A stretch of 64,000 nucleotides of DNA from the IMG/VR virus record IMGVR_UViG_3300044591_001667. The stretch is one strand, 5' to 3'. The DNA comes from an uncultured virus (IMG/VR IMGVR_UViG_3300044591_001667) (lineage: Duplodnaviria; Heunggongvirae; Uroviricota; Caudoviricetes). The notes beneath the pieces were generated by a model. The model worked only from the letters and a program-made list of their open reading frames with translations. It searched no databases and had not been told where the DNA came from. Shown here piece after piece: positions 1 to 64,000 of this stretch; positions within the stretch are counted from its first letter, which is position 1; each line of letters begins with the position of its first letter. Both the position numbers and the translations under genes were made by a program.

Positions 1-368
1 TCCCAGAATTCTCTTTCTACTGCCTTCTGTGTTGCTGCCTCAAGCGCTTTAACTACTTGCGCGAAGCGGTCTTCTCCAGGAAGGCTAAATGTTGAATCAA
101 ATAGTTCTACATCTACGATGAATGGGATGTAGTCAATGTATGTGGTATCTCCAGCGTTATCGCTTAGAGTTCCGCCAGTTACAGACGCATCGTTAACTGT
201 TAAAAGACGAAGATATGAAGGTAGAGAGTCAAACTCTTGAGCTAAACGGCGCACCCAACGCTCGTCACCTTCGCGGCCCGTGTGCTGCATAACACGGGCA
301 ACGCTTAGGAGACCGCAAGGGGCAGGAACTAGCTCATTCGCTGGGAAAACTCCTCTGAATGTTGCCAT
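1..368 (-). CDS. Virion head protein directly downstream of the major capsid gene, possibly a second (pentamer-type) capsid protein; truncated by window edge
   Basis: Not in ORF track; read by hand: ATG at 368 after AAGGAG RBS, MATFRGVFPASELVPAPCGLLSVA...ALEAATQKAVERE, open to window start. Role inferred from position. Confidence 0.6.
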   Translation of the reverse strand, partial: MATFRGVFPANELVPAPCGLLSVARVMQHTGREGDERWVRRLAQEFDSLPSYLRLLTVNDASVTGGTLSDNAGDTTYIDYIPFIVDVELFDSTFSLPGEDRFAQVVKALEAATQKAVEREFW

Positions 369-420
369 TATTCTTTACTCCTTCGTTCCTAAGCGTTGCC
401 TACGTGTTATTTATCGAATT

Positions 421-2514
421 TTAGTATTCGACTGCTGCAGCTGTTGCTCCACCAGTAGTATCGCGGAGAGCTGCTGCTACACCGTTGATGCTAATAGATG
501 AAGTGATTGCAAGACCTTCGATACCGACCTTTGCAACACCTTCGAATGTTTCTACGAACATCTTGTAGTCGTTTGTACCGACTAGAGATGAATCGCGGAT
601 GATTCCAAGGTCCAAAGTTCCGCCATCTAGGAACAAGAATGTTCCTTCAGCGAATAGGTACCATGTGAAGCTGTCTGCGAACTCAACAAGTGCAGTTGCA
701 CCCTGAGCGCCGTAGACGTTCTGGTCTAGTGAGAATGAAACAACTACGTTGCGAGCTGCAAGGTAGCCATCAATTTCACCGTATGCATTTAGCAAGCTGT
801 CACCAGGCATTGATAGAGCAAGATCTGCTGCCATTGCATCCTTAACCCATGAAGGGATAATTACGCGAAGTGGAGCGTCTGACTCTAGACGGTGACGTGA
901 ACGGTATGCAGCTGCGGCGCGACCAACCTGTACTAGGAAGTCACGACCGAAACCGATTAGTGAAGAAGTTGTAACAGCTGTTGAGCCATCAGCAATCTTC
1001 GCTAGAAGGTTCTGCTCTGCCTCACGTGCGTGCTGAATAAGACCAAGCTCGTTGTGGCGAGCGATCAATTCAGGATATGCACGAGTTGCAAGGTTACCGA
1101 ACTGCATCTGGAGAGTTACAGCATCTGTTGCAACTGTGTTCTCGCCAGCAGCTGTAACAGTCAAGCTAGCCTTTGTTGATGGGTTTGGAGTTGTAGCTGC
1201 ATCGTTAGCAGCAGTCCAAACGCCAACAGCGTTTGCGTAGTCTGAAAGAACAGGTGGGGTAATGAAGCGAATACCACCACGGTCAGCTTGGAAACGAGGA
1301 AGAGCATCACGTACTGGACGTGCTGTTGTTCCGAATCCGAAGATGTCGTAGCGAACTTCAAATGGTGCAACGTGTCCACCAGCAGCTACGATAGCTTCTG
1401 GGGATGTTACATTGTTAATCTTTGCCCAGTTTGATTCAGCATCTGTTGTCAGAGTGCGCTCTTCTGGGAAAGAAGTGGTGATAGATGCAACGATGTGCTG
1501 CTCTCCATCTCCACCGTTGACACGACGTAGGGCGTGGATACGCTTTTCCATTGCTGATGCAACGGCTGTCATGTCCTCAAGAGTGGAACCTGCACTATAG
1601 CCAGGAATGTCAGCACCTGCCGTGATTGCCACGGGAGCGGCTGATACCTGAGCTACAGGACGGCGGTCCACTGGGACCTCTGGTGTGAGGTCGTCTGCGT
1701 TTGCAGCGGCGGTCACGGGTGCCTCCATAGTTTCCTGAACCACTACTGGTTCAATTGTTTGGGTTTCTTGAATTGAAGCTTCTGCTGCGTCTGCAACATC
1801 GGCTGCTGCATCTGCTGCATCATCTGATGCATCATCTGCGGTTGCATCAGAAGCAGTTGCTTCCTCTGCAGCATCTACAGGAGCGTCTGCAGCTGGTGCT
1901 GCTTCCTCTTCTGCTGATGCAATAACTACTGGTGCCTCTGTAGCAACTGGTGCTACTTCAGCTGTCTCGGTTGTTTCAGTTGAGAGCTCGACGGTCTTGT
2001 CCGCCTCGATTGACGCTTCGGTCATTGGCTTTTCCTTCTCCTCTTCCTTTTCTTTGTCTGCATCTGTTTCAGCAACAGGTGCTTCTTCAGCTGCAGGTGC
2101 GGATTCGGCAGGAGCAGCAGGAACTTCTTCAGCAGGAGCTGCGTCTTCTTCCTTCTTCTCCTCTTCCATTACAGGTGCTGCCATTTCAGGTGACTTTTCC
2201 ATTTCGGTGTCATCATCTTTAGCTTCATCTGTTTCTGGCATTTCGCCATCTTCCTTCTTGTCGTCGCCATATACACGGGATGCTGCTTCTGCGGCCCGCT
2301 GGGCGAGCTCCTGAACTGCGGCTTCGCGCTGCGATAACTCAGTACGAACTGAATCCAGCATGTCGGCGAGCGACTTCATAGCGTCAACTGATTCTGGAGT
2401 AATGTCAGATTTCTCAACCGATTCGAATTCACTGATGATTGACTGTTGAAGATCGGCAAGCTTATCGCTGTCGAGTTCAGACAGAGAATCCATCATTTCT
2501 TTGATTCGGTCCAC
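421..2514 (-). CDS. Major capsid protein with long acidic/Ala-rich scaffold-like N-terminal region
   Basis: 697 aa; C-terminal ~320 aa begins IVAAGGHVAPFEVRYDIF and contains LDGGTLDLGIIRDSSL..TNDYKMFVETFEG, resembling actinophage capsid proteins; downstream of protease and portal. Confidence 0.85.
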   Translation of the reverse strand: MDRIKEMMDSLSELDSDKLADLQQSIISEFESVEKSDITPESVDAMKSLADMLDSVRTELSQREAAVQELAQRAAEAASRVYGDDKKEDGEMPETDEAKDDDTEMEKSPEMAAPVMEEEKKEEDAAPAEEVPAAPAESAPAAEEAPVAETDADKEKEEEKEKPMTEASIEADKTVELSTETTETAEVAPVATEAPVVIASAEEEAAPAADAPVDAAEEATASDATADDASDDAADAAADVADAAEASIQETQTIEPVVVQETMEAPVTAAANADDLTPEVPVDRRPVAQVSAAPVAITAGADIPGYSAGSTLEDMTAVASAMEKRIHALRRVNGGDGEQHIVASITTSFPEERTLTTDAESNWAKINNVTSPEAIVAAGGHVAPFEVRYDIFGFGTTARPVRDALPRFQADRGGIRFITPPVLSDYANAVGVWTAANDAATTPNPSTKASLTVTAAGENTVATDAVTLQMQFGNLATRAYPELIARHNELGLIQHAREAEQNLLAKIADGSTAVTTSSLIGFGRDFLVQVGRAAAAYRSRHRLESDAPLRVIIPSWVKDAMAADLALSMPGDSLLNAYGEIDGYLAARNVVVSFSLDQNVYGAQGATALVEFADSFTWYLFAEGTFLFLDGGTLDLGIIRDSSLVGTNDYKMFVETFEGVAKVGIEGLAITSSISINGVAAALRDTTGGATAAAVEY

Positions 2515-2683
2515 TGTCCCTCCTTGGGCAGTTGTGTAGAACAGAAAATAGTTCTATCGCTGATTAGTCGAGGCCGAGGGACTCCGAGAGACGCAATAAA
2601 TGCGTGGAGGCACTCCACCTAGTTATAAATGGTACAACCATCTATAAAAGGTGATTGGACGGAAAACGCCGTGTTTCTGTCCT

Positions 2684-3805
2684 TTATGTTAAGAGTCTTA
2701 AAAGCTTTGCCATCTGGCCAGAAATCTCTGACTGGTTGTAAAGCTCACTACCAGACATAAACTTCTTTAGCTCTGTGGTTGCAATATCGGCATCCTCTTG
2801 GCCAATCTTGTCTTCGACCCGAGAAATCATGTCTTTCATAAGCTTACGAAGAGCTGGTGGAACATCAGAAAAGCGAATCTTTTCTGCATCTTTACCGAAG
2901 CCAAAAGGAAGGTTTGCAATGACTTTTCCAAGCTCAGCGGAGCTTGTTCGGATGTTTTCTAAAGCTTCAGGATTTAGTGCTTTTGCGTCCAATCGGTCAA
3001 TAATTCCGATTAAGTCTTCAGCTGCTTTAGCTGCGTTGCCATAATTTCCAGCGTTATCAAGGTTTTCAGCCTCTTCAACCTTGTCAATTACACGGTCGAG
3101 TCCAGCTGTACCAAGATCAGACTTTAAACGAGCAAGTACTAAACGGAACTTTCCTGAAGCATCACGAGGTTGAGTTTCAGGGGTGTACTTAGCCCGCTCG
3201 TCTCTTGCTGCTTTTTCTACCTTTAAAGCTTTAACTTCTTCTTCTGTAAGACCCTCTAGCTCGGGGGCAGCAGCAGCAAAGTCAACTGAATATTCGTGGT
3301 CTTCTTTACAGTTTTCTGGGTCAGATAGAAGAATAACTACTTCCTCTTCTGGCTCCCAGCTACCATCAAAGTCTGAGTCTGATTCGGTGACAATGGCATC
3401 TATATCCATAGCCATATCCTCGTCAGTTACTTCAGTATTGAAGTTTTCAATATTTGAAAAAAGTGCTTCTGAAAGTTCAATGTATGCCAAATCTAGCTCT
3501 GAAAGATTCTTCTTGTGACGCTTAGCATGAGTAGCAGTGTAAATACCTAGTGCTTCTTTATGGCGAAGCTGGCAGTAACCCTTAGCACGAGCACCCATGT
3601 ACTTGGATAGATAGCCAACGCATCTCTTCCAGTCACCTGGCTGACCCCAACGGATTTTGAGGGCACCCTTCCCGCGGGTCCAGTAGCGACGTAGCTTTTC
3701 AGCATTGCCTCTATTACGGTCTGCACCGCCAGCAGCAATCATGGCTTCGGCTGTAAAAATAGCCTCGTACATTCTGCTAGCTACTTCGTCAATATTTTGA
3801 GTCAC
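2684..3805 (-). CDS. Head-module protein sharing the NAEKLRRYW Cys/His domain with the protease fusion
   Basis: 373 aa between protease and capsid genes; QPRDASGKF motif. Confidence 0.7.
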   Translation of the reverse strand: MTQNIDEVASRMYEAIFTAEAMIAAGGADRNRGNAEKLRRYWTRGKGALKIRWGQPGDWKRCVGYLSKYMGARAKGYCQLRHKEALGIYTATHAKRHKKNLSELDLAYIELSEALFSNIENFNTEVTDEDMAMDIDAIVTESDSDFDGSWEPEEEVVILLSDPENCKEDHEYSVDFAAAAPELEGLTEEEVKALKVEKAARDERAKYTPETQPRDASGKFRLVLARLKSDLGTAGLDRVIDKVEEAENLDNAGNYGNAAKAAEDLIGIIDRLDAKALNPEALENIRTSSAELGKVIANLPFGFGKDAEKIRFSDVPPALRKLMKDMISRVEDKIGQEDADIATTELKKFMSGSELYNQSEISGQMAKLLRLLT

Positions 3806-3820
3806 TAGTTATCCTTTAGA

Positions 3821-6800
3821 TTAGTTGTCAGAAACTTCAAGCTTTGCAGCAGCAGCGATTGCTCTCTCCTTGAAGCTCTCTACATCGATAGAAGCAGATG
3901 ACCACTTTTGTGGGATAAGAGTTTCTTTACCAAGAGCACGAGCACGCTTCATAATGTGCTTCTGCACAAGGCCACGCTTACCAGCTTTTGCTCGTCCATA
4001 TGCATGAATGGCTGCCTTTAGGTCAGTCGCATTGCGAATAGGAAATGAGCCATCTGGAAGAGCCTTACCTTCGTCAGCAAGCTTCTTGCGCTCGCGACGA
4101 GTTACGACTGCCATCTCTGATTCAGGATTGTCGTCAAACATTTGAATCATATAATCGCTAGCTGAGTCAGCTGATGCTTTTGCACTTGCGATACGTGCAG
4201 AGAGTTCTGCTGCTGTATCTCTTAGAGCAGCGACTTGGTCCTGCTTATAGATAGCCTCGAGAGCATCAATCTTTGCGTTTAGTTCTGCAAGTGGGTCATG
4301 CTTCATTTGAGCAAGAACGTTAGCACCTGCAGCAACCAAAGCCATAACTTGACCTGATGCAACACGAGCACGAGCAATTGGGAATCCTGGAACGTTTACC
4401 TGACAAACTGCAACAAGCTCAAGGTGACCCTTAATTGGACGCCAGTCTCCTGATGGTGCTGATGCACGAGCTGCACGAATCTGCTCTGGAGTTGTGCCTG
4501 GGCGTAGAGCACCAGCAACCCAAATACCAAAAGCATCTTCACCTGCATGCACATCTGCAAAAGCAGAAGCTGTGTCATCATAGTGACGAACTGCTTCATC
4601 AGCAGAAGCCTCGAGACCTGCGTGACCGCCAGCCAAAGTTAGTTGACCAACTGGAACATCCTTACCGTCTTCAGTACGAATAACACCAGTGTGGAAATAT
4701 GAATACTTAGAACGACTACGTGGAGGACGAGTTCCAAATGCCATTCCAATGTGGTCTACATGCCATGCAGCGATGTGACCGAATACGCGACCCTCATCAG
4801 TGATGGTTAGAGGAGTTGGCTTATCAAGCTTCTGATTCTCAAACCATGAAGCAGGAGGCTCTACAGGAATAGCACCAGCAACAATGCCGCATGCGACAAG
4901 CGCAGAAGCATCAAGTGGGTTCACCCCATCTACATAAATACCGTCTGGAACTGCCATTTCTTCCTCCTCAATCTCGCTGCCATCGTCAACGATTTGGATA
5001 TAACACTCTTGGAATGCTGGCTTAGGCACAATTGTGACAGCCATAATTCGAGCGTTCTTGATTACTATTCTACCTGCCTCTACTTTTCCTGAGTCCTCAG
5101 AAGCCTCTTCTTCATCAGCTTCAAACATATCCATGTCAGCAGATACTCCACGGATAAACCCATGACGAACAAGCCTTTCAGCTTCTTTTCCAAATTCGCC
5201 ATTGTCGAAAACGCCTACAGCGTTTCCAATTCCTCCATCAACACGCTCCATATGCGTAATTTGACCAACAACTACAGAGCCATCATGTCCCTGACCAGTT
5301 TTAATCTGCCAAAGCAGAGGAAGCGGTAGGTCACGCATAACTATTACACCTTTATCAAAGATGCGACCGTCGCCAGATTCCTTCTCCTCAGGGATTACTA
5401 GAGGGATGACAAATTTTGCTCCGTGTTCTGTTGGTTTTGCACCTTCACGACCCATAAATTGAGCTTTAGCCGATTCAGCACGAGCACCTAGAGTGAACGA
5501 ATCAATAATTTGTTCTTCTGAGCGCAATGCTTCAATACTAGAAACTAAAGACTTCTTCTTCATACCTGGGTTGCGCTTGTCTCCCGGCCACATACCAGTC
5601 ATCTCTTTGTGGCGAAGTGCGCAATAACCCTTTGAACGAGGTCCAAGATATTTTGAAAGGTATTTATGACAACGAGTCCAGTCTCCTGGAGAGTTCCAAC
5701 GAATCTTTAATCCACCCTTGCCAACTGTCCAATAACGACGTAGCTTCTCTGCGTTACCGCGATTTTGATCTACACCACCAGCAGCAGTGATTGGGTTGAG
5801 TGTTAAAGCCATTGCGAGGTTGAGTCGTACTGAAGCAACAACGCCGCCGTCAATTTGTGAAACAACATCAGCCAACATCTCTGTACTAAGCACAATAGTT
5901 GGTGGAGGGGTAGGGCTATTTAAGTCAGCAAGAATTCTTTCATCGCGAATCCACTTGCGGTCACGACGCTTGAATGTTGAAGGTTGATTTGTATCTAAAC
6001 CTGCTGGAACAACAGCAACTAGCTCCATAACTGCTGCTGGGTCATCCTCAGCAACAATTGCGATGTACATAGGAGCAACATCTGTTTTTTCTGGAGTAAT
6101 TTCATAGTTAGGCTTTTTACCCTCAGCTGAAGAAATAATTGACATCTCAAGACTTGGGTCAAACTTCTTCATATAGTCTGCTGCGCTAATCTTTTTTACA
6201 TCTTTTGCAGACTTCTTCTCTTCTACTTTAGGACCAAGGTCTCCATAAGTACGGCTAGGTCTGTACCAACCATCTCTGTGGTATGCAGTCTCAGGTGAGG
6301 CACTCTTGTTGTACTTCTTGTCCAACCAGTCGCGAAGGAGTGGGTTGTTGTAAACATTTTCTGTAGTTGCAGGATTCCAACCTGGCTTTGGAGTTCCATC
6401 TGGATTAAAAGAACCTGTGTAGTACTGACCAAGCACACTGTTAATGTCCATCTTTCCATTTGGAGTAGTAGGAACTTGTGCCTGTGCTTGCTGAGCAGTT
6501 AGAGATACAGGATTTCCTGTGTACTCTGGGGTAAGCCGCTGGTCAGACATCCACGAAGAAAAATCTGTGAGCATTACTTGCAAGCTATTTACAGTCAATG
6601 GTGGGAGACGTCCTGGCATAGTTGCCTGAGGCTCGTCAATAGGAACTCGAGGCTCTCCAAGAATTCCAGAAGTGTCTAACTCAAAGCTTGGAAATCCTTG
6701 AACAGGAAGAGGTTGGAAATCTTCTTGCAACTGAGTCTGATTTGCAGGAACTGCAACAACATTGCCACTTGGGAATTCAACATTTGCTTCTTGAGTTTGT

Positions 6801-8005
6801 GAATTGATAGAAAGAATTTTTCCTGTGTACTTAGGGTCGTTTCCAACAATGACAGTGCTTCCAGCTTTTGCAAACTTACCTAGCTGGTCACGAACTTGCC
6901 CCTTTGCCTTTTCAGAACGCTCTTCAGGAGTGTAATCTCCATCGGTGTTAGTTGGAGCCTCTGTTGTTGGTGCACCAACAGCAATAAGTCCATCATCCCA
7001 TTCGTCTATTTCATAAACTTCATCTTCAGAAAGCTGGTCTAGGAACTTCCAGTCAATTTCTGGAATTGCTTTCTCTATCAAATCTGATTCATTGAAATCA
7101 ATCATTTGCATTGAAATTGCATCAAATGGATTGTTATCCAACATTGCAGAAATCTTTACTGCTGACTCACGGTCAACAGGAGTGTGGATTTTTTGAACTT
7201 GGTCATATGGGTCATCAAGTGATTTGTCATATGTAATAAAGTCGTGATCGATGTGACCTAAATCTTCCCAGCAGCCGTCGTCCCAAACGGTGCAGTAACC
7301 TTCCATATCTACTTTGTATAGACGGTCAACCCCTGAACCATCTAGACGGATACGAATGTAAAAATCTGGCTCATACTCAGATGGAGTAAAAGCTGTGTAA
7401 TCAATTCTTTGAACAGGCATGAAATCTTCAATAGAAGCAACTACAGAGTTGTTTACTCGCTTCTTGTTATCTCTTTCGACAATTGCAGATGCCCAACGCT
7501 TAGCAGCGTCCCCGCCCCAAAGCGCCCATGCAATGCGACCATTACTTGGATAGTTTGTTTGGCCTGGTTTGTAGCCTTTGCCTTTCTTGTCTACTTCGTG
7601 GCGTGGAAAATACTTTGCAATATGACGAATCTTTTGGATACCAATCTGACCACCCTGCGCTAGAGTGCGTGCAGTATTCAGGCCAACAGGTGTGCCACCA
7701 CGTTTTTCTTCACGTCTCCAAGCGAGACCTCTTTTAGCTTCTGCAACAACAGCATCAGGAATTGTGTACATGTTGCTGCTATCGCCATTACTTAAAACTT
7801 TAATATCTAGGTCAGTTACGGCAGCGTTGGCTAATTCATAAGAAGAAGCTGTTGGCTTTTCACCATAGGTGTTCCACTCAGCGGAAGCCAATAAAACAAC
7901 GCTTGAATCTACTCGAACAACTGTGTTAGTTGACTCGTCAATAACTGTTGCCAAGTCTTCATTCGAGAAGAGAACGTATGTTTCGTTTCTGCCTAGAAAT
8001 TCCAT
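3821..8005 (-). CDS. Capsid maturation (prohead) protease, multidomain fusion
   Basis: 1394 aa; GDGRIF..LPLPLLWQ..GHDGS..GVSADMD protease-like domain, second GRVFGHIAAW..HYDD..SGDWR domain, N-terminal AWALWGGDA domain, C-terminal ALPDGSFPIRN..DLKAAI domain. Confidence 0.8.
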   Translation of the reverse strand: MEFLGRNETYVLFSNEDLATVIDESTNTVVRVDSSVVLLASAEWNTYGEKPTASSYELANAAVTDLDIKVLSNGDSSNMYTIPDAVVAEAKRGLAWRREEKRGGTPVGLNTARTLAQGGQIGIQKIRHIAKYFPRHEVDKKGKGYKPGQTNYPSNGRIAWALWGGDAAKRWASAIVERDNKKRVNNSVVASIEDFMPVQRIDYTAFTPSEYEPDFYIRIRLDGSGVDRLYKVDMEGYCTVWDDGCWEDLGHIDHDFITYDKSLDDPYDQVQKIHTPVDRESAVKISAMLDNNPFDAISMQMIDFNESDLIEKAIPEIDWKFLDQLSEDEVYEIDEWDDGLIAVGAPTTEAPTNTDGDYTPEERSEKAKGQVRDQLGKFAKAGSTVIVGNDPKYTGKILSINSQTQEANVEFPSGNVVAVPANQTQLQEDFQPLPVQGFPSFELDTSGILGEPRVPIDEPQATMPGRLPPLTVNSLQVMLTDFSSWMSDQRLTPEYTGNPVSLTAQQAQAQVPTTPNGKMDINSVLGQYYTGSFNPDGTPKPGWNPATTENVYNNPLLRDWLDKKYNKSASPETAYHRDGWYRPSRTYGDLGPKVEEKKSAKDVKKISAADYMKKFDPSLEMSIISSAEGKKPNYEITPEKTDVAPMYIAIVAEDDPAAVMELVAVVPAGLDTNQPSTFKRRDRKWIRDERILADLNSPTPPPTIVLSTEMLADVVSQIDGGVVASVRLNLAMALTLNPITAAGGVDQNRGNAEKLRRYWTVGKGGLKIRWNSPGDWTRCHKYLSKYLGPRSKGYCALRHKEMTGMWPGDKRNPGMKKKSLVSSIEALRSEEQIIDSFTLGARAESAKAQFMGREGAKPTEHGAKFVIPLVIPEEKESGDGRIFDKGVIVMRDLPLPLLWQIKTGQGHDGSVVVGQITHMERVDGGIGNAVGVFDNGEFGKEAERLVRHGFIRGVSADMDMFEADEEEASEDSGKVEAGRIVIKNARIMAVTIVPKPAFQECYIQIVDDGSEIEEEEMAVPDGIYVDGVNPLDASALVACGIVAGAIPVEPPASWFENQKLDKPTPLTITDEGRVFGHIAAWHVDHIGMAFGTRPPRSRSKYSYFHTGVIRTEDGKDVPVGQLTLAGGHAGLEASADEAVRHYDDTASAFADVHAGEDAFGIWVAGALRPGTTPEQIRAARASAPSGDWRPIKGHLELVAVCQVNVPGFPIARARVASGQVMALVAAGANVLAQMKHDPLAELNAKIDALEAIYKQDQVAALRDTAAELSARIASAKASADSASDYMIQMFDDNPESEMAVVTRRERKKLADEGKALPDGSFPIRNATDLKAAIHAYGRAKAGKRGLVQKHIMKRARALGKETLIPQKWSSASIDVESFKERAIAAAAKLEVSDN

Positions 8006-8007
8006 GA

Positions 8008-8613
8008 TTATTCCTCTACTGCGTACGCTGCTAGGTCAGTCTTAGTGAGTTTGTCACCAGCATCCCAGCGGGCTACGAGATCTTTTGCTTTGAGAACGTC
8101 AATGTCTGTGATTTCTGAACCGTCATACTCTTCAGACTTTTCGGCAGTGGCAGGAATCCACTTACCATCGGTGCGGAAGAAAGTACCTAGCTCAGCAACC
8201 GTGAAGACAACAGCCGTAACATCACCAGCATCGTTGGACAACGCTTCAACAGCTTGTTCCAAACCGACTTGCTCGTCGATTGCCATCATTTCCTCCATCA
8301 TTTGCGGGGTTAGAGTGATTCCATAACCAGTAAGAAGCGCAGAGTCGTCCTCTGTGAACTTTCTGATTCGGTATGTACCATCGAACGCAGCAAACTCAAT
8401 TGTACCCTCGGTTTTAGTAACTAACTCTGGATCAACTGGGTAAAACATGCCGCGTCCTCCACGAACGAGGATGCCACTATCGGCCTCATCGTCGTCTCCC
8501 TCATATACGAACTGAACTGCATCGAATACAGGGAATTTGCTTCGGTCTTCTCCCGAAAGTTTTTCTATTACACCAGGAGTACCAAAAATTACATCTTCAG
8601 AGATAAGAGCCAT
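8008..8613 (-). CDS. Hypothetical acidic protein, head module
   Basis: 201 aa, start overlaps stop of upstream gene (TAATG). Confidence 0.7.
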   Translation of the reverse strand: MALISEDVIFGTPGVIEKLSGEDRSKFPVFDAVQFVYEGDDDEADSGILVRGGRGMFYPVDPELVTKTEGTIEFAAFDGTYRIRKFTEDDSALLTGYGITLTPQMMEEMMAIDEQVGLEQAVEALSNDAGDVTAVVFTVAELGTFFRTDGKWIPATAEKSEEYDGSEITDIDVLKAKDLVARWDAGDKLTKTDLAAYAVEE

Positions 8614-11600
8614 TATTTCTTAGCCCCCTTCTTTTTCTTTTTGCCAGAAACAATGTCTGCCAAATCTGTCAAACCTTCGCTCATCAAACGCTCAATGAGT
8701 TTCTCTCTAATAGCAGCTGGCATAGAGATGGAGGATAAGTCTGCCCAAGAAAGGTTCTTCTTGAACATCAACTCGCCGTAGCTGTTGCTTAGAGACTGAA
8801 CAATGTCTTCTGAATCAGACTGAAGCTGTCCGTACTTGTCAGAATTGTTTTTATAATAATCAAGACGACGAAGCACGTTCTTAGAATTAAAGTAGAAAGC
8901 TAGATTTGTGGAAGTGCTAGAACCCTTTGATGATGGAGAAGCAAAAACATAGTTTCCGCCGTTAGCATCGATATCGGAGGAAGAAGACATTCCGCTCTTA
9001 TTAATGCCATTCATCCAACGAGTGGCAGTAGCGTAAATTCCTCCAGATGTAATCATGTTGTAGAACCAGTCAACACTGTTTGTCTGGTCTCCACCCTTCC
9101 ACTGATGAACAATAAAAGGGGAGAATCCTGTCTTTTCCATCAACTTATCGACTGCAGATTCTGGCATGTAGTAATTAACTCGACCACGAGCAAGAGGGTC
9201 AACTACAACCTCAACATCATCTGCTGTAAATCCATACTCATCTTTGATGATTTGTAGTGTCTTCTCACGAAGTTCACCTGCGTAGTTCTTCTTTCCATCG
9301 GTAGAAGAGCCAAGCAGCCAAATCATCTTGTTCTCAATCACGCCTCTAACATCCGACTCAAGGGCAGGACGAACCTGAGAAATACCACCAAGAGAGTTGA
9401 GAGCTTCTGCTACATCTTCTGAAGTTGCATCTGCTGGCAAATAGATTTCTGCTTTATTGTGGAAAGAAACTGCATAAGGACTGCTGCTGTGATATTTAAA
9501 GAAGTCAACATCAGTGTCATCAATTGACTTAGATGCACGATGGAGGAGGAAAGTTCCCTTTCCAGCAGGTCCTTCAAAAGTCACACCGTTCTTGTTTGAA
9601 TCAACAGTGCTGGTGTCCCAAACATCTTTCCATACAAGTGAACCATCTTGCTGCTTTTCCCACTTACCAAGTCGCAAAGCTTTACTCTTAGAAATGTTTG
9701 AATCAGAGTCTGCTTTTGCAGCAACTTGTTTTCCAGCCCAGTTGGTAAGAGTGAATTGAAGACGAAGCTTCTTCTCGCCTTTTTCATCTGTAACCATGCC
9801 AACATGTACTTCCAAATCCTCAATTGAATCTGAGTCAAGCAAAGTGGTTGAACCATTAGCAGCTTCTGCTGGGTTATCGTTCTTTGCCATCTTCAAAGAA
9901 TCTTCTAGAGAAGGAACTTCTGGGTGAGGAGACTTTGAATAGTCAGGAGCAGCATCAAGTGTTTGGACAGAAAAACCTGGACCGTTTACAGAGAACTTAT
10001 CCTTAAGTGCTTTTGCCTCTGCTGCTTGCTGAGCCTTCTTTGCAGCTTCTGCTTGCTTTTTAGCATAAGCCTCGCCTTTAGCCTTGGCAGCAGTCTTTGA
10101 CTTATCAAACAAAGTCGGGTCTAGAGTAATGTCTAGCTCTTTTGCTTGCTCGGGTGTGATGAACTTTTCGCGAGACCAAATTTTGTCTGGGGAGAAAGTT
10201 TTGGTCTGTCCTGCAAGAGGACCGTCAAAGAATGAGACATAAACTTCTTTTGCTTTAGCGTCTTGCTTTGATACAACACCATAGCTAGTCAAGTCTTGGT
10301 CTGAATCATTTGGATCTGCGTTCTGAACCAAAATACCTGGAACCATGTTCTTGCTGTTAGGGTCCTTCAAAAACTCTCCTGAAAGGAAGTTCTTATAATC
10401 TGAGTAATCGTTTGCACCGTATGCAGCTAAGTGTCCAACAGAGTTTTTAGCTACTGCTTTTGACTCTACATCTGCGATTGCAGTAGCACCTGCTAAATCA
10501 GTACCTTCATAAGTTGGAAGGTCTACAGATGTAGTTGGTACTGCTGCTGGTGCAGGACTATCTGGAGTCTTTGGAGTTGGAGGAGTTCCACCACCACCAT
10601 TACCGCCATCAGTTGGACCTTCTGGTTCGTCTGGCTTAACACCAGATGTATCTTGAATCTCGAGGTATGTTGAAGGCTTCCAAGCCTTTACACCTGAGTC
10701 ATCCCACTTAACTTTTGCAACGTCAGTGTATGTGTAGCCAGCTGGGTTTGATTTTGACTTACCAGTGACAAACTCATCCTTGAGAGAAACTACTTTTCCA
10801 GTCTTACCAGTCTTAGTATCTTTGACAACCATTCCAACCTTGATTGGGGTCTTTCCATCTGCAGATACGTATGAACCCTTTTGGGTTGGAAGTGCAGAAG
10901 GTGCAATAGTGCCTGGAGTTTCTGGCTTGGACTTAGAGATAACCTTGCTTGGAGTTATCTTTGCCTTCCACTTTTCACTCTCAATACGACTAGACAACGC
11001 TGTGTATGAGTGCCAACGACCTGCAAGAGTTTTTACTCTTGTGCTTCCGTCATTACTCTTGATTCGGTGATAAACACTGAATGTGTTATCAGAGTTGCGC
11101 TTAACCATTGTGTAAATGGTTGAACCTGATGGAGTTACATTCTCTGCAACAACAATGTCACCGTTTTCGATGATGGAAATTCCCTTTTCATCTTTAACCT
11201 TGGCCCAAATCAAGTCTGGAGTAAGAGGAGTCTTAAGTTCCTCTGCCAAAGCAACAGGGTCAATAGGTGGAACTTCATCTTCTGGTGCAGCGTCTTCATC
11301 TGGAGTAAGAGCCTGAGATAGGTCAGACTGAATCTTTTCTTCAGGAGTTGCATCAGGACCAGCTACAGATTCTTTAACCTTGATATCTTCAAGAATTGAA
11401 TCAATAAGGTCAGTGTTTGCACCATCTTGACCCTTGAGAGACTCAAGTAAGTCCTTTGTCTTGCCTTGATTGCCAAAAAGCTTTTCAGCAAGAGCAGAAA
11501 CTTCATCAAGAACCTTTTGCTTTTCAGCAGGATCAATTTGAGCAGCCTCTGGAGCCTGTGGAAGTTCCTTCTCAGGTGTTGGAGCAGCCTCTGGTGCTTC

Positions 11601-14600
11601 TGAAGCAGTAGAACCGCTTTGCTCGAACTTAGAGAGGGTGTAGTTCTTCTTTACACCATCTTCACCAATTGCTGAAAGGTTGATGTTGCCGTTCTGTGGG
11701 TTCTTCCATACTCCCTTTGGAGTTACAACTCGTTCTTTTCCGTTGTATTTGAACGCAACTTTCTTTCCAGCAGCTTGCGCATCGGCTAGCTGTGCTTCTA
11801 AGTCACCTGCAACGTCAAGAACAGTTGTATTTGAGTCAACAGAAGGCTTCTCTGGAGTCTCTGGAGCCTCTTCTGCTGGCTGTCCACCTAAGAATCGGTC
11901 AATGAGATACTGACGACGTGCCTTAAGAGTTGTCTTGAGCTGTTCAGCTGTATCTGCATCATCTGGGAATGCTGCATCAACGAGTTCATCAATCTTCTCT
12001 TCGCTTACAGCTTGAACCTTCTTCACAGATTCTGCAATCTGCTCATCTGTCATGTCACCAAAGATTTCAGCAGCTTGTGGATTCTGCTTTGAATCGCGCA
12101 TTGAATCAACTTGCGTTGCTTCTGGACCAAACTCTTTATCAGTTCCGCCTTGTGCACGGAATAGGAGAGAGCCTCCAGCATCAATACGAGTTACATTGCC
12201 ATCTTTGTCAGTAAGAACATTGTCATACTCAAGTCCAATAACATCGTAGTTACCTAGCCAAGCATCTACAGCAAAGTCAGACTGAGTTGTGCTCTTCACA
12301 TCTGCATTACTCTTCTTGTCAGCAAAGTCAGCATCTGAACCTTCAACAAGTGGAGATACGAGTACAGAGTTTCCGTTCTTGTCTATGCCCTTGTAAGCGC
12401 GACCAAACTTAACTCCAGCCTCTTCGTAAAGTGCCCCACCAAGAATTTCGTTAGCGAAATGCTTATCAGACTTTGGCTTCTTGACGTAGTACTGGTTTCC
12501 AGTATCTGGGTCTGTGTAGAAAGCTCCCTGATTAGAACCAGCTTGTGTACCTGTCTTCTTCCAGTTTGAAGTATCAAATGTTGCTTCAATGTCTTCAACA
12601 TTTACTTCAGCTTCAGGAGTTGGCTTATCGGTCTTAGCATCTTCATCTTCAAGGTTGCTAATAATGTTAGGGAAAGAATCTGCAAAGTCTGAATGCAACA
12701 TACCTGCATCAGACATTTTGTTAATCTGATCTCCAGTAAACCAACCAGTTGCGGTGTTCTCTCCATCCTTAGATGTGAGGTCGTTGTATTGGTCTGGTCC
12801 TACTTCAAAGACTGAAGTTTCATATGCCCACTCAGCGCCGACTTTGTTTGTGTCAACGTAGATTGGCTCAAGTGCAGAGATGTCTCCGCCAACTTCTTCC
12901 ATGAACTCTTCTTTTGCAGTTGCATTTGGAGCCTTTGCAATTGTCTGGTCCTTATGTGCACCGCCTGGGATACCCCACTTGCCGCCACCTTGTGAAAGAC
13001 TTGAAGAACGCTTTGCTAGGAAGTACTCATACTCTCCGTCTGCATTCTTGCGACGTAGCATTGCACCAGCGGCACCATACTTACCCCAGAAGCGCTTACC
13101 ATCTGTAGTGAAGAAGTAACCTTCGCCAGTCTCCTGATTGTTTCCACCACCAAGAGGTGCAAAGAATGGAAGCTTAGGAGGAGTAAGAGTTCCAGCCTTT
13201 AGAGCTTGAACATCTGCACCAGAAATGTTTTCTGCGTAGAAGACGCCATCAGTTCCTTCTGCAATTGTGTAGTCATTCCACTTACCAGCGTTTGCTTCCT
13301 TCTCAGGAGCTTCATCAATCTCAAGTTGTGGTTGTTCTAACTCTGGTTCTGGAGCAGGGACAGCTTCTGGCTCGCTGTTGCGACGCCATACTTCATAAGC
13401 TTGGTACTTAACCCAAGCAGATTCATATTCTTTTCCATTCGCAAGAAGTCTGCGCTTAACAAGCACACGCTTGTCGTCGCCTTCGATTGGCGTAATGGAA
13501 ATAATTTCGTGGAATCCATCGTGCTTTGCTTTGATGAAGTCGCCTGGTTGCCACTCTTCAACAGCAATTGCTCCAACATTTGTTGTGTTCTCTGGGTCAG
13601 ATATCCAGTTGTTGGAGATGTTTCCACCAAGAACAGATTCGATTTGGAAGTCTCCATCGCCAACTTCGTTGGCAGAAGGAGTTGTTGCAGATGAAAGTTC
13701 GTCGGAAGTTGGCTTGTCTTTTGGCATTGCCTTGACAAGAGCATCGGCCTCTGGGATTTCTTTTCCAGCCATACCGTCTGCAAAAGTCTTTGCCATAACA
13801 AGTTCAGAATCTGCCTTGCTCTTACCAGACTTGTATGCGTCGTACTCTGCTTTTGCCTTGTCGTAGTCTGCAGAAGACTTCTCGAGGTCAAGAACATCAA
13901 TACCAGACTTAGTAACAGCCATCTCATCCAAGAGGTTGTTAAGAATTCCAGGCAATACAGCAACGTCAACAGAAGCATCGTGCCAATCTGTATTTGGTTC
14001 TGCTAGTCCGTAACGATTTGCTACAGCCTCAAGCTTGTGGTCTCCTGCGCTTCCGTTAATAACCTTGCGAGCAAGTGAGAGTGTGTCAATCTCGCCAGCT
14101 GGCTTGTAATCAAGTCCATACTCAGCCATCTTGCGACGAAGGATTTCTCCATCAAATGGCATGTTGTGTGCAGAAACAATTGGGTCTGCACCAAGGAAGT
14201 CAGAGATTTCTTTAAATGCATCTGCTTGTGACATCTGCTTAGACAAGAACTCATCAGAAATTGGATTTCCATCAGAGTCTTTAAGAACTTGTGAAGGGTC
14301 TTTGTCAGTGTAGAAAGAGTCAAGTGGTTGTTCTGGGTTCATGAAGAGAGTCTTCTCTTCGATGATTTCACCATTCTTAACCTTTGTCATTGAAACTTGA
14401 ATTGGGCTTGGAGCTGTAAAGCCTCCAGTGCTCTCAAAGTCAAGGTGGATTACTTCTTCGTTAGCAAGAAGTTCTTTAAATTTAACTGGGTCACCATTTG
14501 CCTCAGCGGCAATCGCCTTGAGCTTATCTCCCATAAATGCAGGAGGTGTTGGGCGTGGAACCTTCTTTGGCTCAGGTGGTAGCGCATCTACATTCAGTGG

Positions 14601-17600
14601 AGGAGTAAATGTTGCAGCAGATGCTTTCTTTGCTGCATTGAACTCTGCGTACTTCTCTTTGTAGGCAGGGTCATCCTTCTTTGGACGCTCAAGTGCTGGC
14701 TTCTTTCCTGGCTCTGGTAGAGCGGAAGCGCCACGAATTACCTTAATAGGAGTTGTTCCCTTCCAGCTCTTTGATTGAGACTGGTGGTCTGGGTAGAAAC
14801 CTGTAAGAACAGCATTGCCGTTCTCGTCAACTGCTACATCTTGAACAATAAAGTATTCGTAGAAGTCATTCTTTCCTTCTTTCTTGAAGGCGATGTCCCC
14901 TGCTTTAACTTCTGTAGCTGCAACCTCAACAACACCTACAGGATTGCTTGGTGTGTAAATAGGAGCTTCAGACTCTGTTACCCACTCTTCAACACCTTCT
15001 GGAGCAGACCACATCTCTTTTGCCTGAGCAAGGTCGGAGTTGTATTGGTCAACAGCATCTAGATACTTGCTGCGAGCTTCTGCATCTTTTGGAACCCAAA
15101 GGTCAAGTTCCTTATCTTTGTAAACCTTACCTTCAGGGTCATACTCTTTTGCCTTTGGCTTTGAAAGCACAGGCAAGTCGCCCTTTGTTGGAGCATCTAC
15201 ATTTCTAAAGACAGAAATGTCAGTATCGTTGTTCCACAACTTAGTCTTCTGTGAGACGTGACCAGGATAGTAACCAGTAACCCAAGATTTTCCAGGAATT
15301 TCAGAAGGCTCAACAGACTCAATAGTAAAGAAGTCGTTAGTTGTAACGTCTCCTGCTTTAAGTTCTGTTGTCTTAGCTTTTAGCTTTGCTGGTCCTGTTG
15401 GTTCTCCGACATTAACTCCGTCAACGGCTTCGGGTCCCTTTTCATCCGACGGAGCTTGTTCCGTGGTTTCGGTAGGCGCTTGCTCAGCTTCTGGGGCTTC
15501 TGGTTGGGCTTCAGGTGCTTCTCCTTCTAGAGCGTCATTGATTTGCTCAGGAGTCAGTGCGTCTTCTTCTTGACCAGCGAAACCTTCATCGTAGATTTCC
15601 TTGGTCAAAGCATTTGTATCTTCACCTTGTAACTGCAGTGCGTCACGGATTGCTTCGCCTGGGACGTAAGCAACGTACTCTTCGCCTTCATCTGTTTCAG
15701 TTGAAAGCATTCCATAACCAGGCATCTCATTTCCTGGCTCAAGAGCGCGACGAAGTTCGCCCTTCAAATCTTCTGTGTTGTAGAAGCTAGCAATATCTAC
15801 TGGGTCGTAGTTAAATCCTTCAGGAGCATCCTCTGGCAGTACATACTGGTCCTTATCAAAAGCATCAGTAGAAAGTTCTGAATAGTCTGTTGGAACATCA
15901 AAAGAATCATTCTTTGGAAGATACTGTGCGTACTCGCCAGTTTTAGCGTAGTTATCTTTCTCTTCATCAGAAAGACCATCAAGTAGAGCTGGGAGTGTAG
16001 TTACATCTCCGCTTGTAGCATCAGGAGCAGCTTCTAAATCTTTACCAAGCTCTGCTTTAACATCTTCTGAAACCTCTGGAGTTGCATCTCCTGAAGGCTT
16101 TCCATAAATTTCATCAAGCATTGCATCTGCATCTTCACCCTGCTCTTTAAGAGCGTTGTAGATTGCTTCTGCTGGAACAATTTCATCGCCATCTTCAAAT
16201 GTAAGAGTTCCATAACCAGTTGCAGGGAATTTCTTTGTCCCCTTAACACCATCTTCTAAAGCTTTCTTTAGGTCTGGTGTTTCAAACTTCTGTGCAAGTT
16301 CTGCTGGGTCATCAGTAAAGTCAGATGCTTCCTGCCCATCAACAGGACCTTCTGGTGTGTAATCGTCACGGTCTACGTTGTAGTAGCCCTCTGGAATCTC
16401 AGAAGTTGCAGCTGGTGCTTTTGGTGCAACATCTTTTGCTGATGTTCCATCTGCATTGCGAACTACTTCACCAGTCTCAGCGTCAACAACTGTGCCATCT
16501 GGAAGCACCATGTGGTCTTTAGCTGGGTCAAGCGGATACTTTCCGCCCTTGGCTTCGTAATCTTTAAGAGCCTTCTGATACTTCTTCTGGTCCTTCTTAA
16601 GATTCTTACCTGAAGACTTAGGAATGAGTTCGCCTTCAAGACCCTCTGCTGGGGTTGCAGTAGGTGTTCCAGTCTCTTCCTCTTGATCATCATCGGCCAT
16701 CTTCTCTGGATTTGGAAGTTCATTCTTCTCAAACTTTGGCTCGTCCTGTGCAATGTAGTCCTGAATATCAGACCAACGCTGTGCAACAGCAAATGGACGA
16801 TTCTCATCCTCGCCACGGCGAGATACAAAGTAGACAGGAAGATTTGGATCTAGTGAGCCATTCTTTCCTGCTCCTTCAGTAACAACGTTCTGTCCTTCAC
16901 CTTCACGTTGCTGAGCTGCTTCGAACTTATCTTTTGCAGCAGCATTAGGTGTAGAAATTTTGATGACATCGTATGCATCATCGGTGTACTTAGTTCCAAG
17001 GTCAATCTTGGTTCCGTAATAATTTGTGTCAGTCTCACTTGGAGACCAGTTCTCATCTTTTGTAAAACCAGATGGTGCATCAATCTTTACAAGGTCAGAC
17101 TCTTCAACAACTGGGTCGCCAGTCTTTGCTTTTGCAGGAGTCTTGCTGTATCCATCTGGACCCTGAGCAGACTTAAGAATTGCTTTAACACCCTCTGCTG
17201 ACTTTGCAGGAATGCGAACAAGAGTGCCATCTGGCAATTCCATGTCAAAGGTATCGCTGGCACTATCTGTTGCAACAGCACGACCAGTTAGAGATTGAAT
17301 TGCTCCAGTAGCACGACGGATAAGTGCACGGAGACCGCCACCCATCTCAGCAAAGCGACCCTTACGGTCACGACGCTGGCGCATAGCACGAGCAGAACGA
17401 GCAGCAGATGAGTTTCCATCACCTAGAGCTGCTAGAAGTGCATAAGAAGGAACAGAGCCTTGAGGCAAAGACTGTAAGCGAGCAATTGAATACTCATACT
17501 CAGCAGATGCTGGGTGACAAGTTAGAGCAGAGGAAAGAACTGCACGAATTGAATCATCTTGAATTCGAGGGTCATCAATAATCCAACGAGCACGGTGCTT

Positions 17601-17990
17601 CATTACCTCAGCGGTTGTGAAGTTGTGCTTACGAGTTGAACGTGGGTGAGAGATTGGTAGAAGGTCTGTGTTGTCTGGAGTAGAAGAAAATACTTTATTG
17701 TTCTGAGCAAGCTGAATGTAGTTGTTAAGTTCACGAAGAGTACGCATACGGCGCATTGAATAAGTTTGGTCTTCGTTCTTTGACAAACAACGACTCATCA
17801 CAGACTTAGCTGCTCGACGAGTGATTGTGCGGGAACCAGAGAACTTATCGTTAGCGCTACGAACTAAATCAAAACCTGCTTCAAAGATGCGTTCGTTCTG
17901 CTCTGCAACAGATAGAGCTTTAACTTTTGTCTTCTTCTTGGCAATAGCAATAGCAGCTTGCTGCTTAGGTGTCTTTGAATACTTGGCCAT
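8613..17990 (-). CDS. Giant multi-enzyme protein: DEDDh exonuclease, NUDIX, atypical kinase, WYL-like and C-terminal ADP-ribosyltransferase-like domains
   Basis: 3125 aa; HLDFESTG/AHNMPFD/WHDASVD; WGIPGG..AKEEFMEEVG; GSNQG..YYVK..NE..DAWLGNYD..DN..RIDAGG; FKYNGKERVVTP; VHQ..GGNYVF..GELMFK. Confidence 0.8.
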   Translation of the reverse strand: MAKYSKTPKQQAAIAIAKKKTKVKALSVAEQNERIFEAGFDLVRSANDKFSGSRTITRRAAKSVMSRCLSKNEDQTYSMRRMRTLRELNNYIQLAQNNKVFSSTPDNTDLLPISHPRSTRKHNFTTAEVMKHRARWIIDDPRIQDDSIRAVLSSALTCHPASAEYEYSIARLQSLPQGSVPSYALLAALGDGNSSAARSARAMRQRRDRKGRFAEMGGGLRALIRRATGAIQSLTGRAVATDSASDTFDMELPDGTLVRIPAKSAEGVKAILKSAQGPDGYSKTPAKAKTGDPVVEESDLVKIDAPSGFTKDENWSPSETDTNYYGTKIDLGTKYTDDAYDVIKISTPNAAAKDKFEAAQQREGEGQNVVTEGAGKNGSLDPNLPVYFVSRRGEDENRPFAVAQRWSDIQDYIAQDEPKFEKNELPNPEKMADDDQEEETGTPTATPAEGLEGELIPKSSGKNLKKDQKKYQKALKDYEAKGGKYPLDPAKDHMVLPDGTVVDAETGEVVRNADGTSAKDVAPKAPAATSEIPEGYYNVDRDDYTPEGPVDGQEASDFTDDPAELAQKFETPDLKKALEDGVKGTKKFPATGYGTLTFEDGDEIVPAEAIYNALKEQGEDADAMLDEIYGKPSGDATPEVSEDVKAELGKDLEAAPDATSGDVTTLPALLDGLSDEEKDNYAKTGEYAQYLPKNDSFDVPTDYSELSTDAFDKDQYVLPEDAPEGFNYDPVDIASFYNTEDLKGELRRALEPGNEMPGYGMLSTETDEGEEYVAYVPGEAIRDALQLQGEDTNALTKEIYDEGFAGQEEDALTPEQINDALEGEAPEAQPEAPEAEQAPTETTEQAPSDEKGPEAVDGVNVGEPTGPAKLKAKTTELKAGDVTTNDFFTIESVEPSEIPGKSWVTGYYPGHVSQKTKLWNNDTDISVFRNVDAPTKGDLPVLSKPKAKEYDPEGKVYKDKELDLWVPKDAEARSKYLDAVDQYNSDLAQAKEMWSAPEGVEEWVTESEAPIYTPSNPVGVVEVAATEVKAGDIAFKKEGKNDFYEYFIVQDVAVDENGNAVLTGFYPDHQSQSKSWKGTTPIKVIRGASALPEPGKKPALERPKKDDPAYKEKYAEFNAAKKASAATFTPPLNVDALPPEPKKVPRPTPPAFMGDKLKAIAAEANGDPVKFKELLANEEVIHLDFESTGGFTAPSPIQVSMTKVKNGEIIEEKTLFMNPEQPLDSFYTDKDPSQVLKDSDGNPISDEFLSKQMSQADAFKEISDFLGADPIVSAHNMPFDGEILRRKMAEYGLDYKPAGEIDTLSLARKVINGSAGDHKLEAVANRYGLAEPNTDWHDASVDVAVLPGILNNLLDEMAVTKSGIDVLDLEKSSADYDKAKAEYDAYKSGKSKADSELVMAKTFADGMAGKEIPEADALVKAMPKDKPTSDELSSATTPSANEVGDGDFQIESVLGGNISNNWISDPENTTNVGAIAVEEWQPGDFIKAKHDGFHEIISITPIEGDDKRVLVKRRLLANGKEYESAWVKYQAYEVWRRNSEPEAVPAPEPELEQPQLEIDEAPEKEANAGKWNDYTIAEGTDGVFYAENISGADVQALKAGTLTPPKLPFFAPLGGGNNQETGEGYFFTTDGKRFWGKYGAAGAMLRRKNADGEYEYFLAKRSSSLSQGGGKWGIPGGAHKDQTIAKAPNATAKEEFMEEVGGDISALEPIYVDTNKVGAEWAYETSVFEVGPDQYNDLTSKDGENTATGWFTGDQINKMSDAGMLHSDFADSFPNIISNLEDEDAKTDKPTPEAEVNVEDIEATFDTSNWKKTGTQAGSNQGAFYTDPDTGNQYYVKKPKSDKHFANEILGGALYEEAGVKFGRAYKGIDKNGNSVLVSPLVEGSDADFADKKSNADVKSTTQSDFAVDAWLGNYDVIGLEYDNVLTDKDGNVTRIDAGGSLLFRAQGGTDKEFGPEATQVDSMRDSKQNPQAAEIFGDMTDEQIAESVKKVQAVSEEKIDELVDAAFPDDADTAEQLKTTLKARRQYLIDRFLGGQPAEEAPETPEKPSVDSNTTVLDVAGDLEAQLADAQAAGKKVAFKYNGKERVVTPKGVWKNPQNGNINLSAIGEDGVKKNYTLSKFEQSGSTASEAPEAAPTPEKELPQAPEAAQIDPAEKQKVLDEVSALAEKLFGNQGKTKDLLESLKGQDGANTDLIDSILEDIKVKESVAGPDATPEEKIQSDLSQALTPDEDAAPEDEVPPIDPVALAEELKTPLTPDLIWAKVKDEKGISIIENGDIVVAENVTPSGSTIYTMVKRNSDNTFSVYHRIKSNDGSTRVKTLAGRWHSYTALSSRIESEKWKAKITPSKVISKSKPETPGTIAPSALPTQKGSYVSADGKTPIKVGMVVKDTKTGKTGKVVSLKDEFVTGKSKSNPAGYTYTDVAKVKWDDSGVKAWKPSTYLEIQDTSGVKPDEPEGPTDGGNGGGGTPPTPKTPDSPAPAAVPTTSVDLPTYEGTDLAGATAIADVESKAVAKNSVGHLAAYGANDYSDYKNFLSGEFLKDPNSKNMVPGILVQNADPNDSDQDLTSYGVVSKQDAKAKEVYVSFFDGPLAGQTKTFSPDKIWSREKFITPEQAKELDITLDPTLFDKSKTAAKAKGEAYAKKQAEAAKKAQQAAEAKALKDKFSVNGPGFSVQTLDAAPDYSKSPHPEVPSLEDSLKMAKNDNPAEAANGSTTLLDSDSIEDLEVHVGMVTDEKGEKKLRLQFTLTNWAGKQVAAKADSDSNISKSKALRLGKWEKQQDGSLVWKDVWDTSTVDSNKNGVTFEGPAGKGTFLLHRASKSIDDTDVDFFKYHSSSPYAVSFHNKAEIYLPADATSEDVAEALNSLGGISQVRPALESDVRGVIENKMIWLLGSSTDGKKNYAGELREKTLQIIKDEYGFTADDVEVVVDPLARGRVNYYMPESAVDKLMEKTGFSPFIVHQWKGGDQTNSVDWFYNMITSGGIYATATRWMNGINKSGMSSSSDIDANGGNYVFASPSSKGSSTSTNLAFYFNSKNVLRRLDYYKNNSDKYGQLQSDSEDIVQSLSNSYGELMFKKNLSWADLSSISMPAAIREKLIERLMSEGLTDLADIVSGKKKKKGAKK

Positions 17991-17992
17991 TG

Positions 17993-19327
17993 CTAGCTCT
18001 TCCTTTTCGGCAGAAGGTCGGAATCCATGCTGTCGTATGTCATTGTTGCAAGAACAGCTGCTCGCTTAAATGGGTTCTCATTGTTGCGAACTGCACGAAG
18101 CCAAGCAGCACGGAAAGCTGACTCTGCGTCGTAACCTAGACCTGCAAATTCTGTCATAGCAAAAATTGCTCGTTCTGGAGTTTCATAATCTGATTCAGAC
18201 TTCAACTCCACAATAAGTTCTGCATCTGCCTCAGCGGATGCAAGTAGTAGCTCAAGGTCTTCCTCGTCACGAACTGGGACGTCATAACCTGAAACTGCAC
18301 CCTCTGGTAGAACAGCAAAACGGCACTTGCCATCTGCTTCAACTTCAAGAGAAATAATCTGACACTTGTTTGGTCCTTGGAAGAATACGCAGTTGGAACA
18401 TTTAACTCCAATGTCCTTAACTTCGTTTTCATAAGCAGGTGTGTAACCAGCCCACACTCCGTCGCCATCTTGGTCAAATGGCCCATGCTTGCGAGTAATT
18501 GCAATAAGTGCATCTGCTAAATCTTGTTCTTCTGGAATTAAACCTGAAGCAATAATTGAAGAAGCGTTCTTCTTTGAAGAGCGTGGGTGTGCTGCTGGTA
18601 GTAAATCATTATCTGCTTTGTATGCAGAGTTTGTTGGCTTTCCAGACTTAAGTAGACGGAGGAAGGCATTAACGCGACCCATTGCCCACTGATTACGAGT
18701 CATCCCAGGTCGATGAGATACTGAATAGGCTCCTGCACCACGGCGGTAGACCGCTTTGAGCGTTGATACCGAAGTCTTTCTACCCTTAGGCGCTTTTTCG
18801 TTGTGCTCTTGTACTTTCTTCTGAAGAGAAGATTCAATCGCAGGAGTAAAAGTGATTTTCTTACCGCCTGAAGCTGAGCCCTTTGAATTCTTGTCAGAGC
18901 CTTTGACGCGATCTTTTTTAGGGGCAGGGGTTTGTGCAATCTTCTTTTTAGCAGCAGCTGTCACAGGACCACCTGCAACCCAAGCACGACATGTACGTGC
19001 AGATGCACACTTAAAGTCAAATGCTTCGCAGTAGCCAAGGTCGCCAGCCTCATTGATTGAATCAAATTCATCAGCGTTATCTGTCAAACCGTTTTCAATA
19101 CAAGAAAGCATTTCTGGAGTTTGAATAAACACAGCGCAGTTACCACAGCGTTGCTGCTTTGCAGTTTCTGTGTCTACTTGCCACTCATCAGCAAGTGCTT
19201 GCCAATACTCATCGTTTGGTTCTGCAGGATTAAGCGGTCCATACATTGCTGTATCAATCGCCTTCTTGCGATTGTCTAAATTAAGAGCGATGTCCTGTGT
19301 TGCAGGAGGGCATACTTCTTCAGCCAT
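17993..19327 (-). CDS. Cys-rich multidomain head-module protein
   Basis: 444 aa; CGNC..C..C..C..C domain, VYRRGAGAY..QWAMGRVNAFL domain, CSNC-x8-C-x12-C domain. Confidence 0.7.
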   Translation of the reverse strand: MAEEVCPPATQDIALNLDNRKKAIDTAMYGPLNPAEPNDEYWQALADEWQVDTETAKQQRCGNCAVFIQTPEMLSCIENGLTDNADEFDSINEAGDLGYCEAFDFKCASARTCRAWVAGGPVTAAAKKKIAQTPAPKKDRVKGSDKNSKGSASGGKKITFTPAIESSLQKKVQEHNEKAPKGRKTSVSTLKAVYRRGAGAYSVSHRPGMTRNQWAMGRVNAFLRLLKSGKPTNSAYKADNDLLPAAHPRSSKKNASSIIASGLIPEEQDLADALIAITRKHGPFDQDGDGVWAGYTPAYENEVKDIGVKCSNCVFFQGPNKCQIISLEVEADGKCRFAVLPEGAVSGYDVPVRDEEDLELLLASAEADAELIVELKSESDYETPERAIFAMTEFAGLGYDAESAFRAAWLRAVRNNENPFKRAAVLATMTYDSMDSDLLPKRKS

Positions 19328-21091
19328 TTACTGCTGAACCTCCTCTGTTGCAGGGGCTGTCTCTGTAGGGGCTGTCTCTGTAGGAGCTTCTCCAACTGCA
19401 CCATCAAGAAGAGTTTGCAACTCTGGTGACATTGGAGCAACGGAATTTTCTTGACTTACTTGCTGAACTGCTTCCATAACTTCAGGAGCAACTGCCTTAA
19501 GCATTGCTTCTGTCAGCTCTGGAGTGATTGCTCCACGCTCTTGTAGAAGTCGAAGTGCAACTTCTGTAGGAGTTGGTGCATCTTGGTCTGAGAAGCCATG
19601 AGCACGACGCCATGTGTCTCCTGAGATTGCCATGCGGTCAAAGCCAGCATCTGCATCTGCAGCACGGTCATTGCGTGTAGAAACTGCTGATGGGTCGTAC
19701 CAAACTGTAACGCGGTTTACTTCAGACTCTGTAAATCCATTTGCAAGAAGATATGGACGAAGGTAAACAACTGTTAGAGAGTCACAGATAAGGAGCATTA
19801 GAGGCTCGATGTGTGCCTTGTAAAGTGCTTCATCAATCTGTAGAGCGTTTGAGTACTTAACGTTTGCAAGTCCTGTTACAACATCCTTTGGAACATCTAG
19901 TCCCTGAAGGATGCGCTCGAGTACACGGTCTGAACGCTCAGCAAGTGCTGGGTCGAATGAACGCTCGAACTTAAACTGCTTAATCTTGTCGCCAAGTTCT
20001 GCAGGTCCACGAATGATAAGAGGAACAACCGCGCTCGCTGATTCTTCATCGCGAATTGGAGTTGTCATCGCATCGATGAGTTGCTCTTCGAATTCATCTT
20101 CTGCTTCTTCAGCAGTAAAGCCAGCACCTAAACCATCTTCTGAATCGTATGGATAGTCTGGGTCTGCTTGTGCAGCAACAGAAAGTCCATCTGGAAGATA
20201 AAGTGCTCCTGCATTGAGACGAGAACGTGCAGTTGCACGGAATGTTCTATTAAGAAGAAGTAGTTCAGCGCAAAGATCTAGAAGACCACGGAGTGATGAA
20301 TCTGCTTCATCAGAGAAACGTGGGTGTGAACGCCAGATGCGACCAATGAATGCATTCTTGTTGAGTTTGTTGACTCCCATTGATGCACCGCCACCTTGAC
20401 CTGCACCCTGCTCACGTCGGCCAATAACATTGAATCCACCACGTGCATCTGTTACAACTTCGTCAACGGAACGGACGTCCCAAGATTCAGGAATTCCTGA
20501 ACCTGGACGTGCTGGCATCTGTACTAAGTAACACTCACCAGCGACAGAAAGATTAAGAGCTGCATCCTTAAGAAGACCTGCTTGTCCTCCGTATGCAGAG
20601 TTAAGACGGTCTAGTGCACGTTCTGCTGCAGATGAAAGACGCTCTTCAACAACTCGAGATTCTTTTACTGAAACTGGAGCTTGCGATGCATCATCAATTG
20701 CTGCTGCGTAAATACGAATGCGTGAAACAACAGATGCAACAAGATTAAATGCGTATTTGATTTCACCAATTGCGTCGTAGTATTCCCAAGCTTCTGCTTG
20801 CCATGCACTAGAAGATGCACTTCTACGATTTTTAAATTGCTCAAACTCGCCTTTGTCATTTACTTTGACTTGAACTGCTGCTGCAGTAAGAGAGCGAGGA
20901 ACGTTGTATGCAACTGACGAAGCAGGTGTAGTGGAAGTGAAAACTGAAAGAATGCCTGAAGGAGTTTGCTGCTGAGGCTTTGCAATAACTTGAGGGGAGC
21001 GAGTGGTACGAGTACGTCTAGAAGAGCGAGGCTTCGGCGTAACTACAGCCTTTGCTGGCTCTTGTGGTTCTTCTTTTTTGAATACAGCCAC
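19328..21091 (-). CDS. Portal protein
   Basis: 587 aa; WQAEAWEYYDAIGEIKYA, IWRSHPR..EADSSLR resemble actinophage portals; first large gene of head module. Confidence 0.75.
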   Translation of the reverse strand: MAVFKKEEPQEPAKAVVTPKPRSSRRTRTTRSPQVIAKPQQQTPSGILSVFTSTTPASSVAYNVPRSLTAAAVQVKVNDKGEFEQFKNRRSASSSAWQAEAWEYYDAIGEIKYAFNLVASVVSRIRIYAAAIDDASQAPVSVKESRVVEERLSSAAERALDRLNSAYGGQAGLLKDAALNLSVAGECYLVQMPARPGSGIPESWDVRSVDEVVTDARGGFNVIGRREQGAGQGGGASMGVNKLNKNAFIGRIWRSHPRFSDEADSSLRGLLDLCAELLLLNRTFRATARSRLNAGALYLPDGLSVAAQADPDYPYDSEDGLGAGFTAEEAEDEFEEQLIDAMTTPIRDEESASAVVPLIIRGPAELGDKIKQFKFERSFDPALAERSDRVLERILQGLDVPKDVVTGLANVKYSNALQIDEALYKAHIEPLMLLICDSLTVVYLRPYLLANGFTESEVNRVTVWYDPSAVSTRNDRAADADAGFDRMAISGDTWRRAHGFSDQDAPTPTEVALRLLQERGAITPELTEAMLKAVAPEVMEAVQQVSQENSVAPMSPELQTLLDGAVGEAPTETAPTETAPATEEVQQ

Positions 21092-21124
21092 TGTCTAACC
21101 CTTCACTTTGTTACGGAGCACGAG

Positions 21125-21409
21125 TTATTTGTCCTCATACGCAGTCAACAGTCCCGCTATGGCTGATAGTGCGAATGGCACTAAAAGAATAGCAGTTACT
21201 GATGTAATCATAAAGCATCCGTAGATAAGTGATGCTGTCCAAATCGACATACACCACTCGCAGGTGAATAGATAACCTACCTTTGAGGACTCTGGAGGAC
21301 GCTTTTTCCAGACTCTAGTTCTAATAGGCTCGGTAATAACGTCTCGCGTTATTAGTCTGGTTATGCGAAACGTTGCAAGGCCAAGAATTGCAAATTCAAG
21401 GAGTGTCAT
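21125..21409 (-). CDS. Small membrane protein, DUF1360-like
   Basis: LATFRITRLITRD..TEPIR and LFTCEWCMSIW, two hydrophobic helices. Confidence 0.7.
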   Translation of the reverse strand: MTLLEFAILGLATFRITRLITRDVITEPIRTRVWKKRPPESSKVGYLFTCEWCMSIWTASLIYGCFMITSVTAILLVPFALSAIAGLLTAYEDK

Positions 21410-21771
21410 TTACTTGGGTCCTCTGAAGAGGAGACAATGCTGCCAAAAGGGTTCCAACTGCGAAGTCTTGAGCCACAACCGCAATTAGTGTCTTTAATGA
21501 AGGCCAACATTTTGCCTGATTCGGTTTTTACGCGGTCTAAGCCCTTCTCATTAATCATCTCTTCGACCTTCTCGCGGAAGACCAACTGGGGACCTTCAGG
21601 AGAATCCACAGCAATCAAAATCTGGTTATTGAGAACCACAACCCGACACCTATCCACTTTCCTTGTCCCTTGGGGCAAATCCCCTGTGACATTGGCTTGG
21701 CTGAGATCGGAAAGGGAGCCCGGAGAAATGACTTTTACAATGGCTGGAAATACGTCTAGTTGTTTTCTCAT
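21406..21771 (-). CDS. Hypothetical protein with CGCG motif
   Basis: Start reassigned to ATG 21771 (TAATG overlap with upstream gene); MRKQLDVFP...NCGCGSRLRSWNP. Confidence 0.6.
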   Translation of the reverse strand: MRKQLDVFPAIVKVISPGSLSDLSQANVTGDLPQGTRKVDRCRVVVLNNQILIAVDSPEGPQLVFREKVEEMINEKGLDRVKTESGKMLAFIKDTNCGCGSRLRSWNPFGSIVSSSEDPSK

Positions 21772-22106
21772 TATTCCTCTGTGTATTCGGTTGGGATGTA
21801 GAAATCGTTCCAACCCAAAGCTTGTTTGGCTATAGGCATTGGAACTATCAGAGGAAAAGCTCTTCCACTGGAGGGTAGTAGGTCTAGGACTTCGGAAGAA
21901 GAGTAGACAAATTTGGCATTTCGCCACTCTCGCTTTTTCTTAAGAAGGGTAATTGGGAAAACCATAGGCAGAGTTGAGTCGGTGGTAGTCATAGTCTCAA
22001 GGGCTCGAACTTGTTTACCTGTCTTAGTTTTAGGGTTAGACCACACAACGATGGCTAACTCTTCAGGGGCATAAGAACCTGTCTTGTTTTTAAAGGTCGT
22101 ATTCAT
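21771..22106 (-). CDS. Hypothetical protein
   Basis: 111 aa coupled to both neighbours. Confidence 0.6.
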   Translation of the reverse strand: MNTTFKNKTGSYAPEELAIVVWSNPKTKTGKQVRALETMTTTDSTLPMVFPITLLKKKREWRNAKFVYSSSEVLDLLPSSGRAFPLIVPMPIAKQALGWNDFYIPTEYTEE

Positions 22107-22597
22107 TTGGCAATTCTTCTTGCCATAGCTCGATACGAAACACCAGCCGCCTCAGCAATAGCCTGAGTAGGCACACCCATTGTGTAGAGAGTCTTAACCA
22201 TCGTAGTCAACTGGTCATTGGCAATAGCCACAGGATGACCCGCAGGGGTCTTTGCTCGGAATCTCCTAGCCTGATTTGAAAGGTCTCGAAGTTGGTCTTT
22301 TACATGGGAAGGGACGCCCGGAGAAACGGTCCTCAAACGGGGCGCTGTCTTAACAGGAGTCGAAACCGTAAAAGAGCGTGGAGGTGGAGTTGGCACAGAG
22401 CGGTGCTGTTCAACAGAGGCTGCCCTACGCACCCAGAAGTGGACGGTGGTTTTAGGTTTTGGGGGATTAAGAGATGACCCAATGGACTGTAGAGACCAAC
22501 CAGCCTCCCACAAAGCTCGCATGCGCGACTCAGAGGTGGACTTATCCAAAGACTGGATAAAGGCCACTTCATCTGTAGGGAGGTGGGGAATCTTCAC
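22103..22597 (-). CDS. Helix-turn-helix DNA-binding protein (two HTH-like segments)
   Basis: GWSLQSIG..KTTVHFWV and GVPTQAIAEAAGVSYRAMARR; leaderless start (TACTCT-N6-GTG). Confidence 0.7.
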   Translation of the reverse strand: MKIPHLPTDEVAFIQSLDKSTSESRMRALWEAGWSLQSIGSSLNPPKPKTTVHFWVRRAASVEQHRSVPTPPPRSFTVSTPVKTAPRLRTVSPGVPSHVKDQLRDLSNQARRFRAKTPAGHPVAIANDQLTTMVKTLYTMGVPTQAIAEAAGVSYRAMARRIAK

Positions 22598-22779
22598 TTA
22601 TTTAGAGTACAGCATTTTAAAAGTGGCGTACAGCATCTTTTTCATTGTACGGCAGCATCGATTTACTGAACCTTTACGTTTTTTGACTTTGGGGTGCGAG
22701 ACGGCAGTGCTTATATTTCAGCCTTTTGCAAATCGTTCCGGGCTTTTTTTGCTTTGCGTCTGGCTTTCTCCTCTAGGAT

Positions 22780-23260
22780 TTTTTGTTACCAGGTTCAAAC
22801 AATGCTTCATGTTTTTTATTTTTCTCTGGCTATTGGGCTAGTTATGTATAACAAAAAAACTCTTTAGAAAGACTTGTGCAAAAAGGTTAGGTGCTTATAC
22901 AAACAGGTGCTTGTCATCTTGTGCTTGCTTTGTCTTGTCAAGGTGGGCTTGACTTGTCAAGGCTAGAAAGTTATTAGGTTGTTGGCTTTGGCCTGGCTAC
23001 TAGCAATCTTGGTTGGCTAGGTTATTGAGTTGTTGCTAAGTGGGCTGGTCAATGTCTGGTCAAGCTACTGGCGAGTAGGAAATAATCTGGCTATAGATAC
23101 AAACAACTTACAAATGTCTGGCCTGGTACATGTGTGCCTGGCTAAGTCTGGCTAGGCTACTGGCTGGGGGCTAAGTTATTGTGATGTTGGGATTAGCACT
23201 CTGAGCCTAGAGTGCTAAAAACTTGTTACCAAACTGTTATCTAATTCACTGGCTTTGGGC
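22780..23260. repeat. Non-coding strand-skewed low-complexity region (CTGGCTA/GGCTA and CTTGT repeats) between divergent gene blocks
   Basis: Repeats visible on + strand; no credible ORF. Confidence 0.6.
23193..23218. promoter_or_regulatory. CIRCE-like inverted repeat with 8-nt spacer
   Basis: TTAGCACTC-tgagccta-GAGTGCTAA; arms equal HrcA operator consensus, canonical spacer is 9. Confidence 0.45.
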
Positions 23261-23288
23261 TTGACATTATGCAGGAAGGTGTTAGATT
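23225..23288 (+). promoter_or_regulatory. Promoter with upstream GTTAC-N6-GTTAT box and TGCAGGAAG core
   Basis: TTGACA 23261, TGCAGGAAGG, TG, TAGATT 23283. Confidence 0.75.
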
Positions 23289-23335
23289 AAGCATGTGGTG
23301 AGAGGCTCACCGCATAAATGACGAAAGAGGCAAAG

Positions 23336-23545
23336 ATGAAAACTTATGGAGTATCAATCACCGCAGGTGGAGTTTCATACAACTTCCATGTGGATTCAAT
23401 CAAGAAGGTTCGTGAGTTATTTACAGGCTCTCGATACATTACAAAGTTCGCCGTAACTGAGCAGACACACGAGTTCACGACATTCACTTCCCGTGAGATG
23501 GACGATGTTGAAGTGCAGGACATTATCTGGGGAAGGGCTGCCTAA
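23336..23545 (+). CDS. Hypothetical protein
   Basis: ATG 23336 follows ATGACGAAAGAGG motif and promoter. Confidence 0.65.
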   Translation: MKTYGVSITAGGVSYNFHVDSIKKVRELFTGSRYITKFAVTEQTHEFTTFTSREMDDVEVQDIIWGRAA

Positions 23546-23874
23546 TGAAGACCGCACTAGTTCTCAAGGCAGACGGCACAATCGAGACCCTAGACAACAC
23601 AGGGCTTCAAGCTTTACAAACTGCAGTAGGTGGCTGGGTGCAAGCCGTAGACCTAGCAGATGACTTGACAATGTGGCTCAACGAAGAAGGCAAACTTGTA
23701 GGGCTACCGCACAACACAACCGCACAGAAACTCTGGGATAAGACTTTCTGGGTTGGTTCAGACTTCGTCGTTGGTGATGTCGTTCTCACTGGTGGCACAG
23801 ATAACGAGGGGGAGACCCTCGCTCTGGGCGACGACACCGCACAACGAGTACGAGAGATACTGGTTGCCTCCTAG
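23545..23874 (+). CDS. DUF3846-like protein
   Basis: LQALQTAVGGWVQ..MWLNEEGK..LPHN..VVGDVVL. Confidence 0.7.
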   Translation: MKTALVLKADGTIETLDNTGLQALQTAVGGWVQAVDLADDLTMWLNEEGKLVGLPHNTTAQKLWDKTFWVGSDFVVGDVVLTGGTDNEGETLALGDDTAQRVREILVAS

Positions 23875-23884
23875 TATCCGCAGG

Positions 23885-23921
23885 AAACCCTCCCCTCCCC
23901 CATTCAAGGGGAGGGTTTTTT
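23885..23921 (+). terminator. Intrinsic terminator
   Basis: AAACCCTCCCCT..AGGGGAGGGTTT stem plus T run after stop at 23874. Confidence 0.75.
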
Positions 23922-23985
23922 GTTATCAAAATGTGATGTAATAAACAGCGATTCGACTTGCAATAGTGCAGGAAGGTGCTAGAGT
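23922..23985 (+). promoter_or_regulatory. Promoter with GTTAT-N6-GTGAT box and TGCAGGAAG core
   Basis: TTGCAA 23958, TGCAGGAAGG, TG, TAGAGT 23980. Confidence 0.7.
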
Positions 23986-24020
23986 TATCCGTATAGAGGC
24001 AAACGACGAAAGGAAAACAA

Positions 24021-24251
24021 ATGTCAGGCTACTACCCAGCAGGTGTTACAGGAAACGAATACCAAATCGCAGGTGGACATAACTTCGATTCAGTTCGTGC
24101 AGAGGCTTGCTACAACGAAGAGTGCAAGATGTTCGAGGTTGAAGATGTAGAGGCAGAGGTTGAAATCGAGTTGTATCACGACATGGAGTATTACGAGTGG
24201 AAGTGTCCAACTTGCCAAGCAACTAGAGACATTGAAAGAAATGTCGAATAA
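24021..24251 (+). CDS. Small zinc-ribbon protein
   Basis: CYNEEC..WKCPTC; ACGACGAAAGGA upstream. Confidence 0.65.
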   Translation: MSGYYPAGVTGNEYQIAGGHNFDSVRAEACYNEECKMFEVEDVEAEVEIELYHDMEYYEWKCPTCQATRDIERNVE

Positions 24252-24261
24252 GGATTAAAAA

Positions 24262-24297
24262 AAGAAACCCCGCCCAAAAGGCGGGGTTCTTTATTTT
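24262..24297. terminator. Bidirectional intrinsic terminator
   Basis: AACCCCGCC-caaaa-GGCGGGGTT flanked by A and T runs between convergent genes. Confidence 0.8.
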
Positions 24298-24303
24298 GTA
24301 AGA

Positions 24304-24792
24304 CTACGGCAATACTTCGACTGAGGTTCCAGCAAATACAGCCTTGATAAGTTCCTCTGAGTAGAGTCCAGCCTTAACCGCACTGTCGCTCTTGAAGTCT
24401 TCAAGGGCTTGTGCAGTTCCGACACTAATCCAGCCACGCTTGTCATCTCCAGCAGTCACATGACCTAGTTCAATGAGGCGTTCCTGAAGCACCGCAACAG
24501 AGTTACTGTTCTTTGAATACAGAGATTCAAACACAATCTTAGAAAGATAAACAGAAGTTCCATCGGCGATCTGCGATCCGACCACAGATTTTTTACCCCT
24601 GTTCTTCTTCTCAGCTGCTGCACCTGGTTCTTCAACCGCAACAACTTCAGGCTCAACTACGATGGCAACTGGTTCTTCAACCTTGACCATCTCAGGTGCT
24701 GGCTCAGCCATCACAACAGGGAGAGTCTCAGGCTCAACTGCGAGCGCCTTAGGCTCTTCCATCTGATACAAACGCTCTGGTTCTTGACTCAT
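24304..24792 (-). CDS. Protein with E/P-rich N-terminus and peptidoglycan-binding-like C-terminal domain
   Basis: VAVLQERLIELGH..G..TAQALEDFK; next to transglycosylase. Confidence 0.55.
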   Translation of the reverse strand: MSQEPERLYQMEEPKALAVEPETLPVVMAEPAPEMVKVEEPVAIVVEPEVVAVEEPGAAAEKKNRGKKSVVGSQIADGTSVYLSKIVFESLYSKNSNSVAVLQERLIELGHVTAGDDKRGWISVGTAQALEDFKSDSAVKAGLYSEELIKAVFAGTSVEVLP

Positions 24793-24794
24793 AA

Positions 24795-25442
24795 CTATCC
24801 TTTGGTTGGGTATTCAGCAAGGAAAGATTCAAACCTTTCACTGCCTTTATTATAACCGCTAACCTTCCAAGCCGAGAAGTTAGTTCCTTTAGCACTCATG
24901 TGAAAGGCAATCTCTGCATTGGTCACAGGGTCAAGCAAGTCTGAGTTCTTTGCTAGTTCATACTTCTCGATGCGTGCATCTCCAAGTGCTCCTATCATGT
25001 TGATTTGGAACAGCCCGTATGAATTATCACCTGTTCGGGTATTTGAGTTATGCGCTTTAGGACGACCATTAGACTCAGTCATCACCACAGCCCACGCTGT
25101 CTTCAGCCCTTGACCCTCAAACCCAACGAGTTTGAGCAAGTTCTTCAATTCAACTGGGGCTAGAGGTATAGACCTGTCTTCAAACAGCTCTAACTGCATC
25201 TGAATTTTCAGATTTTTTACCTCTTCGAGCTTCTCCTCCTGGGATTTAGCTCCAGCTATCCGTGCTGCTGCCAGATTGACGAGCCGCACTTCTTCCAATA
25301 CAACAGCGGGTGCTGCTGCTCCTGCATTCGTTTCATTAGTTTCTGCACTTGCTGCCGCACTCCATACGACTGCTCCTGCTAGCACTGCTGCTATCACACC
25401 AAACGTAGTAGTTTCGGCATGGCGAAATAAAGGACTTCGCAT
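24795..25442 (-). CDS. Membrane-anchored lysozyme-like/lytic transglycosylase
   Basis: N-terminal hydrophobic segment; AVVMTESNG, DNSYGLFQIN, LLDPVTNA..FSAW. Confidence 0.8.
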   Translation of the reverse strand: MRSPLFRHAETTTFGVIAAVLAGAVVWSAAASAETNETNAGAAAPAVVLEEVRLVNLAAARIAGAKSQEEKLEEVKNLKIQMQLELFEDRSIPLAPVELKNLLKLVGFEGQGLKTAWAVVMTESNGRPKAHNSNTRTGDNSYGLFQINMIGALGDARIEKYELAKNSDLLDPVTNAEIAFHMSAKGTNFSAWKVSGYNKGSERFESFLAEYPTKG

Positions 25443-25545
25443 TTGCTTCTCCTTTGTTAGGGGACATGGGCAGGTTGCTAGTTACTCGCAACCAATGGGC
25501 TAGGACGCCCTTCGTTCTGTCTAATGTGTCGTTTCATCATGAAAA

Positions 25546-25576
25546 CCATAGCACACATGCAGGAAAGTCTGTCAAA
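25546..25576 (-). promoter_or_regulatory. Promoter with TGCAGGAA core in inverted orientation
   Basis: Minus strand TTGACA-gactTTCCTGCAtgtgtgc-TATGGT. Confidence 0.55.
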
Positions 25577-25590
25577 CACAGACACTCCGC

Positions 25591-25986
25591 CTATGCGTAA
25601 GGGAGACTGTGTTCTTCTTCATACCAGCGTGAGCCTAAACTGCTCCCCTTTTTGGTCTTTTTACGCTTGTCAGAGACTTCGAGCATCTCATACCAGACTC
25701 CGTGCAGAGGTTCCGCGAAATCATAACCACGGGTCTTTGTCACCTGCGTCTTGAAATTGTCGTAGTTCATCTCCTCAATGCGTTCGGAAACCCAGAGATT
25801 CAACTGCTCCTTCGTAATGTAGACGCGATACTCATAGTCGCGTCCCTGGAGTTCCACAATTTTTACCCCGAACTTCTTCACAAATCCTTCGAGGGACTTC
25901 TTATCGCGAGCGCGAACTGAAATCTTTGTTCGGTCTTCCTTTGAAACAACCGCACTTACATAACCTGTATCAGTAAATAGCCACAT
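25591..25986 (-). CDS. Hypothetical phage protein
   Basis: Start reassigned to ATG 25986; MWLFT..GYVSAV..VRAR..DYEYR..NYDNFK. Confidence 0.65.
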   Translation of the reverse strand: MWLFTDTGYVSAVVSKEDRTKISVRARDKKSLEGFVKKFGVKIVELQGRDYEYRVYITKEQLNLWVSERIEEMNYDNFKTQVTKTRGYDFAEPLHGVWYEMLEVSDKRKKTKKGSSLGSRWYEEEHSLPYA

Positions 25987-25988
25987 AA

Positions 25989-26135
25989 TTACTCTCTTCC
26001 ACTTAGGACGGCGGACGAAATTGCTACTGCACCAAATGCCACCACGAAATCTGATGCTCCTACAAATGCAGATACAACCGCACTTGCTCCTGCGAGCGCC
26101 GAAATCAGCGCTGTCCAAACAATGTTCTTAGGCAT
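25989..26135 (-). CDS. Small hydrophobic membrane peptide (48 aa)
   Basis: Hand-translated MPKNIVWTALISALAGASAVVSAFVG...; fills gap between neighbours. Confidence 0.5.
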   Translation of the reverse strand: MPKNIVWTALISALAGASAVVSAFVGASDFVVAFGAVAISSAVLSGRE

Positions 26136-26328
26136 TAGTCACTATCTTTCTGTCTGGGCGGGTTCTACCCACCAATCTCTGGGACGGGTCTCTGAACTCA
26201 ATCCCACCTGCTTTAATGGCTTTGCGTGCTGTCCTGTAGGCAACGCCCAACTTCTGGGCTACTGCCTCAACTGCCAAACCATCTGAATACATCTTCGCTG
26301 CTTCTTCAGCAAGGCGCTGACTCTTCAT
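26128..26328 (-). CDS. Small helix-turn-helix protein
   Basis: MYSDGLAVEAVAQKLGVAYRTARKAI. Confidence 0.7.
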   Translation of the reverse strand: MKSQRLAEEAAKMYSDGLAVEAVAQKLGVAYRTARKAIKAGGIEFRDPSQRLVGRTRPDRKIVTNA

Positions 26329-26330
26329 TT

Positions 26331-26822
26331 TTACTCCTCGTCTCTTGGTCTTTGAACTGTCTGCTTCGGGTCGAAACCCATGTCACGCATTTTGCGTTCC
26401 AACTCCTGCCCACCTTCTTCACCTGAAACGGCGCGACCGCTCTTCCAAGTAAAGGGTGTCGTATCTCCCATCGGCAAAACCCATAGGTGATACTGATTCG
26501 CACCATCAACCAACATGGCTTCAGGTGGGAAAATCTCTATTGCTTCTCGCTGTGGACCCGCAAGTTCGTTCTTGATGCGTTGGAAATGACGCCAATCCCT
26601 AATCGCCTTGCGCTGTTGATGTCTGATGCTTAGGTGCATAGGACCATCATGTCCCTGATGCGGTATCAAGTAGGTTCTGAATACAACATAGAACCTGTTC
26701 TGCCACATGGTTTCGCCTTCTTGCAACAAATCTTTTCGAGGCTTGCCATCAACCATCGGCATCGCTTCTACGAACTCGTCCCAAGTCGGCGCTGTTGTGC
26801 CAGCTTTTTTACCCTTTGCCAT
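26331..26822 (-). CDS. Hypothetical phage protein
   Basis: HLSIR..DWRHFQRIKNEL.G..AIEIFP..LVD.ANQYHLW pattern. Confidence 0.7.
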   Translation of the reverse strand: MAKGKKAGTTAPTWDEFVEAMPMVDGKPRKDLLQEGETMWQNRFYVVFRTYLIPHQGHDGPMHLSIRHQQRKAIRDWRHFQRIKNELAGPQREAIEIFPPEAMLVDGANQYHLWVLPMGDTTPFTWKSGRAVSGEEGGQELERKMRDMGFDPKQTVQRPRDEE

Positions 26823-26824
26823 CT

Positions 26825-27004
26825 TCAGCCCCCAATCTTTGGAAGAGGAAGGTTCTTCATGTAAGCCTTCCGCGCTTCTCTTGTTGGTAGAGCGTCTCTT
26901 TCTTCCATCTGCTCTGGAGTCATGTAGGCAAACTTCAATAGGAAGTCCGCGAAATCGCTATCTGAAGTCTGAGATAAGTCTTGACCAAATTTTCCTTTAC
27001 GCAT
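26825..27004 (-). CDS. Hypothetical protein (59 aa)
   Basis: Hand-translated MRKGKFGQDL...PKIGG; TAATG overlap with upstream gene. Confidence 0.5.
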   Translation of the reverse strand: MRKGKFGQDLSQTSDSDFADFLLKFAYMTPEQMEERDALPTREARKAYMKNLPLPKIGG

Positions 27005-27213
27005 TATTTACCCCCAAAGTAGCACTCAACCATGTCGCCCCAGCAATACCCGTTCTCTGTCCACCAAAGGTTCTTGGCAACTGTCCAGATAACTACGAAC
27101 GCGATTACTGCGATTAGACCGAATACAACATTACGGCGCACTACATACTTGCGCTCTTGCTTCCACTTGGAAGTGTCGAACATAAATACTGCCTCTAGCA
27201 CTTTGTCGAACAT
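27004..27213 (-). CDS. Small membrane protein
   Basis: ATG 27213 after ATGACGAAAGGA; one TM helix. Confidence 0.6.
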   Translation of the reverse strand: MFDKVLEAVFMFDTSKWKQERKYVVRRNVVFGLIAVIAFVVIWTVAKNLWWTENGYCWGDMVECYFGGK

Positions 27214-27247
27214 TTTGTTTCCTTTCGTCATTTTGTCTTACTGGATA

Positions 27248-27278
27248 AGTTTATTACATCTTCCTGCACTTTGTCAAG
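27248..27278 (-). promoter_or_regulatory. Promoter with TGCAGGAAG core
   Basis: Minus strand TTGACA-aag-TGCAGGAAGATG-TAATAAACT. Confidence 0.7.
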
Positions 27279-27280
27279 TC

Positions 27281-27454
27281 TTAGTAGCCTCTAATTTCTT
27301 TTATTCTTTGCTCTTCCTTTATGCGCTCCTCATAGCCTTCTAGCCACTCGGTGATTACATCAAGAATACTCACCTGAGACTTTGCTCTACGGCGCACCCC
27401 ACCTGATAGGCGTCGGTATGAGCCATAAACTGCGCTGTCTGGTAGTCCTCGCAT
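27281..27454 (-). CDS. Hypothetical protein (57 aa)
   Basis: Hand-translated MRGLPDSAVYG...EIRGY; ACGACGAAAGGA upstream. Confidence 0.55.
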   Translation of the reverse strand: MRGLPDSAVYGSYRRLSGGVRRRAKSQVSILDVITEWLEGYEERIKEEQRIKEIRGY

Positions 27455-27637
27455 TGTCTTTCCTTTCGTCGTTTCTTCCTTACATAGATAACTTTATACG
27501 AAAGTGCAGGAAAGTCAAGTCCAAATGCAGGAAAATAAAATAAATTTTTTGTGATTAAAACCACATCAAAAATGTCCGAATTGTCTTAACACTTTTGAGG
27601 CTAAGGCTGAGGGGGGCTTTTTAACTTCCCAATAACT

Positions 27638-28222
27638 TTATCTAGTTGGCTGATGGCACTCGTCTTGCTGAACGAAAATCAAAAACTGCCCGCCTGTGTT
27701 GGGGTCAAGTTTCGCCGCGACCTCTAGCGAGCGCCGCACAGCAGCACGCACTGAAGAAACCGTGAATTTTTTACCCTCTAGCTCGTTGTGCAGCGATCCC
27801 AGCGCATACGATCCGCCTGATCCAAAAGCGTAGATCCCAGAAACATCTCTTGCCCAGTCATAGCCTGATCCAATTTCGTATGTAGCACCGTGCACTACGC
27901 AGAGAATTGTTGAGTCCTGACTACCTTTTTCGCCATACTGCACATCATCAAACAATGATTTAAGTTCAGGGATAAATTTAGTTGCTACAAATCTGTCAAG
28001 TTTATTGCCAGAGCAATTGATAGGCGGCGCAGGTGGCTTGAATTGATAAGCCAATAAGTTGATAGCCCGCATGTCACCCGCTGCGCCCAGCAAAAAGGGC
28101 CCATTTTTTACTATCTTTGGATTATCTTTTGGAAGATGGAAAACCCTGTCATCTTCAGTTACTTGGCTGTCACAACCAACCACAGACCAATGAGGTCCTT
28201 GCACAGCCACCATCGTTGTCAT
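27638..28222 (-). CDS. Proteasome-beta/HslV-like Ntn threonine peptidase
   Basis: N-terminal MTT, DSQVT, conserved Lys, GSGGSYALG, DPNTGG. Confidence 0.8.
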   Translation of the reverse strand: MTTMVAVQGPHWSVVGCDSQVTEDDRVFHLPKDNPKIVKNGPFLLGAAGDMRAINLLAYQFKPPAPPINCSGNKLDRFVATKFIPELKSLFDDVQYGEKGSQDSTILCVVHGATYEIGSGYDWARDVSGIYAFGSGGSYALGSLHNELEGKKFTVSSVRAAVRRSLEVAAKLDPNTGGQFLIFVQQDECHQPTR

Positions 28223-28470
28223 TAGTTGTCCCAGAGAGCCTCTCGAAGTAATTCGTCATACTCCGCACCACAATGGGTGTGCTTCTTTGCAGAAATGTCT
28301 TCTTCTTCAATAATTGTGTCTAAATCAAGAACAGCCGTATAGCCTTCTTCATCAAACATAACTACAAGTTTTACCCTGCCATCATTCGTATCATCAACTA
28401 TGGCAACAACAAACTGCTGTCCATCGGAATTCGTATGAACAGAGGAATCAAGAATTTCTATTTCAGACAT
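28222..28470 (-). CDS. Hypothetical acidic protein
   Basis: 82 aa; leaderless TACGAT-N6-ATG. Confidence 0.65.
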   Translation of the reverse strand: MSEIEILDSSVHTNSDGQQFVVAIVDDTNDGRVKLVVMFDEEGYTAVLDLDTIIEEEDISAKKHTHCGAEYDELLREALWDN

Positions 28471-28667
28471 ACCTCAATCGTAGACCTGCTTTAGCAAGGT
28501 GATACGGCGGCACGCGAAACACCTCTTCCCCGCATAGGGTGTGCAGGAAAGGGTGCGGCAGGGGTAGCAATCCCGCCTCATCAGCTCAGCGAGCGCGAAG
28601 CTCCAGCCAGAGCTGGAACTCTAGAATAAAACAAATTTTTACCCCTGATTTGCTGCTGCGAGCGCTG

Positions 28668-28886
28668 TTACTCCTCGACGATGCCAATTTCGTTGGAAAC
28701 TGACTCCAAATCCCACCCGTAGTGACCCAACATAAATTGCTTTGCCAATCTAATGGCAAACTCATCGTCGTCTTCACCTTCGGCACGCAACTCCTCGTTT
28801 AGAACAACTGTCGTCATCATTGAGAAGTAATCACCAACAAACAAAACTGTTCGAGAAAGGTTTATCTCATCTATAGACTCGCTCAT
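28668..28886 (-). CDS. Hypothetical protein
   Basis: ATG 28886 overlapping upstream stop. Confidence 0.6.
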   Translation of the reverse strand: MSESIDEINLSRTVLFVGDYFSMMTTVVLNEELRAEGEDDDEFAIRLAKQFMLGHYGWDLESVSNEIGIVEE

Positions 28887-29245
28887 TATTTCCAACCCCC
28901 TAACCCATCAGCAAAATAAGTTCTTCCTGTCATAGCATCTCCTTCGTGCTTCCACGCCCAATCACAGCAAGGCTTGGCTTTGTCATCAGTTGGGTGAAGA
29001 CCTCTTGGTAGTTTAGCCGCAAGCATCGGGAAAGTCTTCAGCATCTTCAGTATGCACTCGTGGCATAAATTCCACTCCAAATTTTTATCCCCCAACGCTG
29101 GAGCATTGTCTATGAAACCCCCGTAGTAACCCAACTCTTGAAAGTTAAACGCGATGCCATTATCAACAACTTCTTCTTGACTGTGACACTCTTTAGGAAC
29201 ACCGCACGCATCGCAAGTTTGGTAACCATAAAAAGGTTCAGTCAT
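28886..29245 (-). CDS. Hypothetical Cys-containing protein
   Basis: CDAC..GYYGGFID..LCHEC. Confidence 0.65.
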   Translation of the reverse strand: MTEPFYGYQTCDACGVPKECHSQEEVVDNGIAFNFQELGYYGGFIDNAPALGDKNLEWNLCHECILKMLKTFPMLAAKLPRGLHPTDDKAKPCCDWAWKHEGDAMTGRTYFADGLGGWK

Positions 29246-29402
29246 CGTAACAACCGCAACAATCTACGCAGAGTCTGTCATCATCTTTAGAACAATTAGG
29301 ACAGAGATACTGGTCTAGTGTCTTCTCAGGTTCTTTGCAATCTTCGCAAACAATCTTTTCTAACTCTTGAATAGACATGTCCCGCAAGTGTTTTCTTGCC
29401 AT
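29238..29402 (-). CDS. Small Cys-rich zinc-finger protein
   Basis: Start reassigned to ATG 29402; CEDC..CPNC..CVDCC. Confidence 0.55.
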   Translation of the reverse strand: MARKHLRDMSIQELEKIVCEDCKEPEKTLDQYLCPNCSKDDDRLCVDCCGCYDD

Positions 29403-29409
29403 CAGATTT

Positions 29410-29655
29410 TTACTTACCTTCCTGCTCTTGTAAGTATTGAGCAATCTCTTCTCTTGTTGCTCCTGTTGCCTCTTGAAACCGCACCCACAAGTCTCCTGTT
29501 GTTGCATACATTTCCATCATCGCAAACAACTTATCCATTGAATAATCTTTGTGGTTCTTGTGCTTGTTAATTCTTTCTTGAAAGAAAGTTAGTAACATCG
29601 CCATGCCCATCGCAGAAAGTTCTGCTTCTTTTTCATTGAGTTCTAGTGTTGCCAT
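29410..29655 (-). CDS. Hypothetical protein
   Basis: 81 aa; ATGACGAGAGGA upstream. Confidence 0.65.
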   Translation of the reverse strand: MATLELNEKEAELSAMGMAMLLTFFQERINKHKNHKDYSMDKLFAMMEMYATTGDLWVRFQEATGATREEIAQYLQEQEGK

Positions 29656-29682
29656 TTGAGTTGTCCTCTCGTCATTTTTAGG

Positions 29683-29759
29683 TATACACGGAGCAACATC
29701 TTGTTTCCGACCCTCTAGAGTTCAAGTCGTTCAGGTGACCACTGCTGGACTCCGTGTAT
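29683..29759 (-). ncRNA. Candidate structured 5' leader RNA
   Basis: 10-bp closing stem ATACACGGAG/CTCCGTGTAT with internal helices, beginning at predicted start site of promoter at 29795. Confidence 0.35.
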
Positions 29760-29766
29760 GAAAGTA

Positions 29767-29816
29767 ATCATTTCACTTTCCTGCAACTTTGTCAAGTTTA
29801 TTTTGCTGGCGTGTCG
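29767..29816 (-). promoter_or_regulatory. Promoter with TGCAGGAAAG core and upstream CGACACGCC
   Basis: Minus strand CGACACGCC-N12-TTGACA-17 nt-AATGAT. Confidence 0.65.
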
Positions 29817-30009
29817 GCGAGCGCCACCACCACCATACCCACCACCACCGACATCTTTGCATCATTGAAAAGTTATCTGCATCTTGCAGGACCTGGAGGA
29901 ACTGAACGATCAAGAATTTTTACCCCCTGATTACGATCCGCGGCCGCAGCTTCCCAACAAAAGAAAAACTCCCGCATCTTTCGACACGGGAGTTCTTGTT
30001 CTTCGACGC

Positions 30010-30228
30010 TTAGTTATTACTCCACGCTCCGAAGTCAATGTCACTTGCTTCACGACGGGAGTCTGCCCAAGCCATCTCTCCGTAGTAATACTTCTTCTTC
30101 TTTGTTTCCTTGTTTGTAACTGCCCAGTAGTCCTGATAAAACTCTGCTGTCCCTACTGAAACTGATACTAAGTCGCTGTCATAGACAACTTCCCAGTTCT
30201 TTACCTTAGTAACACTTGGCTTTGCCAT
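30010..30228 (-). CDS. Hypothetical protein
   Basis: 72 aa; ACGACGAAAGGA upstream. Confidence 0.65.
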   Translation of the reverse strand: MAKPSVTKVKNWEVVYDSDLVSVSVGTAEFYQDYWAVTNKETKKKKYYYGEMAWADSRREASDIDFGAWSNN

Positions 30229-30255
30229 AACAATCCTTTCGTCGTTGTTAAAAGT

Positions 30256-30284
30256 AATCTAACACTTTCCTGCATCTTTGTCAA
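30256..30284 (-). promoter_or_regulatory. Promoter with TGCAGGAAAG core
   Basis: Minus strand TTGACA-aagaTGCAGGAAAGtgt-TAGATT. Confidence 0.75.
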
Positions 30285-30411
30285 GCATCTTCGTTCATGT
30301 CACCAAATAGCGGCGCATCATTAAAAAGTTGTTTGCACCTGGTGCAGGTTTTTTGCTGACGCAGCCTCAGCTCCTGGAATTTTTACCCCGCATCTCCGCA
30401 CGCATCTGGGC

Positions 30412-30443
30412 AAAAGAAAAACCCCCGCATCTCTGCGGGGGCT
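30412..30443 (-). terminator. Intrinsic terminator
   Basis: CCCCCGCA/TGCGGGGG stem with U tract on minus strand. Confidence 0.75.
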
Positions 30444-30468
30444 TCACTCCTAATTGGGGGGTTAGGTT

Positions 30469-30828
30469 TTACTTGGCGACTAGCACCACATACTTGCTAA
30501 GGGTCTGTGTTGCTTCGTATGCCTCTGGGAAGGCGGTCTTTAGGGCTTCGGTGTCAATACCGCGTCGTTCGCGGTGTGAAACCTCTAGGCGGAGAGTTCC
30601 GTCTGGGAGAAGTCCCTGTGTAGCCTCACCAAGATAAGACTTGATTTGTGCCTCTAGTTCTTTCTTTTCTTTTTCCATCTTTGTGATGAGGTCACGCTTT
30701 TCAATGAACTGCTCAATCACAATCTGGGTTGTCTTGTCGAGATAAACCGCATTTGCCTTTGTCTCAACTGTGGTTGTTACTTCTACTACTGGTGTTGCTA
30801 TTGTCTTTGTAACTGTTGCCTTAGACAT
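30469..30828 (-). CDS. Hypothetical coiled-coil phage protein
   Basis: 119 aa; coiled coil then IDTEALK..FPEAY. Confidence 0.65.
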   Translation of the reverse strand: MSKATVTKTIATPVVEVTTTVETKANAVYLDKTTQIVIEQFIEKRDLITKMEKEKKELEAQIKSYLGEATQGLLPDGTLRLEVSHRERRGIDTEALKTAFPEAYEATQTLSKYVVLVAK

Positions 30829-30906
30829 AACTAAGACTCCTTTTCATTTTGTCATTTCTCTCGGAGACTTCCTCAGAGAGGTTCTCAGGTTTCCCTGATA
30901 GATAAA

Positions 30907-30972
30907 ACATTACACGACCTTCCTGACATCTGTCAAGTCAAGTCAAGCACTTTTTTGTAACGAATTGGTAAC
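30907..30972 (-). promoter_or_regulatory. Promoter with GTTAC-N6-GTTAC box and TCAGGAAGG core
   Basis: Minus strand GTTAC-caattc-GTTAC, TTGACA at 30936, TAATGT. Confidence 0.7.
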
Positions 30973-31088
30973 AACTTTTGATGCTTTTGATGGTTGATGG
31001 GCTACACCATCTGAACAAGTGAGTTCACCAAAGGTATCTACCCACCCAAAGTCTTGATGGAGTTCCCAACCGCATCTAACGCAAACGC

Positions 31089-31199
31089 TTAGCATTTACC
31101 GCACCCTGCGTGATGGGTGTAATCACTTTCCTTGATGGAGAACGGGCTTCCGCATCTCCAACAATGTATGTAAATAATGACGGGCTTTCTTTTCGCCAT
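31089..31199 (-). CDS. 36-aa zinc-finger microprotein
   Basis: Hand-translated MAKRKPVIIYIHCWRCGSPFSIKESDYTHHAGCGKC; own promoter (TTGACA 31254) and ACGACGAAAGGA. Confidence 0.55.
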   Translation of the reverse strand: MAKRKPVIIYIHCWRCGSPFSIKESDYTHHAGCGKC

Positions 31200-31277
31200 T
31201 TCATACTCCTTTCGTCGTTGGAAGTATTCTTGCACTTCCCTGCACTCTTGTCAAACACATTTTGCTGGGCGTGTCGC

Positions 31278-31760
31278 TTAGTGGTGGAAACTCACCGCAA
31301 CTAGGAACTGCATCTCAGGTGCGAGTTCGCAACGCTCTCTGAAGGCTTTGAGGTTTGCTGACCAAGTTTCCAAGTCATAGATACCTGTGTCCATAGTCCA
31401 ACTGTCTTCCAAGATGCTGGCAATCTTTCTAACCTCGTAGGTTCGGAAGTCGTTATCTGTGTAGCCACCTGACCGAAACGGATCGTATCTATCAACAGCA
31501 TTTGCAAGATCGAAATTTTTTACCCTGTCGTAAAGTCTCTTCAGCTCTTCCTCGCGGTAGCCAAGAAACTCCTTGAACTTCATCTGGCCAACGGTTTCTG
31601 AATACGCGACCGCACTCTTACCATCAAACTCATCAACAAGGTCGTGGTAGTCCGACCAATGAGGTGTAGGGGTTTCATTATCAAGAAGACCTGACACATG
31701 GTTCGCCGCGTCTTCTGCTGTCTCTGCTTCAACCAACATCAACTGAATAACTCTCGCCAT
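31278..31760 (-). CDS. Hypothetical phage protein
   Basis: 160 aa; WSDY..QFLVAVSFHH. Confidence 0.7.
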   Translation of the reverse strand: MARVIQLMLVEAETAEDAANHVSGLLDNETPTPHWSDYHDLVDEFDGKSAVAYSETVGQMKFKEFLGYREEELKRLYDRVKNFDLANAVDRYDPFRSGGYTDNDFRTYEVRKIASILEDSWTMDTGIYDLETWSANLKAFRERCELAPEMQFLVAVSFHH

Positions 31761-31772
31761 TTTTTTACTCCC

Positions 31773-32222
31773 CTAGAAATCTACGCCGACGTTTTCAATC
31801 GCCTGAGCGTTCTGCTTCTCCGTCTGGAGAAAAGTAATTGCATCTCGTATTGCGTCCCACACATCGTGGCTTACCGTATCAAGGTGTTCGCCTTCGCAAT
31901 ACAAATCAAACCAACTGTTATTGACTACTTCAAGGTCGCCGCTTTCTGTTGCCTGATTTAGCAACTCGTCTGTTGTGTAGTCGTTCATTATGAAGTCTCC
32001 GCCGTATCTGTAGCGCTCGCCATTTGTTCTATCACGCACATCGGTAATGCCGTCACAATAAACATCAACCGCGAACTCAGCTATTTTTACCCTCGCCACA
32101 AATCGTGACGAACCGCCATCACAATAAAACATCGCATCGCGTTTATCTTCGTGCATCGGCAATCCGCTATCCCACTCGACGCTCGCACCAACGTGGTCGA
32201 GTAGTGGTTGTATGCCGTCCAT
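31773..32222 (-). CDS. Hypothetical phage protein
   Basis: 149 aa; NNSWFD; ACGACGAAAGGA upstream. Confidence 0.7.
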   Translation of the reverse strand: MDGIQPLLDHVGASVEWDSGLPMHEDKRDAMFYCDGGSSRFVARVKIAEFAVDVYCDGITDVRDRTNGERYRYGGDFIMNDYTTDELLNQATESGDLEVVNNSWFDLYCEGEHLDTVSHDVWDAIRDAITFLQTEKQNAQAIENVGVDF

Positions 32223-32365
32223 TATTTTTCCTTTCGTCGTTTTGTTTTAGGTTGGAAGCCCCGCCTCTTGGTTTCAGACGGGGCTTCCGTTTTTACCCTA
32301 TCCCTGTTTGGACAATGCGTTGGAAGGACGCTAACAAGGTTTCGGGTTGAGAGTTCGCCGTATTG

Positions 32366-34135
32366 CTACCGCGTCCCCACATTTGTTAGAACTCGTTCTG
32401 CCGCTTTTCCAATCTCGACGGACGCCGATACTGGGTCAAGCACTCCTGACATTACTACGCCATTTCGCTCTTCAAGGATACGACTCGCATAATGCCCGCC
32501 ATCGAAAGGAAGCCATAGAACCGCAACGCCTGACTCAGCGCAACGCTTTGTCCATCTGCGAGCGTTTTGCTTCTCTTCACCTGTGTATTGCCCATCTGAA
32601 ACAATCACAAGCAATCGAGCGCCACTTCCATTGAGAAGGTTGAGTGCGCCATCAAGTGCGCGAAATGCTTTGTCAAACTTTTCAGTTCCATCACTTGCAG
32701 AATAAACACGAACCTCTTCAAGGTGTTGTCCTGCTTTGAGAGTTGGAAATACATCTGAGCCGTAATAAACCATCGCACATTTACCTTGCACTCTGCGAGT
32801 TGCTTCAGACATAACCCACGCAGTTGTCGCCATTGGCTTCATAGCACTTCCCATTGAACCTGAAATGTCCACCATAACTCCAACTGTAAGTGTTGGGTCG
32901 TCTGTCTGCTTACGAACTGTGCGACGCCACGCTTCTGTTTGTTGCACAATTCCGCGTGACTTCATCGCGGCATTTTGGACAAGTGCGCGAGAGCGCAATC
33001 TTCCGGGTGGAGTAATTGAAGTAATCTCAGTTGCATCTCTGTCGCGATACTTTGCTTTCTCAAACATCTTAGAAATCGTAACTGCCGCGACTCGCTCTGC
33101 GCTAGTTGGTTTTCTAGTTTCTACTAATCGAGAAGAAGTGTCGCCACCAATCTCAGTTGTAGATTTGTTGAAAACTTTTTTAGCAACATCTTTGTTTTCA
33201 TTTTGCTCTTTTGCATCTTTGGCTTTTGCTTGCGCTTCTGCCTCTGACTCTTCTTGTTCTTGCTGGTCTGCGAGCGCCATACCAACTGAAATAGAGTTTT
33301 CTTCTGAAGCCTCTTCTAAAGCCTCTGCAAGTGCCTGAGCGAAAGCCTGAGCCATCTGCTCATCTTTCTCGCCCTTCTCTTCTTTCACATCGCGAACAAT
33401 CTTCGCCCACTCTTTTGCTAGTGGGTAGAGAAGAGTTTCTGCCTGAGTTGGGAAGTCAATAATAGTTTCGCGGAAAGTTTTAGAAATCTCTCGCAACTTA
33501 GAAACAACTTCTTCACCTAAAAAGCTGACAACTTGTTTTTCAATTCCTGCTACATCTGCCAAATCCAAAATACCCGCATCAACGCGAGCCAACACTAAAC
33601 CAATCGCACTCGCGCAAGTTTGAGTTGTTGAAGCACTTGCTTCCATCTCTTTAGCATCTGTAATAACAATTTCAATCGCGCAACTGCGTAGAAAGTTTTT
33701 TGACTCAGGTTTGTGCCATACGCCCTGAGTTTCAATGCGACCCTCTTCAAGTAGCATCAACGCTGAAGCCTCATCTTGCGCTAAATCTTTGTGAGCCTTT
33801 TCTATGTCGAAGATAGAAAACTTTGCGTGAAACGCTTCGTGCAGAATTGCACCTGTCGCTTTTGGAAACTCAAATTGTTGCTTGCGCTCGCGTAGGTCGC
33901 CAACCATCGCTGGAGTTGTCGCGCCACCAAAAGCAATCTGTGTATTTACTTCAACCTCTGCAAGTGCTGGGTTGTAACACGCTGGTGCAATACCACCTGC
34001 GCCCTCACCAACATAAGCGATTAGGTCTGACCTTTCAGACCAAGTATTTACAAGTTCGCCAATCTGTGCGCCTGTTACTAGCCACTCCTTCGGAGTGTTT
34101 TCTGCTCTGGTCGCAGAAACCTTTATGTGTGCCAT
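32366..34135 (-). CDS. vWA-domain protein with N-terminal HEXXH metallopeptidase-like domain
   Basis: ILHEAFH, LEEGRIE; MIDAS VDISGSM; LVIVSDG. Confidence 0.85.
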   Translation of the reverse strand: MAHIKVSATRAENTPKEWLVTGAQIGELVNTWSERSDLIAYVGEGAGGIAPACYNPALAEVEVNTQIAFGGATTPAMVGDLRERKQQFEFPKATGAILHEAFHAKFSIFDIEKAHKDLAQDEASALMLLEEGRIETQGVWHKPESKNFLRSCAIEIVITDAKEMEASASTTQTCASAIGLVLARVDAGILDLADVAGIEKQVVSFLGEEVVSKLREISKTFRETIIDFPTQAETLLYPLAKEWAKIVRDVKEEKGEKDEQMAQAFAQALAEALEEASEENSISVGMALADQQEQEESEAEAQAKAKDAKEQNENKDVAKKVFNKSTTEIGGDTSSRLVETRKPTSAERVAAVTISKMFEKAKYRDRDATEITSITPPGRLRSRALVQNAAMKSRGIVQQTEAWRRTVRKQTDDPTLTVGVMVDISGSMGSAMKPMATTAWVMSEATRRVQGKCAMVYYGSDVFPTLKAGQHLEEVRVYSASDGTEKFDKAFRALDGALNLLNGSGARLLVIVSDGQYTGEEKQNARRWTKRCAESGVAVLWLPFDGGHYASRILEERNGVVMSGVLDPVSASVEIGKAAERVLTNVGTR

Positions 34136-34277
34136 TTCGTCGTTCCTTCCATTTATGTCTTTGTCCGAGACAGGTAAATCCTATAATGAAACATCTTTGG
34201 GTGTCAAGTAGGGGAAGTAGGGGGCGCGACACCCATGAAGCGCCCCCCACCCTTTTCAGCAAAAATCCGACATAGGG

Positions 34278-35321
34278 TTAGATTTTCGCTGGCTTGACCT
34301 CTTCCCCATAAGCCCTTGTTAGCACATCGGCAACAACAGGTCTGTCTATTTCGGGGGCTGAGGCAAGTAGGTTCGAGATAGCGAAACTATTGCCAAAAGT
34401 TTTCGCCACATCTCGGAAAGCGATAAGTTCTCGCATTTGTGGAGACCATGAAACTTCATTTGATGCTTGCTTCTTAGCAAGATTTTGAGACGCAGTAACC
34501 ATCGCAGTTGGAACTCCCAACTTCTTAGCGAGCGCCCAATCAGTTGTCATTTCAACTTGAATAGTGAAACGCGATAGCAACGCTTCAGACAAACGAACTC
34601 CCGGAGCATTTGGGTTAGTCGCGGCAACTACATAAAAGTTTGGGTGAGCCTTGATAGTGCCACGCTCTGGATTTGCGGTGACAACTAACTCGCGTCGTCC
34701 GTCCATCAAACCATAAGCAAGTGACAAAACCTTTGGGTCAATCAAACCAATTTCGTCAATGAAATAAACTTTGCCATTGACGGCGGCATCTATCAAACCA
34801 CCATCAACCCAATCGAAACCACCTGAAGGTGTCTGCACATAACCACCAACCATGTCTGCAACTTCGGTATCGCCAGTTCCCATCAAGGTGACAACATCTG
34901 AGCCAAACGCTGCTTCAACCATCGCAGTTTTTCCGCAACCCGGTGCGCCATAAATCATGGCGAACATTGGAGAGCCACCCTCACCTGAGAAAGACTTAGA
35001 AGTCATTTCGCGTGATTTGCGTAGCGCCATTACATCTGAGTGTTCGCCCCACTTGCGACCAAAATACAAATCACCATTTGGTCGAACATAAGACTCTTCA
35101 CCTTCCATGCCATCTACGATAACTGTCTGCTTATCTTTGCGTGGCGCTCTTTCCGCACCACTCGCTCTTGCAACATAACGCCCCGCAGGTGCGACACTTG
35201 CAGACAGACTTGTAGTTGAAGTTTCTGATACTGCCTGAGCAATTACATTTTCAGCTAAATCCCATAGTGTGGAACTTCCACCTAGAGACTTGTATCTTTC
35301 ACGAAGATTTGTATTTTCCAT
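34278..35321 (-). CDS. MoxR/CbbQ-type AAA+ ATPase
   Basis: Walker A GAPGCGKT, Walker B FIDEI, ATNP, ALLSRF; adjacent vWA gene. Confidence 0.9.
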   Translation of the reverse strand: MENTNLRERYKSLGGSSTLWDLAENVIAQAVSETSTTSLSASVAPAGRYVARASGAERAPRKDKQTVIVDGMEGEESYVRPNGDLYFGRKWGEHSDVMALRKSREMTSKSFSGEGGSPMFAMIYGAPGCGKTAMVEAAFGSDVVTLMGTGDTEVADMVGGYVQTPSGGFDWVDGGLIDAAVNGKVYFIDEIGLIDPKVLSLAYGLMDGRRELVVTANPERGTIKAHPNFYVVAATNPNAPGVRLSEALLSRFTIQVEMTTDWALAKKLGVPTAMVTASQNLAKKQASNEVSWSPQMRELIAFRDVAKTFGNSFAISNLLASAPEIDRPVVADVLTRAYGEEVKPAKI

Positions 35322-35341
35322 TTCCCTATGTCCTTTTCTCT

Positions 35342-35797
35342 TTACGCAATCAGTTCTGTTGGGAACTCTGTTGCTTCACGAACTAAACCAATTCGGTAAA
35401 GCAACTTGTTGGGTGTCTTGCTTGTTCGTATGTCCTCTAAATCTTTTTTCGAGACTTCGATAACAAACGCATCTTTTACAATCTGCCAACCACCATTATT
35501 TATCGCATCGAATAAGTCAATCGCGAAAAACATACGCTGGTTTGCAAACGCTTCTCTCTTCTCATCTGAGAGTGGAACTCCACCTAATTCTGTAATCGCG
35601 TGATTAGGAATTGGAGAGTTGCGCCATTGTTTCTTAGGTGACGCTGGTGTTACTACTCGACGGAACAAATTGGCAGGAACTTCTTTCCCATCAGTTGTGT
35701 ATCCATCAGGTGTGATGATGATTTGCATTGTTGCTCCGGGCTTACGGAACTCGGCATAAACGCCTACGCCCTGAACATCTTTCGTGTTATCTAGCAT
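35342..35797 (-). CDS. Hypothetical protein
   Basis: 151 aa; ACGACGAAAGGA upstream. Confidence 0.65.
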   Translation of the reverse strand: MLDNTKDVQGVGVYAEFRKPGATMQIIITPDGYTTDGKEVPANLFRRVVTPASPKKQWRNSPIPNHAITELGGVPLSDEKREAFANQRMFFAIDLFDAINNGGWQIVKDAFVIEVSKKDLEDIRTSKTPNKLLYRIGLVREATEFPTELIA

Positions 35798-35835
35798 TGG
35801 GTGTCCTTTCGTCGTTGTTGCTAGTGAAAACTAAT

Positions 35836-36327
35836 CTACCATCTCTCTGCTAAATGTGCAAACTCTTCAGCAAAAAGATTTTCAGGTGTCGTGGTCTTTC
35901 CGAAAACTGAGGTGTAAAGGGCTAGACCCTCAGACCACTCTTCCCACCCACCATCTGAGGAAACTTCAACTTGCTTCCCAAAAACATCTTTGATGAGTAT
36001 TAGGGTTGCACAAACTAAAGTGTCATAAGGGTGCATTTGTGTTTTGCAAAAGTTGAAAGAAGTTTTTGCATCTTTATCCCAATCAGGTGCAGGTGGCACT
36101 ATCTGAGAGAAATGAAAAGTTTCACACGCTTGTGGTTCAATGCCATTGAAAGCGATGCGCTCGCCATCTGCTTGCCACGCACCTGCTTTTTCTCCAAAAG
36201 CATCTGCAACTGTTATGCCATTGAGTTCAGCTTTTTTTACCAACTCGATAAAACCTTTACGAACCTTGTCATAAAGTTCAGGCTCATTACTATCGAGACT
36301 TCTTTTTAGATAATGGGTGTATCCCAT
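35836..36327 (-). CDS. Hypothetical phage protein (MGYTHY..FNG..ETF..FCKT..PYD pattern)
   Basis: Motif pattern; own promoter (TTGACA 36395) and start motif. Confidence 0.7.
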   Translation of the reverse strand: MGYTHYLKRSLDSNEPELYDKVRKGFIELVKKAELNGITVADAFGEKAGAWQADGERIAFNGIEPQACETFHFSQIVPPAPDWDKDAKTSFNFCKTQMHPYDTLVCATLILIKDVFGKQVEVSSDGGWEEWSEGLALYTSVFGKTTTPENLFAEEFAHLAERW

Positions 36328-36561
36328 GATTTATCCTTTCGTCGTTTCTGCTTTCGCATTGAGATGATTATTGCATCTCCCTGCAATCGTGTCAAGTAGA
36401 ACGCAATAACTTTTTGATTTATTTCCTGTCCCCTCTTTGGGGGATAAAAACCGCGAGCGCGGAAAAAAGATGGTGAGCAGTTTCAACACATGCTCAGGTG
36501 TGGCACGCGGGATAACGACGAAGAAACCCGCGGCAGTTCTTATTTTTACCCTACGTGTGGC

Positions 36562-36906
36562 CTAGCTGTCAAGCTGGTCACGTGGCATGAAGTCATCAAG
36601 GTCTACACCGTACTGCTCAAACTTGTCGTACAACACCGACATGTCCTCGGGCTTCTCGTATGACTCCGTAATCAGACGTGCAACGTTTGCACGCTGGTCA
36701 TCACTAGCGGATTCCAGAATCTCCCAGTCGATTTCTCTCCAGTATGTGGTCTCCAATACGAGCATGCCACTCGCGTCACCGTAGTTCCCGTCAAGCGCAA
36801 AGTAGTGTAGCGAGCGCTCGATTGGCTGCGGATCGATTATTTTTACCTCTAGCGAGCCGTCTTCTACGACGAGCTCCGCATCAACAATGTCTTCTTCTTT
36901 AGCCAT
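36562..36906 (-). CDS. Hypothetical acidic protein
   Basis: 114 aa; YFALDGNYGDA. Confidence 0.65.
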   Translation of the reverse strand: MAKEEDIVDAELVVEDGSLEVKIIDPQPIERSLHYFALDGNYGDASGMLVLETTYWREIDWEILESASDDQRANVARLITESYEKPEDMSVLYDKFEQYGVDLDDFMPRDQLDS

Positions 36907-36995
36907 GCCGTTTTTACCCTTCCGTTTGTAAATCTAATCTTACCTTGCCGTTGGCATTGGGTGGGGCTTTTTACCCCACCCACGCCGTGCCGTTC

Positions 36996-37715
36996 TTAGA
37001 CAATCATCTCGCTGATGTCCTCGAACTTCTCAACAACTTGCTCTGTCTGCTCGACCAACTCGCCGACCTTCTCCGCCTTGTTCGGGCAGTCGTCAAACCA
37101 ATCTTCAGCATCATCATCCCAAGAGCAACGGCATCCGTCCTCGTTATCCCGAGCCTTGTAGTCAGCGTGGCTGTCTGGGATGTCCCACTCCTCGGCAACA
37201 ATCAACTCGCCGTCTTCGCTGACATACCGCACGCCCCAGCCTTGCTCCTCTTCGCAATCAAACTCGAAGGTAAGTTCTGGGTGCTGTTCAACCATTGCTC
37301 GGTAAGCACCTTCGGCAGGAGACCAAGCCGTAGAGAACTGATAACGAATGTTGCCTTTAGAACTGTTGTCCTCGAAGTAGAGGTCGCTACAGTCCCACTT
37401 AGTTCCCCAGTTGCGGATGTTCCAGTCATACCAACCATCTGACTTGAACTGCATAGAGACAGCCATCTTCTCTTCAACACTTAGTTCGTCATAGCCCTCT
37501 GGCTTGTAATCGCTTGCCCCAAAGTAAAGTTGCTTGTTCTCTGGTTCTATGAAGTTCCAAAATGAAAGTTCTTTTTCTGAAACTTCTTCTTTTGTTTCAT
37601 TTGTTTTCCAGTCCATCCAGTAAGTCGTGTGAGGCTTGGTCGCCTTCTCAACAAACTTCTTGAGGTCTTCTTCTTTTCCTGAAACAGTCATACTATTGAA
37701 TACCCAGTTTGGCAT
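36996..37715 (-). CDS. DUF1281/YubB-like ferredoxin-fold protein
   Basis: MPNWVFN, WYDWNIRNWGTKWD, FSTAWSP. Confidence 0.75.
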   Translation of the reverse strand: MPNWVFNSMTVSGKEEDLKKFVEKATKPHTTYWMDWKTNETKEEVSEKELSFWNFIEPENKQLYFGASDYKPEGYDELSVEEKMAVSMQFKSDGWYDWNIRNWGTKWDCSDLYFEDNSSKGNIRYQFSTAWSPAEGAYRAMVEQHPELTFEFDCEEEQGWGVRYVSEDGELIVAEEWDIPDSHADYKARDNEDGCRCSWDDDAEDWFDDCPNKAEKVGELVEQTEQVVEKFEDISEMIV

Positions 37716-37763
37716 TGTTTATCCTTTCGTCGTTTTTGGATAGTTCCCTTCGGAACAGTTTTA

Positions 37764-38018
37764 TTATTTCACATCTTTGCATTTATCGCAAGTGCTCATA
37801 CAACAATCGCAATAGTTTTCGTGAGAGTCGTGGGAACAGCAATCTGTATTGACAGCAACAAAATCCCACTTGGCTGTGATTTCATAATCCTCGAAGTCAT
37901 CTGAAATCCAGTCATCAAGTTTGTTGATGGCGTCGTCTTCACTCTCTGCCTCGCCCACCTCAACCACATACTCTCTGGTGAGGGTCGCATAGATTTTATA
38001 GGTCGCCATCAAAGACAC
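37764..38018 (-). CDS. Hypothetical protein with Cys-rich tail
   Basis: VEVGEAESEDDAI; start uncertain (ATG 38009 likely). Confidence 0.55.
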   Translation of the reverse strand: MSLMATYKIYATLTREYVVEVGEAESEDDAINKLDDWISDDFEDYEITAKWDFVAVNTDCCSHDSHENYCDCCMSTCDKCKDVK

Positions 38019-38193
38019 CTACGCCTTCTTTGAAATCCTCAATGAGGTCTGACAACAACCCATCAAGAAAGTTTTCGGCACGACCTTCTAGTTCGTCAGC
38101 AACTTTTTCCCACTGCTCATCTGTGATGAACGCAGAAATCATTCCCTCGAAATCATCTTTCGAGATGGTGCTTATGTTCACTACCTTTGCCAT
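37996..38193 (-). CDS. Hypothetical protein
   Basis: 65 aa; ITDEQWE; ACGACGAAGGGA upstream. Confidence 0.6.
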   Translation of the reverse strand: MAKVVNISTISKDDFEGMISAFITDEQWEKVADELEGRAENFLDGLLSDLIEDFKEGVGVFDGDL

Positions 38194-38402
38194 TTGTATC
38201 CCTTCGTCGTTTTACTTGGCATAACAAACATTACATCATCTCTCTGACAAAAGCAAGTCAGGGCGTTTCGTTGATGTCAGCAAATGCGAGGTCGAGAAGA
38301 AGAAGTTGTTTGGAAGTTTGGACTGGCCTGGGGCCCTGGCGATTTTGAGCGTGAGTAAAAATCTGAGTTGTTAGGTTTTTGCTGTGGTTCTGTGGTTTTG
38401 AG

Positions 38403-38582
38403 TTATTTGGAAGTTGAATCCTGATCGGCCGATTCACTGATCGCTTCAAGATTTTTTACCCCACGGGTACGACGACGCTTCGTGCGGCGGTCTTCAAAGA
38501 CCTGCGCTTTCTGGTTCTGCACGTAGTTTCCAGGCACGCCTTTGATGCGACGCTTGAGTTCATCCCGTTCTTTTTTACCCAT
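38403..38582 (-). CDS. Small basic protein
   Basis: Start reassigned to ATG 38582 (TATTAT-N6-ATG); FEDRRTKRRRTR. Confidence 0.5.
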   Translation of the reverse strand: MGKKERDELKRRIKGVPGNYVQNQKAQVFEDRRTKRRRTRGVKNLEAISESADQDSTSK

Positions 38583-38645
38583 GCATAAATAATAAACCCG
38601 TGGGCTCGCAGTGAGCTCCACGGGCTTACCGTAGTTATTTGAATG

Positions 38646-39059
38646 TCAGATGCTCGCCGCAGCGGATCTGGCTTCCTCCACCATCTCACGGGTGAAGTAC
38701 GTGACATCGCTTATGGCACGCCGTTCCATATTTTTACCTCCGTACACCCAACTACCCGCGCCGCCAAAGAACGCTGAGCTGTGATCCGTTCCAACTTCCC
38801 AATAATCTTTTTGTGTGCGGTTAGTTGAAATTTCAAATACGTAGATGCGGTCATGCCGCTCTAAGTCCATGCCGACTATCTTGCCGCTCTCTAACTTGTA
38901 GTGCGGGTGGTCAAGAAGTCTGAACCACATAAAGTTCATTGCATCGGCTGGACTACTCGCCGCATATATCTCACCGAAGTTAGACTTCAATCCCTCGCCG
39001 TTAATATTTTCAAACACGCATTCAGGTGCGGCGTGGTACAACTTACTGGGTACTTTCAT
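38646..39059 (-). CDS. Small ADP-ribosyltransferase-fold-like protein
   Basis: LYHAAP..NINGEGL..EIYA..VFEI pattern of ART/Tpt1-like folds. Confidence 0.5.
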   Translation of the reverse strand: MKVPSKLYHAAPECVFENINGEGLKSNFGEIYAASSPADAMNFMWFRLLDHPHYKLESGKIVGMDLERHDRIYVFEISTNRTQKDYWEVGTDHSSAFFGGAGSWVYGGKNMERRAISDVTYFTREMVEEARSAAASI

Positions 39060-39176
39060 CCGTCTCCTCGTCCCGTGCCGCATCAGCCTTTTCTAGATGC
39101 GACTCAATCCAATCCTCGTGGCTAGTTCCTAGCCCGTCCCGTTCTTGGCTCTCAAGCCACTCAACATATCCACGCA

Positions 39177-39482
39177 TTACGCACGCCCGCAATCTTCGTA
39201 CGGGTACTCATGCGGTTCTAGGTCTTCGCAGGAACAGAACCCAAACAGTTCTACTTGCGTGCCGTGCGTCAGATCCGCTAGCTCGCTGTATGACATCACA
39301 ACATCTTCTCCTTCTTCGACCAGCCGCTGCCCCTTGCCTGTTCCCAAGCCGACGCCGTATGTATCAAAGTGTGGTTCACACATATTGCCCCACGGGCCGT
39401 ATGTTGTCATGCCGTCGAATCTTGCCTTCTCAGTGCAGAAGTCGCATTGAGGTAAAGCCGCTACTTTTGTAATTGTTGACAC
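39177..39482 (-). CDS. Zinc-binding hypothetical protein
   Basis: CDFC..A.FDG.T..GPWGNMC..H..GLGTGKGQ. Confidence 0.65.
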   Translation of the reverse strand: MSTITKVAALPQCDFCTEKARFDGMTTYGPWGNMCEPHFDTYGVGLGTGKGQRLVEEGEDVVMSYSELADLTHGTQVELFGFCSCEDLEPHEYPYEDCGRA

Positions 39483-39569
39483 GGGTGTCCTTCCGTCATT
39501 TTGTTAGAGCGGTTGCTCTGATAATTATTGTAGTACCTCTCTGACAAACATGCAACTCTTAAATATAAA

Positions 39570-40030
39570 AAGTTATTTCCGTGTCGCGCCGCTCTGCAGC
39601 TCTAGGCCGCACGCCAAAGTTATTTGAAAGTTCGACAGCTTCGGGCCCGATCCGATCAGATTTTTTTACCCCCCGTAAAAGCCTGGCACCTGGTGCTGCA
39701 CCTGGGATGGGAAAAAGTTATTTGGAAGTTGCAAGCTGAAGGGCCCTTTTTAGTTTCGCGGCCGCTAGGTTGCGAAACCTAATCCTACTCGGTCTGTCAA
39801 GTTTTGTCAATGCTGCGGCTGAAGTTGTTCGTAAGTTGTTTAGCGATCTGGAGCTGGCCAGCTTCTGGGGGGTAAAAATTATTGATCTGGCGGCGGGCCG
39901 TCATCCCAAGTTGTTTGGATGTTGGCGGCGATCTGCAGCTACGTGCTGGTGACCTTCCTGCTTTTTCGTGCGAACGTGCGAATTAAGCTGGCCGCTGTAG
40001 CTTGGCAAAGTTATTTGGATGTTGAGATCT
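39570..40030 (+). repeat. Dispersed AAGTT(A/G)TTTG(G)A(A/T)GTT repeats about 100 bp apart
   Basis: Copies at 39617, 39715, 39822/39833, 39908, 40008; also 38303, 38400. Confidence 0.65.
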
Positions 40031-40150
40031 GGACTTAAGCTGCAGCTAAACCTCCCTGCATTAATACCGTTGTAATTTAGGTGTAAGTTACTACGTGACA
40101 TGCCGTTGTATTTATACGCACGCACAGGCGCATGCCGTTAGTATTTAAGA

Positions 40151-40336
40151 ATGATTTCGATTCTTGCGCATGCCGACCCGTCAGGTGACTGGGGTCTACA
40201 CCACGTCTTACCGTTCCTCGCCGCTTTCGCTGGAACCGTTGGGACATACCTCGTTCTAGGGCGAGCCGTTATTCGGAAGTGGTGGAAGCGTGCCGTTGGG
40301 TTGCTGCGCAGCTTTTACACACGCCGTCCGCATTAA
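40151..40336 (+). CDS. Small membrane peptide
   Basis: One TM helix plus basic tail; leaderless TAGTAT-N6-ATG. Confidence 0.45.
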   Translation: MISILAHADPSGDWGLHHVLPFLAAFAGTVGTYLVLGRAVIRKWWKRAVGLLRSFYTRRPH

Positions 40337-40467
40337 GTTCCTCGCCGCACCAGAAACAATCCGTTGTCATAGCAGGTCGTCCATCTCACTCACGCCGTCT
40401 TTTGGCACAGGTTCTTTAGTGCAGTCGCCCTCTTGCCGTCCCATGCCGTTCTCCTCTTGACAAACCG

Positions 40468-40511
40468 TTAATTACTAACTATGCTAGCACCTAGCATAGT
40501 TTAGTAATTAA
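40468..40511. promoter_or_regulatory. Near-perfect 44-bp palindrome overlapping a consensus + strand promoter
   Basis: TTAATTACTAACTATGCTAG-cac-CTAGCATAGTTTAGTAATTAA; TTGACA(40457)-17-TATGCT. Confidence 0.6.
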
Positions 40512-40714
40512 TCTATAAATCCCATGCCGCTAATGTTGCGAACAGGCTGCGGCTCATTTGATTCAAGTTTTAACAATCCGTTAACCATCTCCGCTGCTTC
40601 ATTGGCGCGAGCCGTTACCCGAATGTGTTCATCTCTTGTGCGGGCCAGCTTGATGTCGTTCTCGAGCCGCTCTGCATGCAGCTGTGCTAATTCCAAAAGT
40701 TGTTGGTTTGTCAT
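40508..40714 (-). CDS. Hypothetical protein
   Basis: 68 aa, ATGA overlap with upstream gene. Confidence 0.55.
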   Translation of the reverse strand: MTNQQLLELAQLHAERLENDIKLARTRDEHIRVTARANEAAEMVNGLLKLESNEPQPVRNISGMGFID

Positions 40715-41712
40715 CGTAGCTCGTCGAGCTCCTCGTCTGAGATGGTTGGTTGGTCAAGTTGTTCCGTTGTTGGTACTGCAGCTCCAGCTGTTGTTGGGGG
40801 GGTAAAAATTTTAGGCGGATCCTGATCCAGCTCCAGAACAACTTCCGCATCTTGTACGGAAGTGTCCGCAGCTGCGAGCTCGCCTTGAATAATGTTGGCT
40901 CCTGCTTTCAGGCGGGCAAGCCGTTCAGCAATAATTTCAGCGGGCGTACGGGAATCCTTTAACTCCACGCCGATGTCAATCTCCATACCTGCTCGCACGC
41001 CAGCACGGTCAAGTATCTCCGTTGCCGCTTTGAGGCGGACGGGTTCAGAGACAGCGGTCTCCATAAGTTCTTCAAGTTTGTCCACAGCGTATGGGGCAGA
41101 CTGTAGAAGTTTTGCGCGAGCCCGTTCGATGTCCACGCCTGTCTTTTTTACCCCGCCGAGGTGGAGGCGACACAAGCCGTCATCTTTAATCCGTCCCGAT
41201 GACCACAGCATGCAGCGCATACCCTCTGGGGTCTGGGCTCGACAGCGGGTAGGTAATGTTCTCGGCGCTCGCCGATCAGTAGGCGGGCCGCCAGCTTCCT
41301 GCTCTTTTATCCAAGCGCGGGTTGCCGCTAGTACCCAAGGGGGTACAAGTTTGCAAGCCTCTTGGTCAACAACCAGATCGAGGCCCGTCAAGTAGTCGGA
41401 GTTATTCTGAAGTGGTTCTGACAGCAGAGCTCGTTTTGCTGAGATGCTGATGAGACGCCGTTCCTTCATCTGCTCAAGCGAGCGAGCCTCGATGAGGTTG
41501 GTGGCGTGTCCGTTAGATGTGTAGACGGGAACCCATTGGTAGTTGTTGCCACGTAGGATGGCACGGTTCTCGTAGGTATCCTCAACGATGCCGCGGTCAT
41601 GCTCGATGAGTCCGAGTTCGGACAAATCGGGCCGCATATCGGAGGCCGTTTGAATTAAAGGTTCGTCTGGTTCTTTGTCAGACGGTTCATCAAAAAGTTC
41701 GAGGTCACTCAT
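40711..41712 (-). CDS. Probable terminase small subunit
   Basis: RC.A..G.RC..LC.LH.G Zn motif followed by VRLKAATEILDRAG, common in actinophage small terminases. Confidence 0.55.
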   Translation of the reverse strand: MSDLELFDEPSDKEPDEPLIQTASDMRPDLSELGLIEHDRGIVEDTYENRAILRGNNYQWVPVYTSNGHATNLIEARSLEQMKERRLISISAKRALLSEPLQNNSDYLTGLDLVVDQEACKLVPPWVLAATRAWIKEQEAGGPPTDRRAPRTLPTRCRAQTPEGMRCMLWSSGRIKDDGLCRLHLGGVKKTGVDIERARAKLLQSAPYAVDKLEELMETAVSEPVRLKAATEILDRAGVRAGMEIDIGVELKDSRTPAEIIAERLARLKAGANIIQGELAAADTSVQDAEVVLELDQDPPKIFTPPTTAGAAVPTTEQLDQPTISDEELDELR

Positions 41713-41727
41713 TTTTTTACCCCCGAA

Positions 41728-41913
41728 CTAGTCCAAGCCGAGGTGCGCTCTCAGTTCCTGACGCTTGTCGGCAAGTTGGGCTGCGTAGTACGCTTTTTCC
41801 GTTTTGGTACGGTACTCCGAGTTACGCAGCCTCTCCACCAAAGCCTCAATCTCGGCTTTAAGTTCAAGCTCTTTTTCGACGTGAGCTTCTAGTTGCTCTG
41901 GTGTCATTGCCAT
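41728..41913 (-). CDS. Small coiled-coil protein
   Basis: 61 aa in operon context. Confidence 0.55.
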   Translation of the reverse strand: MAMTPEQLEAHVEKELELKAEIEALVERLRNSEYRTKTEKAYYAAQLADKRQELRAHLGLD

Positions 41914-41915
41914 AC

Positions 41916-42230
41916 TTAGGACTTCTTCTTTGCAGGAGCCTTCTTCGCTGGAGCCTTCTTAGGCTTTGCGATTTCAGCTTCAATCTTCTTGGACACTTCG
42001 GCAGCCGCTACGGTTGCGATACGTCCAAAGGCAGGATCCTTCTTGTTAACCCAGCGGAGTGCCGTTGGGATGATAGATGCCCATAGGGCGTTGGCTACAA
42101 GTAGCCATTCGCCAGAACCGAAGTCAAGTGGGGAGCCCACTCCGCTGGTCTGGCTGACAATCATTACTGCGCCGATGACCTGACCTGCAAGGTTACGGAG
42201 GTAGGACTCGAGTGCTGCTTTGTTCATCAC
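41916..42230 (-). CDS. Probable holin
   Basis: Two hydrophobic segments, LRWVN..DPAFG, basic KKAPA tail. Confidence 0.5.
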   Translation of the reverse strand: MMNKAALESYLRNLAGQVIGAVMIVSQTSGVGSPLDFGSGEWLLVANALWASIIPTALRWVNKKDPAFGRIATVAAAEVSKKIEAEIAKPKKAPAKKAPAKKKS

Positions 42231-42446
42231 GTTATCTCTCTAAGTAGGGTTTTCTAGTTTCTACTTGAAATATAAAATAACATACATAGTTGAAAAGTTT
42301 TTTTCAAAAATGCTGTGATAAACACACTCTCTATAAAGGAAGTTACAACCCAACTGGGTTGAAATGAGCGTGATTTAATACCTTTTTTGGTCTTGTACGA
42401 CACATAAAAAATGCTGAATAAAAAGTGTTTTTATATGGCGTGTCGT

Positions 42447-42632
42447 TCACACATCGAGGAATTCTTCAAGCTTTTTTATAAGACGGCTTGAGTCATCTAC
42501 AAATTGGTTTTTGCCTTTGGGCCAAGCACTCTCATTGAGTTCTCGGTGTCGGTGCCACCCACCTGCTCGAGCAATTCGAAGAGCGGTTATGGCTTCCTCT
42601 TTGGTCAGAGTGACTTTTTCCTTATCGCTCAT
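42447..42632 (-). CDS. Hypothetical protein
   Basis: 61 aa ORF. Confidence 0.5.
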   Translation of the reverse strand: MSDKEKVTLTKEEAITALRIARAGGWHRHRELNESAWPKGKNQFVDDSSRLIKKLEEFLDV

Positions 42633-42748
42633 TGGACTTAACCCTTTGCTGCTTGGCTTCCTGAAATTTCTTTTTGCGCTCTATGATTGATTTTTGTCTG
42701 ACCTTTTGGATAGCCAACTCTTCCTTTGTCAGGACAACTACGGTCCGA

Positions 42749-43045
42749 CTACTCATCGGGGGTGTCTGGCTTTTCGAGGATAGGCAACCGTTTCAAGATA
42801 TCGGGATCATCACCTGCAAGGACATCGATGGCTCGACGAAGACCAAGGGTGTAGAAAGTTTTATCGTCGTCACCCATGGTCGCTTCCCACTCTTGGACCA
42901 TCTCTTCGAGCTTTTTGATTTTCTCCAAGATGACCTCATTGTCAATCTGCTTATCCAATAGAGAGATTTTTGAATAGGCTTCAGGTGTTATCTCGTTGTT
43001 TTTGACCATCTCGGTAAGGGCTTTATTTAGGTCTTGAAATTCCAT
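42749..43045 (-). CDS. Hypothetical protein
   Basis: 98 aa; YTLGLRRAIDV. Confidence 0.6.
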   Translation of the reverse strand: MEFQDLNKALTEMVKNNEITPEAYSKISLLDKQIDNEVILEKIKKLEEMVQEWEATMGDDDKTFYTLGLRRAIDVLAGDDPDILKRLPILEKPDTPDE

Positions 43046-43524
43046 TAGCGTATCTCCTCAAGGCAGGTGTCACAGAGTAGGGCATCGAATCCTGTTGCTT
43101 CATAGGAGACTGTCTTGTACTCGGTAACTGCTACAGGTGAGATTCTGACATCCCCTGCTGGAGTTGCTTGAATCCCACATTTGTCACATTTTACTTCGGT
43201 AATCCACTCAACGTTTTTGTCTGCGCTGAAGGATGCAGCGATGGCTCGAGTCAGAGCGTGCTCTGCTCCTGGGCCACTGGTCTTTCGTAGGAACAGTCGG
43301 GTGTCCTCAACGAGGACGACTGGTCTGATGTTTTTGCATGGGCAGAAGTATCGAGTTGGTTGGCACTGGATTACCCCTGCTTCTGTCGAATGTTTGTTGA
43401 CTGCGTGACCACAGAGGCAGACTCTTTTGTCACGACTTGGTTTACGAGTCAGAGCTTCATCTGTCTCAACTGCTTCTTCTGGGTTTATGCCTAGAAGTAC
43501 TAATGCGTCTCTAGCGTTCGTCAT
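43045..43524 (-). CDS. Cys-rich zinc-binding protein
   Basis: CLCGH..H..C..CPC and CDKC..CDTC. Confidence 0.65.
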   Translation of the reverse strand: MTNARDALVLLGINPEEAVETDEALTRKPSRDKRVCLCGHAVNKHSTEAGVIQCQPTRYFCPCKNIRPVVLVEDTRLFLRKTSGPGAEHALTRAIAASFSADKNVEWITEVKCDKCGIQATPAGDVRISPVAVTEYKTVSYEATGFDALLCDTCLEEIR

Positions 43525-43741
43525 TGTTGTCTCTTCCGTCTCTCATGAAGTTCCAGCCCATGATGTTTCTGAACTGGACATCCGTTTCAGCTTTTTCAAT
43601 GAGTTGACCAAACATCTTCTCAAGGAACTCGCTTTTTCTTTTAGCTTCTTTGTACTCTCGAACGGCACTGATGATGAACACTGCAAACAGAACAGATAGA
43701 AAATTCACTGTCCCAAGGATTAAAATATCTACCCAGTTCAT
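43511..43741 (-). CDS. Small membrane protein
   Basis: N-terminal TM helix. Confidence 0.6.
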   Translation of the reverse strand: MNWVDILILGTVNFLSVLFAVFIISAVREYKEAKRKSEFLEKMFGQLIEKAETDVQFRNIMGWNFMRDGRDNNDER

Positions 43742-43962
43742 CGCTCATCCACCTTCAAAAGTCCATGAGCCATCAATTCACTAACCACAGATTCGGCATC
43801 TCTGGTTGCGATTTTTAACCACTCGTCTGCATCAAGTGGAACCCTTGTAGGGAACCACTCTTTCATCAAACGACCAGCAACTATGTACTTAACTCTCTCA
43901 GGAGTTATCGTCATTCCGTCTATCATAGATTTATTATTACCTACCGACTTAGTACTTGTCAA
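43738..43962 (-). CDS. Hypothetical protein
   Basis: ORF behind TTGACT-17-TACACT promoter (44020-43992); start uncertain. Confidence 0.55.
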   Translation of the reverse strand: MTSTKSVGNNKSMIDGMTITPERVKYIVAGRLMKEWFPTRVPLDADEWLKIATRDAESVVSELMAHGLLKVDER

Positions 43963-44141
43963 CCCTAAATCCCCTTCTTTTTTGACTCTTCAGTGTACTA
44001 TACACTATATCTTAAGTCAACTATACACTAGTCTTGAAGTTTTTAAGTTTCAACTCATTTCTCTGGGGGGGTAAATTTTTTTTTCATACGCGTCTAGGGA
44101 TTTAGTTAAAACTTATAAACTATAACATAGTTTTTAGTTGT

Positions 44142-44375
44142 ACTATCGTCAAAAATTCAAAAACTTTTTAATTTTTCTTGATAGTAGCGACCTTCCTGCA
44201 AAAATCACTACTATCGCCAAAAATTAAAAAACTTTTAAATTTCAACGATAGTGATAAAAAATAACTATCGCCTAAATCAAAAAACTTTTTAGCTTTTCTT
44301 GTTAGTTATTTTTGCCCTAAAAATGGCAGAAAAAAAGATACTATCAAGAATCTCCTAAGAAAAATTCTTGATAGT
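44142..44375. repeat. Four AT-rich units bounded by inverted ACTATC/GATAGT; candidate replication origin
   Basis: Units 44142-44185, 44210-44252, 44264-44306, 44340-44375. Confidence 0.7.
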
Positions 44376-44411
44376 ACAACTTAGAACTATACACTATGTC
44401 TAGAGTCAACC

Positions 44412-45071
44412 CTAAACAGTGAAGATGACCCCTTTATGGTGCTCGACCCTCACTAGGGGGTGTAGCCATATCTTGTAGCCAGCTTCTTTAGCCCCAACAC
44501 ACCAAGAGTAATCCTCACCCAACATGACAGGGAAGTTTGCTCCCTCAATCTCAATCTCTCGAATCTTGAACCATGGCCTAGCCATCTTCTCAAAGACCCC
44601 ATGCTTCACAGCCAAAAATCCAAAGCCAACTCCATCAACCTCGATAGGGTCGCCTTCTACTAGAAAGTTCACAGCGTTCAGTGAAACAGGATGCCCAGCC
44701 TCATTCAACTTCATAGCTGCTATCCGTCCGTCTCGTCCAACAGCCACCATCCCAGAGATAATCTCCCTGTCAGATTTCAAAAGGGTCTCAAAAGCCTCCA
44801 CCGACCAAGAGATGTCGGAATCTATCCAAAAGAGCTTCTCGTAGGTGAAAGCACCCCCACCCACCTCTACGGCTTCCCAGTCTGCCCCAGAACTATCGGT
44901 TGCAGTGTTCTCCCTAGCACTTGGCACAAAGGAGGAGTACTGGTTAATGAAGTGATAACTCAACCCACGCTTGTTTAGCCACTTAGTTGTCTCAATCAAA
45001 CTCTTGACGTAATCAGCCTTTAAATCACTACCCGGCGTTGCAATCACTACGTTGTAATGTTTCATATCCAC
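44412..45071 (-). CDS. Glycosyltransferase-like (GT-A fold) protein
   Basis: FWIDSD (DxD), GFGFL, GEDYSWC, VEHHK. Confidence 0.7.
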   Translation of the reverse strand: MDMKHYNVVIATPGSDLKADYVKSLIETTKWLNKRGLSYHFINQYSSFVPSARENTATDSSGADWEAVEVGGGAFTYEKLFWIDSDISWSVEAFETLLKSDREIISGMVAVGRDGRIAAMKLNEAGHPVSLNAVNFLVEGDPIEVDGVGFGFLAVKHGVFEKMARPWFKIREIEIEGANFPVMLGEDYSWCVGAKEAGYKIWLHPLVRVEHHKGVIFTV

Positions 45072-45103
45072 AATCTACTCCATAACACCTATAAGATGAA
45101 TCC

Positions 45104-45442
45104 ATGAAACGGAAAAAACTTAACGACGCTCTCCCTGAAAATGCAGCAGTTCTAGAACACACAGACACCCTTATCTATGACGTTCATTCACCGCAGGAGT
45201 GCGCCAAGGAGTTTTGTACCGTCCATAACCGCTCGAACCACCACATGCGCTCGTACCCTCAATACTTCAGGGAAGATATTGGAGTTATGGAGAGGACTTG
45301 CTCGCATGGCGTAGGACATCCCGACCCAGATGAATTTGCCATCAGCAAGGACATCTACCTAGCAATCCACGGATGCGACGGATGTTGTAGCGCACCACAA
45401 TCTCTTGTAGTACGAAAAGACTTAAGGAACTTAGGCAAATGA
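45104..45442 (+). CDS. His/Cys-rich hypothetical protein
   Basis: CTVHN.S.HHMR..MERTCSHGVGHPDPD..HGCDGCC; leaderless. Confidence 0.7.
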   Translation: MKRKKLNDALPENAAVLEHTDTLIYDVHSPQECAKEFCTVHNRSNHHMRSYPQYFREDIGVMERTCSHGVGHPDPDEFAISKDIYLAIHGCDGCCSAPQSLVVRKDLRNLGK

Positions 45443-45945
45443 ACATTGAAGAAATCAAGCAGTCCATGGCTTTGGAGTTAATGCGCCAAGGAGGATGGGA
45501 CCCAGAGCACCCAGAGGAATTCCCTATTGAATGGGATTTATCTCGACCAGATAGCCAGTACTCGCTTTGTCTTGAACAAGCATCTCATATGACGGAATTT
45601 CTTCTACAGCAGTTAATGCAAATCCAAGACCCAGAGTTTGAAGAAGAAGAAGAAGAAGAAGAAGAGCAGGAATCTTTTCTAGATCAATACGGCAACATCC
45701 GTAGAGAAAAGACCAATACAACATCTGCATGTCTTTTTATTTTTATGGACGCAGGTACTGGAAATCCTCGATATGTCTCAGATGTTAGAGAGTGGCTTGC
45801 AAATGTTGATAGAGCAGGTATCCCTGATGATACTGAAATTGAAGGTCAACTATATTTAGATTACGACCTAAAAGGTCCAATAGAAACTATTGAATGCGGA
45901 GAGTGTGGGAAGAAAGACGTTATCGTTTCTAACCACCATCATTGA
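45439..45945 (+). CDS. Hypothetical acidic protein
   Basis: 168 aa with poly-Glu tract. Confidence 0.65.
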   Translation: MNIEEIKQSMALELMRQGGWDPEHPEEFPIEWDLSRPDSQYSLCLEQASHMTEFLLQQLMQIQDPEFEEEEEEEEEQESFLDQYGNIRREKTNTTSACLFIFMDAGTGNPRYVSDVREWLANVDRAGIPDDTEIEGQLYLDYDLKGPIETIECGECGKKDVIVSNHHH

Positions 45946-46322
45946 TGCTCAATCCTAAGGTAATGGCTGCTATGGCTAAAAAAGAGCAGGAGCAATTACC
46001 TACAAGCATTTATTATCTGTCAGGTCCTATGACAGGACTTGTTGATTACAACCGTCCTGCATTTAATGAGGCTGCAAAATATTTACGTTCTCAAGGTTTT
46101 ACTGTTTGGAATCCTGCAGAGGAATTTGACCCCTCATACATCTACCCACGCAAGGTCTATATGCGTCGAGATATTGAAGCACTTTTAAAGTGTGAATCTA
46201 TAGTAATGCTTCATGGTTGGCAGAATTCCGCTGGCGCTCGTTTAGAGCTGGAAATTGCTCGAGAATTGGAAATGAACATCTTCTTCTTAGGGGATAATAA
46301 ACTAACTAAGGAGAACACATGA
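45945..46322 (+). CDS. DUF4406 / nucleoside deoxyribosyltransferase-like protein
   Basis: YLSGPMTG..N..AF..NPA..SAGARLE. Confidence 0.8.
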   Translation: MLNPKVMAAMAKKEQEQLPTSIYYLSGPMTGLVDYNRPAFNEAAKYLRSQGFTVWNPAEEFDPSYIYPRKVYMRRDIEALLKCESIVMLHGWQNSAGARLELEIARELEMNIFFLGDNKLTKENT

Positions 46323-46474
46323 GACCCACACCAGAGAAGCTTCCAGAAGACATGCGTGACAAGTGTCCATATTGTGGACGCCTTCGTGAATATGATGATG
46401 GTCATGGTCGTCCACGTTGTCCAAAGCAGGGTTGTGCAGGACAGCACTCAGGTTGGAATAAGCCAACTAAGTAG
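46319..46474 (+). CDS. 51-aa zinc-ribbon microprotein
   Basis: Hand-translated; AAGGAG RBS; CPYCG..CPKQGC. Confidence 0.5.
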   Translation: MRPTPEKLPEDMRDKCPYCGRLREYDDGHGRPRCPKQGCAGQHSGWNKPTK

Positions 46475-46539
46475 CTTGCGCTACACTAACAACTCGTCTA
46501 TTTTTTAACCCCATTACCTTTAACTTTTAGGAGTTTACT

Positions 46540-48588
46540 GTGAGTATCGCTTTCTCTTTTTCCTTGTCAAAAGACTATGTTGCAACATATAAGGATAAGA
46601 AAGCGCCATTTGGTTATACAGATTCAGCAGGTAACTCCGTAGGTGAGATTACTTTTCTTCGTACTTACTCTCGTAAGAAAGAAGATGGAACTAAAGAGAC
46701 TTGGGCAGATGTCTGCGAGCGCGTAACCAATGGTACATACTCACTTCAAAAAGATTACGCAAAGTCACAACGTCTTCCATGGAATGATTCAAAAGCACAG
46801 TCAAGTGCAAAAGAATTTTTTGATCGTCTATTTAACTTGAAGTGGACTCCACCAGGACGTGGACTTTGGGTTATGGGAACTCCAATTGTTAATGAGCAGA
46901 AAAACTCTGCTGCACTTCAAAACTGCGCATTTGTTTCAACTGCAGAGATGACAAAGAACAATCCAGCAAAACCTTTTGCTTTCTTGATGGAAGCATCAAT
47001 GCTTGGTGTTGGTGTTGGTTTTGACCAACTTGGTGCAGATAAAGATTTTACTATTTATGAGCCACAGGGTGAAGAGACTTACGTTATTCCTGATACTCGT
47101 GAAGGATGGCAAGAGTCAACCGTTGCACTCATCAACTCTTTCCTTAAGGAAGGTCAGAAGTCTTTGGCTTTTGATTACTCAGAGATTCGTCCTTATGGTG
47201 CACCTATTGCAACCTTTGGTGGGACAGCTTCTGGTCCAGACCCACTTATTCTTCTTCATGACATTATTCGCAAGATGTTCACTGGACGTGCAGGTGACAA
47301 GCTAACTCGCACAGATATTGCAGATATTGGTAATTTGATTGGCCGTTGTGTAGTCTCTGGGAATGTTCGTCGAAGCGCAGAAATCCTCATTGGTGACATC
47401 AATGACGAAGAGTTCCTCAACCTCAAGAATGCAGAGCGTTTCCCTGAACGCAACTCATACGATGCAGAAAACCCAGGTTGGGCGTGGATGTCAAACAACT
47501 CAGTCGCAGTTGAAGTTGGAACTGACTTCAACCCAATCATTGATGGAATTGTCCGCAATGGTGAGCCTGGCGTTATCTGGATGGATACGTCTCGTAAGTA
47601 CGGAAGACTGGCAGACCCAATCAATAACAAAGACTGGCGAATCGCAGGTTACAACCCTTGTGCAGAACAGTCTCTCGAATCATATGAAATGTGTACGCTC
47701 GTTGAAACTTACCTCAACCGTCACGACTCACTCGAAGATTACAAGCGCACACTAAAGTTCGCATACCTTTACGCCAAGACTGTAACTCTTCTCCCAACCC
47801 ACTGGGAAGAGACAAACGCAATCATGCAGCGTAACCGTCGCATTGGAACATCTATGTCAGGTGTTGCAAACTTTGCAGACAGAGTTGGTCTACCTACTCT
47901 TCGCGAGTGGATGGATGAAGGCTACGCAGTTATTAAAAAGTACGACACTGTTTATTCAGAGTGGCTTGGTGTTCGTGAGTCAATCAAGACTACAACCGTA
48001 AAGCCATCAGGAACCGTTTCAATTCTTGCAGGTGAATCACCAGGAGTTCACTGGACTCCAGGCGGTAAGTTCTTCAAGCGAGCAATTCGTTTTGGAAATA
48101 ATGACCCAATGCTTCCACTTTTCAAGATGGCTAACTACACAGTAGAACCAGCATCTGAATCTCCTGAGACAACTAGCGTTGTGTACTTCCCAATCAAATC
48201 TAATGCAGAGCGTGCAGAACGTGACGTTACAATTTTTGAGAAGATGTCATTGGCTGCAATGGCTCAGCACTATTGGTCAGACAACTCTGTATCTGTCACA
48301 GTTTCATTTGATCCTGAAACAGAAGGTCAGCATGTAGGCACAGTCCTTCACATGTATGACGGACAGCTAAAGACTGTCTCATTCCTACCTTCAGGAAACT
48401 TTACATACCCACAGATGCCATACACCCAAATTACTGAAGAAGAGTATGAAGCTTCATTGATGAAACTTTTCCCAATTGATTTCAGTGGTGTCTACGCAGG
48501 TCTTGCATCTGATGCGATTGGTGATGCTTACTGCACCACTGACGCTTGTGAGATTAAGTTGATTGTCGAGAACCAGAAAGACAAGTAA
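46540..48588 (+). CDS. nrdJ: Class II (adenosylcobalamin-dependent) ribonucleotide reductase, monomeric RTPR type
   Basis: PPGRGLW, NCAF, GNVRRSA, NPCAE, TVKPSGTVS, C-terminal CTTDAC; no beta subunit nearby. Confidence 0.92.
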   Translation: MSIAFSFSLSKDYVATYKDKKAPFGYTDSAGNSVGEITFLRTYSRKKEDGTKETWADVCERVTNGTYSLQKDYAKSQRLPWNDSKAQSSAKEFFDRLFNLKWTPPGRGLWVMGTPIVNEQKNSAALQNCAFVSTAEMTKNNPAKPFAFLMEASMLGVGVGFDQLGADKDFTIYEPQGEETYVIPDTREGWQESTVALINSFLKEGQKSLAFDYSEIRPYGAPIATFGGTASGPDPLILLHDIIRKMFTGRAGDKLTRTDIADIGNLIGRCVVSGNVRRSAEILIGDINDEEFLNLKNAERFPERNSYDAENPGWAWMSNNSVAVEVGTDFNPIIDGIVRNGEPGVIWMDTSRKYGRLADPINNKDWRIAGYNPCAEQSLESYEMCTLVETYLNRHDSLEDYKRTLKFAYLYAKTVTLLPTHWEETNAIMQRNRRIGTSMSGVANFADRVGLPTLREWMDEGYAVIKKYDTVYSEWLGVRESIKTTTVKPSGTVSILAGESPGVHWTPGGKFFKRAIRFGNNDPMLPLFKMANYTVEPASESPETTSVVYFPIKSNAERAERDVTIFEKMSLAAMAQHYWSDNSVSVTVSFDPETEGQHVGTVLHMYDGQLKTVSFLPSGNFTYPQMPYTQITEEEYEASLMKLFPIDFSGVYAGLASDAIGDAYCTTDACEIKLIVENQKDK

Positions 48589-48761
48589 TGGCAACCTACG
48601 AGTACAAGTGCAAGAATGACCATCTTCAGGAGGTTCGTCGTCCAATGACTGCCCCTGAAGAGAGTGTCGTTTGCGAGAAGTGCTCGGAGCCTATGTCTAA
48701 GATTTACCATGCAGCACCAGCAATATTTAAAGGCTCAGGCTTCTACTCGACCAGAAAATAG
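48588..48761 (+). CDS. FmdB-like zinc-ribbon protein
   Basis: Hand-translated MATYEYKC..H..CEKC..IFKGSGFYST. Confidence 0.75.
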   Translation: MATYEYKCKNDHLQEVRRPMTAPEESVVCEKCSEPMSKIYHAAPAIFKGSGFYSTRK

Positions 48762-48831
48762 GGATTAATGATGGGCGAGCCTATTGACGTGCCAGTAGGC
48801 TCCCCTTCATACTTACCCTAAGGAGGTAGAA

Positions 48832-48996
48832 ATGATTCTAGAGACAACAGACATTATCGCCATTATTATTGCTTTGTTAGGTTGTATCACAATGATGGGC
48901 CTTTTCTGGAGACAGAATATGGCGCTTCAAAAACAAAATATTAGACTTAGAAAACGTATAGTTGAGATAGAAATGAAAAACATTCTTCATAAGTAG
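48832..48996 (+). CDS. Small membrane protein (54 aa)
   Basis: AGGAGG RBS; TM helix then coiled coil. Confidence 0.55.
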   Translation: MILETTDIIAIIIALLGCITMMGLFWRQNMALQKQNIRLRKRIVEIEMKNILHK

Positions 48997-49037
48997 GAAT
49001 GCTATGATTGAAGACCGAAGTACTAGGAAGGACAAAA

Positions 49038-49295
49038 ATGGCAATTCAGGTACCGCACTTTGATGACCCTAAAGAGAAGGTTGCATGGATTCGTGCAAAG
49101 ACACTCGAGCTAACTGCAGACCATGACAATCCTGCTATTGAAGCAGATCGCGCATCTCTTGATGCTGTCTATCGAGCAGCACTTGAAGACGCTGGGCTTG
49201 CTGATTGGGAACCCGCTGAAAATATGAAGCGCCCAACAGAAGTAGACCCATTTATTGAAGAGCATCTTGCTTCACCCGCTGAACCAACTGAGTAG
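49038..49295 (+). CDS. Hypothetical protein
   Basis: ATG 49038 with GAAGGA RBS. Confidence 0.6.
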   Translation: MAIQVPHFDDPKEKVAWIRAKTLELTADHDNPAIEADRASLDAVYRAALEDAGLADWEPAENMKRPTEVDPFIEEHLASPAEPTE

Positions 49296-49787
49296 TTGGA
49301 ACGCGTAAAAGAATTTACAGAAACAGACCTTGTGAGTCTCTCACAGGGTCTTGTTTCTATTTCTAGCGCAATAACCTCTGACTCCGAAAAACTCAAAGAA
49401 GTTTACGATAGAAACTCTGACAAAATTGAACTGTACAGAATTCCTCCGTTAGAAAATGCCATAACTAAAGTTTTTAATATATTTTGGCAATCTCACATTT
49501 GTGGACAAATTGTTCTACAAATAAGAAATCAAACAGGAGTTGTTAGTTACTGGGTTGATGAGCAATTGTCTAATAGAAACATTGCTACAAACTCAGTAAT
49601 TCTTTTAAAAGAGTATGCTTTTGATGTTTTAAATTTAGAGCTTTTAGAGGCTTATGTTCAGCCAGAAAATGTTAAAAGCCAACGTGTCTTAGAGAAGTCA
49701 GATTTTGCAAAACTAGAATCATTTTACAAACCTAACTCCCCAGCAAATGGCTCAGTTTTACATCTAATCTACAGAACTTACCCATAA
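49296..49787 (+). CDS. GNAT N-acetyltransferase, RimJ/RimL-like
   Basis: SYWV..NRNIAT..AYVQPENVKSQRVLEK. Confidence 0.75.
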   Translation: MERVKEFTETDLVSLSQGLVSISSAITSDSEKLKEVYDRNSDKIELYRIPPLENAITKVFNIFWQSHICGQIVLQIRNQTGVVSYWVDEQLSNRNIATNSVILLKEYAFDVLNLELLEAYVQPENVKSQRVLEKSDFAKLESFYKPNSPANGSVLHLIYRTYP

Positions 49788-49841
49788 GCCTTGTCATAAT
49801 GAAATAGGGATATTCCCTGTTTTGTTAGTGTAAGGAACAAA

Positions 49842-50351
49842 TTGGCTAAGACTCAAATGCCTATTGATGGCAAACTAGGAAAAGAATACAAAATTACTTC
49901 TCCATTCGGTTGGAGAATTCATCCTATTGAAAAGTACCGCAAGCACCACAATGGCGTAGACCTATGGGGAGCAGCAAAGAAAATCTATTGCGAAGCTTGG
50001 CATGATGGAACAGTTGTTGCTGCTGGTACATCAAAGCTAAAGAACCCAGATGGCTCTCTTGGTGGTGTTGGATGGTATGTCGATGTTCGATCAAAAATAA
50101 ATGGCAATTGGTATGTAAGTAGATATGCACACCTAAGAGAAAACTCTTTAAATGTTATTAAAGGTCAAAAAGTTGAAGCTGGAACTGTTCTCGGAATTAT
50201 GGGAAACACAGGAGCTTCTACTGGAAAGCATCTTCATTTTGAAATCTGCAGAGGTAAAACTCACAGATGGACTAGTGACGGAAGCAATTTTGTTGACCCA
50301 TTAGCGTTCATAAAGCAGGTAATTACAGAAGAGTCTGAATCAATGGCTTAA
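49842..50351 (+). CDS. M23 family peptidase
   Basis: HNGVD, YAHL, STGKHLHFE. Confidence 0.9.
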   Translation: MAKTQMPIDGKLGKEYKITSPFGWRIHPIEKYRKHHNGVDLWGAAKKIYCEAWHDGTVVAAGTSKLKNPDGSLGGVGWYVDVRSKINGNWYVSRYAHLRENSLNVIKGQKVEAGTVLGIMGNTGASTGKHLHFEICRGKTHRWTSDGSNFVDPLAFIKQVITEESESMA

Positions 50352-50411
50352 ATCAACTTTTTAAACATACATAAAATGGATTTACTTATTTTTATATGTT
50401 AAGGAAAGATT

Positions 50412-51194
50412 ATGGCAAAAGCTCAGTTCCCTGTTGACGGCGTCCCAGGAAAAAGTTGGAAAGTTACATCTGCTTTCGGGTGGAGAATTCACCCTGTAAA
50501 GAAGACTAAGAAGCATCACAATGGCACAGATATTTGGGCTGGCGTAGAGCCTTGCTACATTGAGTCTGCTTATGATGGCAAAGTTATTACTTCTGGTCCA
50601 TCAAACAAGAAGAAGGCAGATGGAGAGCCAGACGGCTTTGGCTACTACGTAACTGTGCTCTCTCAAGTAGATGGTGTCTGGGTTACCAATCTTTACGCAC
50701 ACATGGCGAAAGACTCGCTGAAGGTAAAAGTTGGTCAGAAGATTGAAGCTGGCACAGTTTTGGGTAAGATGGGCGCTACTGGCATGGTGACTGGAAAGCA
50801 CCTGCACTGGGAGACATGGAAAGGAAAGACACACGGATGGTCAGCAGATGGCTCAGGATTTTTGGACCCAATCGAGTTCTGCAAAGCTGTAATTGCGAAA
50901 GAGAAGGCAGTTGCAAATGCACCGTCAGCAACACCAGAGACTGTACTTGCAAATCCAGAGAAGACAACCGCGAAAGCTCCCGTCACGAATCCATCAGCCT
51001 CTGCTCCTGCGAAAGCAAAACCGTCTACCACTCCTGCGGCTGCGGCAACTGCTAACGTATACAAAGTTGTATCTGGAGATACTCTTACTAAAATTGCGGG
51101 GCGTCACAACACAACTGTTGCAGTGTTGGTAAAGCTGAACGGTATTAAAGACCCGAACAAGATTAATGTCGGTCAAGTAATTAAATTGCCATAA
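50412..51194 (+). CDS. M23 peptidase with C-terminal LysM (probable endolysin)
   Basis: HNGTD, HLHWE, P/A/T linker, [25 protein letters not shown]. Confidence 0.9.
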
Positions 51195-51215
51195 ACGTAA
51201 GATAAAATTCGTTTT

Positions 51216-51467
51216 ATGAAAACAATCGTTTATACCTTACCTAACTGTTCCCAGTGTGACGCTACAAAGCGTTTGATGACAGCAAATAACATCGAGTTTG
51301 ATGAGCTTGCTTTACAAGACTATCCAGACAAGGCTCAGGAATTTATTGAGCAGGGGCATAAGTCTGCCCCCATCGTAGACACTGGCTCACAGGTCTGGTC
51401 AGGCTTTAAGTATGAAGAAATAAAGGCTTTGGCCCAATATCTTGACACCCAGCGAGGCACGTCATAG
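51216..51467 (+). CDS. nrdH: NrdH-like glutaredoxin
   Basis: VYTLPNCSQCDATKR..SAPIV..WSGF. Confidence 0.85.
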   Translation: MKTIVYTLPNCSQCDATKRLMTANNIEFDELALQDYPDKAQEFIEQGHKSAPIVDTGSQVWSGFKYEEIKALAQYLDTQRGTS

Positions 51468-51510
51468 ACTGCAGGTAGAAGCAACAATAACGACAGGAAG
51501 ACGAAACGAC

Positions 51511-51693
51511 ATGTCACTTGCACTCACCTGCGACGGACCTAGCTGTACAGCCAGCGTTGCAAACACTTATGCCAATAAAGCCGCTTGGGTATTAATGTCT
51601 CACAAAAATGAGGATAAGCATTTTTGCTCATGGAACTGCGTAATTACTTTTGTCAATGAGGTAGATGTCTTAGATGGTTTTGGGACAACGTAA
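51511..51693 (+). CDS. Small zinc-finger protein
   Basis: ATG 51511; CDGPSC..HFCSWNC. Confidence 0.55.
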   Translation: MSLALTCDGPSCTASVANTYANKAAWVLMSHKNEDKHFCSWNCVITFVNEVDVLDGFGTT

Positions 51694-51707
51694 GGTAGGC
51701 TTTCAAT

Positions 51708-52412
51708 ATGGGAAAAAAGATAATCAAGTTTGGTAAAAGCCATCCATATCCACCTTTACCTGTTCCAATAAGAAATGTCGTACCCGAGTGGTATAAAAAA
51801 TCTCCTCGCTTTATTGATGGCAAGGAAGCAAGCATTATCTATACCGAACGAGGAGCACGTTCTAACATCGGAATGAAGATGTGTGTTCCATTCTTTGACC
51901 CTATGATTTCTGGATACACGGCGACCCTCTGGCAGGATGTACAAGTTACAAGACGTCCTGATGGATTAAAACTTGATTGGCTTGTCGATCCAACTCCAAT
52001 TAATGATAGAAGTAATCATGGAATGGAGTTGTTGCCAATCCCAGCAGGGCACGTTCCTCAACAGTATGCATGGGTAACCCCATTCTCAGTTGAAACCCCA
52101 CCTGGTTATAGTGTTTTGATTACCCATCCTTTTAATCGATACGACTTACCTTTTACAACTTTAAATGGCATCCACGACTCCGATTCAATTATGCCTCACG
52201 GTCATCTTCCTTTTTACATCAAAGATAACTTTGAAGGTGTAATTCCAGCAGGAACTCCTATCTATCAAATTTTCCCATTTAAAAGAGACTCTTGGGAATC
52301 AGAGTATGACGAAACTCTAGGAGAAAAAGCAGAGAAACGAATGTGGGACGGTATGACGAAAATGTTTGGTCATTACCGAAATAACATATGGCATAAGAAA
52401 GAGTACAACTAA
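51708..52412 (+). CDS. Hypothetical phage protein, predicted beta-rich
   Basis: VPEWYK..KMCVPFFD..GY..TPPGYSVL..GTPIYQIFPFKR; leaderless. Confidence 0.7.
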   Translation: MGKKIIKFGKSHPYPPLPVPIRNVVPEWYKKSPRFIDGKEASIIYTERGARSNIGMKMCVPFFDPMISGYTATLWQDVQVTRRPDGLKLDWLVDPTPINDRSNHGMELLPIPAGHVPQQYAWVTPFSVETPPGYSVLITHPFNRYDLPFTTLNGIHDSDSIMPHGHLPFYIKDNFEGVIPAGTPIYQIFPFKRDSWESEYDETLGEKAEKRMWDGMTKMFGHYRNNIWHKKEYN

Positions 52413-53995
52413 TGGACCTTCGGGATATAAAAAATGTAACCATCTTAGGCGGGGGCACTGCTGGATGGCTTGTTGCACTATATGCCAAAACAGTTTTGCC
52501 AACAAAAAAAGTAACTCTTATTGAATCTGACAAAATTGGCATTCTTGGTGCTGGAGAAGGTTCAACTCCCCAACTAATTTCTTTTCTTGACGTACTTGGA
52601 ATACCAATATCGAAGCTTATTCGTGAAGCATCTGTAACTATTAAACAAGGAATTAAATTTACAAATTGGCATAACGGTGGAGACAGTGATTGGTTCTATC
52701 ATCCATTTGTTGGCTTTGGCAATTGCGCAGCGGTTGAGATGAGTCTTGAGCGTTATGTTGCTGGAACTCCTGCAATTTTTTCCCAAGCAGTAAAAACACA
52801 AGACCCTCAAGAAGAGTGGTGTTTTGTCACAAGACTATGTGAACAAAATAAAGTTTCTTTTAAACCACTAAAGAATCAGATGTATTCAGGTGAAGACCCG
52901 ATTTTTCAGTTTGACAAGATGGGAGCTTTTTCTCTTCATTTTGATGCCCGTAAATTGGCTGCTGTTTTATCTGAGATTGGGCAAGAAAGAGGTATTGTTC
53001 GAGTTGAAGGTATGGTCGAAGACTATAAAACAGATGAAGAAGGATACGTTACAGAGCTGACATTAGAAGATGGAAGTTCTGTAAAAACAGATTTTGTTTT
53101 TGATTGCTCAGGGTTTAATTCCTTCTTTTCTAAAAAGTTTAATAGCGAGTGGATTTCTGCTGAAGACCATTTGACTGTAAATGCTGCAATGCCATTCTTC
53201 CTTGAAATGGACGAATCTATCCCTTCTTACACTGAATCTATTGCTATGAAGTATGGATGGGCTTGGAAGATTCCTCTACAACACAGATACGGCTGCGGAT
53301 ATGTATTTAACAGTCGAATGATTAATGATGAAGAAGCGAAAGCAGAAATTGTAGAGTGGCTTGGTTATGAGCCCGAATGGCCTCGAGAAAAATCATTTGC
53401 ATGGACTCCAGGTTATTTAAAAGAACCTTGGAAAAAGAATGTATATACAGTAGGTCTATCTGCAGGATTCGTTGAGCCACTTGAAGCAACTTCAATTTGG
53501 ACAACAATTATTGACTGGACTAGTAACGTACTCGGTAACACCGAGCTTATGTATCTTAAAGACCAAAGCATTCAAGACCACTTCAACTCTCATTGGCGTA
53601 GTAGTCAAGATGAAGTTATTGCTTTTGTTTATGCTCACTATATGGGAGAGCGAACTGACACAGAGTTTTGGAAGCATTACACATACGATAATGCACCAGA
53701 ACTTGCAAAAAAGTATTTAGACATTAATAATAAACGTTCCTTTATTATTACTGATTTTATCGGGCATAACTTCTTTGAAATAGATTCATGGTCTTATATT
53801 CTTATAGGACACAAGAATAAAAATTTCTATGAAAATCATAAGTTGTTTGATTTTTACAACTTTACAAGAACTTTTATGGATCATAGGTATGGTTCATTTA
53901 AAACATTAATACAACAAGTAGCAGATTTTGAAGCAGTCTCCCACAACGAATTTTTAGATGCTATGAGAGAGGAGGGGATCAATGAAAACCAATAA
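52412..53995 (+). CDS. Tryptophan halogenase family flavoprotein
   Basis: GGGTAG, GAGEGS, HFDA, DCSGF, GWAWKIP (WxWxIP), FVEPLEAT. Confidence 0.88.
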   Translation: MDLRDIKNVTILGGGTAGWLVALYAKTVLPTKKVTLIESDKIGILGAGEGSTPQLISFLDVLGIPISKLIREASVTIKQGIKFTNWHNGGDSDWFYHPFVGFGNCAAVEMSLERYVAGTPAIFSQAVKTQDPQEEWCFVTRLCEQNKVSFKPLKNQMYSGEDPIFQFDKMGAFSLHFDARKLAAVLSEIGQERGIVRVEGMVEDYKTDEEGYVTELTLEDGSSVKTDFVFDCSGFNSFFSKKFNSEWISAEDHLTVNAAMPFFLEMDESIPSYTESIAMKYGWAWKIPLQHRYGCGYVFNSRMINDEEAKAEIVEWLGYEPEWPREKSFAWTPGYLKEPWKKNVYTVGLSAGFVEPLEATSIWTTIIDWTSNVLGNTELMYLKDQSIQDHFNSHWRSSQDEVIAFVYAHYMGERTDTEFWKHYTYDNAPELAKKYLDINNKRSFIITDFIGHNFFEIDSWSYILIGHKNKNFYENHKLFDFYNFTRTFMDHRYGSFKTLIQQVADFEAVSHNEFLDAMREEGINENQ

Positions 53996-54353
53996 AACAC
54001 CCAAGAATTACCAATACAAAGACCCAAACTTTTACACAAACCAAGAAGTCTTTGACGGAAATGTGAAGAAACATTTCCAGTGGGTCAAAGCACTAAAGAC
54101 GATGGGTCAACGCAGTTATTGGAATATCCCCAATACAGTCGAGTTCTTAGCATTTACTACTAAAGCTCTTATTATTATTCCAGGTTTACTCTTTGGAGTT
54201 TCAATTTGGTGGCTCTACATCTTTGCGCTTATCACAAGTGTTCTATTGATTTGGTCAGCAACTATTAAAACACTGCCAACTCTTATCTGGTTTAACATTC
54301 TTTGGGCCACTCTTGCAACAACATTTTTGGTAAAGCACTTTATGGGACTGTAA
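53982..54353 (+). CDS. Membrane protein
   Basis: About three hydrophobic helices. Confidence 0.65.
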   Translation: MKTNKTPKNYQYKDPNFYTNQEVFDGNVKKHFQWVKALKTMGQRSYWNIPNTVEFLAFTTKALIIIPGLLFGVSIWWLYIFALITSVLLIWSATIKTLPTLIWFNILWATLATTFLVKHFMGL

Positions 54354-55295
54354 ATGGATTTTTCAAAGTTTCCTTACATTAGAGACTTAGGCGGACATGT
54401 AATTGATGTTCGTCGATTAATTGACCCCAACAATAAAAATTGGGGCGCAACTAATCTTTCTATTGGAAACTATAAAAATAAGTACGTTGGCGCTTTGCGC
54501 TCTAGTAATTATGTGATTATGCCTAATGGAAGCTATACAGTTACCGAGGGAAATCTGATTACTTCAAAATTATACTGGGGCGAGTTTAATAAAGATTGGA
54601 AACTAGAAAAGCTCAGGCAAATTGATACTTCTATTGCAGGAGATTTAAAGCGAGGCTTAGAAGACCCAAAAGTTTTTTATCGAGATGGCGCATGGCATAT
54701 GACATGTGTAATTTTAGATAAAGAACAAATTCCATATGCACGTATGGCAGTTGCTCGTCTTGACCCAAAATGCACCAAGTTTGTAAGTTTTAAAGTTTTA
54801 GCTGGTATGGATACCCAGCGTCCAGAAAAGAATTGGATGACTACCTACGAAGAAAATCCATACTTTGATTTTATCTATGGTCCTAATGCCACAGTTCAAA
54901 ACAACATGATGACAATGCTTTTCTCTGACGTCAGACAACTCTCTCAACTACGAGGAAACACTAATCTTCTGTCCCTTGAAGATAACACTTATCTTGGGGT
55001 TATGCATAGAACATTCATCAAAAACGAAGCAAAGTGGGCACCAGAAAGATTTAGTACCCAGAATGCTTCTCAAAGAAACTACATTCATTACTTCGTTAGG
55101 TTTGATCTTGAAGGCAGTATTTTGGAAGTTTCAAAAGGTTTTCAATTCTTTAAATCTGGGGTTGAGTTTGCAGCTGGTTTGGTCGCCCACAAAGATAATT
55201 TCTTAATTAGCTTTGGTAGAGAAGATGTTTCCAGTCATATCGCTGTAATGCCAAAGGACTTAGTTCTCAAATCACTATCCCCAGTAGGGTACTAA
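54354..55295 (+). CDS. Beta-propeller glycosidase/phosphorylase-like protein
   Basis: GLEDPK, EKNW, LRG, VEFAAGL..ISFG. Confidence 0.55.
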   Translation: MDFSKFPYIRDLGGHVIDVRRLIDPNNKNWGATNLSIGNYKNKYVGALRSSNYVIMPNGSYTVTEGNLITSKLYWGEFNKDWKLEKLRQIDTSIAGDLKRGLEDPKVFYRDGAWHMTCVILDKEQIPYARMAVARLDPKCTKFVSFKVLAGMDTQRPEKNWMTTYEENPYFDFIYGPNATVQNNMMTMLFSDVRQLSQLRGNTNLLSLEDNTYLGVMHRTFIKNEAKWAPERFSTQNASQRNYIHYFVRFDLEGSILEVSKGFQFFKSGVEFAAGLVAHKDNFLISFGREDVSSHIAVMPKDLVLKSLSPVGY

Positions 55296-55304
55296 ACTCT
55301 TGGT

Positions 55305-55541
55305 ATGACCCTGCTAGGTTCTGGCACACAAAGCCAAGAAGACACTCGTACCCTTTATGAAGAAGGCGACCACGAGCGATACGCCCACTACGCTCCTAAA
55401 GAAGAGATTATGGAAGCGCTAGTTAACGGCACTCCAATTATGGCTTTATGCGGAAAGATTTGGGTACCATCTAGAGACCCTAAAAAATTTCCTGTCTGCC
55501 CAATGTGTAAAGAAATATACGAGCAGATAAATCATGACTGA
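55305..55541 (+). CDS. DUF3039-like actinobacterial protein
   Basis: GDHERYAHY..ALCGKIWVPSRDPKKFPVCPMCKEIY. Confidence 0.85.
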   Translation: MTLLGSGTQSQEDTRTLYEEGDHERYAHYAPKEEIMEALVNGTPIMALCGKIWVPSRDPKKFPVCPMCKEIYEQINHD

Positions 55542-55746
55542 AACTACTCAGATAGTAAAAATAGACAACGCCCCCTTAGAGTATATAACTCTTAGAGAGC
55601 GTTGCGATGCTTGTGGGCATCAAGCTTACTATCGTGTTACTTTTGAAGCAGGACATCTATTCTTTTGTAGACATCACTACATGAAACAAGAAGAAGCCTT
55701 TTTTGAGAAAGCTTTAGATATCGTTGATGAGTCTGAATTACTTTGA
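55534..55746 (+). CDS. Small actinobacterial-type zinc-binding protein
   Basis: RCDACG.QAY..LFFCRHH..VDES. Confidence 0.65.
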   Translation: MTETTQIVKIDNAPLEYITLRERCDACGHQAYYRVTFEAGHLFFCRHHYMKQEEAFFEKALDIVDESELL

Positions 55747-56124
55747 AGGCTTTGTAAAGTCTTCGATAGTAAATCCATCAGTTCTTTCAAGAACTACATA
55801 GGTGTAGTCAATAAGACCAAGGTTGCTTTCAAGATTATCTAGAACTTGTTTTACAGGAAGCTCTCCACATGTATACAAATCAAACTGCACTTTAGAGGGT
55901 TTATTCTCATCCCAGATGTGCATAGCAATGTGAGAGGTTTCGATCATAACTACTGCAGTTAGACCGCGGTTACCTTCTGCTGTTACGTAGGAGGCATAAG
56001 GTCCTTGAATGACCTTCATATCGATGGATTCAACTAATGAGCGCATCCAGTCGATAACGACTTTTTCTTCTGTCGGAGGATTTAGTGTCCACCCGTTTAC
56101 TAGTAAATGGTTGTGTAGAGGCAT
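55738..56124 (-). CDS. speD: S-adenosylmethionine decarboxylase proenzyme family
   Basis: GLTAVVMIETSHIAMHIW..FDLYTCG. Confidence 0.8.
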   Translation of the reverse strand: MPLHNHLLVNGWTLNPPTEEKVVIDWMRSLVESIDMKVIQGPYASYVTAEGNRGLTAVVMIETSHIAMHIWDENKPSKVQFDLYTCGELPVKQVLDNLESNLGLIDYTYVVLERTDGFTIEDFTKPSK

Positions 56125-56149
56125 AACTAAAGCCTACAACACACACTGA

Positions 56150-56422
56150 CTATTCTTCGGTAGGCTCTTCTTCTGAAGCAGGTGTTTCTTCTACAATAAC
56201 TGCTTCTTCTTCAACTTTAGGCTCATAGCGGACTAGACCAATCTCGTAGGTCTGCTCACCCTCTTCAGTCTCACGGACAACGGTAAAACCGCCATCACGC
56301 CACACAACGGTAGGTACAGGGTGTAAATCCTTGCAAGGACCGTCAACCATACAGTCTTGGACGTGGTTGGCAAAAACACGAGCATTATTAGGGAAGCTCT
56401 GGTAGCCACAGATACATTTCAT
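56150..56422 (-). CDS. Hypothetical protein
   Basis: CICG..H..C and acidic tail. Confidence 0.6.
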   Translation of the reverse strand: MKCICGYQSFPNNARVFANHVQDCMVDGPCKDLHPVPTVVWRDGGFTVVRETEEGEQTYEIGLVRYEPKVEEEAVIVEETPASEEEPTEE

Positions 56423-56426
56423 AGTT

Positions 56427-56747
56427 TTATTCTACATCCAATCCTTTAGCCCGACGGCCTTCTTTGGTCTTGACTTTATTATGCACCCTACGGACCTTAT
56501 CAAGACTGAAGGACCTCATTGTTTTATATCCAACTGGTCCCCCAACTACATCTAACCATTCAGAGTCAATTTTTGGGTTGTAGACGTGTCTGACAAAATT
56601 GAATCTACCTCTCTCCCCTTTGATAGATATCTCGGTCCCTTTGACAAGTTTGCGGCCATGGATAGTTGTTTCATGAGAGATGACCCAATGGGCGGTCGGA
56701 CTCGGGGCTTCTATAACTTGCTCTGTCGTTTTTTTCTTTCTTACCAT
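56427..56747 (-). CDS. Hypothetical actinophage protein
   Basis: IKGERGRFNF..EWLDVVG..RSF; leaderless. Confidence 0.65.
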   Translation of the reverse strand: MVRKKKTTEQVIEAPSPTAHWVISHETTIHGRKLVKGTEISIKGERGRFNFVRHVYNPKIDSEWLDVVGGPVGYKTMRSFSLDKVRRVHNKVKTKEGRRAKGLDVE

Positions 56748-56810
56748 TTGTCTATCATACCTTCTTACTATCTAAAAGTCAATATACATTCTTACTGAGA
56801 TAATTTATAC

Positions 56811-58067
56811 ATGTCTTCATCACCATTAAACAATGTGTCAAAGCCTTCTCGCGACCAAATCAATGCATATCGCACTGACATGTTTGGTCGTACAAAAGTA
56901 TCCGAAGGCTTTACTTTATTTGATGCTTCTCATAGATATAGTCAAAATGGAGACTTTAGTGATGTAACTTCTGGAACTGCTTCTGCAACTCATATTCAAG
57001 AGCAAAGCACGGCTGCACTGACTATTGGCACAGCCTCGGGGGACAAGTTTTACAGAGAGACAAAAAAGGTCTTTTCATACCAACCAGGTAAGTCTCTTCA
57101 AGTTCTTCAGACTTTCGTCCTTGCTGCACCAAAAACAAACCTGCGCCAAAGAGTTGGGTATTTTTCTACTCACAATGGTTTTTATTTAGAGCTTGATGGC
57201 ACAACAGTAAATTTTGTTAAACGTTCGTATACAAGCGGTCAAATCGTAGAAACCCGCGTTCCTCAATCTGAGTGGAACATGGACAAACTTGACGGTAGCG
57301 GTCCAAGTGATGTTGTCCTTGATTTGACTAAGGCTCAAATTATGTTTTCTGAGTATGAATGGCTTGGCGTTGGCTCAGTTCGTTTGGGGTTTGCAATTGA
57401 TGGAGTATTCATTATTGCTCATCAATTTAATCACGCAAACCGTATAGACCGTGTCTATATAACAACTGCATCTCTTCCATGTAGATATGAAATAGAAAAT
57501 ACAGGAACTACAAACTCTTCAAGCACTATGAAGCAAATCTGTATTTCAGTTATATCTAATGGCGGATACCAAAAACAATCTACTTCTTGGACAGCTTCCC
57601 GTGATGTACCTATTTCTGTAGGAACATCTTTTTATCCAGTTGTAGCTATAAGAATGGCTTCTGGCAGAGAAGACTCTGTAATTGTTCCAGCTAACTTTGC
57701 TGCACTTCCAACAACTGACCAAAATTTTATTGTTGCTTTAATTAAGAATCCAACCTCAGTAACTGGCGGAACTTGGTCAACTCATTCAAATCAAAACATT
57801 GAATATAATAATTCAGCCACTTCAATGGTTGGTGGAACTGTTGTAGGAGAGTATTTTATGGCTGGTGGCTCTGGACCAGGTAACTCTGGAAAAAGCTCAG
57901 CTGTTGGACTTGATGTAAACGGTATTGCCAACTTTGCTCTTCAACTAGGAAGAACCAACGCTTCATCAGTTGGTGGACCAGTCAGCGATGTCTATGTGGT
58001 GGGAGTAAAAACAATTGCCTCGACTGGCAGCGTAGTCGGCTCAATTTCTTGGTTTGACTTGCTCTAA
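56811..58067 (+). CDS. Probable virion structural protein (beta-rich)
   Basis: DMFGRTKVS..TLFD..YQPGKS..EWLGVG.VR.GF; S/T/G-rich. Confidence 0.6.
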   Translation: MSSSPLNNVSKPSRDQINAYRTDMFGRTKVSEGFTLFDASHRYSQNGDFSDVTSGTASATHIQEQSTAALTIGTASGDKFYRETKKVFSYQPGKSLQVLQTFVLAAPKTNLRQRVGYFSTHNGFYLELDGTTVNFVKRSYTSGQIVETRVPQSEWNMDKLDGSGPSDVVLDLTKAQIMFSEYEWLGVGSVRLGFAIDGVFIIAHQFNHANRIDRVYITTASLPCRYEIENTGTTNSSSTMKQICISVISNGGYQKQSTSWTASRDVPISVGTSFYPVVAIRMASGREDSVIVPANFAALPTTDQNFIVALIKNPTSVTGGTWSTHSNQNIEYNNSATSMVGGTVVGEYFMAGGSGPGNSGKSSAVGLDVNGIANFALQLGRTNASSVGGPVSDVYVVGVKTIASTGSVVGSISWFDLL

Positions 58068-58105
58068 GCCTGGACTTTTTTAACTTTCTCTGATAGCCTG
58101 GAGCT

Positions 58106-59182
58106 ATGGAGAGTTGGCAAAAGCTACTGAGGTCTTCTACCCCTTTGACCTCAACAGTAGAGATGGACGGTCTTACGCGAGACTTAGTTCGTCCCTTCGA
58201 TTACGAAACAGACGGTCTTTCAACCTTTCACCCGTTTGTTCTTCCAGAACTTCCTAGTGAGTTTAACCTTGGCGTAATCGTTGGTGCCTCTGGGACAGGT
58301 AAGTCAACTCTCCTCCAATCTTTTGGAAATCCTGTAGTCCCAACTTGGGACCACAACAAATCAATTGCATCTCACTTTAATAATCCAGTAGATGCTAGCG
58401 AGCGCTTGTCTGCAGCAGGATTAATGTCTGTACCAGAGTGGGTAAAGCCTTATCAAGTTTTATCAAATGGACAAAAGTTTCGTGCAGACTTAGCAATATC
58501 TTTACAAAGTAATGCTGTTATTGATGAGTACACCTCAGTAGTAGACCGTAATGTTGCAAAAGCTGCATCAACTTCAATGTCTAAATATATTCGTCGTAAC
58601 AACATAAAAGGAGTTGTGCTGGCAACTGTTCATCGCGACATCCTTGAGTTCCTCGAACCAGATTGGGTTATTGATACTGATCGTGGTGAGTGGACCTCGG
58701 GAAGGTATCTTCACCGACCTGAATTGGTTCTCGACATATATCCTGCCCACAACAGCATTTGGGAATACTTCGCTTCGCACCACTATCTCTCGAACAAGCT
58801 CAATAAAGCCTCACACAGCTACGTGGCTATCTGGGAACAACAGTTAGTCGGGTATGTGGCAGCAATGACCTATCCGTCAGGTACCGTACAAAATGCATGG
58901 CGTGAGCATCGTTTAGTAGTTCATCCTGATTATCAAGGATTAGGTTTTGGACCCAAACTTTCGGAAGCTGTTGCTCAACATTACTTAAGCAATAATAAAA
59001 GATATTTTTCAAAGACTTCTCATCCTCGACTAGGAGAATATAGAGACACTTCTAAATTGTGGAAACCAACATCAAAGAATCATATGAAGCGCTTAGATGG
59101 ACTTGTACATCGTGAAAACATGCGTTGGGAGTTAAACCCAAATCGTTGGTCTTATTCACATGAATATATTGGAAACAAATGA
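58106..59182 (+). CDS. ABC-type ATPase fused to GNAT acetyltransferase
   Basis: GASGTGKST, LSNGQ, IDEYTS..DR, ATVH; HHYL..RLVVHPDYQGLGFG. Confidence 0.85.
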   Translation: MESWQKLLRSSTPLTSTVEMDGLTRDLVRPFDYETDGLSTFHPFVLPELPSEFNLGVIVGASGTGKSTLLQSFGNPVVPTWDHNKSIASHFNNPVDASERLSAAGLMSVPEWVKPYQVLSNGQKFRADLAISLQSNAVIDEYTSVVDRNVAKAASTSMSKYIRRNNIKGVVLATVHRDILEFLEPDWVIDTDRGEWTSGRYLHRPELVLDIYPAHNSIWEYFASHHYLSNKLNKASHSYVAIWEQQLVGYVAAMTYPSGTVQNAWREHRLVVHPDYQGLGFGPKLSEAVAQHYLSNNKRYFSKTSHPRLGEYRDTSKLWKPTSKNHMKRLDGLVHRENMRWELNPNRWSYSHEYIGNK

Positions 59183-59211
59183 CCATCCTTCTAGAGGTCT
59201 ACACTGACTGT

Positions 59212-59511
59212 ATGAGTGATATCAACTCTCCTGATTCTCCTCAGGAAGAGCCAAAAAAAGACTCTGTTGATTTTAATCAACTAGAGGTCGAGCTAGGCAT
59301 GTCGTCTTTGGACGAAGATGCAACTCAGATGCATGAACTTTTTAAGTCTTTAGTAAAAGCAGGATTTAGAGAAAAACAAGCTCTCCGTCTTGTTGCTCTT
59401 ATCATCACAGAGCATGACGTTCTAGATGAAGCAATAGTTTTTCAATCAGAGATTGACTTTGATGAAATTGGTGACCAAGACCCCGACATTGATTTTGATG
59501 ATGAGGAATAG
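59212..59511 (+). CDS. Hypothetical acidic protein
   Basis: Start reassigned to ATG 59212 (TACACT-N6-ATG); MHELFKSLVKAGF..QAL. Confidence 0.65.
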   Translation: MSDINSPDSPQEEPKKDSVDFNQLEVELGMSSLDEDATQMHELFKSLVKAGFREKQALRLVALIITEHDVLDEAIVFQSEIDFDEIGDQDPDIDFDDEE

Positions 59512-59846
59512 TGGAAGAAAAGGACAAGTCCGACTACCTCTTTGAACTCCTGTTAGAAATGGGAGCGGTTGAGTTTCACGGAATAGAGCCATCTACAGGA
59601 GAACCTGTATACAAGATTACAGACGTCTGCGAAGAACTCTTCCCTGAGCTTTGGGATATGCAAAAGCAGCATGTTGGAGAAATGGCTAATTCTTTGTGGC
59701 AAAAAGGACTAGTTGAGATAAACCTTACCGCTTCAGGGGAAACAGTTTATTTTAGACAGCATAATTATAATAAATATCTAGAACTGAAAGACTCTCTTTC
59801 ACTAGACGAAAAAACCTTCATGCAAGTTTTTCTTGACGATATGTAA
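59511..59846 (+). CDS. Hypothetical protein
   Basis: GAVE..G...TGE.VY..LWQKG. Confidence 0.65.
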   Translation: MEEKDKSDYLFELLLEMGAVEFHGIEPSTGEPVYKITDVCEELFPELWDMQKQHVGEMANSLWQKGLVEINLTASGETVYFRQHNYNKYLELKDSLSLDEKTFMQVFLDDM

Positions 59847-59881
59847 TATTTTGTTAGAATAAAAACTTAACTAGGGAGATA

Positions 59882-60121
59882 ATGATGGCTTACGCAAGAT
59901 TTTTTGCAGACGATGTTTATATTTTTGCATCACCTAAAGGTCTCATGTGTCAGATGTGTAGTTTTGGTGACATGCTAGAGACAAGCTTTTTAGCTGAGTC
60001 AACTCAAGAAATGGTTGACCACCTCAAAGCTCATCAGAAAAAAGGAGACAGAATGCCTTCAACAATTTTCGACGAGCTTTGGGCGGATGATGCTGCGAAC
60101 TACCCAACTAAAAAGGTTTAA
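59882..60121 (+). CDS. Small zinc-binding hypothetical protein
   Basis: AYARF..DVY..CQMC..HL..H. Confidence 0.6.
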   Translation: MMAYARFFADDVYIFASPKGLMCQMCSFGDMLETSFLAESTQEMVDHLKAHQKKGDRMPSTIFDELWADDAANYPTKKV

Positions 60122-60518
60122 AGTCTTTTAATTTGTTAAATGCTTCTTCAATAGCTGGCGGAAGATTTGTATTTTTTATCGTATTGTTTGCGTAATTCTC
60201 ATCAAATCTTGGAGTAGTAATAGTTGTCGCTCCCCCATCATTTGAGTAAATACGAGGATTTCTTTTGTTTCTCCACAACTCTTCATCTATTTGAACCCAC
60301 TCATTTTCGTGTTCTGTAAGTTGGCGTAGGTTTTCGAATCTCATCAGTTTTTCAATAGCTTCTGGTGTGAAGTACAAAGTATTTTTATCATGAGGAAAAT
60401 CTGTAAACACATCAAGAACTTTTAGATAAAACTCAACAAGTTCAGGAGCTTCTAGTGCCAATTCAAGCTCAAGCTTGGCATGCTCCATCCATTTTTCTTT
60501 GCTATATTCAAATGCCAT
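60108..60518 (-). CDS. Hypothetical phage protein
   Basis: HAKLEL..LT..EW..WRNKR..SNDGG. Confidence 0.65.
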   Translation of the reverse strand: MAFEYSKEKWMEHAKLELELALEAPELVEFYLKVLDVFTDFPHDKNTLYFTPEAIEKLMRFENLRQLTEHENEWVQIDEELWRNKRNPRIYSNDGGATTITTPRFDENYANNTIKNTNLPPAIEEAFNKLKDFKPF

Positions 60519-61239
60519 TGTTATCCCTATTTCTAACGTTGTCGTTGTACCACTGTCTGCCTTCTACAATATTACTCACAAAGACAGGCTCCCCCAAGTC
60601 TACCGAAGCAAACCAGTCATACCATTTAGGCAAGCAGTCTATGTAAGGTCCATCTAGTAAAGCAAAAGGAACCCCATAAGCATGAGCTGTCATAGCAACA
60701 TGCATAGCTCCTGTTAGAACAAACCTAGCTCCAGAAATCTTGTGAACTATGCGTATAGTGTCATCAATAGTTTCTACAACTGCACTATAAATCTCATCTG
60801 CTCCATATTCATGTGCAGTAAATTCATTATATTCAGATGGGTCTTTTACGTGACGCATAACAAATGCCAACCCATTCGGCTGAGCCTTTGTTAATAACTC
60901 AGGTAGTACATAGGCAGGGTCTCCTGCAACTTCTATGTCAACACCATGTCTTGCTAGCTCCGCTTGAGTATTAGGTCCTCGTGCAGCTCTAAATTCGCAA
61001 AGTTCAACAAGACTGGGATCTAATTCTTCACCTCTCCAACCACAAGTAACAAAAACTGGTTTCAATCCAAGCTTTAAAGTTTCTTCTATTATTTCATTAC
61101 ATATAACACTTCCCAAAGGAAAGTACATGTGGTCTTGGTTTTCAGCCCACATCTTGTAAATAGTGGGTGGCGTTATTAGCTCAGCCAGAGCATCGCCATA
61201 GTTCCTGACGACTCCATCCATCTTCCACTCATAAATCAC
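60508..61239 (-). CDS. Polysaccharide pyruvyl transferase-like protein
   Basis: NYGDAL, LGSV, RGP.T, GDPA, AMH..AHAYGVP. Confidence 0.7.
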   Translation of the reverse strand: MIYEWKMDGVVRNYGDALAELITPPTIYKMWAENQDHMYFPLGSVICNEIIEETLKLGLKPVFVTCGWRGEELDPSLVELCEFRAARGPNTQAELARHGVDIEVAGDPAYVLPELLTKAQPNGLAFVMRHVKDPSEYNEFTAHEYGADEIYSAVVETIDDTIRIVHKISGARFVLTGAMHVAMTAHAYGVPFALLDGPYIDCLPKWYDWFASVDLGEPVFVSNIVEGRQWYNDNVRNRDNNGI

Positions 61240-61341
61240 ACCTCAACCATACCTTCCCTTTTCCCCTTTCATTTCTCGCAACGCCGATGCTTTTAAGGGA
61301 AAGAGAGCCCGGAAAATACAATTTTCAACTATGATAAATAC

Positions 61342-62085
61342 ATGGCACGCAAAGACGAAATAGTCGTTTACTGGTCTCCATACTACCCTGTTCGACCAGA
61401 GGAGCGGTATGACTGGAACATGTTATACCAAGACCCTAAATCTCTAACAGATTCTTTGAAGCCTGAAAGATTAACTAATATCGATCCAAATAGCAGCATA
61501 TTTTCCTGTCCTGCATATAAAAACATGTTCTCTAATACTTTTGTTTTTTCAAATCTTGTTGACAGTAAGTATGAATTTAATTTAGAGGCTAACCGATTTG
61601 TTGCTATGCAAGAACATCAGTATGTAATGTCTCGGTCTATGCAGCCTTTTTTGCAAGACAGGAAGGTAATTTGGATTCCCCTTGGGTGGACGTTCTTCTG
61701 TGAAGAAGATATTGAAATGGAGCTTATGCCCCCCATTTTGCACGACACTGTCCATAGGCATTACGGGAGCATTACTCCAGGAAGATTTAATATATCTAAG
61801 TGGTATAGACCTTGTATAACAGAGTTTATTCTTTGGAAAGGTCAAAATAGATTCCATCTTGCTGAAGAGCCAGTTTTGTACGCAAGGTTTATTACAGATA
61901 AGAAAGTAACTCTAAAAAGATTTGAAATGACAGCTGACCTACAAAAACTGGCTGAAAGCATAGCTGACACAAAAAACAATCTTGGTAGATTTAAGTCTTT
62001 GGCTTATAGGTACGATACGTTTGTTAAATCTAAAACCAGAGACCTTGTTCTTCGTAAGGTAAAAGAGGCTGTCATAGATGAGTAA
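61342..62085 (+). CDS. Hypothetical protein, paralog of next gene
   Basis: IVVYW..DWNM.Y.DP..CPA..NTFVF..GRF.I..WYRP. Confidence 0.75.
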   Translation: MARKDEIVVYWSPYYPVRPEERYDWNMLYQDPKSLTDSLKPERLTNIDPNSSIFSCPAYKNMFSNTFVFSNLVDSKYEFNLEANRFVAMQEHQYVMSRSMQPFLQDRKVIWIPLGWTFFCEEDIEMELMPPILHDTVHRHYGSITPGRFNISKWYRPCITEFILWKGQNRFHLAEEPVLYARFITDKKVTLKRFEMTADLQKLAESIADTKNNLGRFKSLAYRYDTFVKSKTRDLVLRKVKEAVIDE

Positions 62086-62818
62086 AGAAGAGATTGTTGT
62101 TTATTGGGGGCCTTGTTACGATGTTGGTCCAGACAATGTTATTGACTGGAATATGTTCTATGCTGACCCTACAGAGCTTCTTCCTGATTTAAAAAAGATG
62201 AAAGACAAAACAGCAGGAAATCAAAGCATACTTTACTGCCCTGCCTTCACTGAAAACTATAAAAATACTTTTGTATTCAGTAGCGTTGTAGATAGCAGGT
62301 TTTCATACAACCATCGAGAAAACCTCTGGGAAATACCTAACAAGTATCAAATACATCCTGCTACAACCATGCGAACCAGTTACATGGAAAATCGCAAACC
62401 TTTAGTTCTTTCTATGATTTGGCTTTTTGTTTCTGAAGAGCCATTAGAGATGGAGATTATTTCTCCATACCTTCATCAAACAGAGTCTTCCAAGTACGGG
62501 GTTATTGCCACTGGAAGGTTTGATATTGGACGTTGGTATAGACCTATCCATGCTGACTACCTGTTGTGGAGTGGTCTTGACAACTTTGCAATTAAAGAGG
62601 GGGATCCCTTTTTCTATGTAAGGTTTAATACTGATAAAAAAGTTGTTCTAAAGAGATACATCAATACTCCTGAAATCTACAAACAGACTGTTTCTAATGT
62701 TGAAACTAAATTTCTTTTTGGTAAAACACCCCCTCTTGCAAAGCTATACAACTACTTTTCAAAAACTAGAACCAGAGACATCATGCTTAAAAAGATAAAA
62801 GAAGCAGTGATTGAATAA
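62078..62818 (+). CDS. Hypothetical protein, paralog of previous gene
   Basis: Same motif series over full length. Confidence 0.75.
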   Translation: MSKEEIVVYWGPCYDVGPDNVIDWNMFYADPTELLPDLKKMKDKTAGNQSILYCPAFTENYKNTFVFSSVVDSRFSYNHRENLWEIPNKYQIHPATTMRTSYMENRKPLVLSMIWLFVSEEPLEMEIISPYLHQTESSKYGVIATGRFDIGRWYRPIHADYLLWSGLDNFAIKEGDPFFYVRFNTDKKVVLKRYINTPEIYKQTVSNVETKFLFGKTPPLAKLYNYFSKTRTRDIMLKKIKEAVIE

Positions 62819-63270
62819 TGGAGTCTTCAGCACTGATAGAGCTTGAGCGTATGTTCAAGCAGAACAAGGTTGGCTTCACTGCATCTTGCTTTGACATGCT
62901 ACATGCAGGGCACATTCTTATGCTGGAAGAAGCAAAATCAGTTTGCGACCACTTGATAGTTGCTCTTCAGACAGACCCAAGTATTGATAGGCCAAATAAG
63001 CGTAAGCCGATTCAATCTTTGATTGAGCGTCAGATTCAGCTTAAAGCAGTTAAATATGTAGACGAAATCGTCATTTACGAGACAGAAGAAGACCTGCTCA
63101 ATTTACTTAAGACTCTACCTATAGACATCCGAATTATCGGGGAAGACTATGCAGGTAAGGACTTCACAGGACGCGACTGGTGCGCAACTCACGGTATAGA
63201 GATTTACTACAATAGTAGGAAGCACGAGTATTCATCAACAGAGTTAATAGAGCGCATCCGAAAGGGTTGA
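62818..63270 (+). CDS. Cytidylyltransferase, TagD-like
   Basis: FDMLHAGH (HxGH), KYVDE, GEDY, R.HEYSST. Confidence 0.85.
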   Translation: MESSALIELERMFKQNKVGFTASCFDMLHAGHILMLEEAKSVCDHLIVALQTDPSIDRPNKRKPIQSLIERQIQLKAVKYVDEIVIYETEEDLLNLLKTLPIDIRIIGEDYAGKDFTGRDWCATHGIEIYYNSRKHEYSSTELIERIRKG

Positions 63271-63271
63271 C

Positions 63272-63487
63272 ATGAATTACAGAAGTATCGAAGCTGGTTC
63301 AATAGCTCAAGGGTGGGGGAGCTTTACTGCTCAGTCTTTAGATGACGCTGTAACTTTGTCTGTCACCACTAAGTGCCCAGAGAAGTGGCTTCTAGTTGAT
63401 AGAGAAACTGGTCAGGTTTATCAAGGTTCAAATGAAGTAAATCCATACATGCCTTCACAATTTCTTTGGAAACCTATAGACTCATAG
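63272..63487 (+). CDS. Hypothetical protein
   Basis: TKCPEKWLLVDRETGQVYQG. Confidence 0.65.
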   Translation: MNYRSIEAGSIAQGWGSFTAQSLDDAVTLSVTTKCPEKWLLVDRETGQVYQGSNEVNPYMPSQFLWKPIDS

Positions 63488-63511
63488 TCTAAGTAAGTAA
63501 GGAAAGACGTA

Positions 63512-63973
63512 TTGAAAAAGTTAATAGCAGGTTCTCTTTTATTAGTTATGTCTATAGGAACTTTTGTCGTTCTTGGGCAGCCAAAAGCAGATTGCGTAAA
63601 TCTTTATATTGATTATGGCCCGCTAAACAACGGGGCAGTCATAGAGCAGTGCATTCCAGTTACAGGTGATGTTATGGCATTGGACCTTCTAGCCAGTGTT
63701 AACCTATCGACAGAGGGGACTCAGAAGTATGGCAACGCAGTGCTTTGTCGTCTTAATGGGTTCCCTAACGCATCAGTGGAGTCTTGCGAGGATATGCCAC
63801 CAGCAGAGTCCTACTGGGCAGTTTTAATAAAAGAGAATGAAATCATTCCTTGGCCTTTTGATTTGCAAGGCGAATGGGGGTGGGCTCAAACAGGTATAGA
63901 TGAAGTGCATCTACATCCAGGTGAATCTCTTGGACTTGTATTTGCAGATAATGGAGAGGTGCCATTCCCATGA
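63512..63973 (+). CDS. Secreted/membrane-anchored protein
   Basis: Signal peptide; LCRLNGFP..C..MPP..YWA..W.WAQTG. Confidence 0.65.
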   Translation: MKKLIAGSLLLVMSIGTFVVLGQPKADCVNLYIDYGPLNNGAVIEQCIPVTGDVMALDLLASVNLSTEGTQKYGNAVLCRLNGFPNASVESCEDMPPAESYWAVLIKENEIIPWPFDLQGEWGWAQTGIDEVHLHPGESLGLVFADNGEVPFP

Positions 63974-64000
63974 TTCTCCTCGAAGAGAAGATTGAAGTAG

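Follow-up and report, generated by a model that had tools for sequence, protein, structure and literature searches.

The putative early-gene block and its oriented word

The window, that is, the whole stretch of 64,000 nucleotides analysed here, comes from an uncultured freshwater (lake) actinophage related to DSL-LC01. According to the ORF map, small genes on the minus strand form a block at 24304..41913 that is syntenic with the small-gene block of DSL-LC01 at 18-44 kb; it is purged of palindromes except near a short word and is presumably an early region, or the first DNA to enter the cell. A conserved core of the block (32366..36327, minus strand) encodes a 589-aa protein, an AAA_5 ATPase and two more ORFs and contains neither the word nor GATC. 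All four CCGG of the block lie inside this core and are kept in four of four lineages. The block also encodes a helix-turn-helix protein of 66 aa (26128..26328, minus strand; Pfam HTH_23, 1.4e-5), which is one candidate reader of the word. A relative of this protein is present in a sister clade with a variant word, and the core GTAAAAA is common to both clades; no relative was found in word-less clades (±10 kb loci searched).

The word, TTTTTACCC, occurs 21 times in the window versus 0.61 expected, with 20 copies at 24,590-41,722. It is direction-specific and oriented, and two copies are flipped together with gene direction. Most copies are found at the same place in all four lineages, and the word is better conserved than its flanks (0.887 versus about 0.72). 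About 5 of 24 copies adjoin a start codon or overlap with it, as do about 8 of 21 copies in the sister clade. At a subset of copies, a second word, AACTTCCAAATAACTTT, a direct AACTT repeat, follows 36-45 bp downstream, between terminators and sigma70-like promoters.

A previous inspection of the same DNA, referred to here as the sequence-only reading, had described islands of restriction-type sites around the motif. This is true of one class of copies: islands are confined to those in which TT or TC comes directly after the A-run of GGGTAAAAA (coding strand), and the other copies are without them. In the window, the 12 TT/TC copies have 65 restriction-type words within ±60 bp and the 12 others have 12 (MWU p 8e-5); if TG follows the A-run, the mean is 0.1 words per copy (n = 10, over four genomes). 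This dependence of the islands on TT/TC after the A-run is new here. Start-linked copies have no islands, and island-bearing copies are mostly located mid-gene or far upstream.

An island-bearing minus-strand copy (GGGGTAAAAAATC on the coding strand, 24590..24598) is found in ORF 24304-24792 with GATC at 24568 and 24575 and six restriction-type words within ±60 bp; the same form recurs at 38453..38461 (minus strand; GATC at 38423 and 38439). The SLT-lysozyme ORF 24795-25442 contains a variant island-bearing copy, AGGTAAAAAATC (25214..25222, minus strand), with 4 AGCT and 4 GCWGC within ±100 bp. The AGCT/CCTGG cluster near 25240, previously regarded as an exception to the pattern, is therefore none, because it lies beside this variant copy, TTTTTACCT at 25214. 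In the HslV-like peptidase ORF 27638-28222, the copy GGGTAAAAAATT (27768..27776, minus strand) is accompanied by five GATC at 27795-27870; the word is conserved in all four lineages, with 5, 3, 0 and 3 GATC, respectively. The minus-strand copy at 31517..31525, in ORF 31278-31760, has GATC at +5 (31508) and at 31481, and a plus-strand copy (40800..40808), whose TAA is the stop codon of ORF 40524-40805 (plus strand), has 7 AGCT and 2 GATC within ±100 bp.

Intergenic island-bearing copies, all on the minus strand, are GGGGTAAAAATTT at 28636..28644 (3 AGCT and 2 GCWGC within ±100 bp), the copy at 29917..29925, with GATC at +5 and a NotI site at 29940, flanked on one side by a terminator at 29997-29964 and on the other by a second-word box at 29870-29878, and the copy at 30380..30388, which has a terminator at 30445-30418, a box at 30326-30334 and a sigma70-like promoter at 30284-30256 around it. 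GATC, AGCT, GGCC and CCWGG are most densely clustered in a gene-poor control region (39483..40100) with two divergent word copies (39663-39671, minus-pointing; 39870-39878, plus-pointing), six AAATAACTT-type boxes (39570-39578, 39617-39625, 39715-39723, 39833-39841, 39908-39916 and 40008-40016) and, at 39758, a NotI site that had been reported before, as had the one at 29940.

Island-free copies on the minus strand include one at 26806..26814 (A-run then G; 9 nt past the start codon of ORF 26331-26822), one at 32290..32298 (A-run then C, then a hairpin), the start-linked GGGTAAAAACGGCATG at 36911..36919, which has no island of its own and whose neighbours at 36968-36976 and 36543-36551 are also site-poor, and the start-linked GGGGGTAAAAAAATG at 41714..41722, which adjoins the start of ORF 40711-41712 and has no GATC/AGCT island. 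A counter-example to the extension rule is the minus-strand copy at 25860..25868, which is TT-extended and has almost no island (one word). The lone copy outside the block (6114..6122, minus strand; A-run then G) lies in a 1394-aa virion gene without GATC within 100 bp. Altogether, 12 copies outside early blocks, counted in the window and two relatives and including some assembly duplicates, have five GATC in 2.5 kb, and three of these five are at two copies that resemble a duplicated edge of the G003 block. Twelve TTGACA sites located >150 bp away from all word copies have 0 GATC and 1 AGCT within ±60 bp, and therefore, an ordinary promoter position is not enough to give an island.

Distribution of restriction-type sites

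GATC is found 59 times in the window versus 223 expected. The 12 GATC that the sequence-only reading listed for 23.3-38.3 kb are all present and are the sole ones there, and the long GATC-free stretch it noticed is real, with none between 31,508 and 36,831; its eight later positions also exist, but 38665, 38783, 39930, 40026 and 41274 had been overlooked. Proximity was assessed at 23.3-42 kb, where the DNA within ±100 bp of TTTTTACCC makes up 20.3% of the region. These zones hold 22 of the 27 GATC (binomial p 1.6e-11), 27 of the 49 AGCT (p 8e-8) and 12 of the 20 GGCC (p 1e-4). Of the 4-mers that occur five or more times, GATC ranks first and AGCT second in near-word enrichment. With the 8-mer TTTTTACC as the anchor, 23 of 27 GATC lie within 100 bp; the ones beyond are at 39272, 40026, 41274 and 41376, of which 39272 and 41376 had correctly been named as exceptions. 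The relief is tight, with most sites 10-40 bp from the motif centre and a tail to about 100 bp. In coding DNA, the density of GATC is 6.2 per kb near the word and 0.3 far from it, and in non-coding DNA it is 5.1 and 0.5 per kb, respectively; since the contrast is present in both, the split is not one of coding versus non-coding. The control palindromes TGCA, TCGA, CTAG and CATG have no near/far contrast.

Coding DNA was compared with a codon-shuffled null, as the sequence-only reading had proposed (500 shuffles; ORF list made in this analysis). Near the word, observed and expected numbers are 15 versus 14.0 for GATC, 16 versus 12.8 for AGCT, 4 versus 6.0 for GGCC, 11 versus 7.9 for GCWGC and 3 versus 4.9 for CCWGG, whereas far from the word they are 4 versus 34.5, 13 versus 40.2, 4 versus 25.4, 11 versus 23.1 and 1 versus 10.7, respectively (control TGCA, 53 versus 53.8). 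Furthermore, the early block is purged of palindromes generally, and much more thoroughly than other parts of the window, an observation that is new here: relative to the codon null, 6-bp palindromes in the block reach 0.24 at a distance from the word and 0.58 close to it, and 4-bp palindromes reach 0.52 and 0.79, compared to 0.79 and 0.76 for 6-bp palindromes in the structural and right-arm genes. Outside the early block, AGCT is hardly avoided (ratio 0.83), and relatives have 4.9 AGCT per kb genome-wide.

Some sites look selected for and not merely tolerated. GATC exactly at +5 occurs five times versus 0.00 expected, and this offset recurs 3-4 times per lineage, at positions partly common to two to four lineages. 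Near-word GATC and AGCT have a conservation of 0.48 versus 0.36 for GC-matched control 4-mers (about the 95th percentile). In the non-coding islands, GATC, AGCT, GCWGC and CCWGG are about twice as frequent as in dinucleotide shuffles (P 0.01-0.04 each), and the four non-coding patches previously described as site-packed are indeed so, with 4 GATC, 7 AGCT, 6 CCWGG, 3 GGCC, 9 GCNGC and 0 CCGG in 369 bp. Gly-Ser codons do create GATC beside the motif, as had been noticed: GGA-TCN accounts for 5 of 8 Gly-Ser pairs near the motif, for none of 12 at a distance within early genes and for none of 37 in other large genes.

The sequence-only reading had also proposed a check in related genomes, and the same pattern is present in three related lineages (L006, L007 and L009), in each of which GATC and AGCT top the enrichment of 4-mers near the word, and in two complete relatives, where their top enrichment holds genome-wide. 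Lineage-specific sites make up 23 of 42 aligned near-word GATC. In a small sample of word gain and loss over four lineages, whose relatedness makes the pooled counts non-independent, 14 copies with the word have 31 restriction-type words and 16 aligned places without it have 19. The relief is not universal. CCGG is absent from all islands of the window, with 0 near the word, where the codon null predicts 3.9 and dinucleotide shuffles of coding and non-coding DNA together predict 13.3, and the sister clade has zero GATC, AGCT and TCGA in 124,941 bp, even at its own word. Instead, CCGG and GTAC cluster there, CCGG at 3.74 per kb near the clade's word versus 0.49 per kb elsewhere in the block.

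Possible occlusion by a bound reader and other explanations

What is established, namely, the pattern with its statistics, its independence of coding, its recurrence in relatives and its dependence on the 3' extension, may be explained by a reader at the extended word that occludes the flanking DNA, so that restriction-type sites would be neutral there, with a few sites such as the +5 GATC being parts of a platform. We prefer this model tentatively, giving it somewhat less than an even chance. In our model, the phage, like its relatives, would survive restriction by being without sites. In line with this, no C5, N6/N4 or D12 methylase family was found in the two complete relatives of the window's clade; DSL-LC01 has a C5 methylase and no site avoidance. 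A sequence-specific reader would bind an oriented word of ~12 bp (coding-strand form gGGGTAAAAA(A)T[T/C]) and would cover roughly 40-100 bp on each side as long as host restriction or methylation enzymes have access to the DNA, possibly at cell entry or in the previous host during the action of its methylases. Covered sites would be neither cut nor marked and hence would carry no cost, drift in and out and reach the avoidance-free frequency. A minority would probably belong to the binding platform (GATC five bases past the word, AGCT just upstream). In this model, the avoided words would be targets of restriction or methylation enzymes; the bound factor is putative, and its identity and timing are conjectural.

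A motif-anchored shield with relaxed avoidance had been suggested by the sequence-only reading; its other suggestion, decoys for host restriction or methylation enzymes, is a conjecture to which the present results lend no support. The codon-null frequency near the word, the turnover, the tight range and the 19 different 6-bp palindromes that occur near the word speak for the shield, as does the lineage that keeps the word of the HslV-like gene without any of its five GATC; the +5 GATC, the elevated conservation and the twofold non-coding excess do not fit mere tolerance. The latter three points are expected if the islands are composite control platforms, in which the palindromes are functional regulatory parts (operator dyads, GATC in an extended site) selected despite their restriction cost and nothing is sheltered. 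The position of AACTTCCAAATAACTTT at some copies and the need for the word's 3' extension are in line with this possibility, which we nevertheless consider unlikely: words in coding DNA are at the neutral codon-shuffled frequency and not higher, more than half of the aligned near-word GATC are found in a single lineage, a conserved copy can be without GATC, and the very many palindromes, with other words in the sister clade, are not easily explained by a sequence-reading function.

It is also imaginable that word-adjacent DNA is exchanged between phages or mutates faster and that recently acquired sites are still awaiting removal. Conservation is somewhat lower in the flanks within 100 bp (0.71-0.75) than further out (0.78-0.80), in coding DNA too, several inter-lineage BLAST segment ends lie within about 50 bp of word copies, and lineage-specific insertions bring their own word copy and GATC. 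However, islands in conserved genes differ by point substitutions and not by imported segments, CCGG is still missing from the window's islands, and selection that eliminates some 90% of far sites would be expected to clear new arrivals as well, unless these are harmless; we regard this explanation as improbable. Still less probable is a mutational origin of the depletion, by methylation of the words except under a bound factor and deamination elsewhere. Its shape would be that of a CpG island, with the expected frequency in small patches and depletion elsewhere, and the loss of AGCT is paired with an excess of AACT/AGTT (ratio 1.27). Contrary to this idea, a deamination signature, looked for in neighbour-word ratios, was not found: the loss of GATC is spread over its neighbours (CATC, 1.25; GACC, 1.27), with the deamination product AATC/GATT at only 1.15, and the deamination products of CCGG have no excess (0.95 and 0.90). 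Furthermore, three words are missing altogether from the 125 kb of the sister clade, which is too thorough for a mutational equilibrium, and no cytosine methylase turned up in the complete relatives. An artefact of composition, amino-acid content or chance was tested and is not supported, leaving it a negligible probability. Near-word zones are slightly richer in G+C (0.50 versus 0.46) and near-word proteins permit more GATC (codon null 5.8 per kb near versus 3.1 far), but under codon- as well as dinucleotide-shuffled nulls, sites far from the word are still depleted 8-9-fold and those near it are not, and the binomial test, the flat control palindromes and the recurrence in three further lineages all argue against it.

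Comparison with known systems

A literature search found no described system of motif-anchored restriction-site islands, in agreement with the sequence-only reading. The stoperators of Cluster A mycobacteriophages, bound by L5 gp71 and its relatives, are 20-30 copies of a short, asymmetric, transcription-oriented word, most of them off promoters, with a consensus that varies between related clades (PMC6550527). Similarly, the oriented 9-12-bp word here is present in 20 copies, and the sister clade has a variant consensus. Unlike the genome-wide stoperators, our word is confined to one block of ~18 kb, and no repressor or lysogeny module was identified in this phage. A link between stoperators and the distribution of restriction sites was not found in the portion of PMC6550527 considered here. 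The SAS and extended SAS of Cluster K, as far as covered by the part of PMC3203893 drawn on here, are asymmetric, one-orientation words that are conserved across subclusters and precede unrelated genes, only a few nucleotides ahead of the start codon, and some of them are accompanied by a second element close by. The start-linked copies of both clades resemble them. In contrast to SAS, the copies with islands are mostly mid-gene or far upstream, the start-linked ones lack islands, and the second word is a direct and not an inverted repeat.

Position-dependent avoidance of restriction sites is a property of the first-step-transfer DNA of T5. In Murciavirus, only motifs in the leading, first-injected region decide restriction sensitivity, according to the portion of PMC12455610 used here. 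The cost of a site appears to depend on position in our phage too, with an early block purged far beyond the rest and AGCT avoided only there. In Murciavirus and T5, however, the scale is a whole region, set by entry timing and anti-restriction proteins, whereas here it is a radius of ~100 bp tied to a word. In regulatory regions of E. coli, protein-occluded GATC sites are stably unmethylated, and the CpG islands of vertebrates are a local exception to a genome-wide pattern by way of a bound factor. The factor proposed here would likewise keep a modifying enzyme off a short stretch of DNA; in those cellular genomes it is the methylation state or the decay of one word that is affected, and in this phage it would be many different palindromes.

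Palindrome avoidance and its relief beside a repeated word

Short palindromes are under-represented in the window relative to composition-aware nulls. Palindromes make up nine of the 11 rarest 4-mers relative to expectation, GATC (z = −21.6) occurs 59 times where 223 are expected, and over 37 kb of coding DNA the ratio to a codon-shuffled null is 0.18 for GATC, 0.16 for CCGG, and 0.34 for GGCC. This null kept each protein and its codon usage (500 shuffles, our own ORF list) and left fixed a short oriented repeat, TTTTTACCC, which reads GGGTAAAAA on the coding strand and is called the word here. Every palindrome was counted by region and compared with the same null. The ratios for 4-bp and 6-bp palindromes were 0.79 and 0.79 in the structural genes, 0.80 and 0.76 in the right-arm genes, 0.52 and 0.24 (29 versus 119) in the small-gene block at 24.3 to 41.9 kb far from the word, and 0.79 and 0.58 in that block near it. 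Hence, the block bears an extra, generic purge of palindromes; in the word zones, 4-bp palindromes recover the ratio seen elsewhere in the window and 6-bp palindromes are only partly relieved. AGCT is hardly avoided outside the block: its ratio is 0.83 over all far coding DNA, and the genomes of two complete relatives have 4.9 per kb overall. In block DNA far from the word, its ratio to the codon null drops to 0.32.

Between 23.3 and 42 kb, the DNA lying within 100 bp of the 9-mer makes up 20% of the region and holds 22 of 27 GATC, 27 of 49 AGCT, and 12 of 20 GGCC sites. No other 4-mer in this region is as enriched near the word as GATC and AGCT, and 23 of the 27 GATC qualify if the 8-mer TTTTTACC is taken as the anchor. 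A sequence-only reading had reported such clustering together with a list of GATC positions; all of those listed exist, and five were missed (38665, 38783, 39930, 40026, and 41274). The contrast between near and far DNA is present in coding (GATC, 6.2 versus 0.3 per kb; AGCT, 6.6 versus 1.3) and in non-coding DNA (GATC, 5.1 versus 0.5; AGCT, 8.0 versus 2.3), which argues against coding or non-coding location as its cause, and there is none for TGCA, TCGA, CTAG, and CATG in either.

Analysis by distance to the word against the codon-shuffled null bore out the clustering and gave it a direction: near sites are at expectation, and far sites are depleted. Observed and expected counts were 15 versus 14.0 near and 4 versus 34.5 far for GATC, 16 versus 12.8 and 13 versus 40.2 for AGCT, 4 versus 6.0 and 4 versus 25.4 for GGCC, 3 versus 4.9 and 1 versus 10.7 for CCWGG, and 11 versus 7.9 and 11 versus 23.1 for GCWGC, with the control TGCA at 9 versus 9.0 and 53 versus 53.8. 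Thus, the avoided words are at neutral expectation near the word, except CCGG (0 versus 3.9 near; 4 versus 14.5 far). Dinucleotide shuffles gave the same result for far DNA. By these shuffles, GATC, AGCT, GCWGC, and CCWGG are at about twice the expectation in the non-coding islands, the patches of restriction-type words beside word copies (P 0.01 to 0.04 each), and CCGG is at 0 versus 6.8. Chance or composition, tested against binomial, codon-shuffled, and dinucleotide-shuffled nulls, is unsupported.

On either side of the word, the near-word sites are concentrated 10 to 40 bp from its centre and thin out to about 100 bp; they include 19 different kinds of 6-bp palindromes as well as the two NotI sites present in the window. 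GATC stands at exactly +5 from the word at five copies (0.00 expected), and conservation near the word is 0.48 for GATC and AGCT versus 0.36 for control words. For helical periodicity, the allowed sites gave only an unconvincing 5.5-bp peak (P 0.01, with 32 periods tested). CCGG occurs just four times in the early block, always within the conserved 589-aa and ATPase genes (32366 to 36327), and 4/4 lineages keep these sites; another constraint may hold them.

The word and the copies that carry islands

The window has 21 copies of TTTTTACCC, with 0.61 expected, and 20 of them fall at 24,590 to 41,722. Eighteen of these 20 are oriented with the minus-strand genes and two with plus-strand ORFs, and therefore the direction of the word follows the genes. 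Inside ORFs, the word is read in two different frames, which argues for a nucleic-acid signal and rules out a peptide motif. A longer conserved repeat holding the sites was also rejected, since beyond gGGGTAAAAAw the flanks are uninformative, and their conservation is below that of the word. Contact with a start codon is seen at about 5 of 24 copies; most copies lie 40 to 900 nt inside ORFs or 50 to 390 nt upstream of them. DNA folding energy at the copies averages −13.6 kcal/mol, compared to −11.5 kcal/mol in background windows (p 0.013), and a common hairpin of the terminator or N4-like promoter type was dismissed because the structures vary by copy and share no fold. Around the word, no conserved second element was found at promoter spacing, that is, no −35/−10 pair at 16 to 18 bp as in sigma70 promoters. 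TTGACA-N17-TAnnnT sites are separate from the word, about 100 to 150 bp downstream. Ordinary promoter occupancy likewise found no support: the sigma70-like sites (consensus predictions only) away from the word are without islands, and at 12 TTGACA sites separated by more than 150 bp from every copy, the surrounding ±60 bp contain 0 GATC and 1 AGCT.

The islands are tied to the bases that follow the A-run. Within ±60 bp, the 12 window copies continuing with TT or TC have 65 restriction-type words and the 12 others have 12 (p 8e-5). Across four related, and therefore non-independent, genomes, the mean number of words is 4.5 for TT, 4.6 for TC, 2.0 for TA, 0.4 for GC, and 0.1 for TG, which forms the start codon; indeed, start-linked copies are without islands. 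This extends the effective word to about 12 bp, gGGGTAAAAA(A)TY, with the TT copy at 25860 as a counter-example. Twelve copies lie outside early blocks in the window and two relatives (some being assembly duplicates) and have 5 GATC in 2.5 kb, 3 of which are at two copies resembling the duplicated edge of the block in the complete relative G003. Some intergenic copies are followed 36 to 45 bp downstream by a second word, AACTTCCAAATAACTTT, with a terminator on one side and a sigma70-like promoter on the other, and the stretch at 39.5 to 40.1 kb is filled by six AACTTCCAAATAACTTT-type boxes and two divergent copies of the word.

Relatives and gene setting

With the 589-aa protein of the block as the query, 23 loci were found in viral contigs. 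Seven of them, at 84 to 87% protein identity, belong to the same clade, represent three further lineages, and have 9 to 24 copies of the word. The clustering recurs in these related genomes, with 19/26, 8/8, 9/9, and 12/18 GATC near the word at loci L009, L010, L011, and L007, respectively. In the four-lineage alignment, most copies are at the same position, including those within genes, and the word is conserved at 0.887 versus about 0.72 for its flanks. The sites turn over rapidly: of 42 aligned near-word GATC, 23 are present in one lineage, 6 in two, 10 in three, and 3 in all four. In the HslV-like gene, the word is kept in 4/4 lineages and the adjoining GATC number 5, 3, 0, and 3. Two sister lineages have new CCGG only 4 to 19 bp from the word, although the islands of the window are without CCGG.

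A sister clade (52 to 54% identity) has a variant word, CAAAAAGTAAAAA, often abutting start codons. Near it, compared with block DNA far from it, CCGG is at 3.74 versus 0.49 per kb and GTAC at 1.54 versus 0.22. The sister-clade record G004 (124,941 bp) has zero GATC, AGCT, and TCGA; despite this, it encodes two adjacent ORFs of the N6_N4 methylase family. The word is absent from the other clades, which have different repeated early-block words instead: TTCTAAAGATGTTATAAT about 17 times in the lake phage DSL-LC01 (L001, 18000 to 44000), CGATTTGACAAA about 18 times in L018, and GTATTCGTTTTTTCC 13 times in L025. The ribosome-site context ACGACGAAAGGA is common to the window and these three clades. 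DSL-LC01, in which the word does not occur, has 880 GATC and encodes a C5 methylase. For G002 and G003, complete relatives from the window's clade, there is no match to PF00145, PF01555, or PF02086, i.e., no C5, N6/N4, or D12 methylase. In this comparison, in which the window is a partial genome, avoidance accompanies the lack of self-methylation. In the 160.7-kb record of G003, about 140 to 160 kb repeats the context of 4 to 24 kb, with identical word contexts about 136 kb apart; the genome is probably circularly permuted and about 136 kb long, with a terminal duplication added in assembly.

The major capsid protein of the window is 72% identical to that of the Actinomycetia phage DSL-LC01, assembled from a lake metagenome, and more distantly akin to those of Microbacterium, Arthrobacter, Gordonia, and Mycobacterium phages; the gene order is the same as in DSL-LC01 but reversed. 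Among the sequencing runs listed, the sequence occurs, as contigs, in 20 from lake or freshwater DNA and in none from RNA. The structural part (0 to 21 kb) contains portal, giant virion protein, protease-like, and capsid genes, all on the minus strand. The block of small minus-strand genes at 24.3 to 41.9 kb, which includes an HslV-like peptidase, an AAA ATPase, and the 589-aa protein, has no megablast match in phage records. It is called early by analogy, because its genes are small and of unknown function and sigma70-like promoters and terminators of its own are present. In the virion module, searches of the 3125-aa protein (8613 to 17990, minus strand) for an injected RNA polymerase recognised only a DEDDh exonuclease (residues ~1180 to 1375) and a Nudix domain (~1621 to 1772), and a protein-atlas look-up gave weak leads only. 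The adjacent 1394-aa ORF (3821 to 8005) matches portal and head-protease-type PHROGs. Both proteins have a multi-domain look and may be delivered with the DNA.

In DSL-LC01, the large terminase gene adjoins the small-gene block; at the same place, the window (22600 to 24300) is without a long minus-strand ORF and has a plus-strand cassette, including a DUF3846 ORF (23545 to 23874), and a local GC-skew flip. The minus-strand ORF at 60108 to 60518 is a match to the Thoeris inhibitor family Tad3 (Pfam PF25185, 6.5e-19). Neither strand of the whole 64-kb window contains the hexamer GCAGGC/GCCTGC (0 versus 19.6 expected); this hexamer is not a palindrome, and a restriction system with a non-palindromic target may recognise it.

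Readings of the islands and known systems

That the frequencies are neutral, the turnover fast, and the palindromes varied indicates that sites beside the extended word are free of cost, while they are removed efficiently elsewhere in the block. The simplest cause would be that something bound to the word puts the neighboring DNA out of reach of the selecting enzymes. The sequence-only reading had offered motif-anchored shielding as an explanation, and these three features fit it; the idea does not cover the sites that look functional or the absence of CCGG. We propose, as a serious but tentative possibility, that a methylase-less phage lineage uses site-specific occlusion to shield small parts of the DNA that is most exposed: a reader on about 12 oriented early-block words would hide the flanking 40 to 100 bp from host restriction or methylation enzymes, and the sites would record its occupancy. 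The reader might be encoded by the phage as a small DNA-binding protein, might be a protein that is delivered together with the DNA, or might come from the host; searches found a single candidate, the 66-aa HTH protein of ORF 26128-26328. Occlusion could act at entry into the cell or, alternatively, in the previous host, where it would leave sites unmethylated and thereby safe from methylation-dependent restriction. Two findings are problems for occlusion: CCGG is absent from the islands of the window, and in the sister clade GATC and AGCT are missing even beside that clade's own word. Gains and losses of the word across the four lineages are few.

Some sites look functional rather than tolerated, given the GATC at +5, the conservation of 0.48 versus 0.36, and the roughly twofold non-coding enrichment. 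These signs of function lead us to favor, at close to an even chance, a mixed picture in which a binding platform including a few such words is surrounded by a sheltered zone. A purely functional platform, in which the words themselves would be working parts, shares these signs and has the neutral counts and the lineage-specific GATC to account for; we consider it unlikely, though not negligibly so. Exchange or mutation hot-spots beside the word appear improbable. Methylation decay of the words is rated far down, because the test for deamination revealed no signature of it, and an artefact is scarcely credible.

Restriction avoidance is usually ascribed to entire genomes or, at most, to entire regions; here, what a site costs shifts over less than 100 bp and tracks a specific DNA word. 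If a bound factor is the cause, this would be a new escape from restriction by local shelter, next to modification, inhibitor proteins, and complete loss of sites, and the early block would be the DNA under the heaviest restriction pressure, which would be useful for vectors or phages in restriction-rich hosts. It would also give a sequence-only read-out of protein positions on the DNA of unculturable phages, in a group that infects abundant freshwater Actinobacteria. If the occlusion reading holds, such "restriction-site sanctuaries" are the evolutionary footprint of protein occupancy, a prokaryotic-virus counterpart of the CpG island, and could be used to map bound DNA of uncultured phages. 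If, instead, the islands are control platforms, they represent a new two-word regulatory architecture for early genes.

In line with the earlier statement that no such system has been described, full-text literature searches gave no account of a local, motif-anchored exemption from restriction avoidance. A dependence of site cost on position is known for whole leading regions (PMC12455610). In these metagenomic contigs, the early block shows the stronger avoidance expected of an early or first-entering region (6-bp ratio of 0.24 versus 0.79 and 0.76) and may be one. Dam/SeqA-type GATC clusters (oriC, P1 pac, pap) are GATC-specific, conserved in position, and served by one methylase; here, AGCT, GGCC, CCWGG, GCWGC, and many 6-bp palindromes cluster too, 23 of 42 GATC are lineage-specific, and G002 and G003 have no D12 methylase. 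Neither start-associated sequences (PMC3203893) nor stoperators (PMC6550527) are tied to the distribution of restriction sites in the accessible parts of these papers. Start-associated sequences, as described there, overlap partly with the word but lie 3 to 8 bp upstream of start codons, whereas only about 5 of 24 word copies touch a start and the start-linked ones are island-free. At stoperators, a phage repressor occupies the sites and stops elongation; for the word, the 66-aa HTH protein is the one candidate found. The word is like stoperators (PMC6550527) in copy number, asymmetry, orientation, and clade-specific consensus; its 20 copies resemble a stoperator array, which has many copies of an asymmetric 12- to 14-bp site oriented with transcription.

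Follow-up and report, generated by a model that had tools for sequence, protein, structure and literature searches.

A lake virus of bacteria repeats one nine-letter word, GGGTAAAAA on the coding strand, about once per 1000 letters along its early stretch. This raises the questions of what reads the word and what the reading does. The whole stretch of DNA analyzed, 64,000 nucleotides, is called the window below. As judged from the sequence and its relatives, the word is most likely where a small viral protein docks on the DNA to damp the early genes.

A polar word is concentrated in the early region

Within 24.6-41.7 kb the word was found 18 times forward and twice reversed (strand bias p=0.0004), with a median spacing of 946 bp and a single 4.25-kb gap (32290-36543) spanning vWA-like/AAA genes. 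Across the window, 19 exact copies of TTTTTACCC were located on the plus strand, 18 at 24590-41714 and the remaining one at 6114, and no exact copy was detected at 41722-64000; the word is similarly confined in the complete relative G003, with 21 copies in 20 kb versus 4 in 116 kb. Dinucleotide shuffling yielded a mean of 0.61 copies for the whole window (n=100, maximum 4) and 0.14 for region 24501-41800 (n=300, maximum 2), in line with the chance expectation far below one given in a preliminary description. Its 18 exact copies (coordinates within 0-3 bases), near matches (27005, 28368, 36840 and 38731) and single head-module copy, the exact one at 6114, were likewise recovered; its reverse copies were exact at 39870 and 40800, whereas that at ~44065 is not exact and reads TTTACCCCCC.

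The 8-mer core GGTAAAAA has 22 forward sites, 12 in genes and 10 intergenic, read in differing frames (GKK/GKN and VK) as described before. Alignment of 147 sites gave the extended consensus RGGTAAAAAW, with conservation confined to ~10 positions. Literature searches found no description of the word or array among the papers listed, and one broad query gave nothing on actinophages among the matches listed. The sites are as follows:

24590..41722, minus: polar-word zone GGGTAAAAA; 18 exact forward copies, 22 with the 8-mer core
41714..41722, minus: exact site in the SD-ATG spacer of the terminase small subunit gene (TerS), ~45-55 bp inside the inferred left genome end
41145..41153, minus: exact site within TerS
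40800..40808, plus: reverse copy where TerS encodes its C-terminal region (KIFTP), with a reverse sigma-A-like promoter ~315 bp upstream of it
39870..39878, plus: reverse copy in non-coding DNA, 60 bp upstream of the first early promoter-like site
39663..39671, minus: exact intergenic site
38731..38739, minus: AGGTAAAAA variant site; also at 36840 and 25214
38572..38580, minus: exact site close to the start of a 44-aa gene
38453..38461, minus: exact site across the stop codon of the 44-aa gene
36968..36976, minus: exact intergenic site within a predicted hairpin (z -4.3)
36911..36919, minus: exact site, 5 nt ahead of a start codon
36543..36551, minus: exact intergenic site
36234: TGGTAAAAA variant site
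32290..32298, minus: exact intergenic site, poorly conserved in relatives
32084..32092, minus: exact in-gene site, RVK
31517..31525, minus: exact in-gene site, RVK
30380..30388, minus: exact site behind a predicted terminator and ahead of the following promoter-like site, whose -35 is 96 bp on
29917..29925, minus: exact site behind a predicted terminator and ahead of the following promoter-like site, whose -35 is 122 bp on
28636..28644, minus: exact intergenic site
27768..27776, minus: exact site inside an HslV-like gene, GKK
26806..26814, minus: exact site directly behind a start codon, GKK
25860..25868, minus: exact in-gene site, GVK
24590..24598, minus: last exact site of the array, in-gene, GKK
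6114..6122, minus: lone exact copy outside the zone, in a 1394-aa head gene, GKK; probably incidental

Selection acts on the word as nucleic acid

Three pairwise comparisons with relatives found the four-fold sites in the word identical at 36/36 positions against a background of ~0.7; between the window and relative G007 identity was 13/13 (p about 0.005). Codon resampling (n=1000, maximum 5) predicted 0.9 in-gene copies versus the 12 observed; two of the 30 hand-set gene frames in these analyses were wrong, neither gene containing a site. Thus the word is under purifying selection as DNA or RNA, not as protein, which bears out the selection level proposed earlier on frame usage, and its conservation at synonymous sites in relatives holds. 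Creation of the copies by chance or by codon use (Gly-Lys-Lys, Val-Lys) is already refuted: copies outside the early arm are indeed few, mostly sense-strand and in-gene, as this would predict, but the in-gene excess, the 10 intergenic copies and the conservation of positions in relatives contradict it.

Among 19 loci, the variant spectrum was dominated by G2>A (43 versus 5.2 expected, a count inflated by GGAG ribosome-binding sites) and G3>A (11 versus 3.5), while A>G at the four inner A positions stayed at expectation (12 versus 11.6). Because G>A is enriched and inner A>G is not, protein readout fits better than RNA pairing.

The word zone begins at TerS and its word apparently points along local transcription

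The zone starts at TerS, whose homologue is gene 1 of the 20-kb terminal repeat in the cultured relative Pumpernickel (19,963 bp). From homology with Pumpernickel and from 11 of 12 records with two TerS places, we infer that the early arm is a long direct terminal repeat; the word-bearing stretch is then probably the first to enter the cell. Over 22500-42499, depth, available as contig means only, was slightly higher on contigs inside the zone in three of four runs, these being four of 24 listed. The 24-kb end duplication of relative G002 was rejected as a terminal repeat, being a two-strain chimera (blocks 72-85% identical). In six contigs a forward copy lies outside the inferred repeat, at 520-680 bp upstream of TerS. 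The only recombinase of G003 is a 227-aa serine recombinase, and one related record is classed as a provirus by IMG/VR; neither a large integrase nor parAB was seen.

40711..41712, minus: TerS homologue, gene 1 of cultured relatives, marking the inferred left end
40457..40485, plus: reverse promoter-like site TTGACA-17-TATGCT, found in 11 of 15 contigs
24265..24289: bidirectional terminator-like hairpin closing the early unit

The word is mostly unidirectional, its reverse copies recur at set places, and in direction it appears to track local transcription, not the axis of the genome. The 41714 site holds a position shared by 11 of 14 motif-bearing contigs. The TerS reverse copy lies downstream of the conserved reverse promoter in 7 of the 11 contigs possessing that promoter, and occurs without it in two contigs; no reverse promoter was detected for the 39870 copy. 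No site overlaps a promoter, the closest -35 downstream of a forward site being 96 bp away. The two promoterless contigs, the 39870 copy, the lack of promoter overlap and the forward copies outside the inferred repeat all count against stoperator-like sites. A partner word, AAYAACTT, is nearly absent within 30 bp of the word and peaks at +40..60 and, inverted, at -40..-60.

That an alternative or phage sigma factor uses the word as a promoter element, or that the word is a start-associated sequence, is very improbable. The word is polar, several sites come after terminators, and its GGGTAA resembles SigB/SigF -10 boxes; but a conserved upstream base is absent from the 147 aligned sites, 12 of 22 sites lie in genes and only two within 5 nt before a start codon, the arm already has sigma-A-like promoters, and the -10-like box is lost in variants AGTAAAAA and GGAAAAAA.

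Restriction words survive selectively beside the word

Short palindromes are purged from most of the early arm. Within 50 bp of a site, AGCT, CCWGG, GCWGC and GATC escape this purge, whereas ACGT, GTAC, TTAA and ATAT do not. DNA within 60 bp of a word, 14% of the arm, contains 20 of its 23 AGCT, 13 of 17 GATC and 7 of 9 CCWGG sites.

39560..41775: leading ~2.2 kb with palindromic words unpurged (GATC 4.5/kb, AGCT 9.5/kb, TTAA 5.5/kb)
24300..39560, minus: early arm with 4-5 bp palindromes purged except ~50 bp around the word

Over 23 loci, observed/expected ratios near versus distant from sites were 1.10 versus 0.09 for AGCT, 1.13 versus 0.12 for CCWGG and 0.97 versus 0.22 for GCWGC, with 0.13-0.15 at sham anchors; near-site values stayed at 0.13 for ACGT, 0.04 for GTAC, 0.03 for ATAT, 0.16 for TTAA and 0.18 for GAWTC. 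These islands are symmetric (27 upstream, 24 downstream) and are seen at in-gene sites too. Their excess over neutral was 1.4-1.9 fold with amino acids fixed and about 1.0 under a dinucleotide model. No islands were seen around the TATTTATT, TCCACTTT or TTTCATTT words of outer lineages, and independent losses among relatives were too few to couple word and island gain or loss. The word contains BAAAA, whose methylation is described in Acidimicrobiia (bioRxiv 2021.05.08.442635), but every A4 tract contains it too, and GG precedes just 20 of the arm's 113 forward BAAAA.

The islands would be expected if the word were selected to protect the DNA injected first, with a virion protein ejected alongside it, or else some abundant protein of the host, loading at the word on entry and shielding nearby restriction sites. 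The arm is purged like T5 first-step DNA (PMC10644984), AGCT, CCWGG and GCWGC return to about neutral beside sites, and in-gene AGCT near sites number 57 versus 35-41 expected with amino acids fixed. We nevertheless consider such a shield unlikely: a plain one should free all words, yet ACGT, GTAC, ATAT, TTAA and GAWTC remain purged; words of this kind are absent near several sites; island words are kept only slightly above other 4-mers (40/65 versus about 0.50); and some lineages possess the array with AGCT unpurged.

KOPS and Chi are short polar G-rich words, and sites of a comparable kind could let TerS or a translocase define, duplicate or pull in the terminal repeat. The array has its first site over the TerS start, ~50 bp from the inferred left end, its last near the inferred right end, and reverse copies clustered at both arm ends. 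On the other side, Pumpernickel, Cece, A3Wally and Racecar have TerS homologues but 0-1 word-class copies per strand, and a sister lineage's word is non-polar; unlike KOPS and Chi, the word has an orientation apparently tied to transcription, varies between phage lineages and has a symmetric flanking effect, which is not that of a Chi-type stop. Since the TerS reverse copy follows the reverse promoter in 7/11 contigs and the islands are symmetric, KOPS/Chi-like polarity is weakened, and we regard packaging or ejection as unlikely. The oriented binding sites first proposed stand as the best reading, with silencing the likeliest of the four functions offered, while the polarity argument for ejection and packaging has lost force.

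A 66-aa helix-turn-helix protein is the candidate reader

TerS and a 164-aa tandem helix-turn-helix (HTH) protein had been put forward as readers, but both also occur in relatives without the word; the 164-aa protein, which has a Pumpernickel homologue, further shows near-identical helices in the GGTAAAAA and TGCTACTAA lineages and is disfavoured. A different HTH protein, of 66 aa, tracks the word and is most likely its reader, as judged by co-occurrence.

26128..26328, minus: 66-aa HTH protein, candidate reader (PF13384, E 1.4e-5)
26328..26336, minus: GAGTAAAAA near match across its start codon; exact copy in G003

The gene lies 15 kb into the early arm, and the protein has a helix AYRTARKAI and a basic tail RLVGRTRPD. 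An HTH with helix YR[TC]ARK was found in 10/10 contigs bearing a GGTAAAAA, AGTAAAAA or GGAAAAAA array, a co-occurrence common to kin that amounts to about one gain and one loss on the ATPase tree; nine of the other 11 contigs have no match to it and two have a distant form bearing another helix. Among 50 distinct homologue loci with at least 5 kb of upstream DNA each, a set chosen by the helix pattern itself, 46 have a polar word of the same class and four a weak or absent array; locus L249 passed the threshold despite a different top word. All eight homologues with C or T preceding Tyr use AGTAAAAA, and 16 of 31 loci have RGTAAAAA across the HTH start, compared with 92 of 509 other starts. 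A sister lineage without the 66-aa HTH has a Cro/CI-type HTH and a dispersed word that differs from this one and lies in both orientations.

The AlphaFold2 model is a three-helix HTH (pLDDT 81) with weak fold matches (best E 0.2). No cultured-phage match was found in the database search, a local search gave a distant copy in DSL-LC01, and the host-locus search returned no locus. Against this candidate, the word becomes GATAAAAA (locus L196, whose HTH is 87% identical to a GGTAAAAA-lineage protein) or GGAAAAAA while the helix is unchanged; 66 aa alone are too small to cover 100 bp, and the protein would be absent at DNA entry unless packaged.

A mirror-word hairpin occurs in many relatives

Forward sites were rejected as hairpin-loop elements, with loops holding 5/22 sites versus 20/60 controls; non-coding 39780-40510 folds ordinarily (z -0.9), and no Rfam family was found at 22-45 kb. 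At 18 relative loci, a strong hairpin (z -3.5 to -7.0) presents the reverse word in its loop and directly precedes the early-unit terminator (the equivalent of 24265..24289). The hairpin is absent at that place in the window and in G007, and in 11 other loci with at least 3 kb of downstream DNA.

This suggests a reading in which the word is an mRNA tag, and a phage antisense RNA with hairpin loop AUUUUUACC(C/U), made at the early-unit 3′ end, blocks translation or triggers decay. The next loop base predicts the lineage's commonest forward-site 5′ base in 18/18, the loop of the GATAAAAA lineage matches its own variant, double-sided change is seen at 7 of 9 consensus pairs, the early-sense strand gains 6-13 kcal/mol over the other from G-U pairs in 7/16, and the sense-strand polarity and ribosome-binding-site overlap are compatible. 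Antisense control is nonetheless improbable in our judgment. The window and G007 lack the hairpin, yet their 13/13 four-fold sites are identical, and the 11 further loci lack it too; target variants compatible with G-U wobble are unenriched (inner A>G, 12 versus 11.6) while pair-breaking G>A is enriched 3-8 fold; predicted loop-word duplexes are weak (-7 to -12 kcal/mol); and the DNA islands and terminator-promoter sites would be left unexplained. In 4/16 it is the opposite strand that has the better fold, by about 2-4 kcal/mol, so the loop may be an ordinary site for an opposing unit.

Comparison with known systems

The array resembles the repressor-stoperator system of Cluster A mycobacteriophages (L5, Bxb1; PMC6550527): many asymmetric sites lie mainly in one orientation relative to transcription, in and between genes, with lineage-specific variants and a site near the candidate reader's own gene. 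The window's 22 forward 8-mer sites on the coding strand agree with this, the 39870 copy being unexplained. The Cluster A site is 13 bp versus a word of 9-10 bp here (~10 conserved positions over 147 sites); the word is confined to the inferred terminal repeat, is flanked by restriction-word islands and has no site over a promoter, where an operator at the early lytic promoter would lie (closest -35, 96 bp off). The candidate reader, a 66-aa single HTH, has no detected relation to Cluster A Rep: Pfam, PHROGs, PDB sequence and fold searches matched neither HTH to that repressor, and no homologue was found among 78 window ORFs and 62 G003 ORFs. The array is not a Cluster A system.

With T5/BF23 (PMC10644984; bioRxiv 10.1101/866236) and the leading-region site avoidance of Murciavirus (PMC12455610) the array shares the purging of restriction words from first-entering DNA; the long direct terminal repeat with early genes predicted here would be a further parallel. 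In T5, with its two-step injection, repeated signals cluster at the injection stop, whereas here a single word recurs once per kb and the purge is relieved locally and selectively. Repeated intergenic motifs and SAS/ESAS of Microbacterium clusters EC, EF, EG and EI and mycobacteriophage cluster K (PMC7302621) are also oriented repeats of unknown function in lytic actinophages; those are found between genes, measure 13-30 bp and keep a fixed distance from starts, whereas the word is mostly not start-associated (2/22 sites within 5 nt before a start) and over half of its sites are in genes.

A model for the word and its meaning

We favour, at somewhat below even odds, stoperator-like protein sites that damp the early arm. 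The word would be the DNA binding site of a phage-encoded protein, most likely the 66-aa HTH, with GGGTAAAAAT-containing DNA as its predicted preferred target, acting with partners as a complex ~100 bp wide. Sites spread over the long terminal repeat and directed along local early transcription, located within genes, behind terminators and at a few ribosome-binding sites, the HTH's own among them, would let the accumulated protein form a one-way roadblock damping the early programme of host RNA polymerase, and survival of AGCT, CCWGG, GCWGC and GATC beside sites may be a by-product of occupancy. Symmetric islands, AAYAACTT spacing and terminator-promoter sites are DNA-level traits that speak for protein sites. 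The word also covers the ribosome-binding site of TerS, a gene needed late, which speaks against early damping.

A bolder joint reading, to which we give little credence, has a lytic phage cover the entire terminal repeat in protein beads of ~100 bp that the 66-aa HTH nucleates, a co-evolving mirror hairpin RNA guiding or titrating the reader. Beads forming in the producing cell would block host cytosine methylation locally, so that AGCT, CCWGG, GCWGC and GATC beside the word would be unmethylated in the next host and so be spared by methyl-directed nucleases, while words that ordinary restriction enzymes cut on entry would remain purged. If so, the islands of tolerated restriction words would be the genome's record of where protein sat late in infection.

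The literature examined does not establish how early genes are switched off in large lytic actinophages whose terminal repeats span 15-20 kb. The array supplies a 66-aa candidate, a 10-bp site, naturally occurring specificity variants and a mirror RNA, each of a size that suits gel-shift and reporter work without phage culture. The selective islands, which separate words rescued by bound protein from words left unrescued, would make restriction-site avoidance readable at 100-bp resolution as a record of phage-DNA occupancy.

Enrichment, polarity and selection of the 9-mer

Exact TTTTTACCC was counted 19 times on the + strand and twice reversed in the whole window, and 18 of the 19 + copies fall at 24590-41714, where region shuffles gave 0.14 expected copies and at most 2 in 300 shuffles; the strand bias of the word in this zone is significant (p = 0.0004), and its coding-strand form is GGGTAAAAA. 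Chance is extremely unlikely as the explanation. The 18 exact + copies reported for the early region in the preliminary description were thus recovered; the reverse copy placed there at ~44065 is not exact. The copies are not uniformly distributed in the complete relative G003 either, with 21 within 20 kb versus 4 across the remaining 116 kb.

Pooling of 147 sites from 8 contigs, one GGAAAAAA lineage among them, yielded the consensus RGGTAAAAAW with unconserved flanks. Site positions are retained in relatives of 84-86% nucleotide identity, and the four-fold degenerate positions within sites are identical (13/13, 10/10 and 13/13, versus 0.67-0.73 elsewhere) in three comparisons that all share the window and so are non-independent. 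Together with 12 in-gene copies versus 0.9 by codon resampling, this agrees with the selection at DNA or RNA level proposed earlier. Two further words are over-represented across the early arm (24300-39800): GCGCTCGC and AACGACGAAAGGA, the latter being an extended ribosome-binding word that resembles an SAS.

Word orientation and promoters

Of 15 contigs, 11 have the reverse sigma-A-like promoter that the window shows at 40457, and 7 of these 11 hold a reverse word copy ~300 nt downstream of it, in the terminase small subunit homologue gene (TerS); most relatives have one additional reversed copy next to the convergent terminator, where the early unit finishes. Because of these placements, word orientation appears to follow local transcription, which fits the sequences better than the genome axis does; the reverse copy at 39870 is unaccounted for by this reading. 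No promoter overlap by forward sites was found, and that the word is a promoter element is very improbable. A second word, TGCAGGRA, lies in either orientation between the -35 and -10 boxes of 8 sigma-A-like promoters, and by its position is likely a classical operator of another regulator.

Promoter spacers holding TGCAGGRA in the window
36395, 31254, 30284, 29795, 27518, 25575 (27575-25575 region) and 27277, - strand
23261, + strand

Genome setting and a putative terminal repeat

By its gene content, the window comes from a large actinophage, with matches to families of the major head protein and of the portal. The closest GenBank record is DSL-LC01 (capsid identity 72%); next come phages of Microbacterium and Arthrobacter that are 186-195 kb long. 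Close relatives map to ~136 kb, one window protein is encoded on a 139,266-bp contig, and the window sequence is present in lake-water runs.

TerS (41712-40711) has its homologue in gene 1 of the cultured relatives, annotated as terminase small subunit in Cece, and the homologue occurs at two places in 11 of 12 records. Gene 1 starts at base 62 in Pumpernickel, which has a terminal repeat of 19,963 bp, and at 63, 63 and 50 in three other cultured relatives. The left genome end would lie near 41,770, so that the array would start ~50 bp inside the end and span the early arm, and a terminal repeat would be present in this genome as well. That the sites serve packaging or ejection, two roles which the preliminary description had listed beside silencing and protection, is quite unlikely.

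At 22600-23300 the window has a non-coding gap in the place taken by the terminase large subunit gene in DSL-LC01 and Pumpernickel; in G003 that gene is placed elsewhere, at 58.1-59.6 kb. A 160.7-kb related record (G002, L091-L099) is a chimera whose ends derive from two strains. The large head-module ORF, 54% identical to the G003 copy and 84% to the G002 copy, shows NUDIX-, kinase- and WYL-like segments as judged by eye, and is probably a co-injected polyvalent protein.

Genes in the window
60108-60518, Tad3 anti-Thoeris family gene (PF25185)
52412-53995, tryptophan halogenase
32366-35321, AAA ATPase and adjoining 589-aa gene
27638-28222, HslV-like peptidase
26328-26128, - strand, 66-aa helix-turn-helix (HTH) protein, PF13384 match, three-helix model
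8613-17990, - strand, 3125-aa ORF of the head module, DEDD exonuclease domain match

A 66-aa HTH protein co-occurs with the array

In GGTAAAAA lineages, the helix YRTARKAI of the 66-aa HTH is invariant and a basic tail is present. A profile search of 21 contigs matched the HTH in 10 of 10 carrying this word class and a distant form in 2, with no match in 9, most of which are fragments and one of which stops before the region. Distinct homologues preceded by 5 kb or more of DNA number 50, and a polar array accompanies 46 of them; this set was drawn by the helix pattern itself, and word and HTH are both common to kin. C or T before the Tyr of the helix goes with AGTAAAAA in 8/8, while the GATAAAAA and GGAAAAAA lineages retain the same helix despite a changed word. 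RGTAAAAA lies over the HTH start in 16/31 loci versus 92/509 other starts.

We surveyed 80 related loci, omitting 14 short or duplicate ones from an ATPase tree, in which one clade (32/66 rows, support 100/97) unites lineages whose arrays use GGTAAAAA, AGTAAAAA or GGAAAAAA with one whose word, TGCTAYYAAG, is non-polar. This sister lineage (G020, L159-L160, 9.7-26.8 kb; also L024, L026) carries ~45 such words, which point either way and lie within genes as well as over promoters; it has a Cro/CI-type HTH gene, and its palindromes are not purged.

No exact word copy was found in DSL-LC01, nor was the word class found as an array in Pumpernickel, Cece, A3Wally and Racecar (0-1 copies per strand). 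The first 18 kb of Cece (L344) and A3Wally (L345) contain a bipartite GTTTAGTG-N6-YTCTTGCG cassette (7+2 and 6+1 copies, respectively), mostly directly after terminators, which offers a cultured analogue to the array. Racecar (L346) has 24 polar TTACAAAA words at 820-17282, 22 of them intergenic and mostly straight after stop codons, then a hairpin; CCWGG is almost missing there.

Certain restriction words are kept near sites

The early arm is purged of palindromes from 39.5 to 24.3 kb but not in its leading 2.2 kb, and the purge begins sharply in many relatives. In this unpurged stretch inside the putative left end (39560-41775), GATC, GGCC and GCSGC are denser than elsewhere in the genome, and for the latter two this holds in 8/8 contigs. 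GATC and/or AGCT are zero in 11-21 kb of many relatives (L018, L031, L033, L041, L066, L072, L074 and others), and over whole contigs in some.

DNA within 60 bp of a site, 14% of the total, holds 20/23 AGCT, 13/17 GATC and 7/9 CCWGG, forming islands that are symmetric about sites and found at in-gene sites too. Across 23 chosen loci, near versus distant observed/expected ratios were 1.10 versus 0.09 for AGCT, 1.13 versus 0.12 for CCWGG and 0.97 versus 0.22 for GCWGC, i.e. about neutral near sites; relief was partial for GATC (0.36 versus 0.02), which many lineages ban outright, and none was seen for ACGT, GTAC, ATAT, TTAA and GAWTC (0.03-0.18), with sham anchors at 0.13-0.15. Selection of the sites for shielding DNA on entry is unlikely, since relief is restricted to AGCT, CCWGG, GCWGC and partly GATC, a selectivity for which a plain shield is insufficient. 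The relieved words are mostly cytosine-methylation targets. AAYAACTT words flank sites ~40-60 bp away on both sides, a spacing that matches the island width. For lake microbes, PMC6329791 lists m4C at AGCT and GCWGC and m6A at GATC, and it reports no methylated motif among its actinobacterial draft genomes, which disfavours methylation as an explanation if the host is acI.

A mirror hairpin in relatives

Relatives have, at 18 loci, a strong, conserved hairpin where the early unit finishes, and its loop contains the terminal reverse copy.

Mirror hairpins (15 other loci likewise)
L193, 12585-12642
L208, 12626-12683
L196, 8850-8907

Stems vary between lineages and the loop mirrors its own lineage's word variant in 18/18, as would suit a word acting as antisense tags. 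Such a function is nevertheless improbable: no hairpin was found in 11 further loci whose downstream DNA is long enough, the window and the related contig G007 included, though their sites are kept, and enrichment was seen for G>A variants but not for those that could still pair by wobble. On these grounds we read the hairpin as accessory rather than as the word's principal reader. The hairpin's G-U pairs favour early-sense RNA in 7/16 and, slightly, the opposite strand in 4/16.

Known systems and a possible role

No description of this array was found in the literature searched. Cluster A stoperators (PMC6550527) work in a similar way, but the array departs from them in the length of its sites, in having no detected homologue of their repressor and in having no operator at a promoter, and therefore falls outside that system. 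It is located in a purged leading region of the T5 kind (PMC10644984, 10.1101/866236 and PMC12455610), and has 12 in-gene copies, whereas the Microbacterium phage repeats are intergenic (PMC7302621). On long terminal repeats, PMC10066036 mentions no more than Lsr2 genes in some of them.

Among the roles first proposed for oriented sites, silencing is the best reading, tentatively and at somewhat less than an even chance: the word may be where the 66-aa HTH, together with partners, binds. The enrichment, polarity and selection of the word, its co-occurrence with the HTH and the islands were observed; binding by this HTH, the sign and timing of the damping and what causes the islands are what we infer. 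The HTH and its partners would occupy the sites, and the occupied sites would damp the early arm like stoperators.
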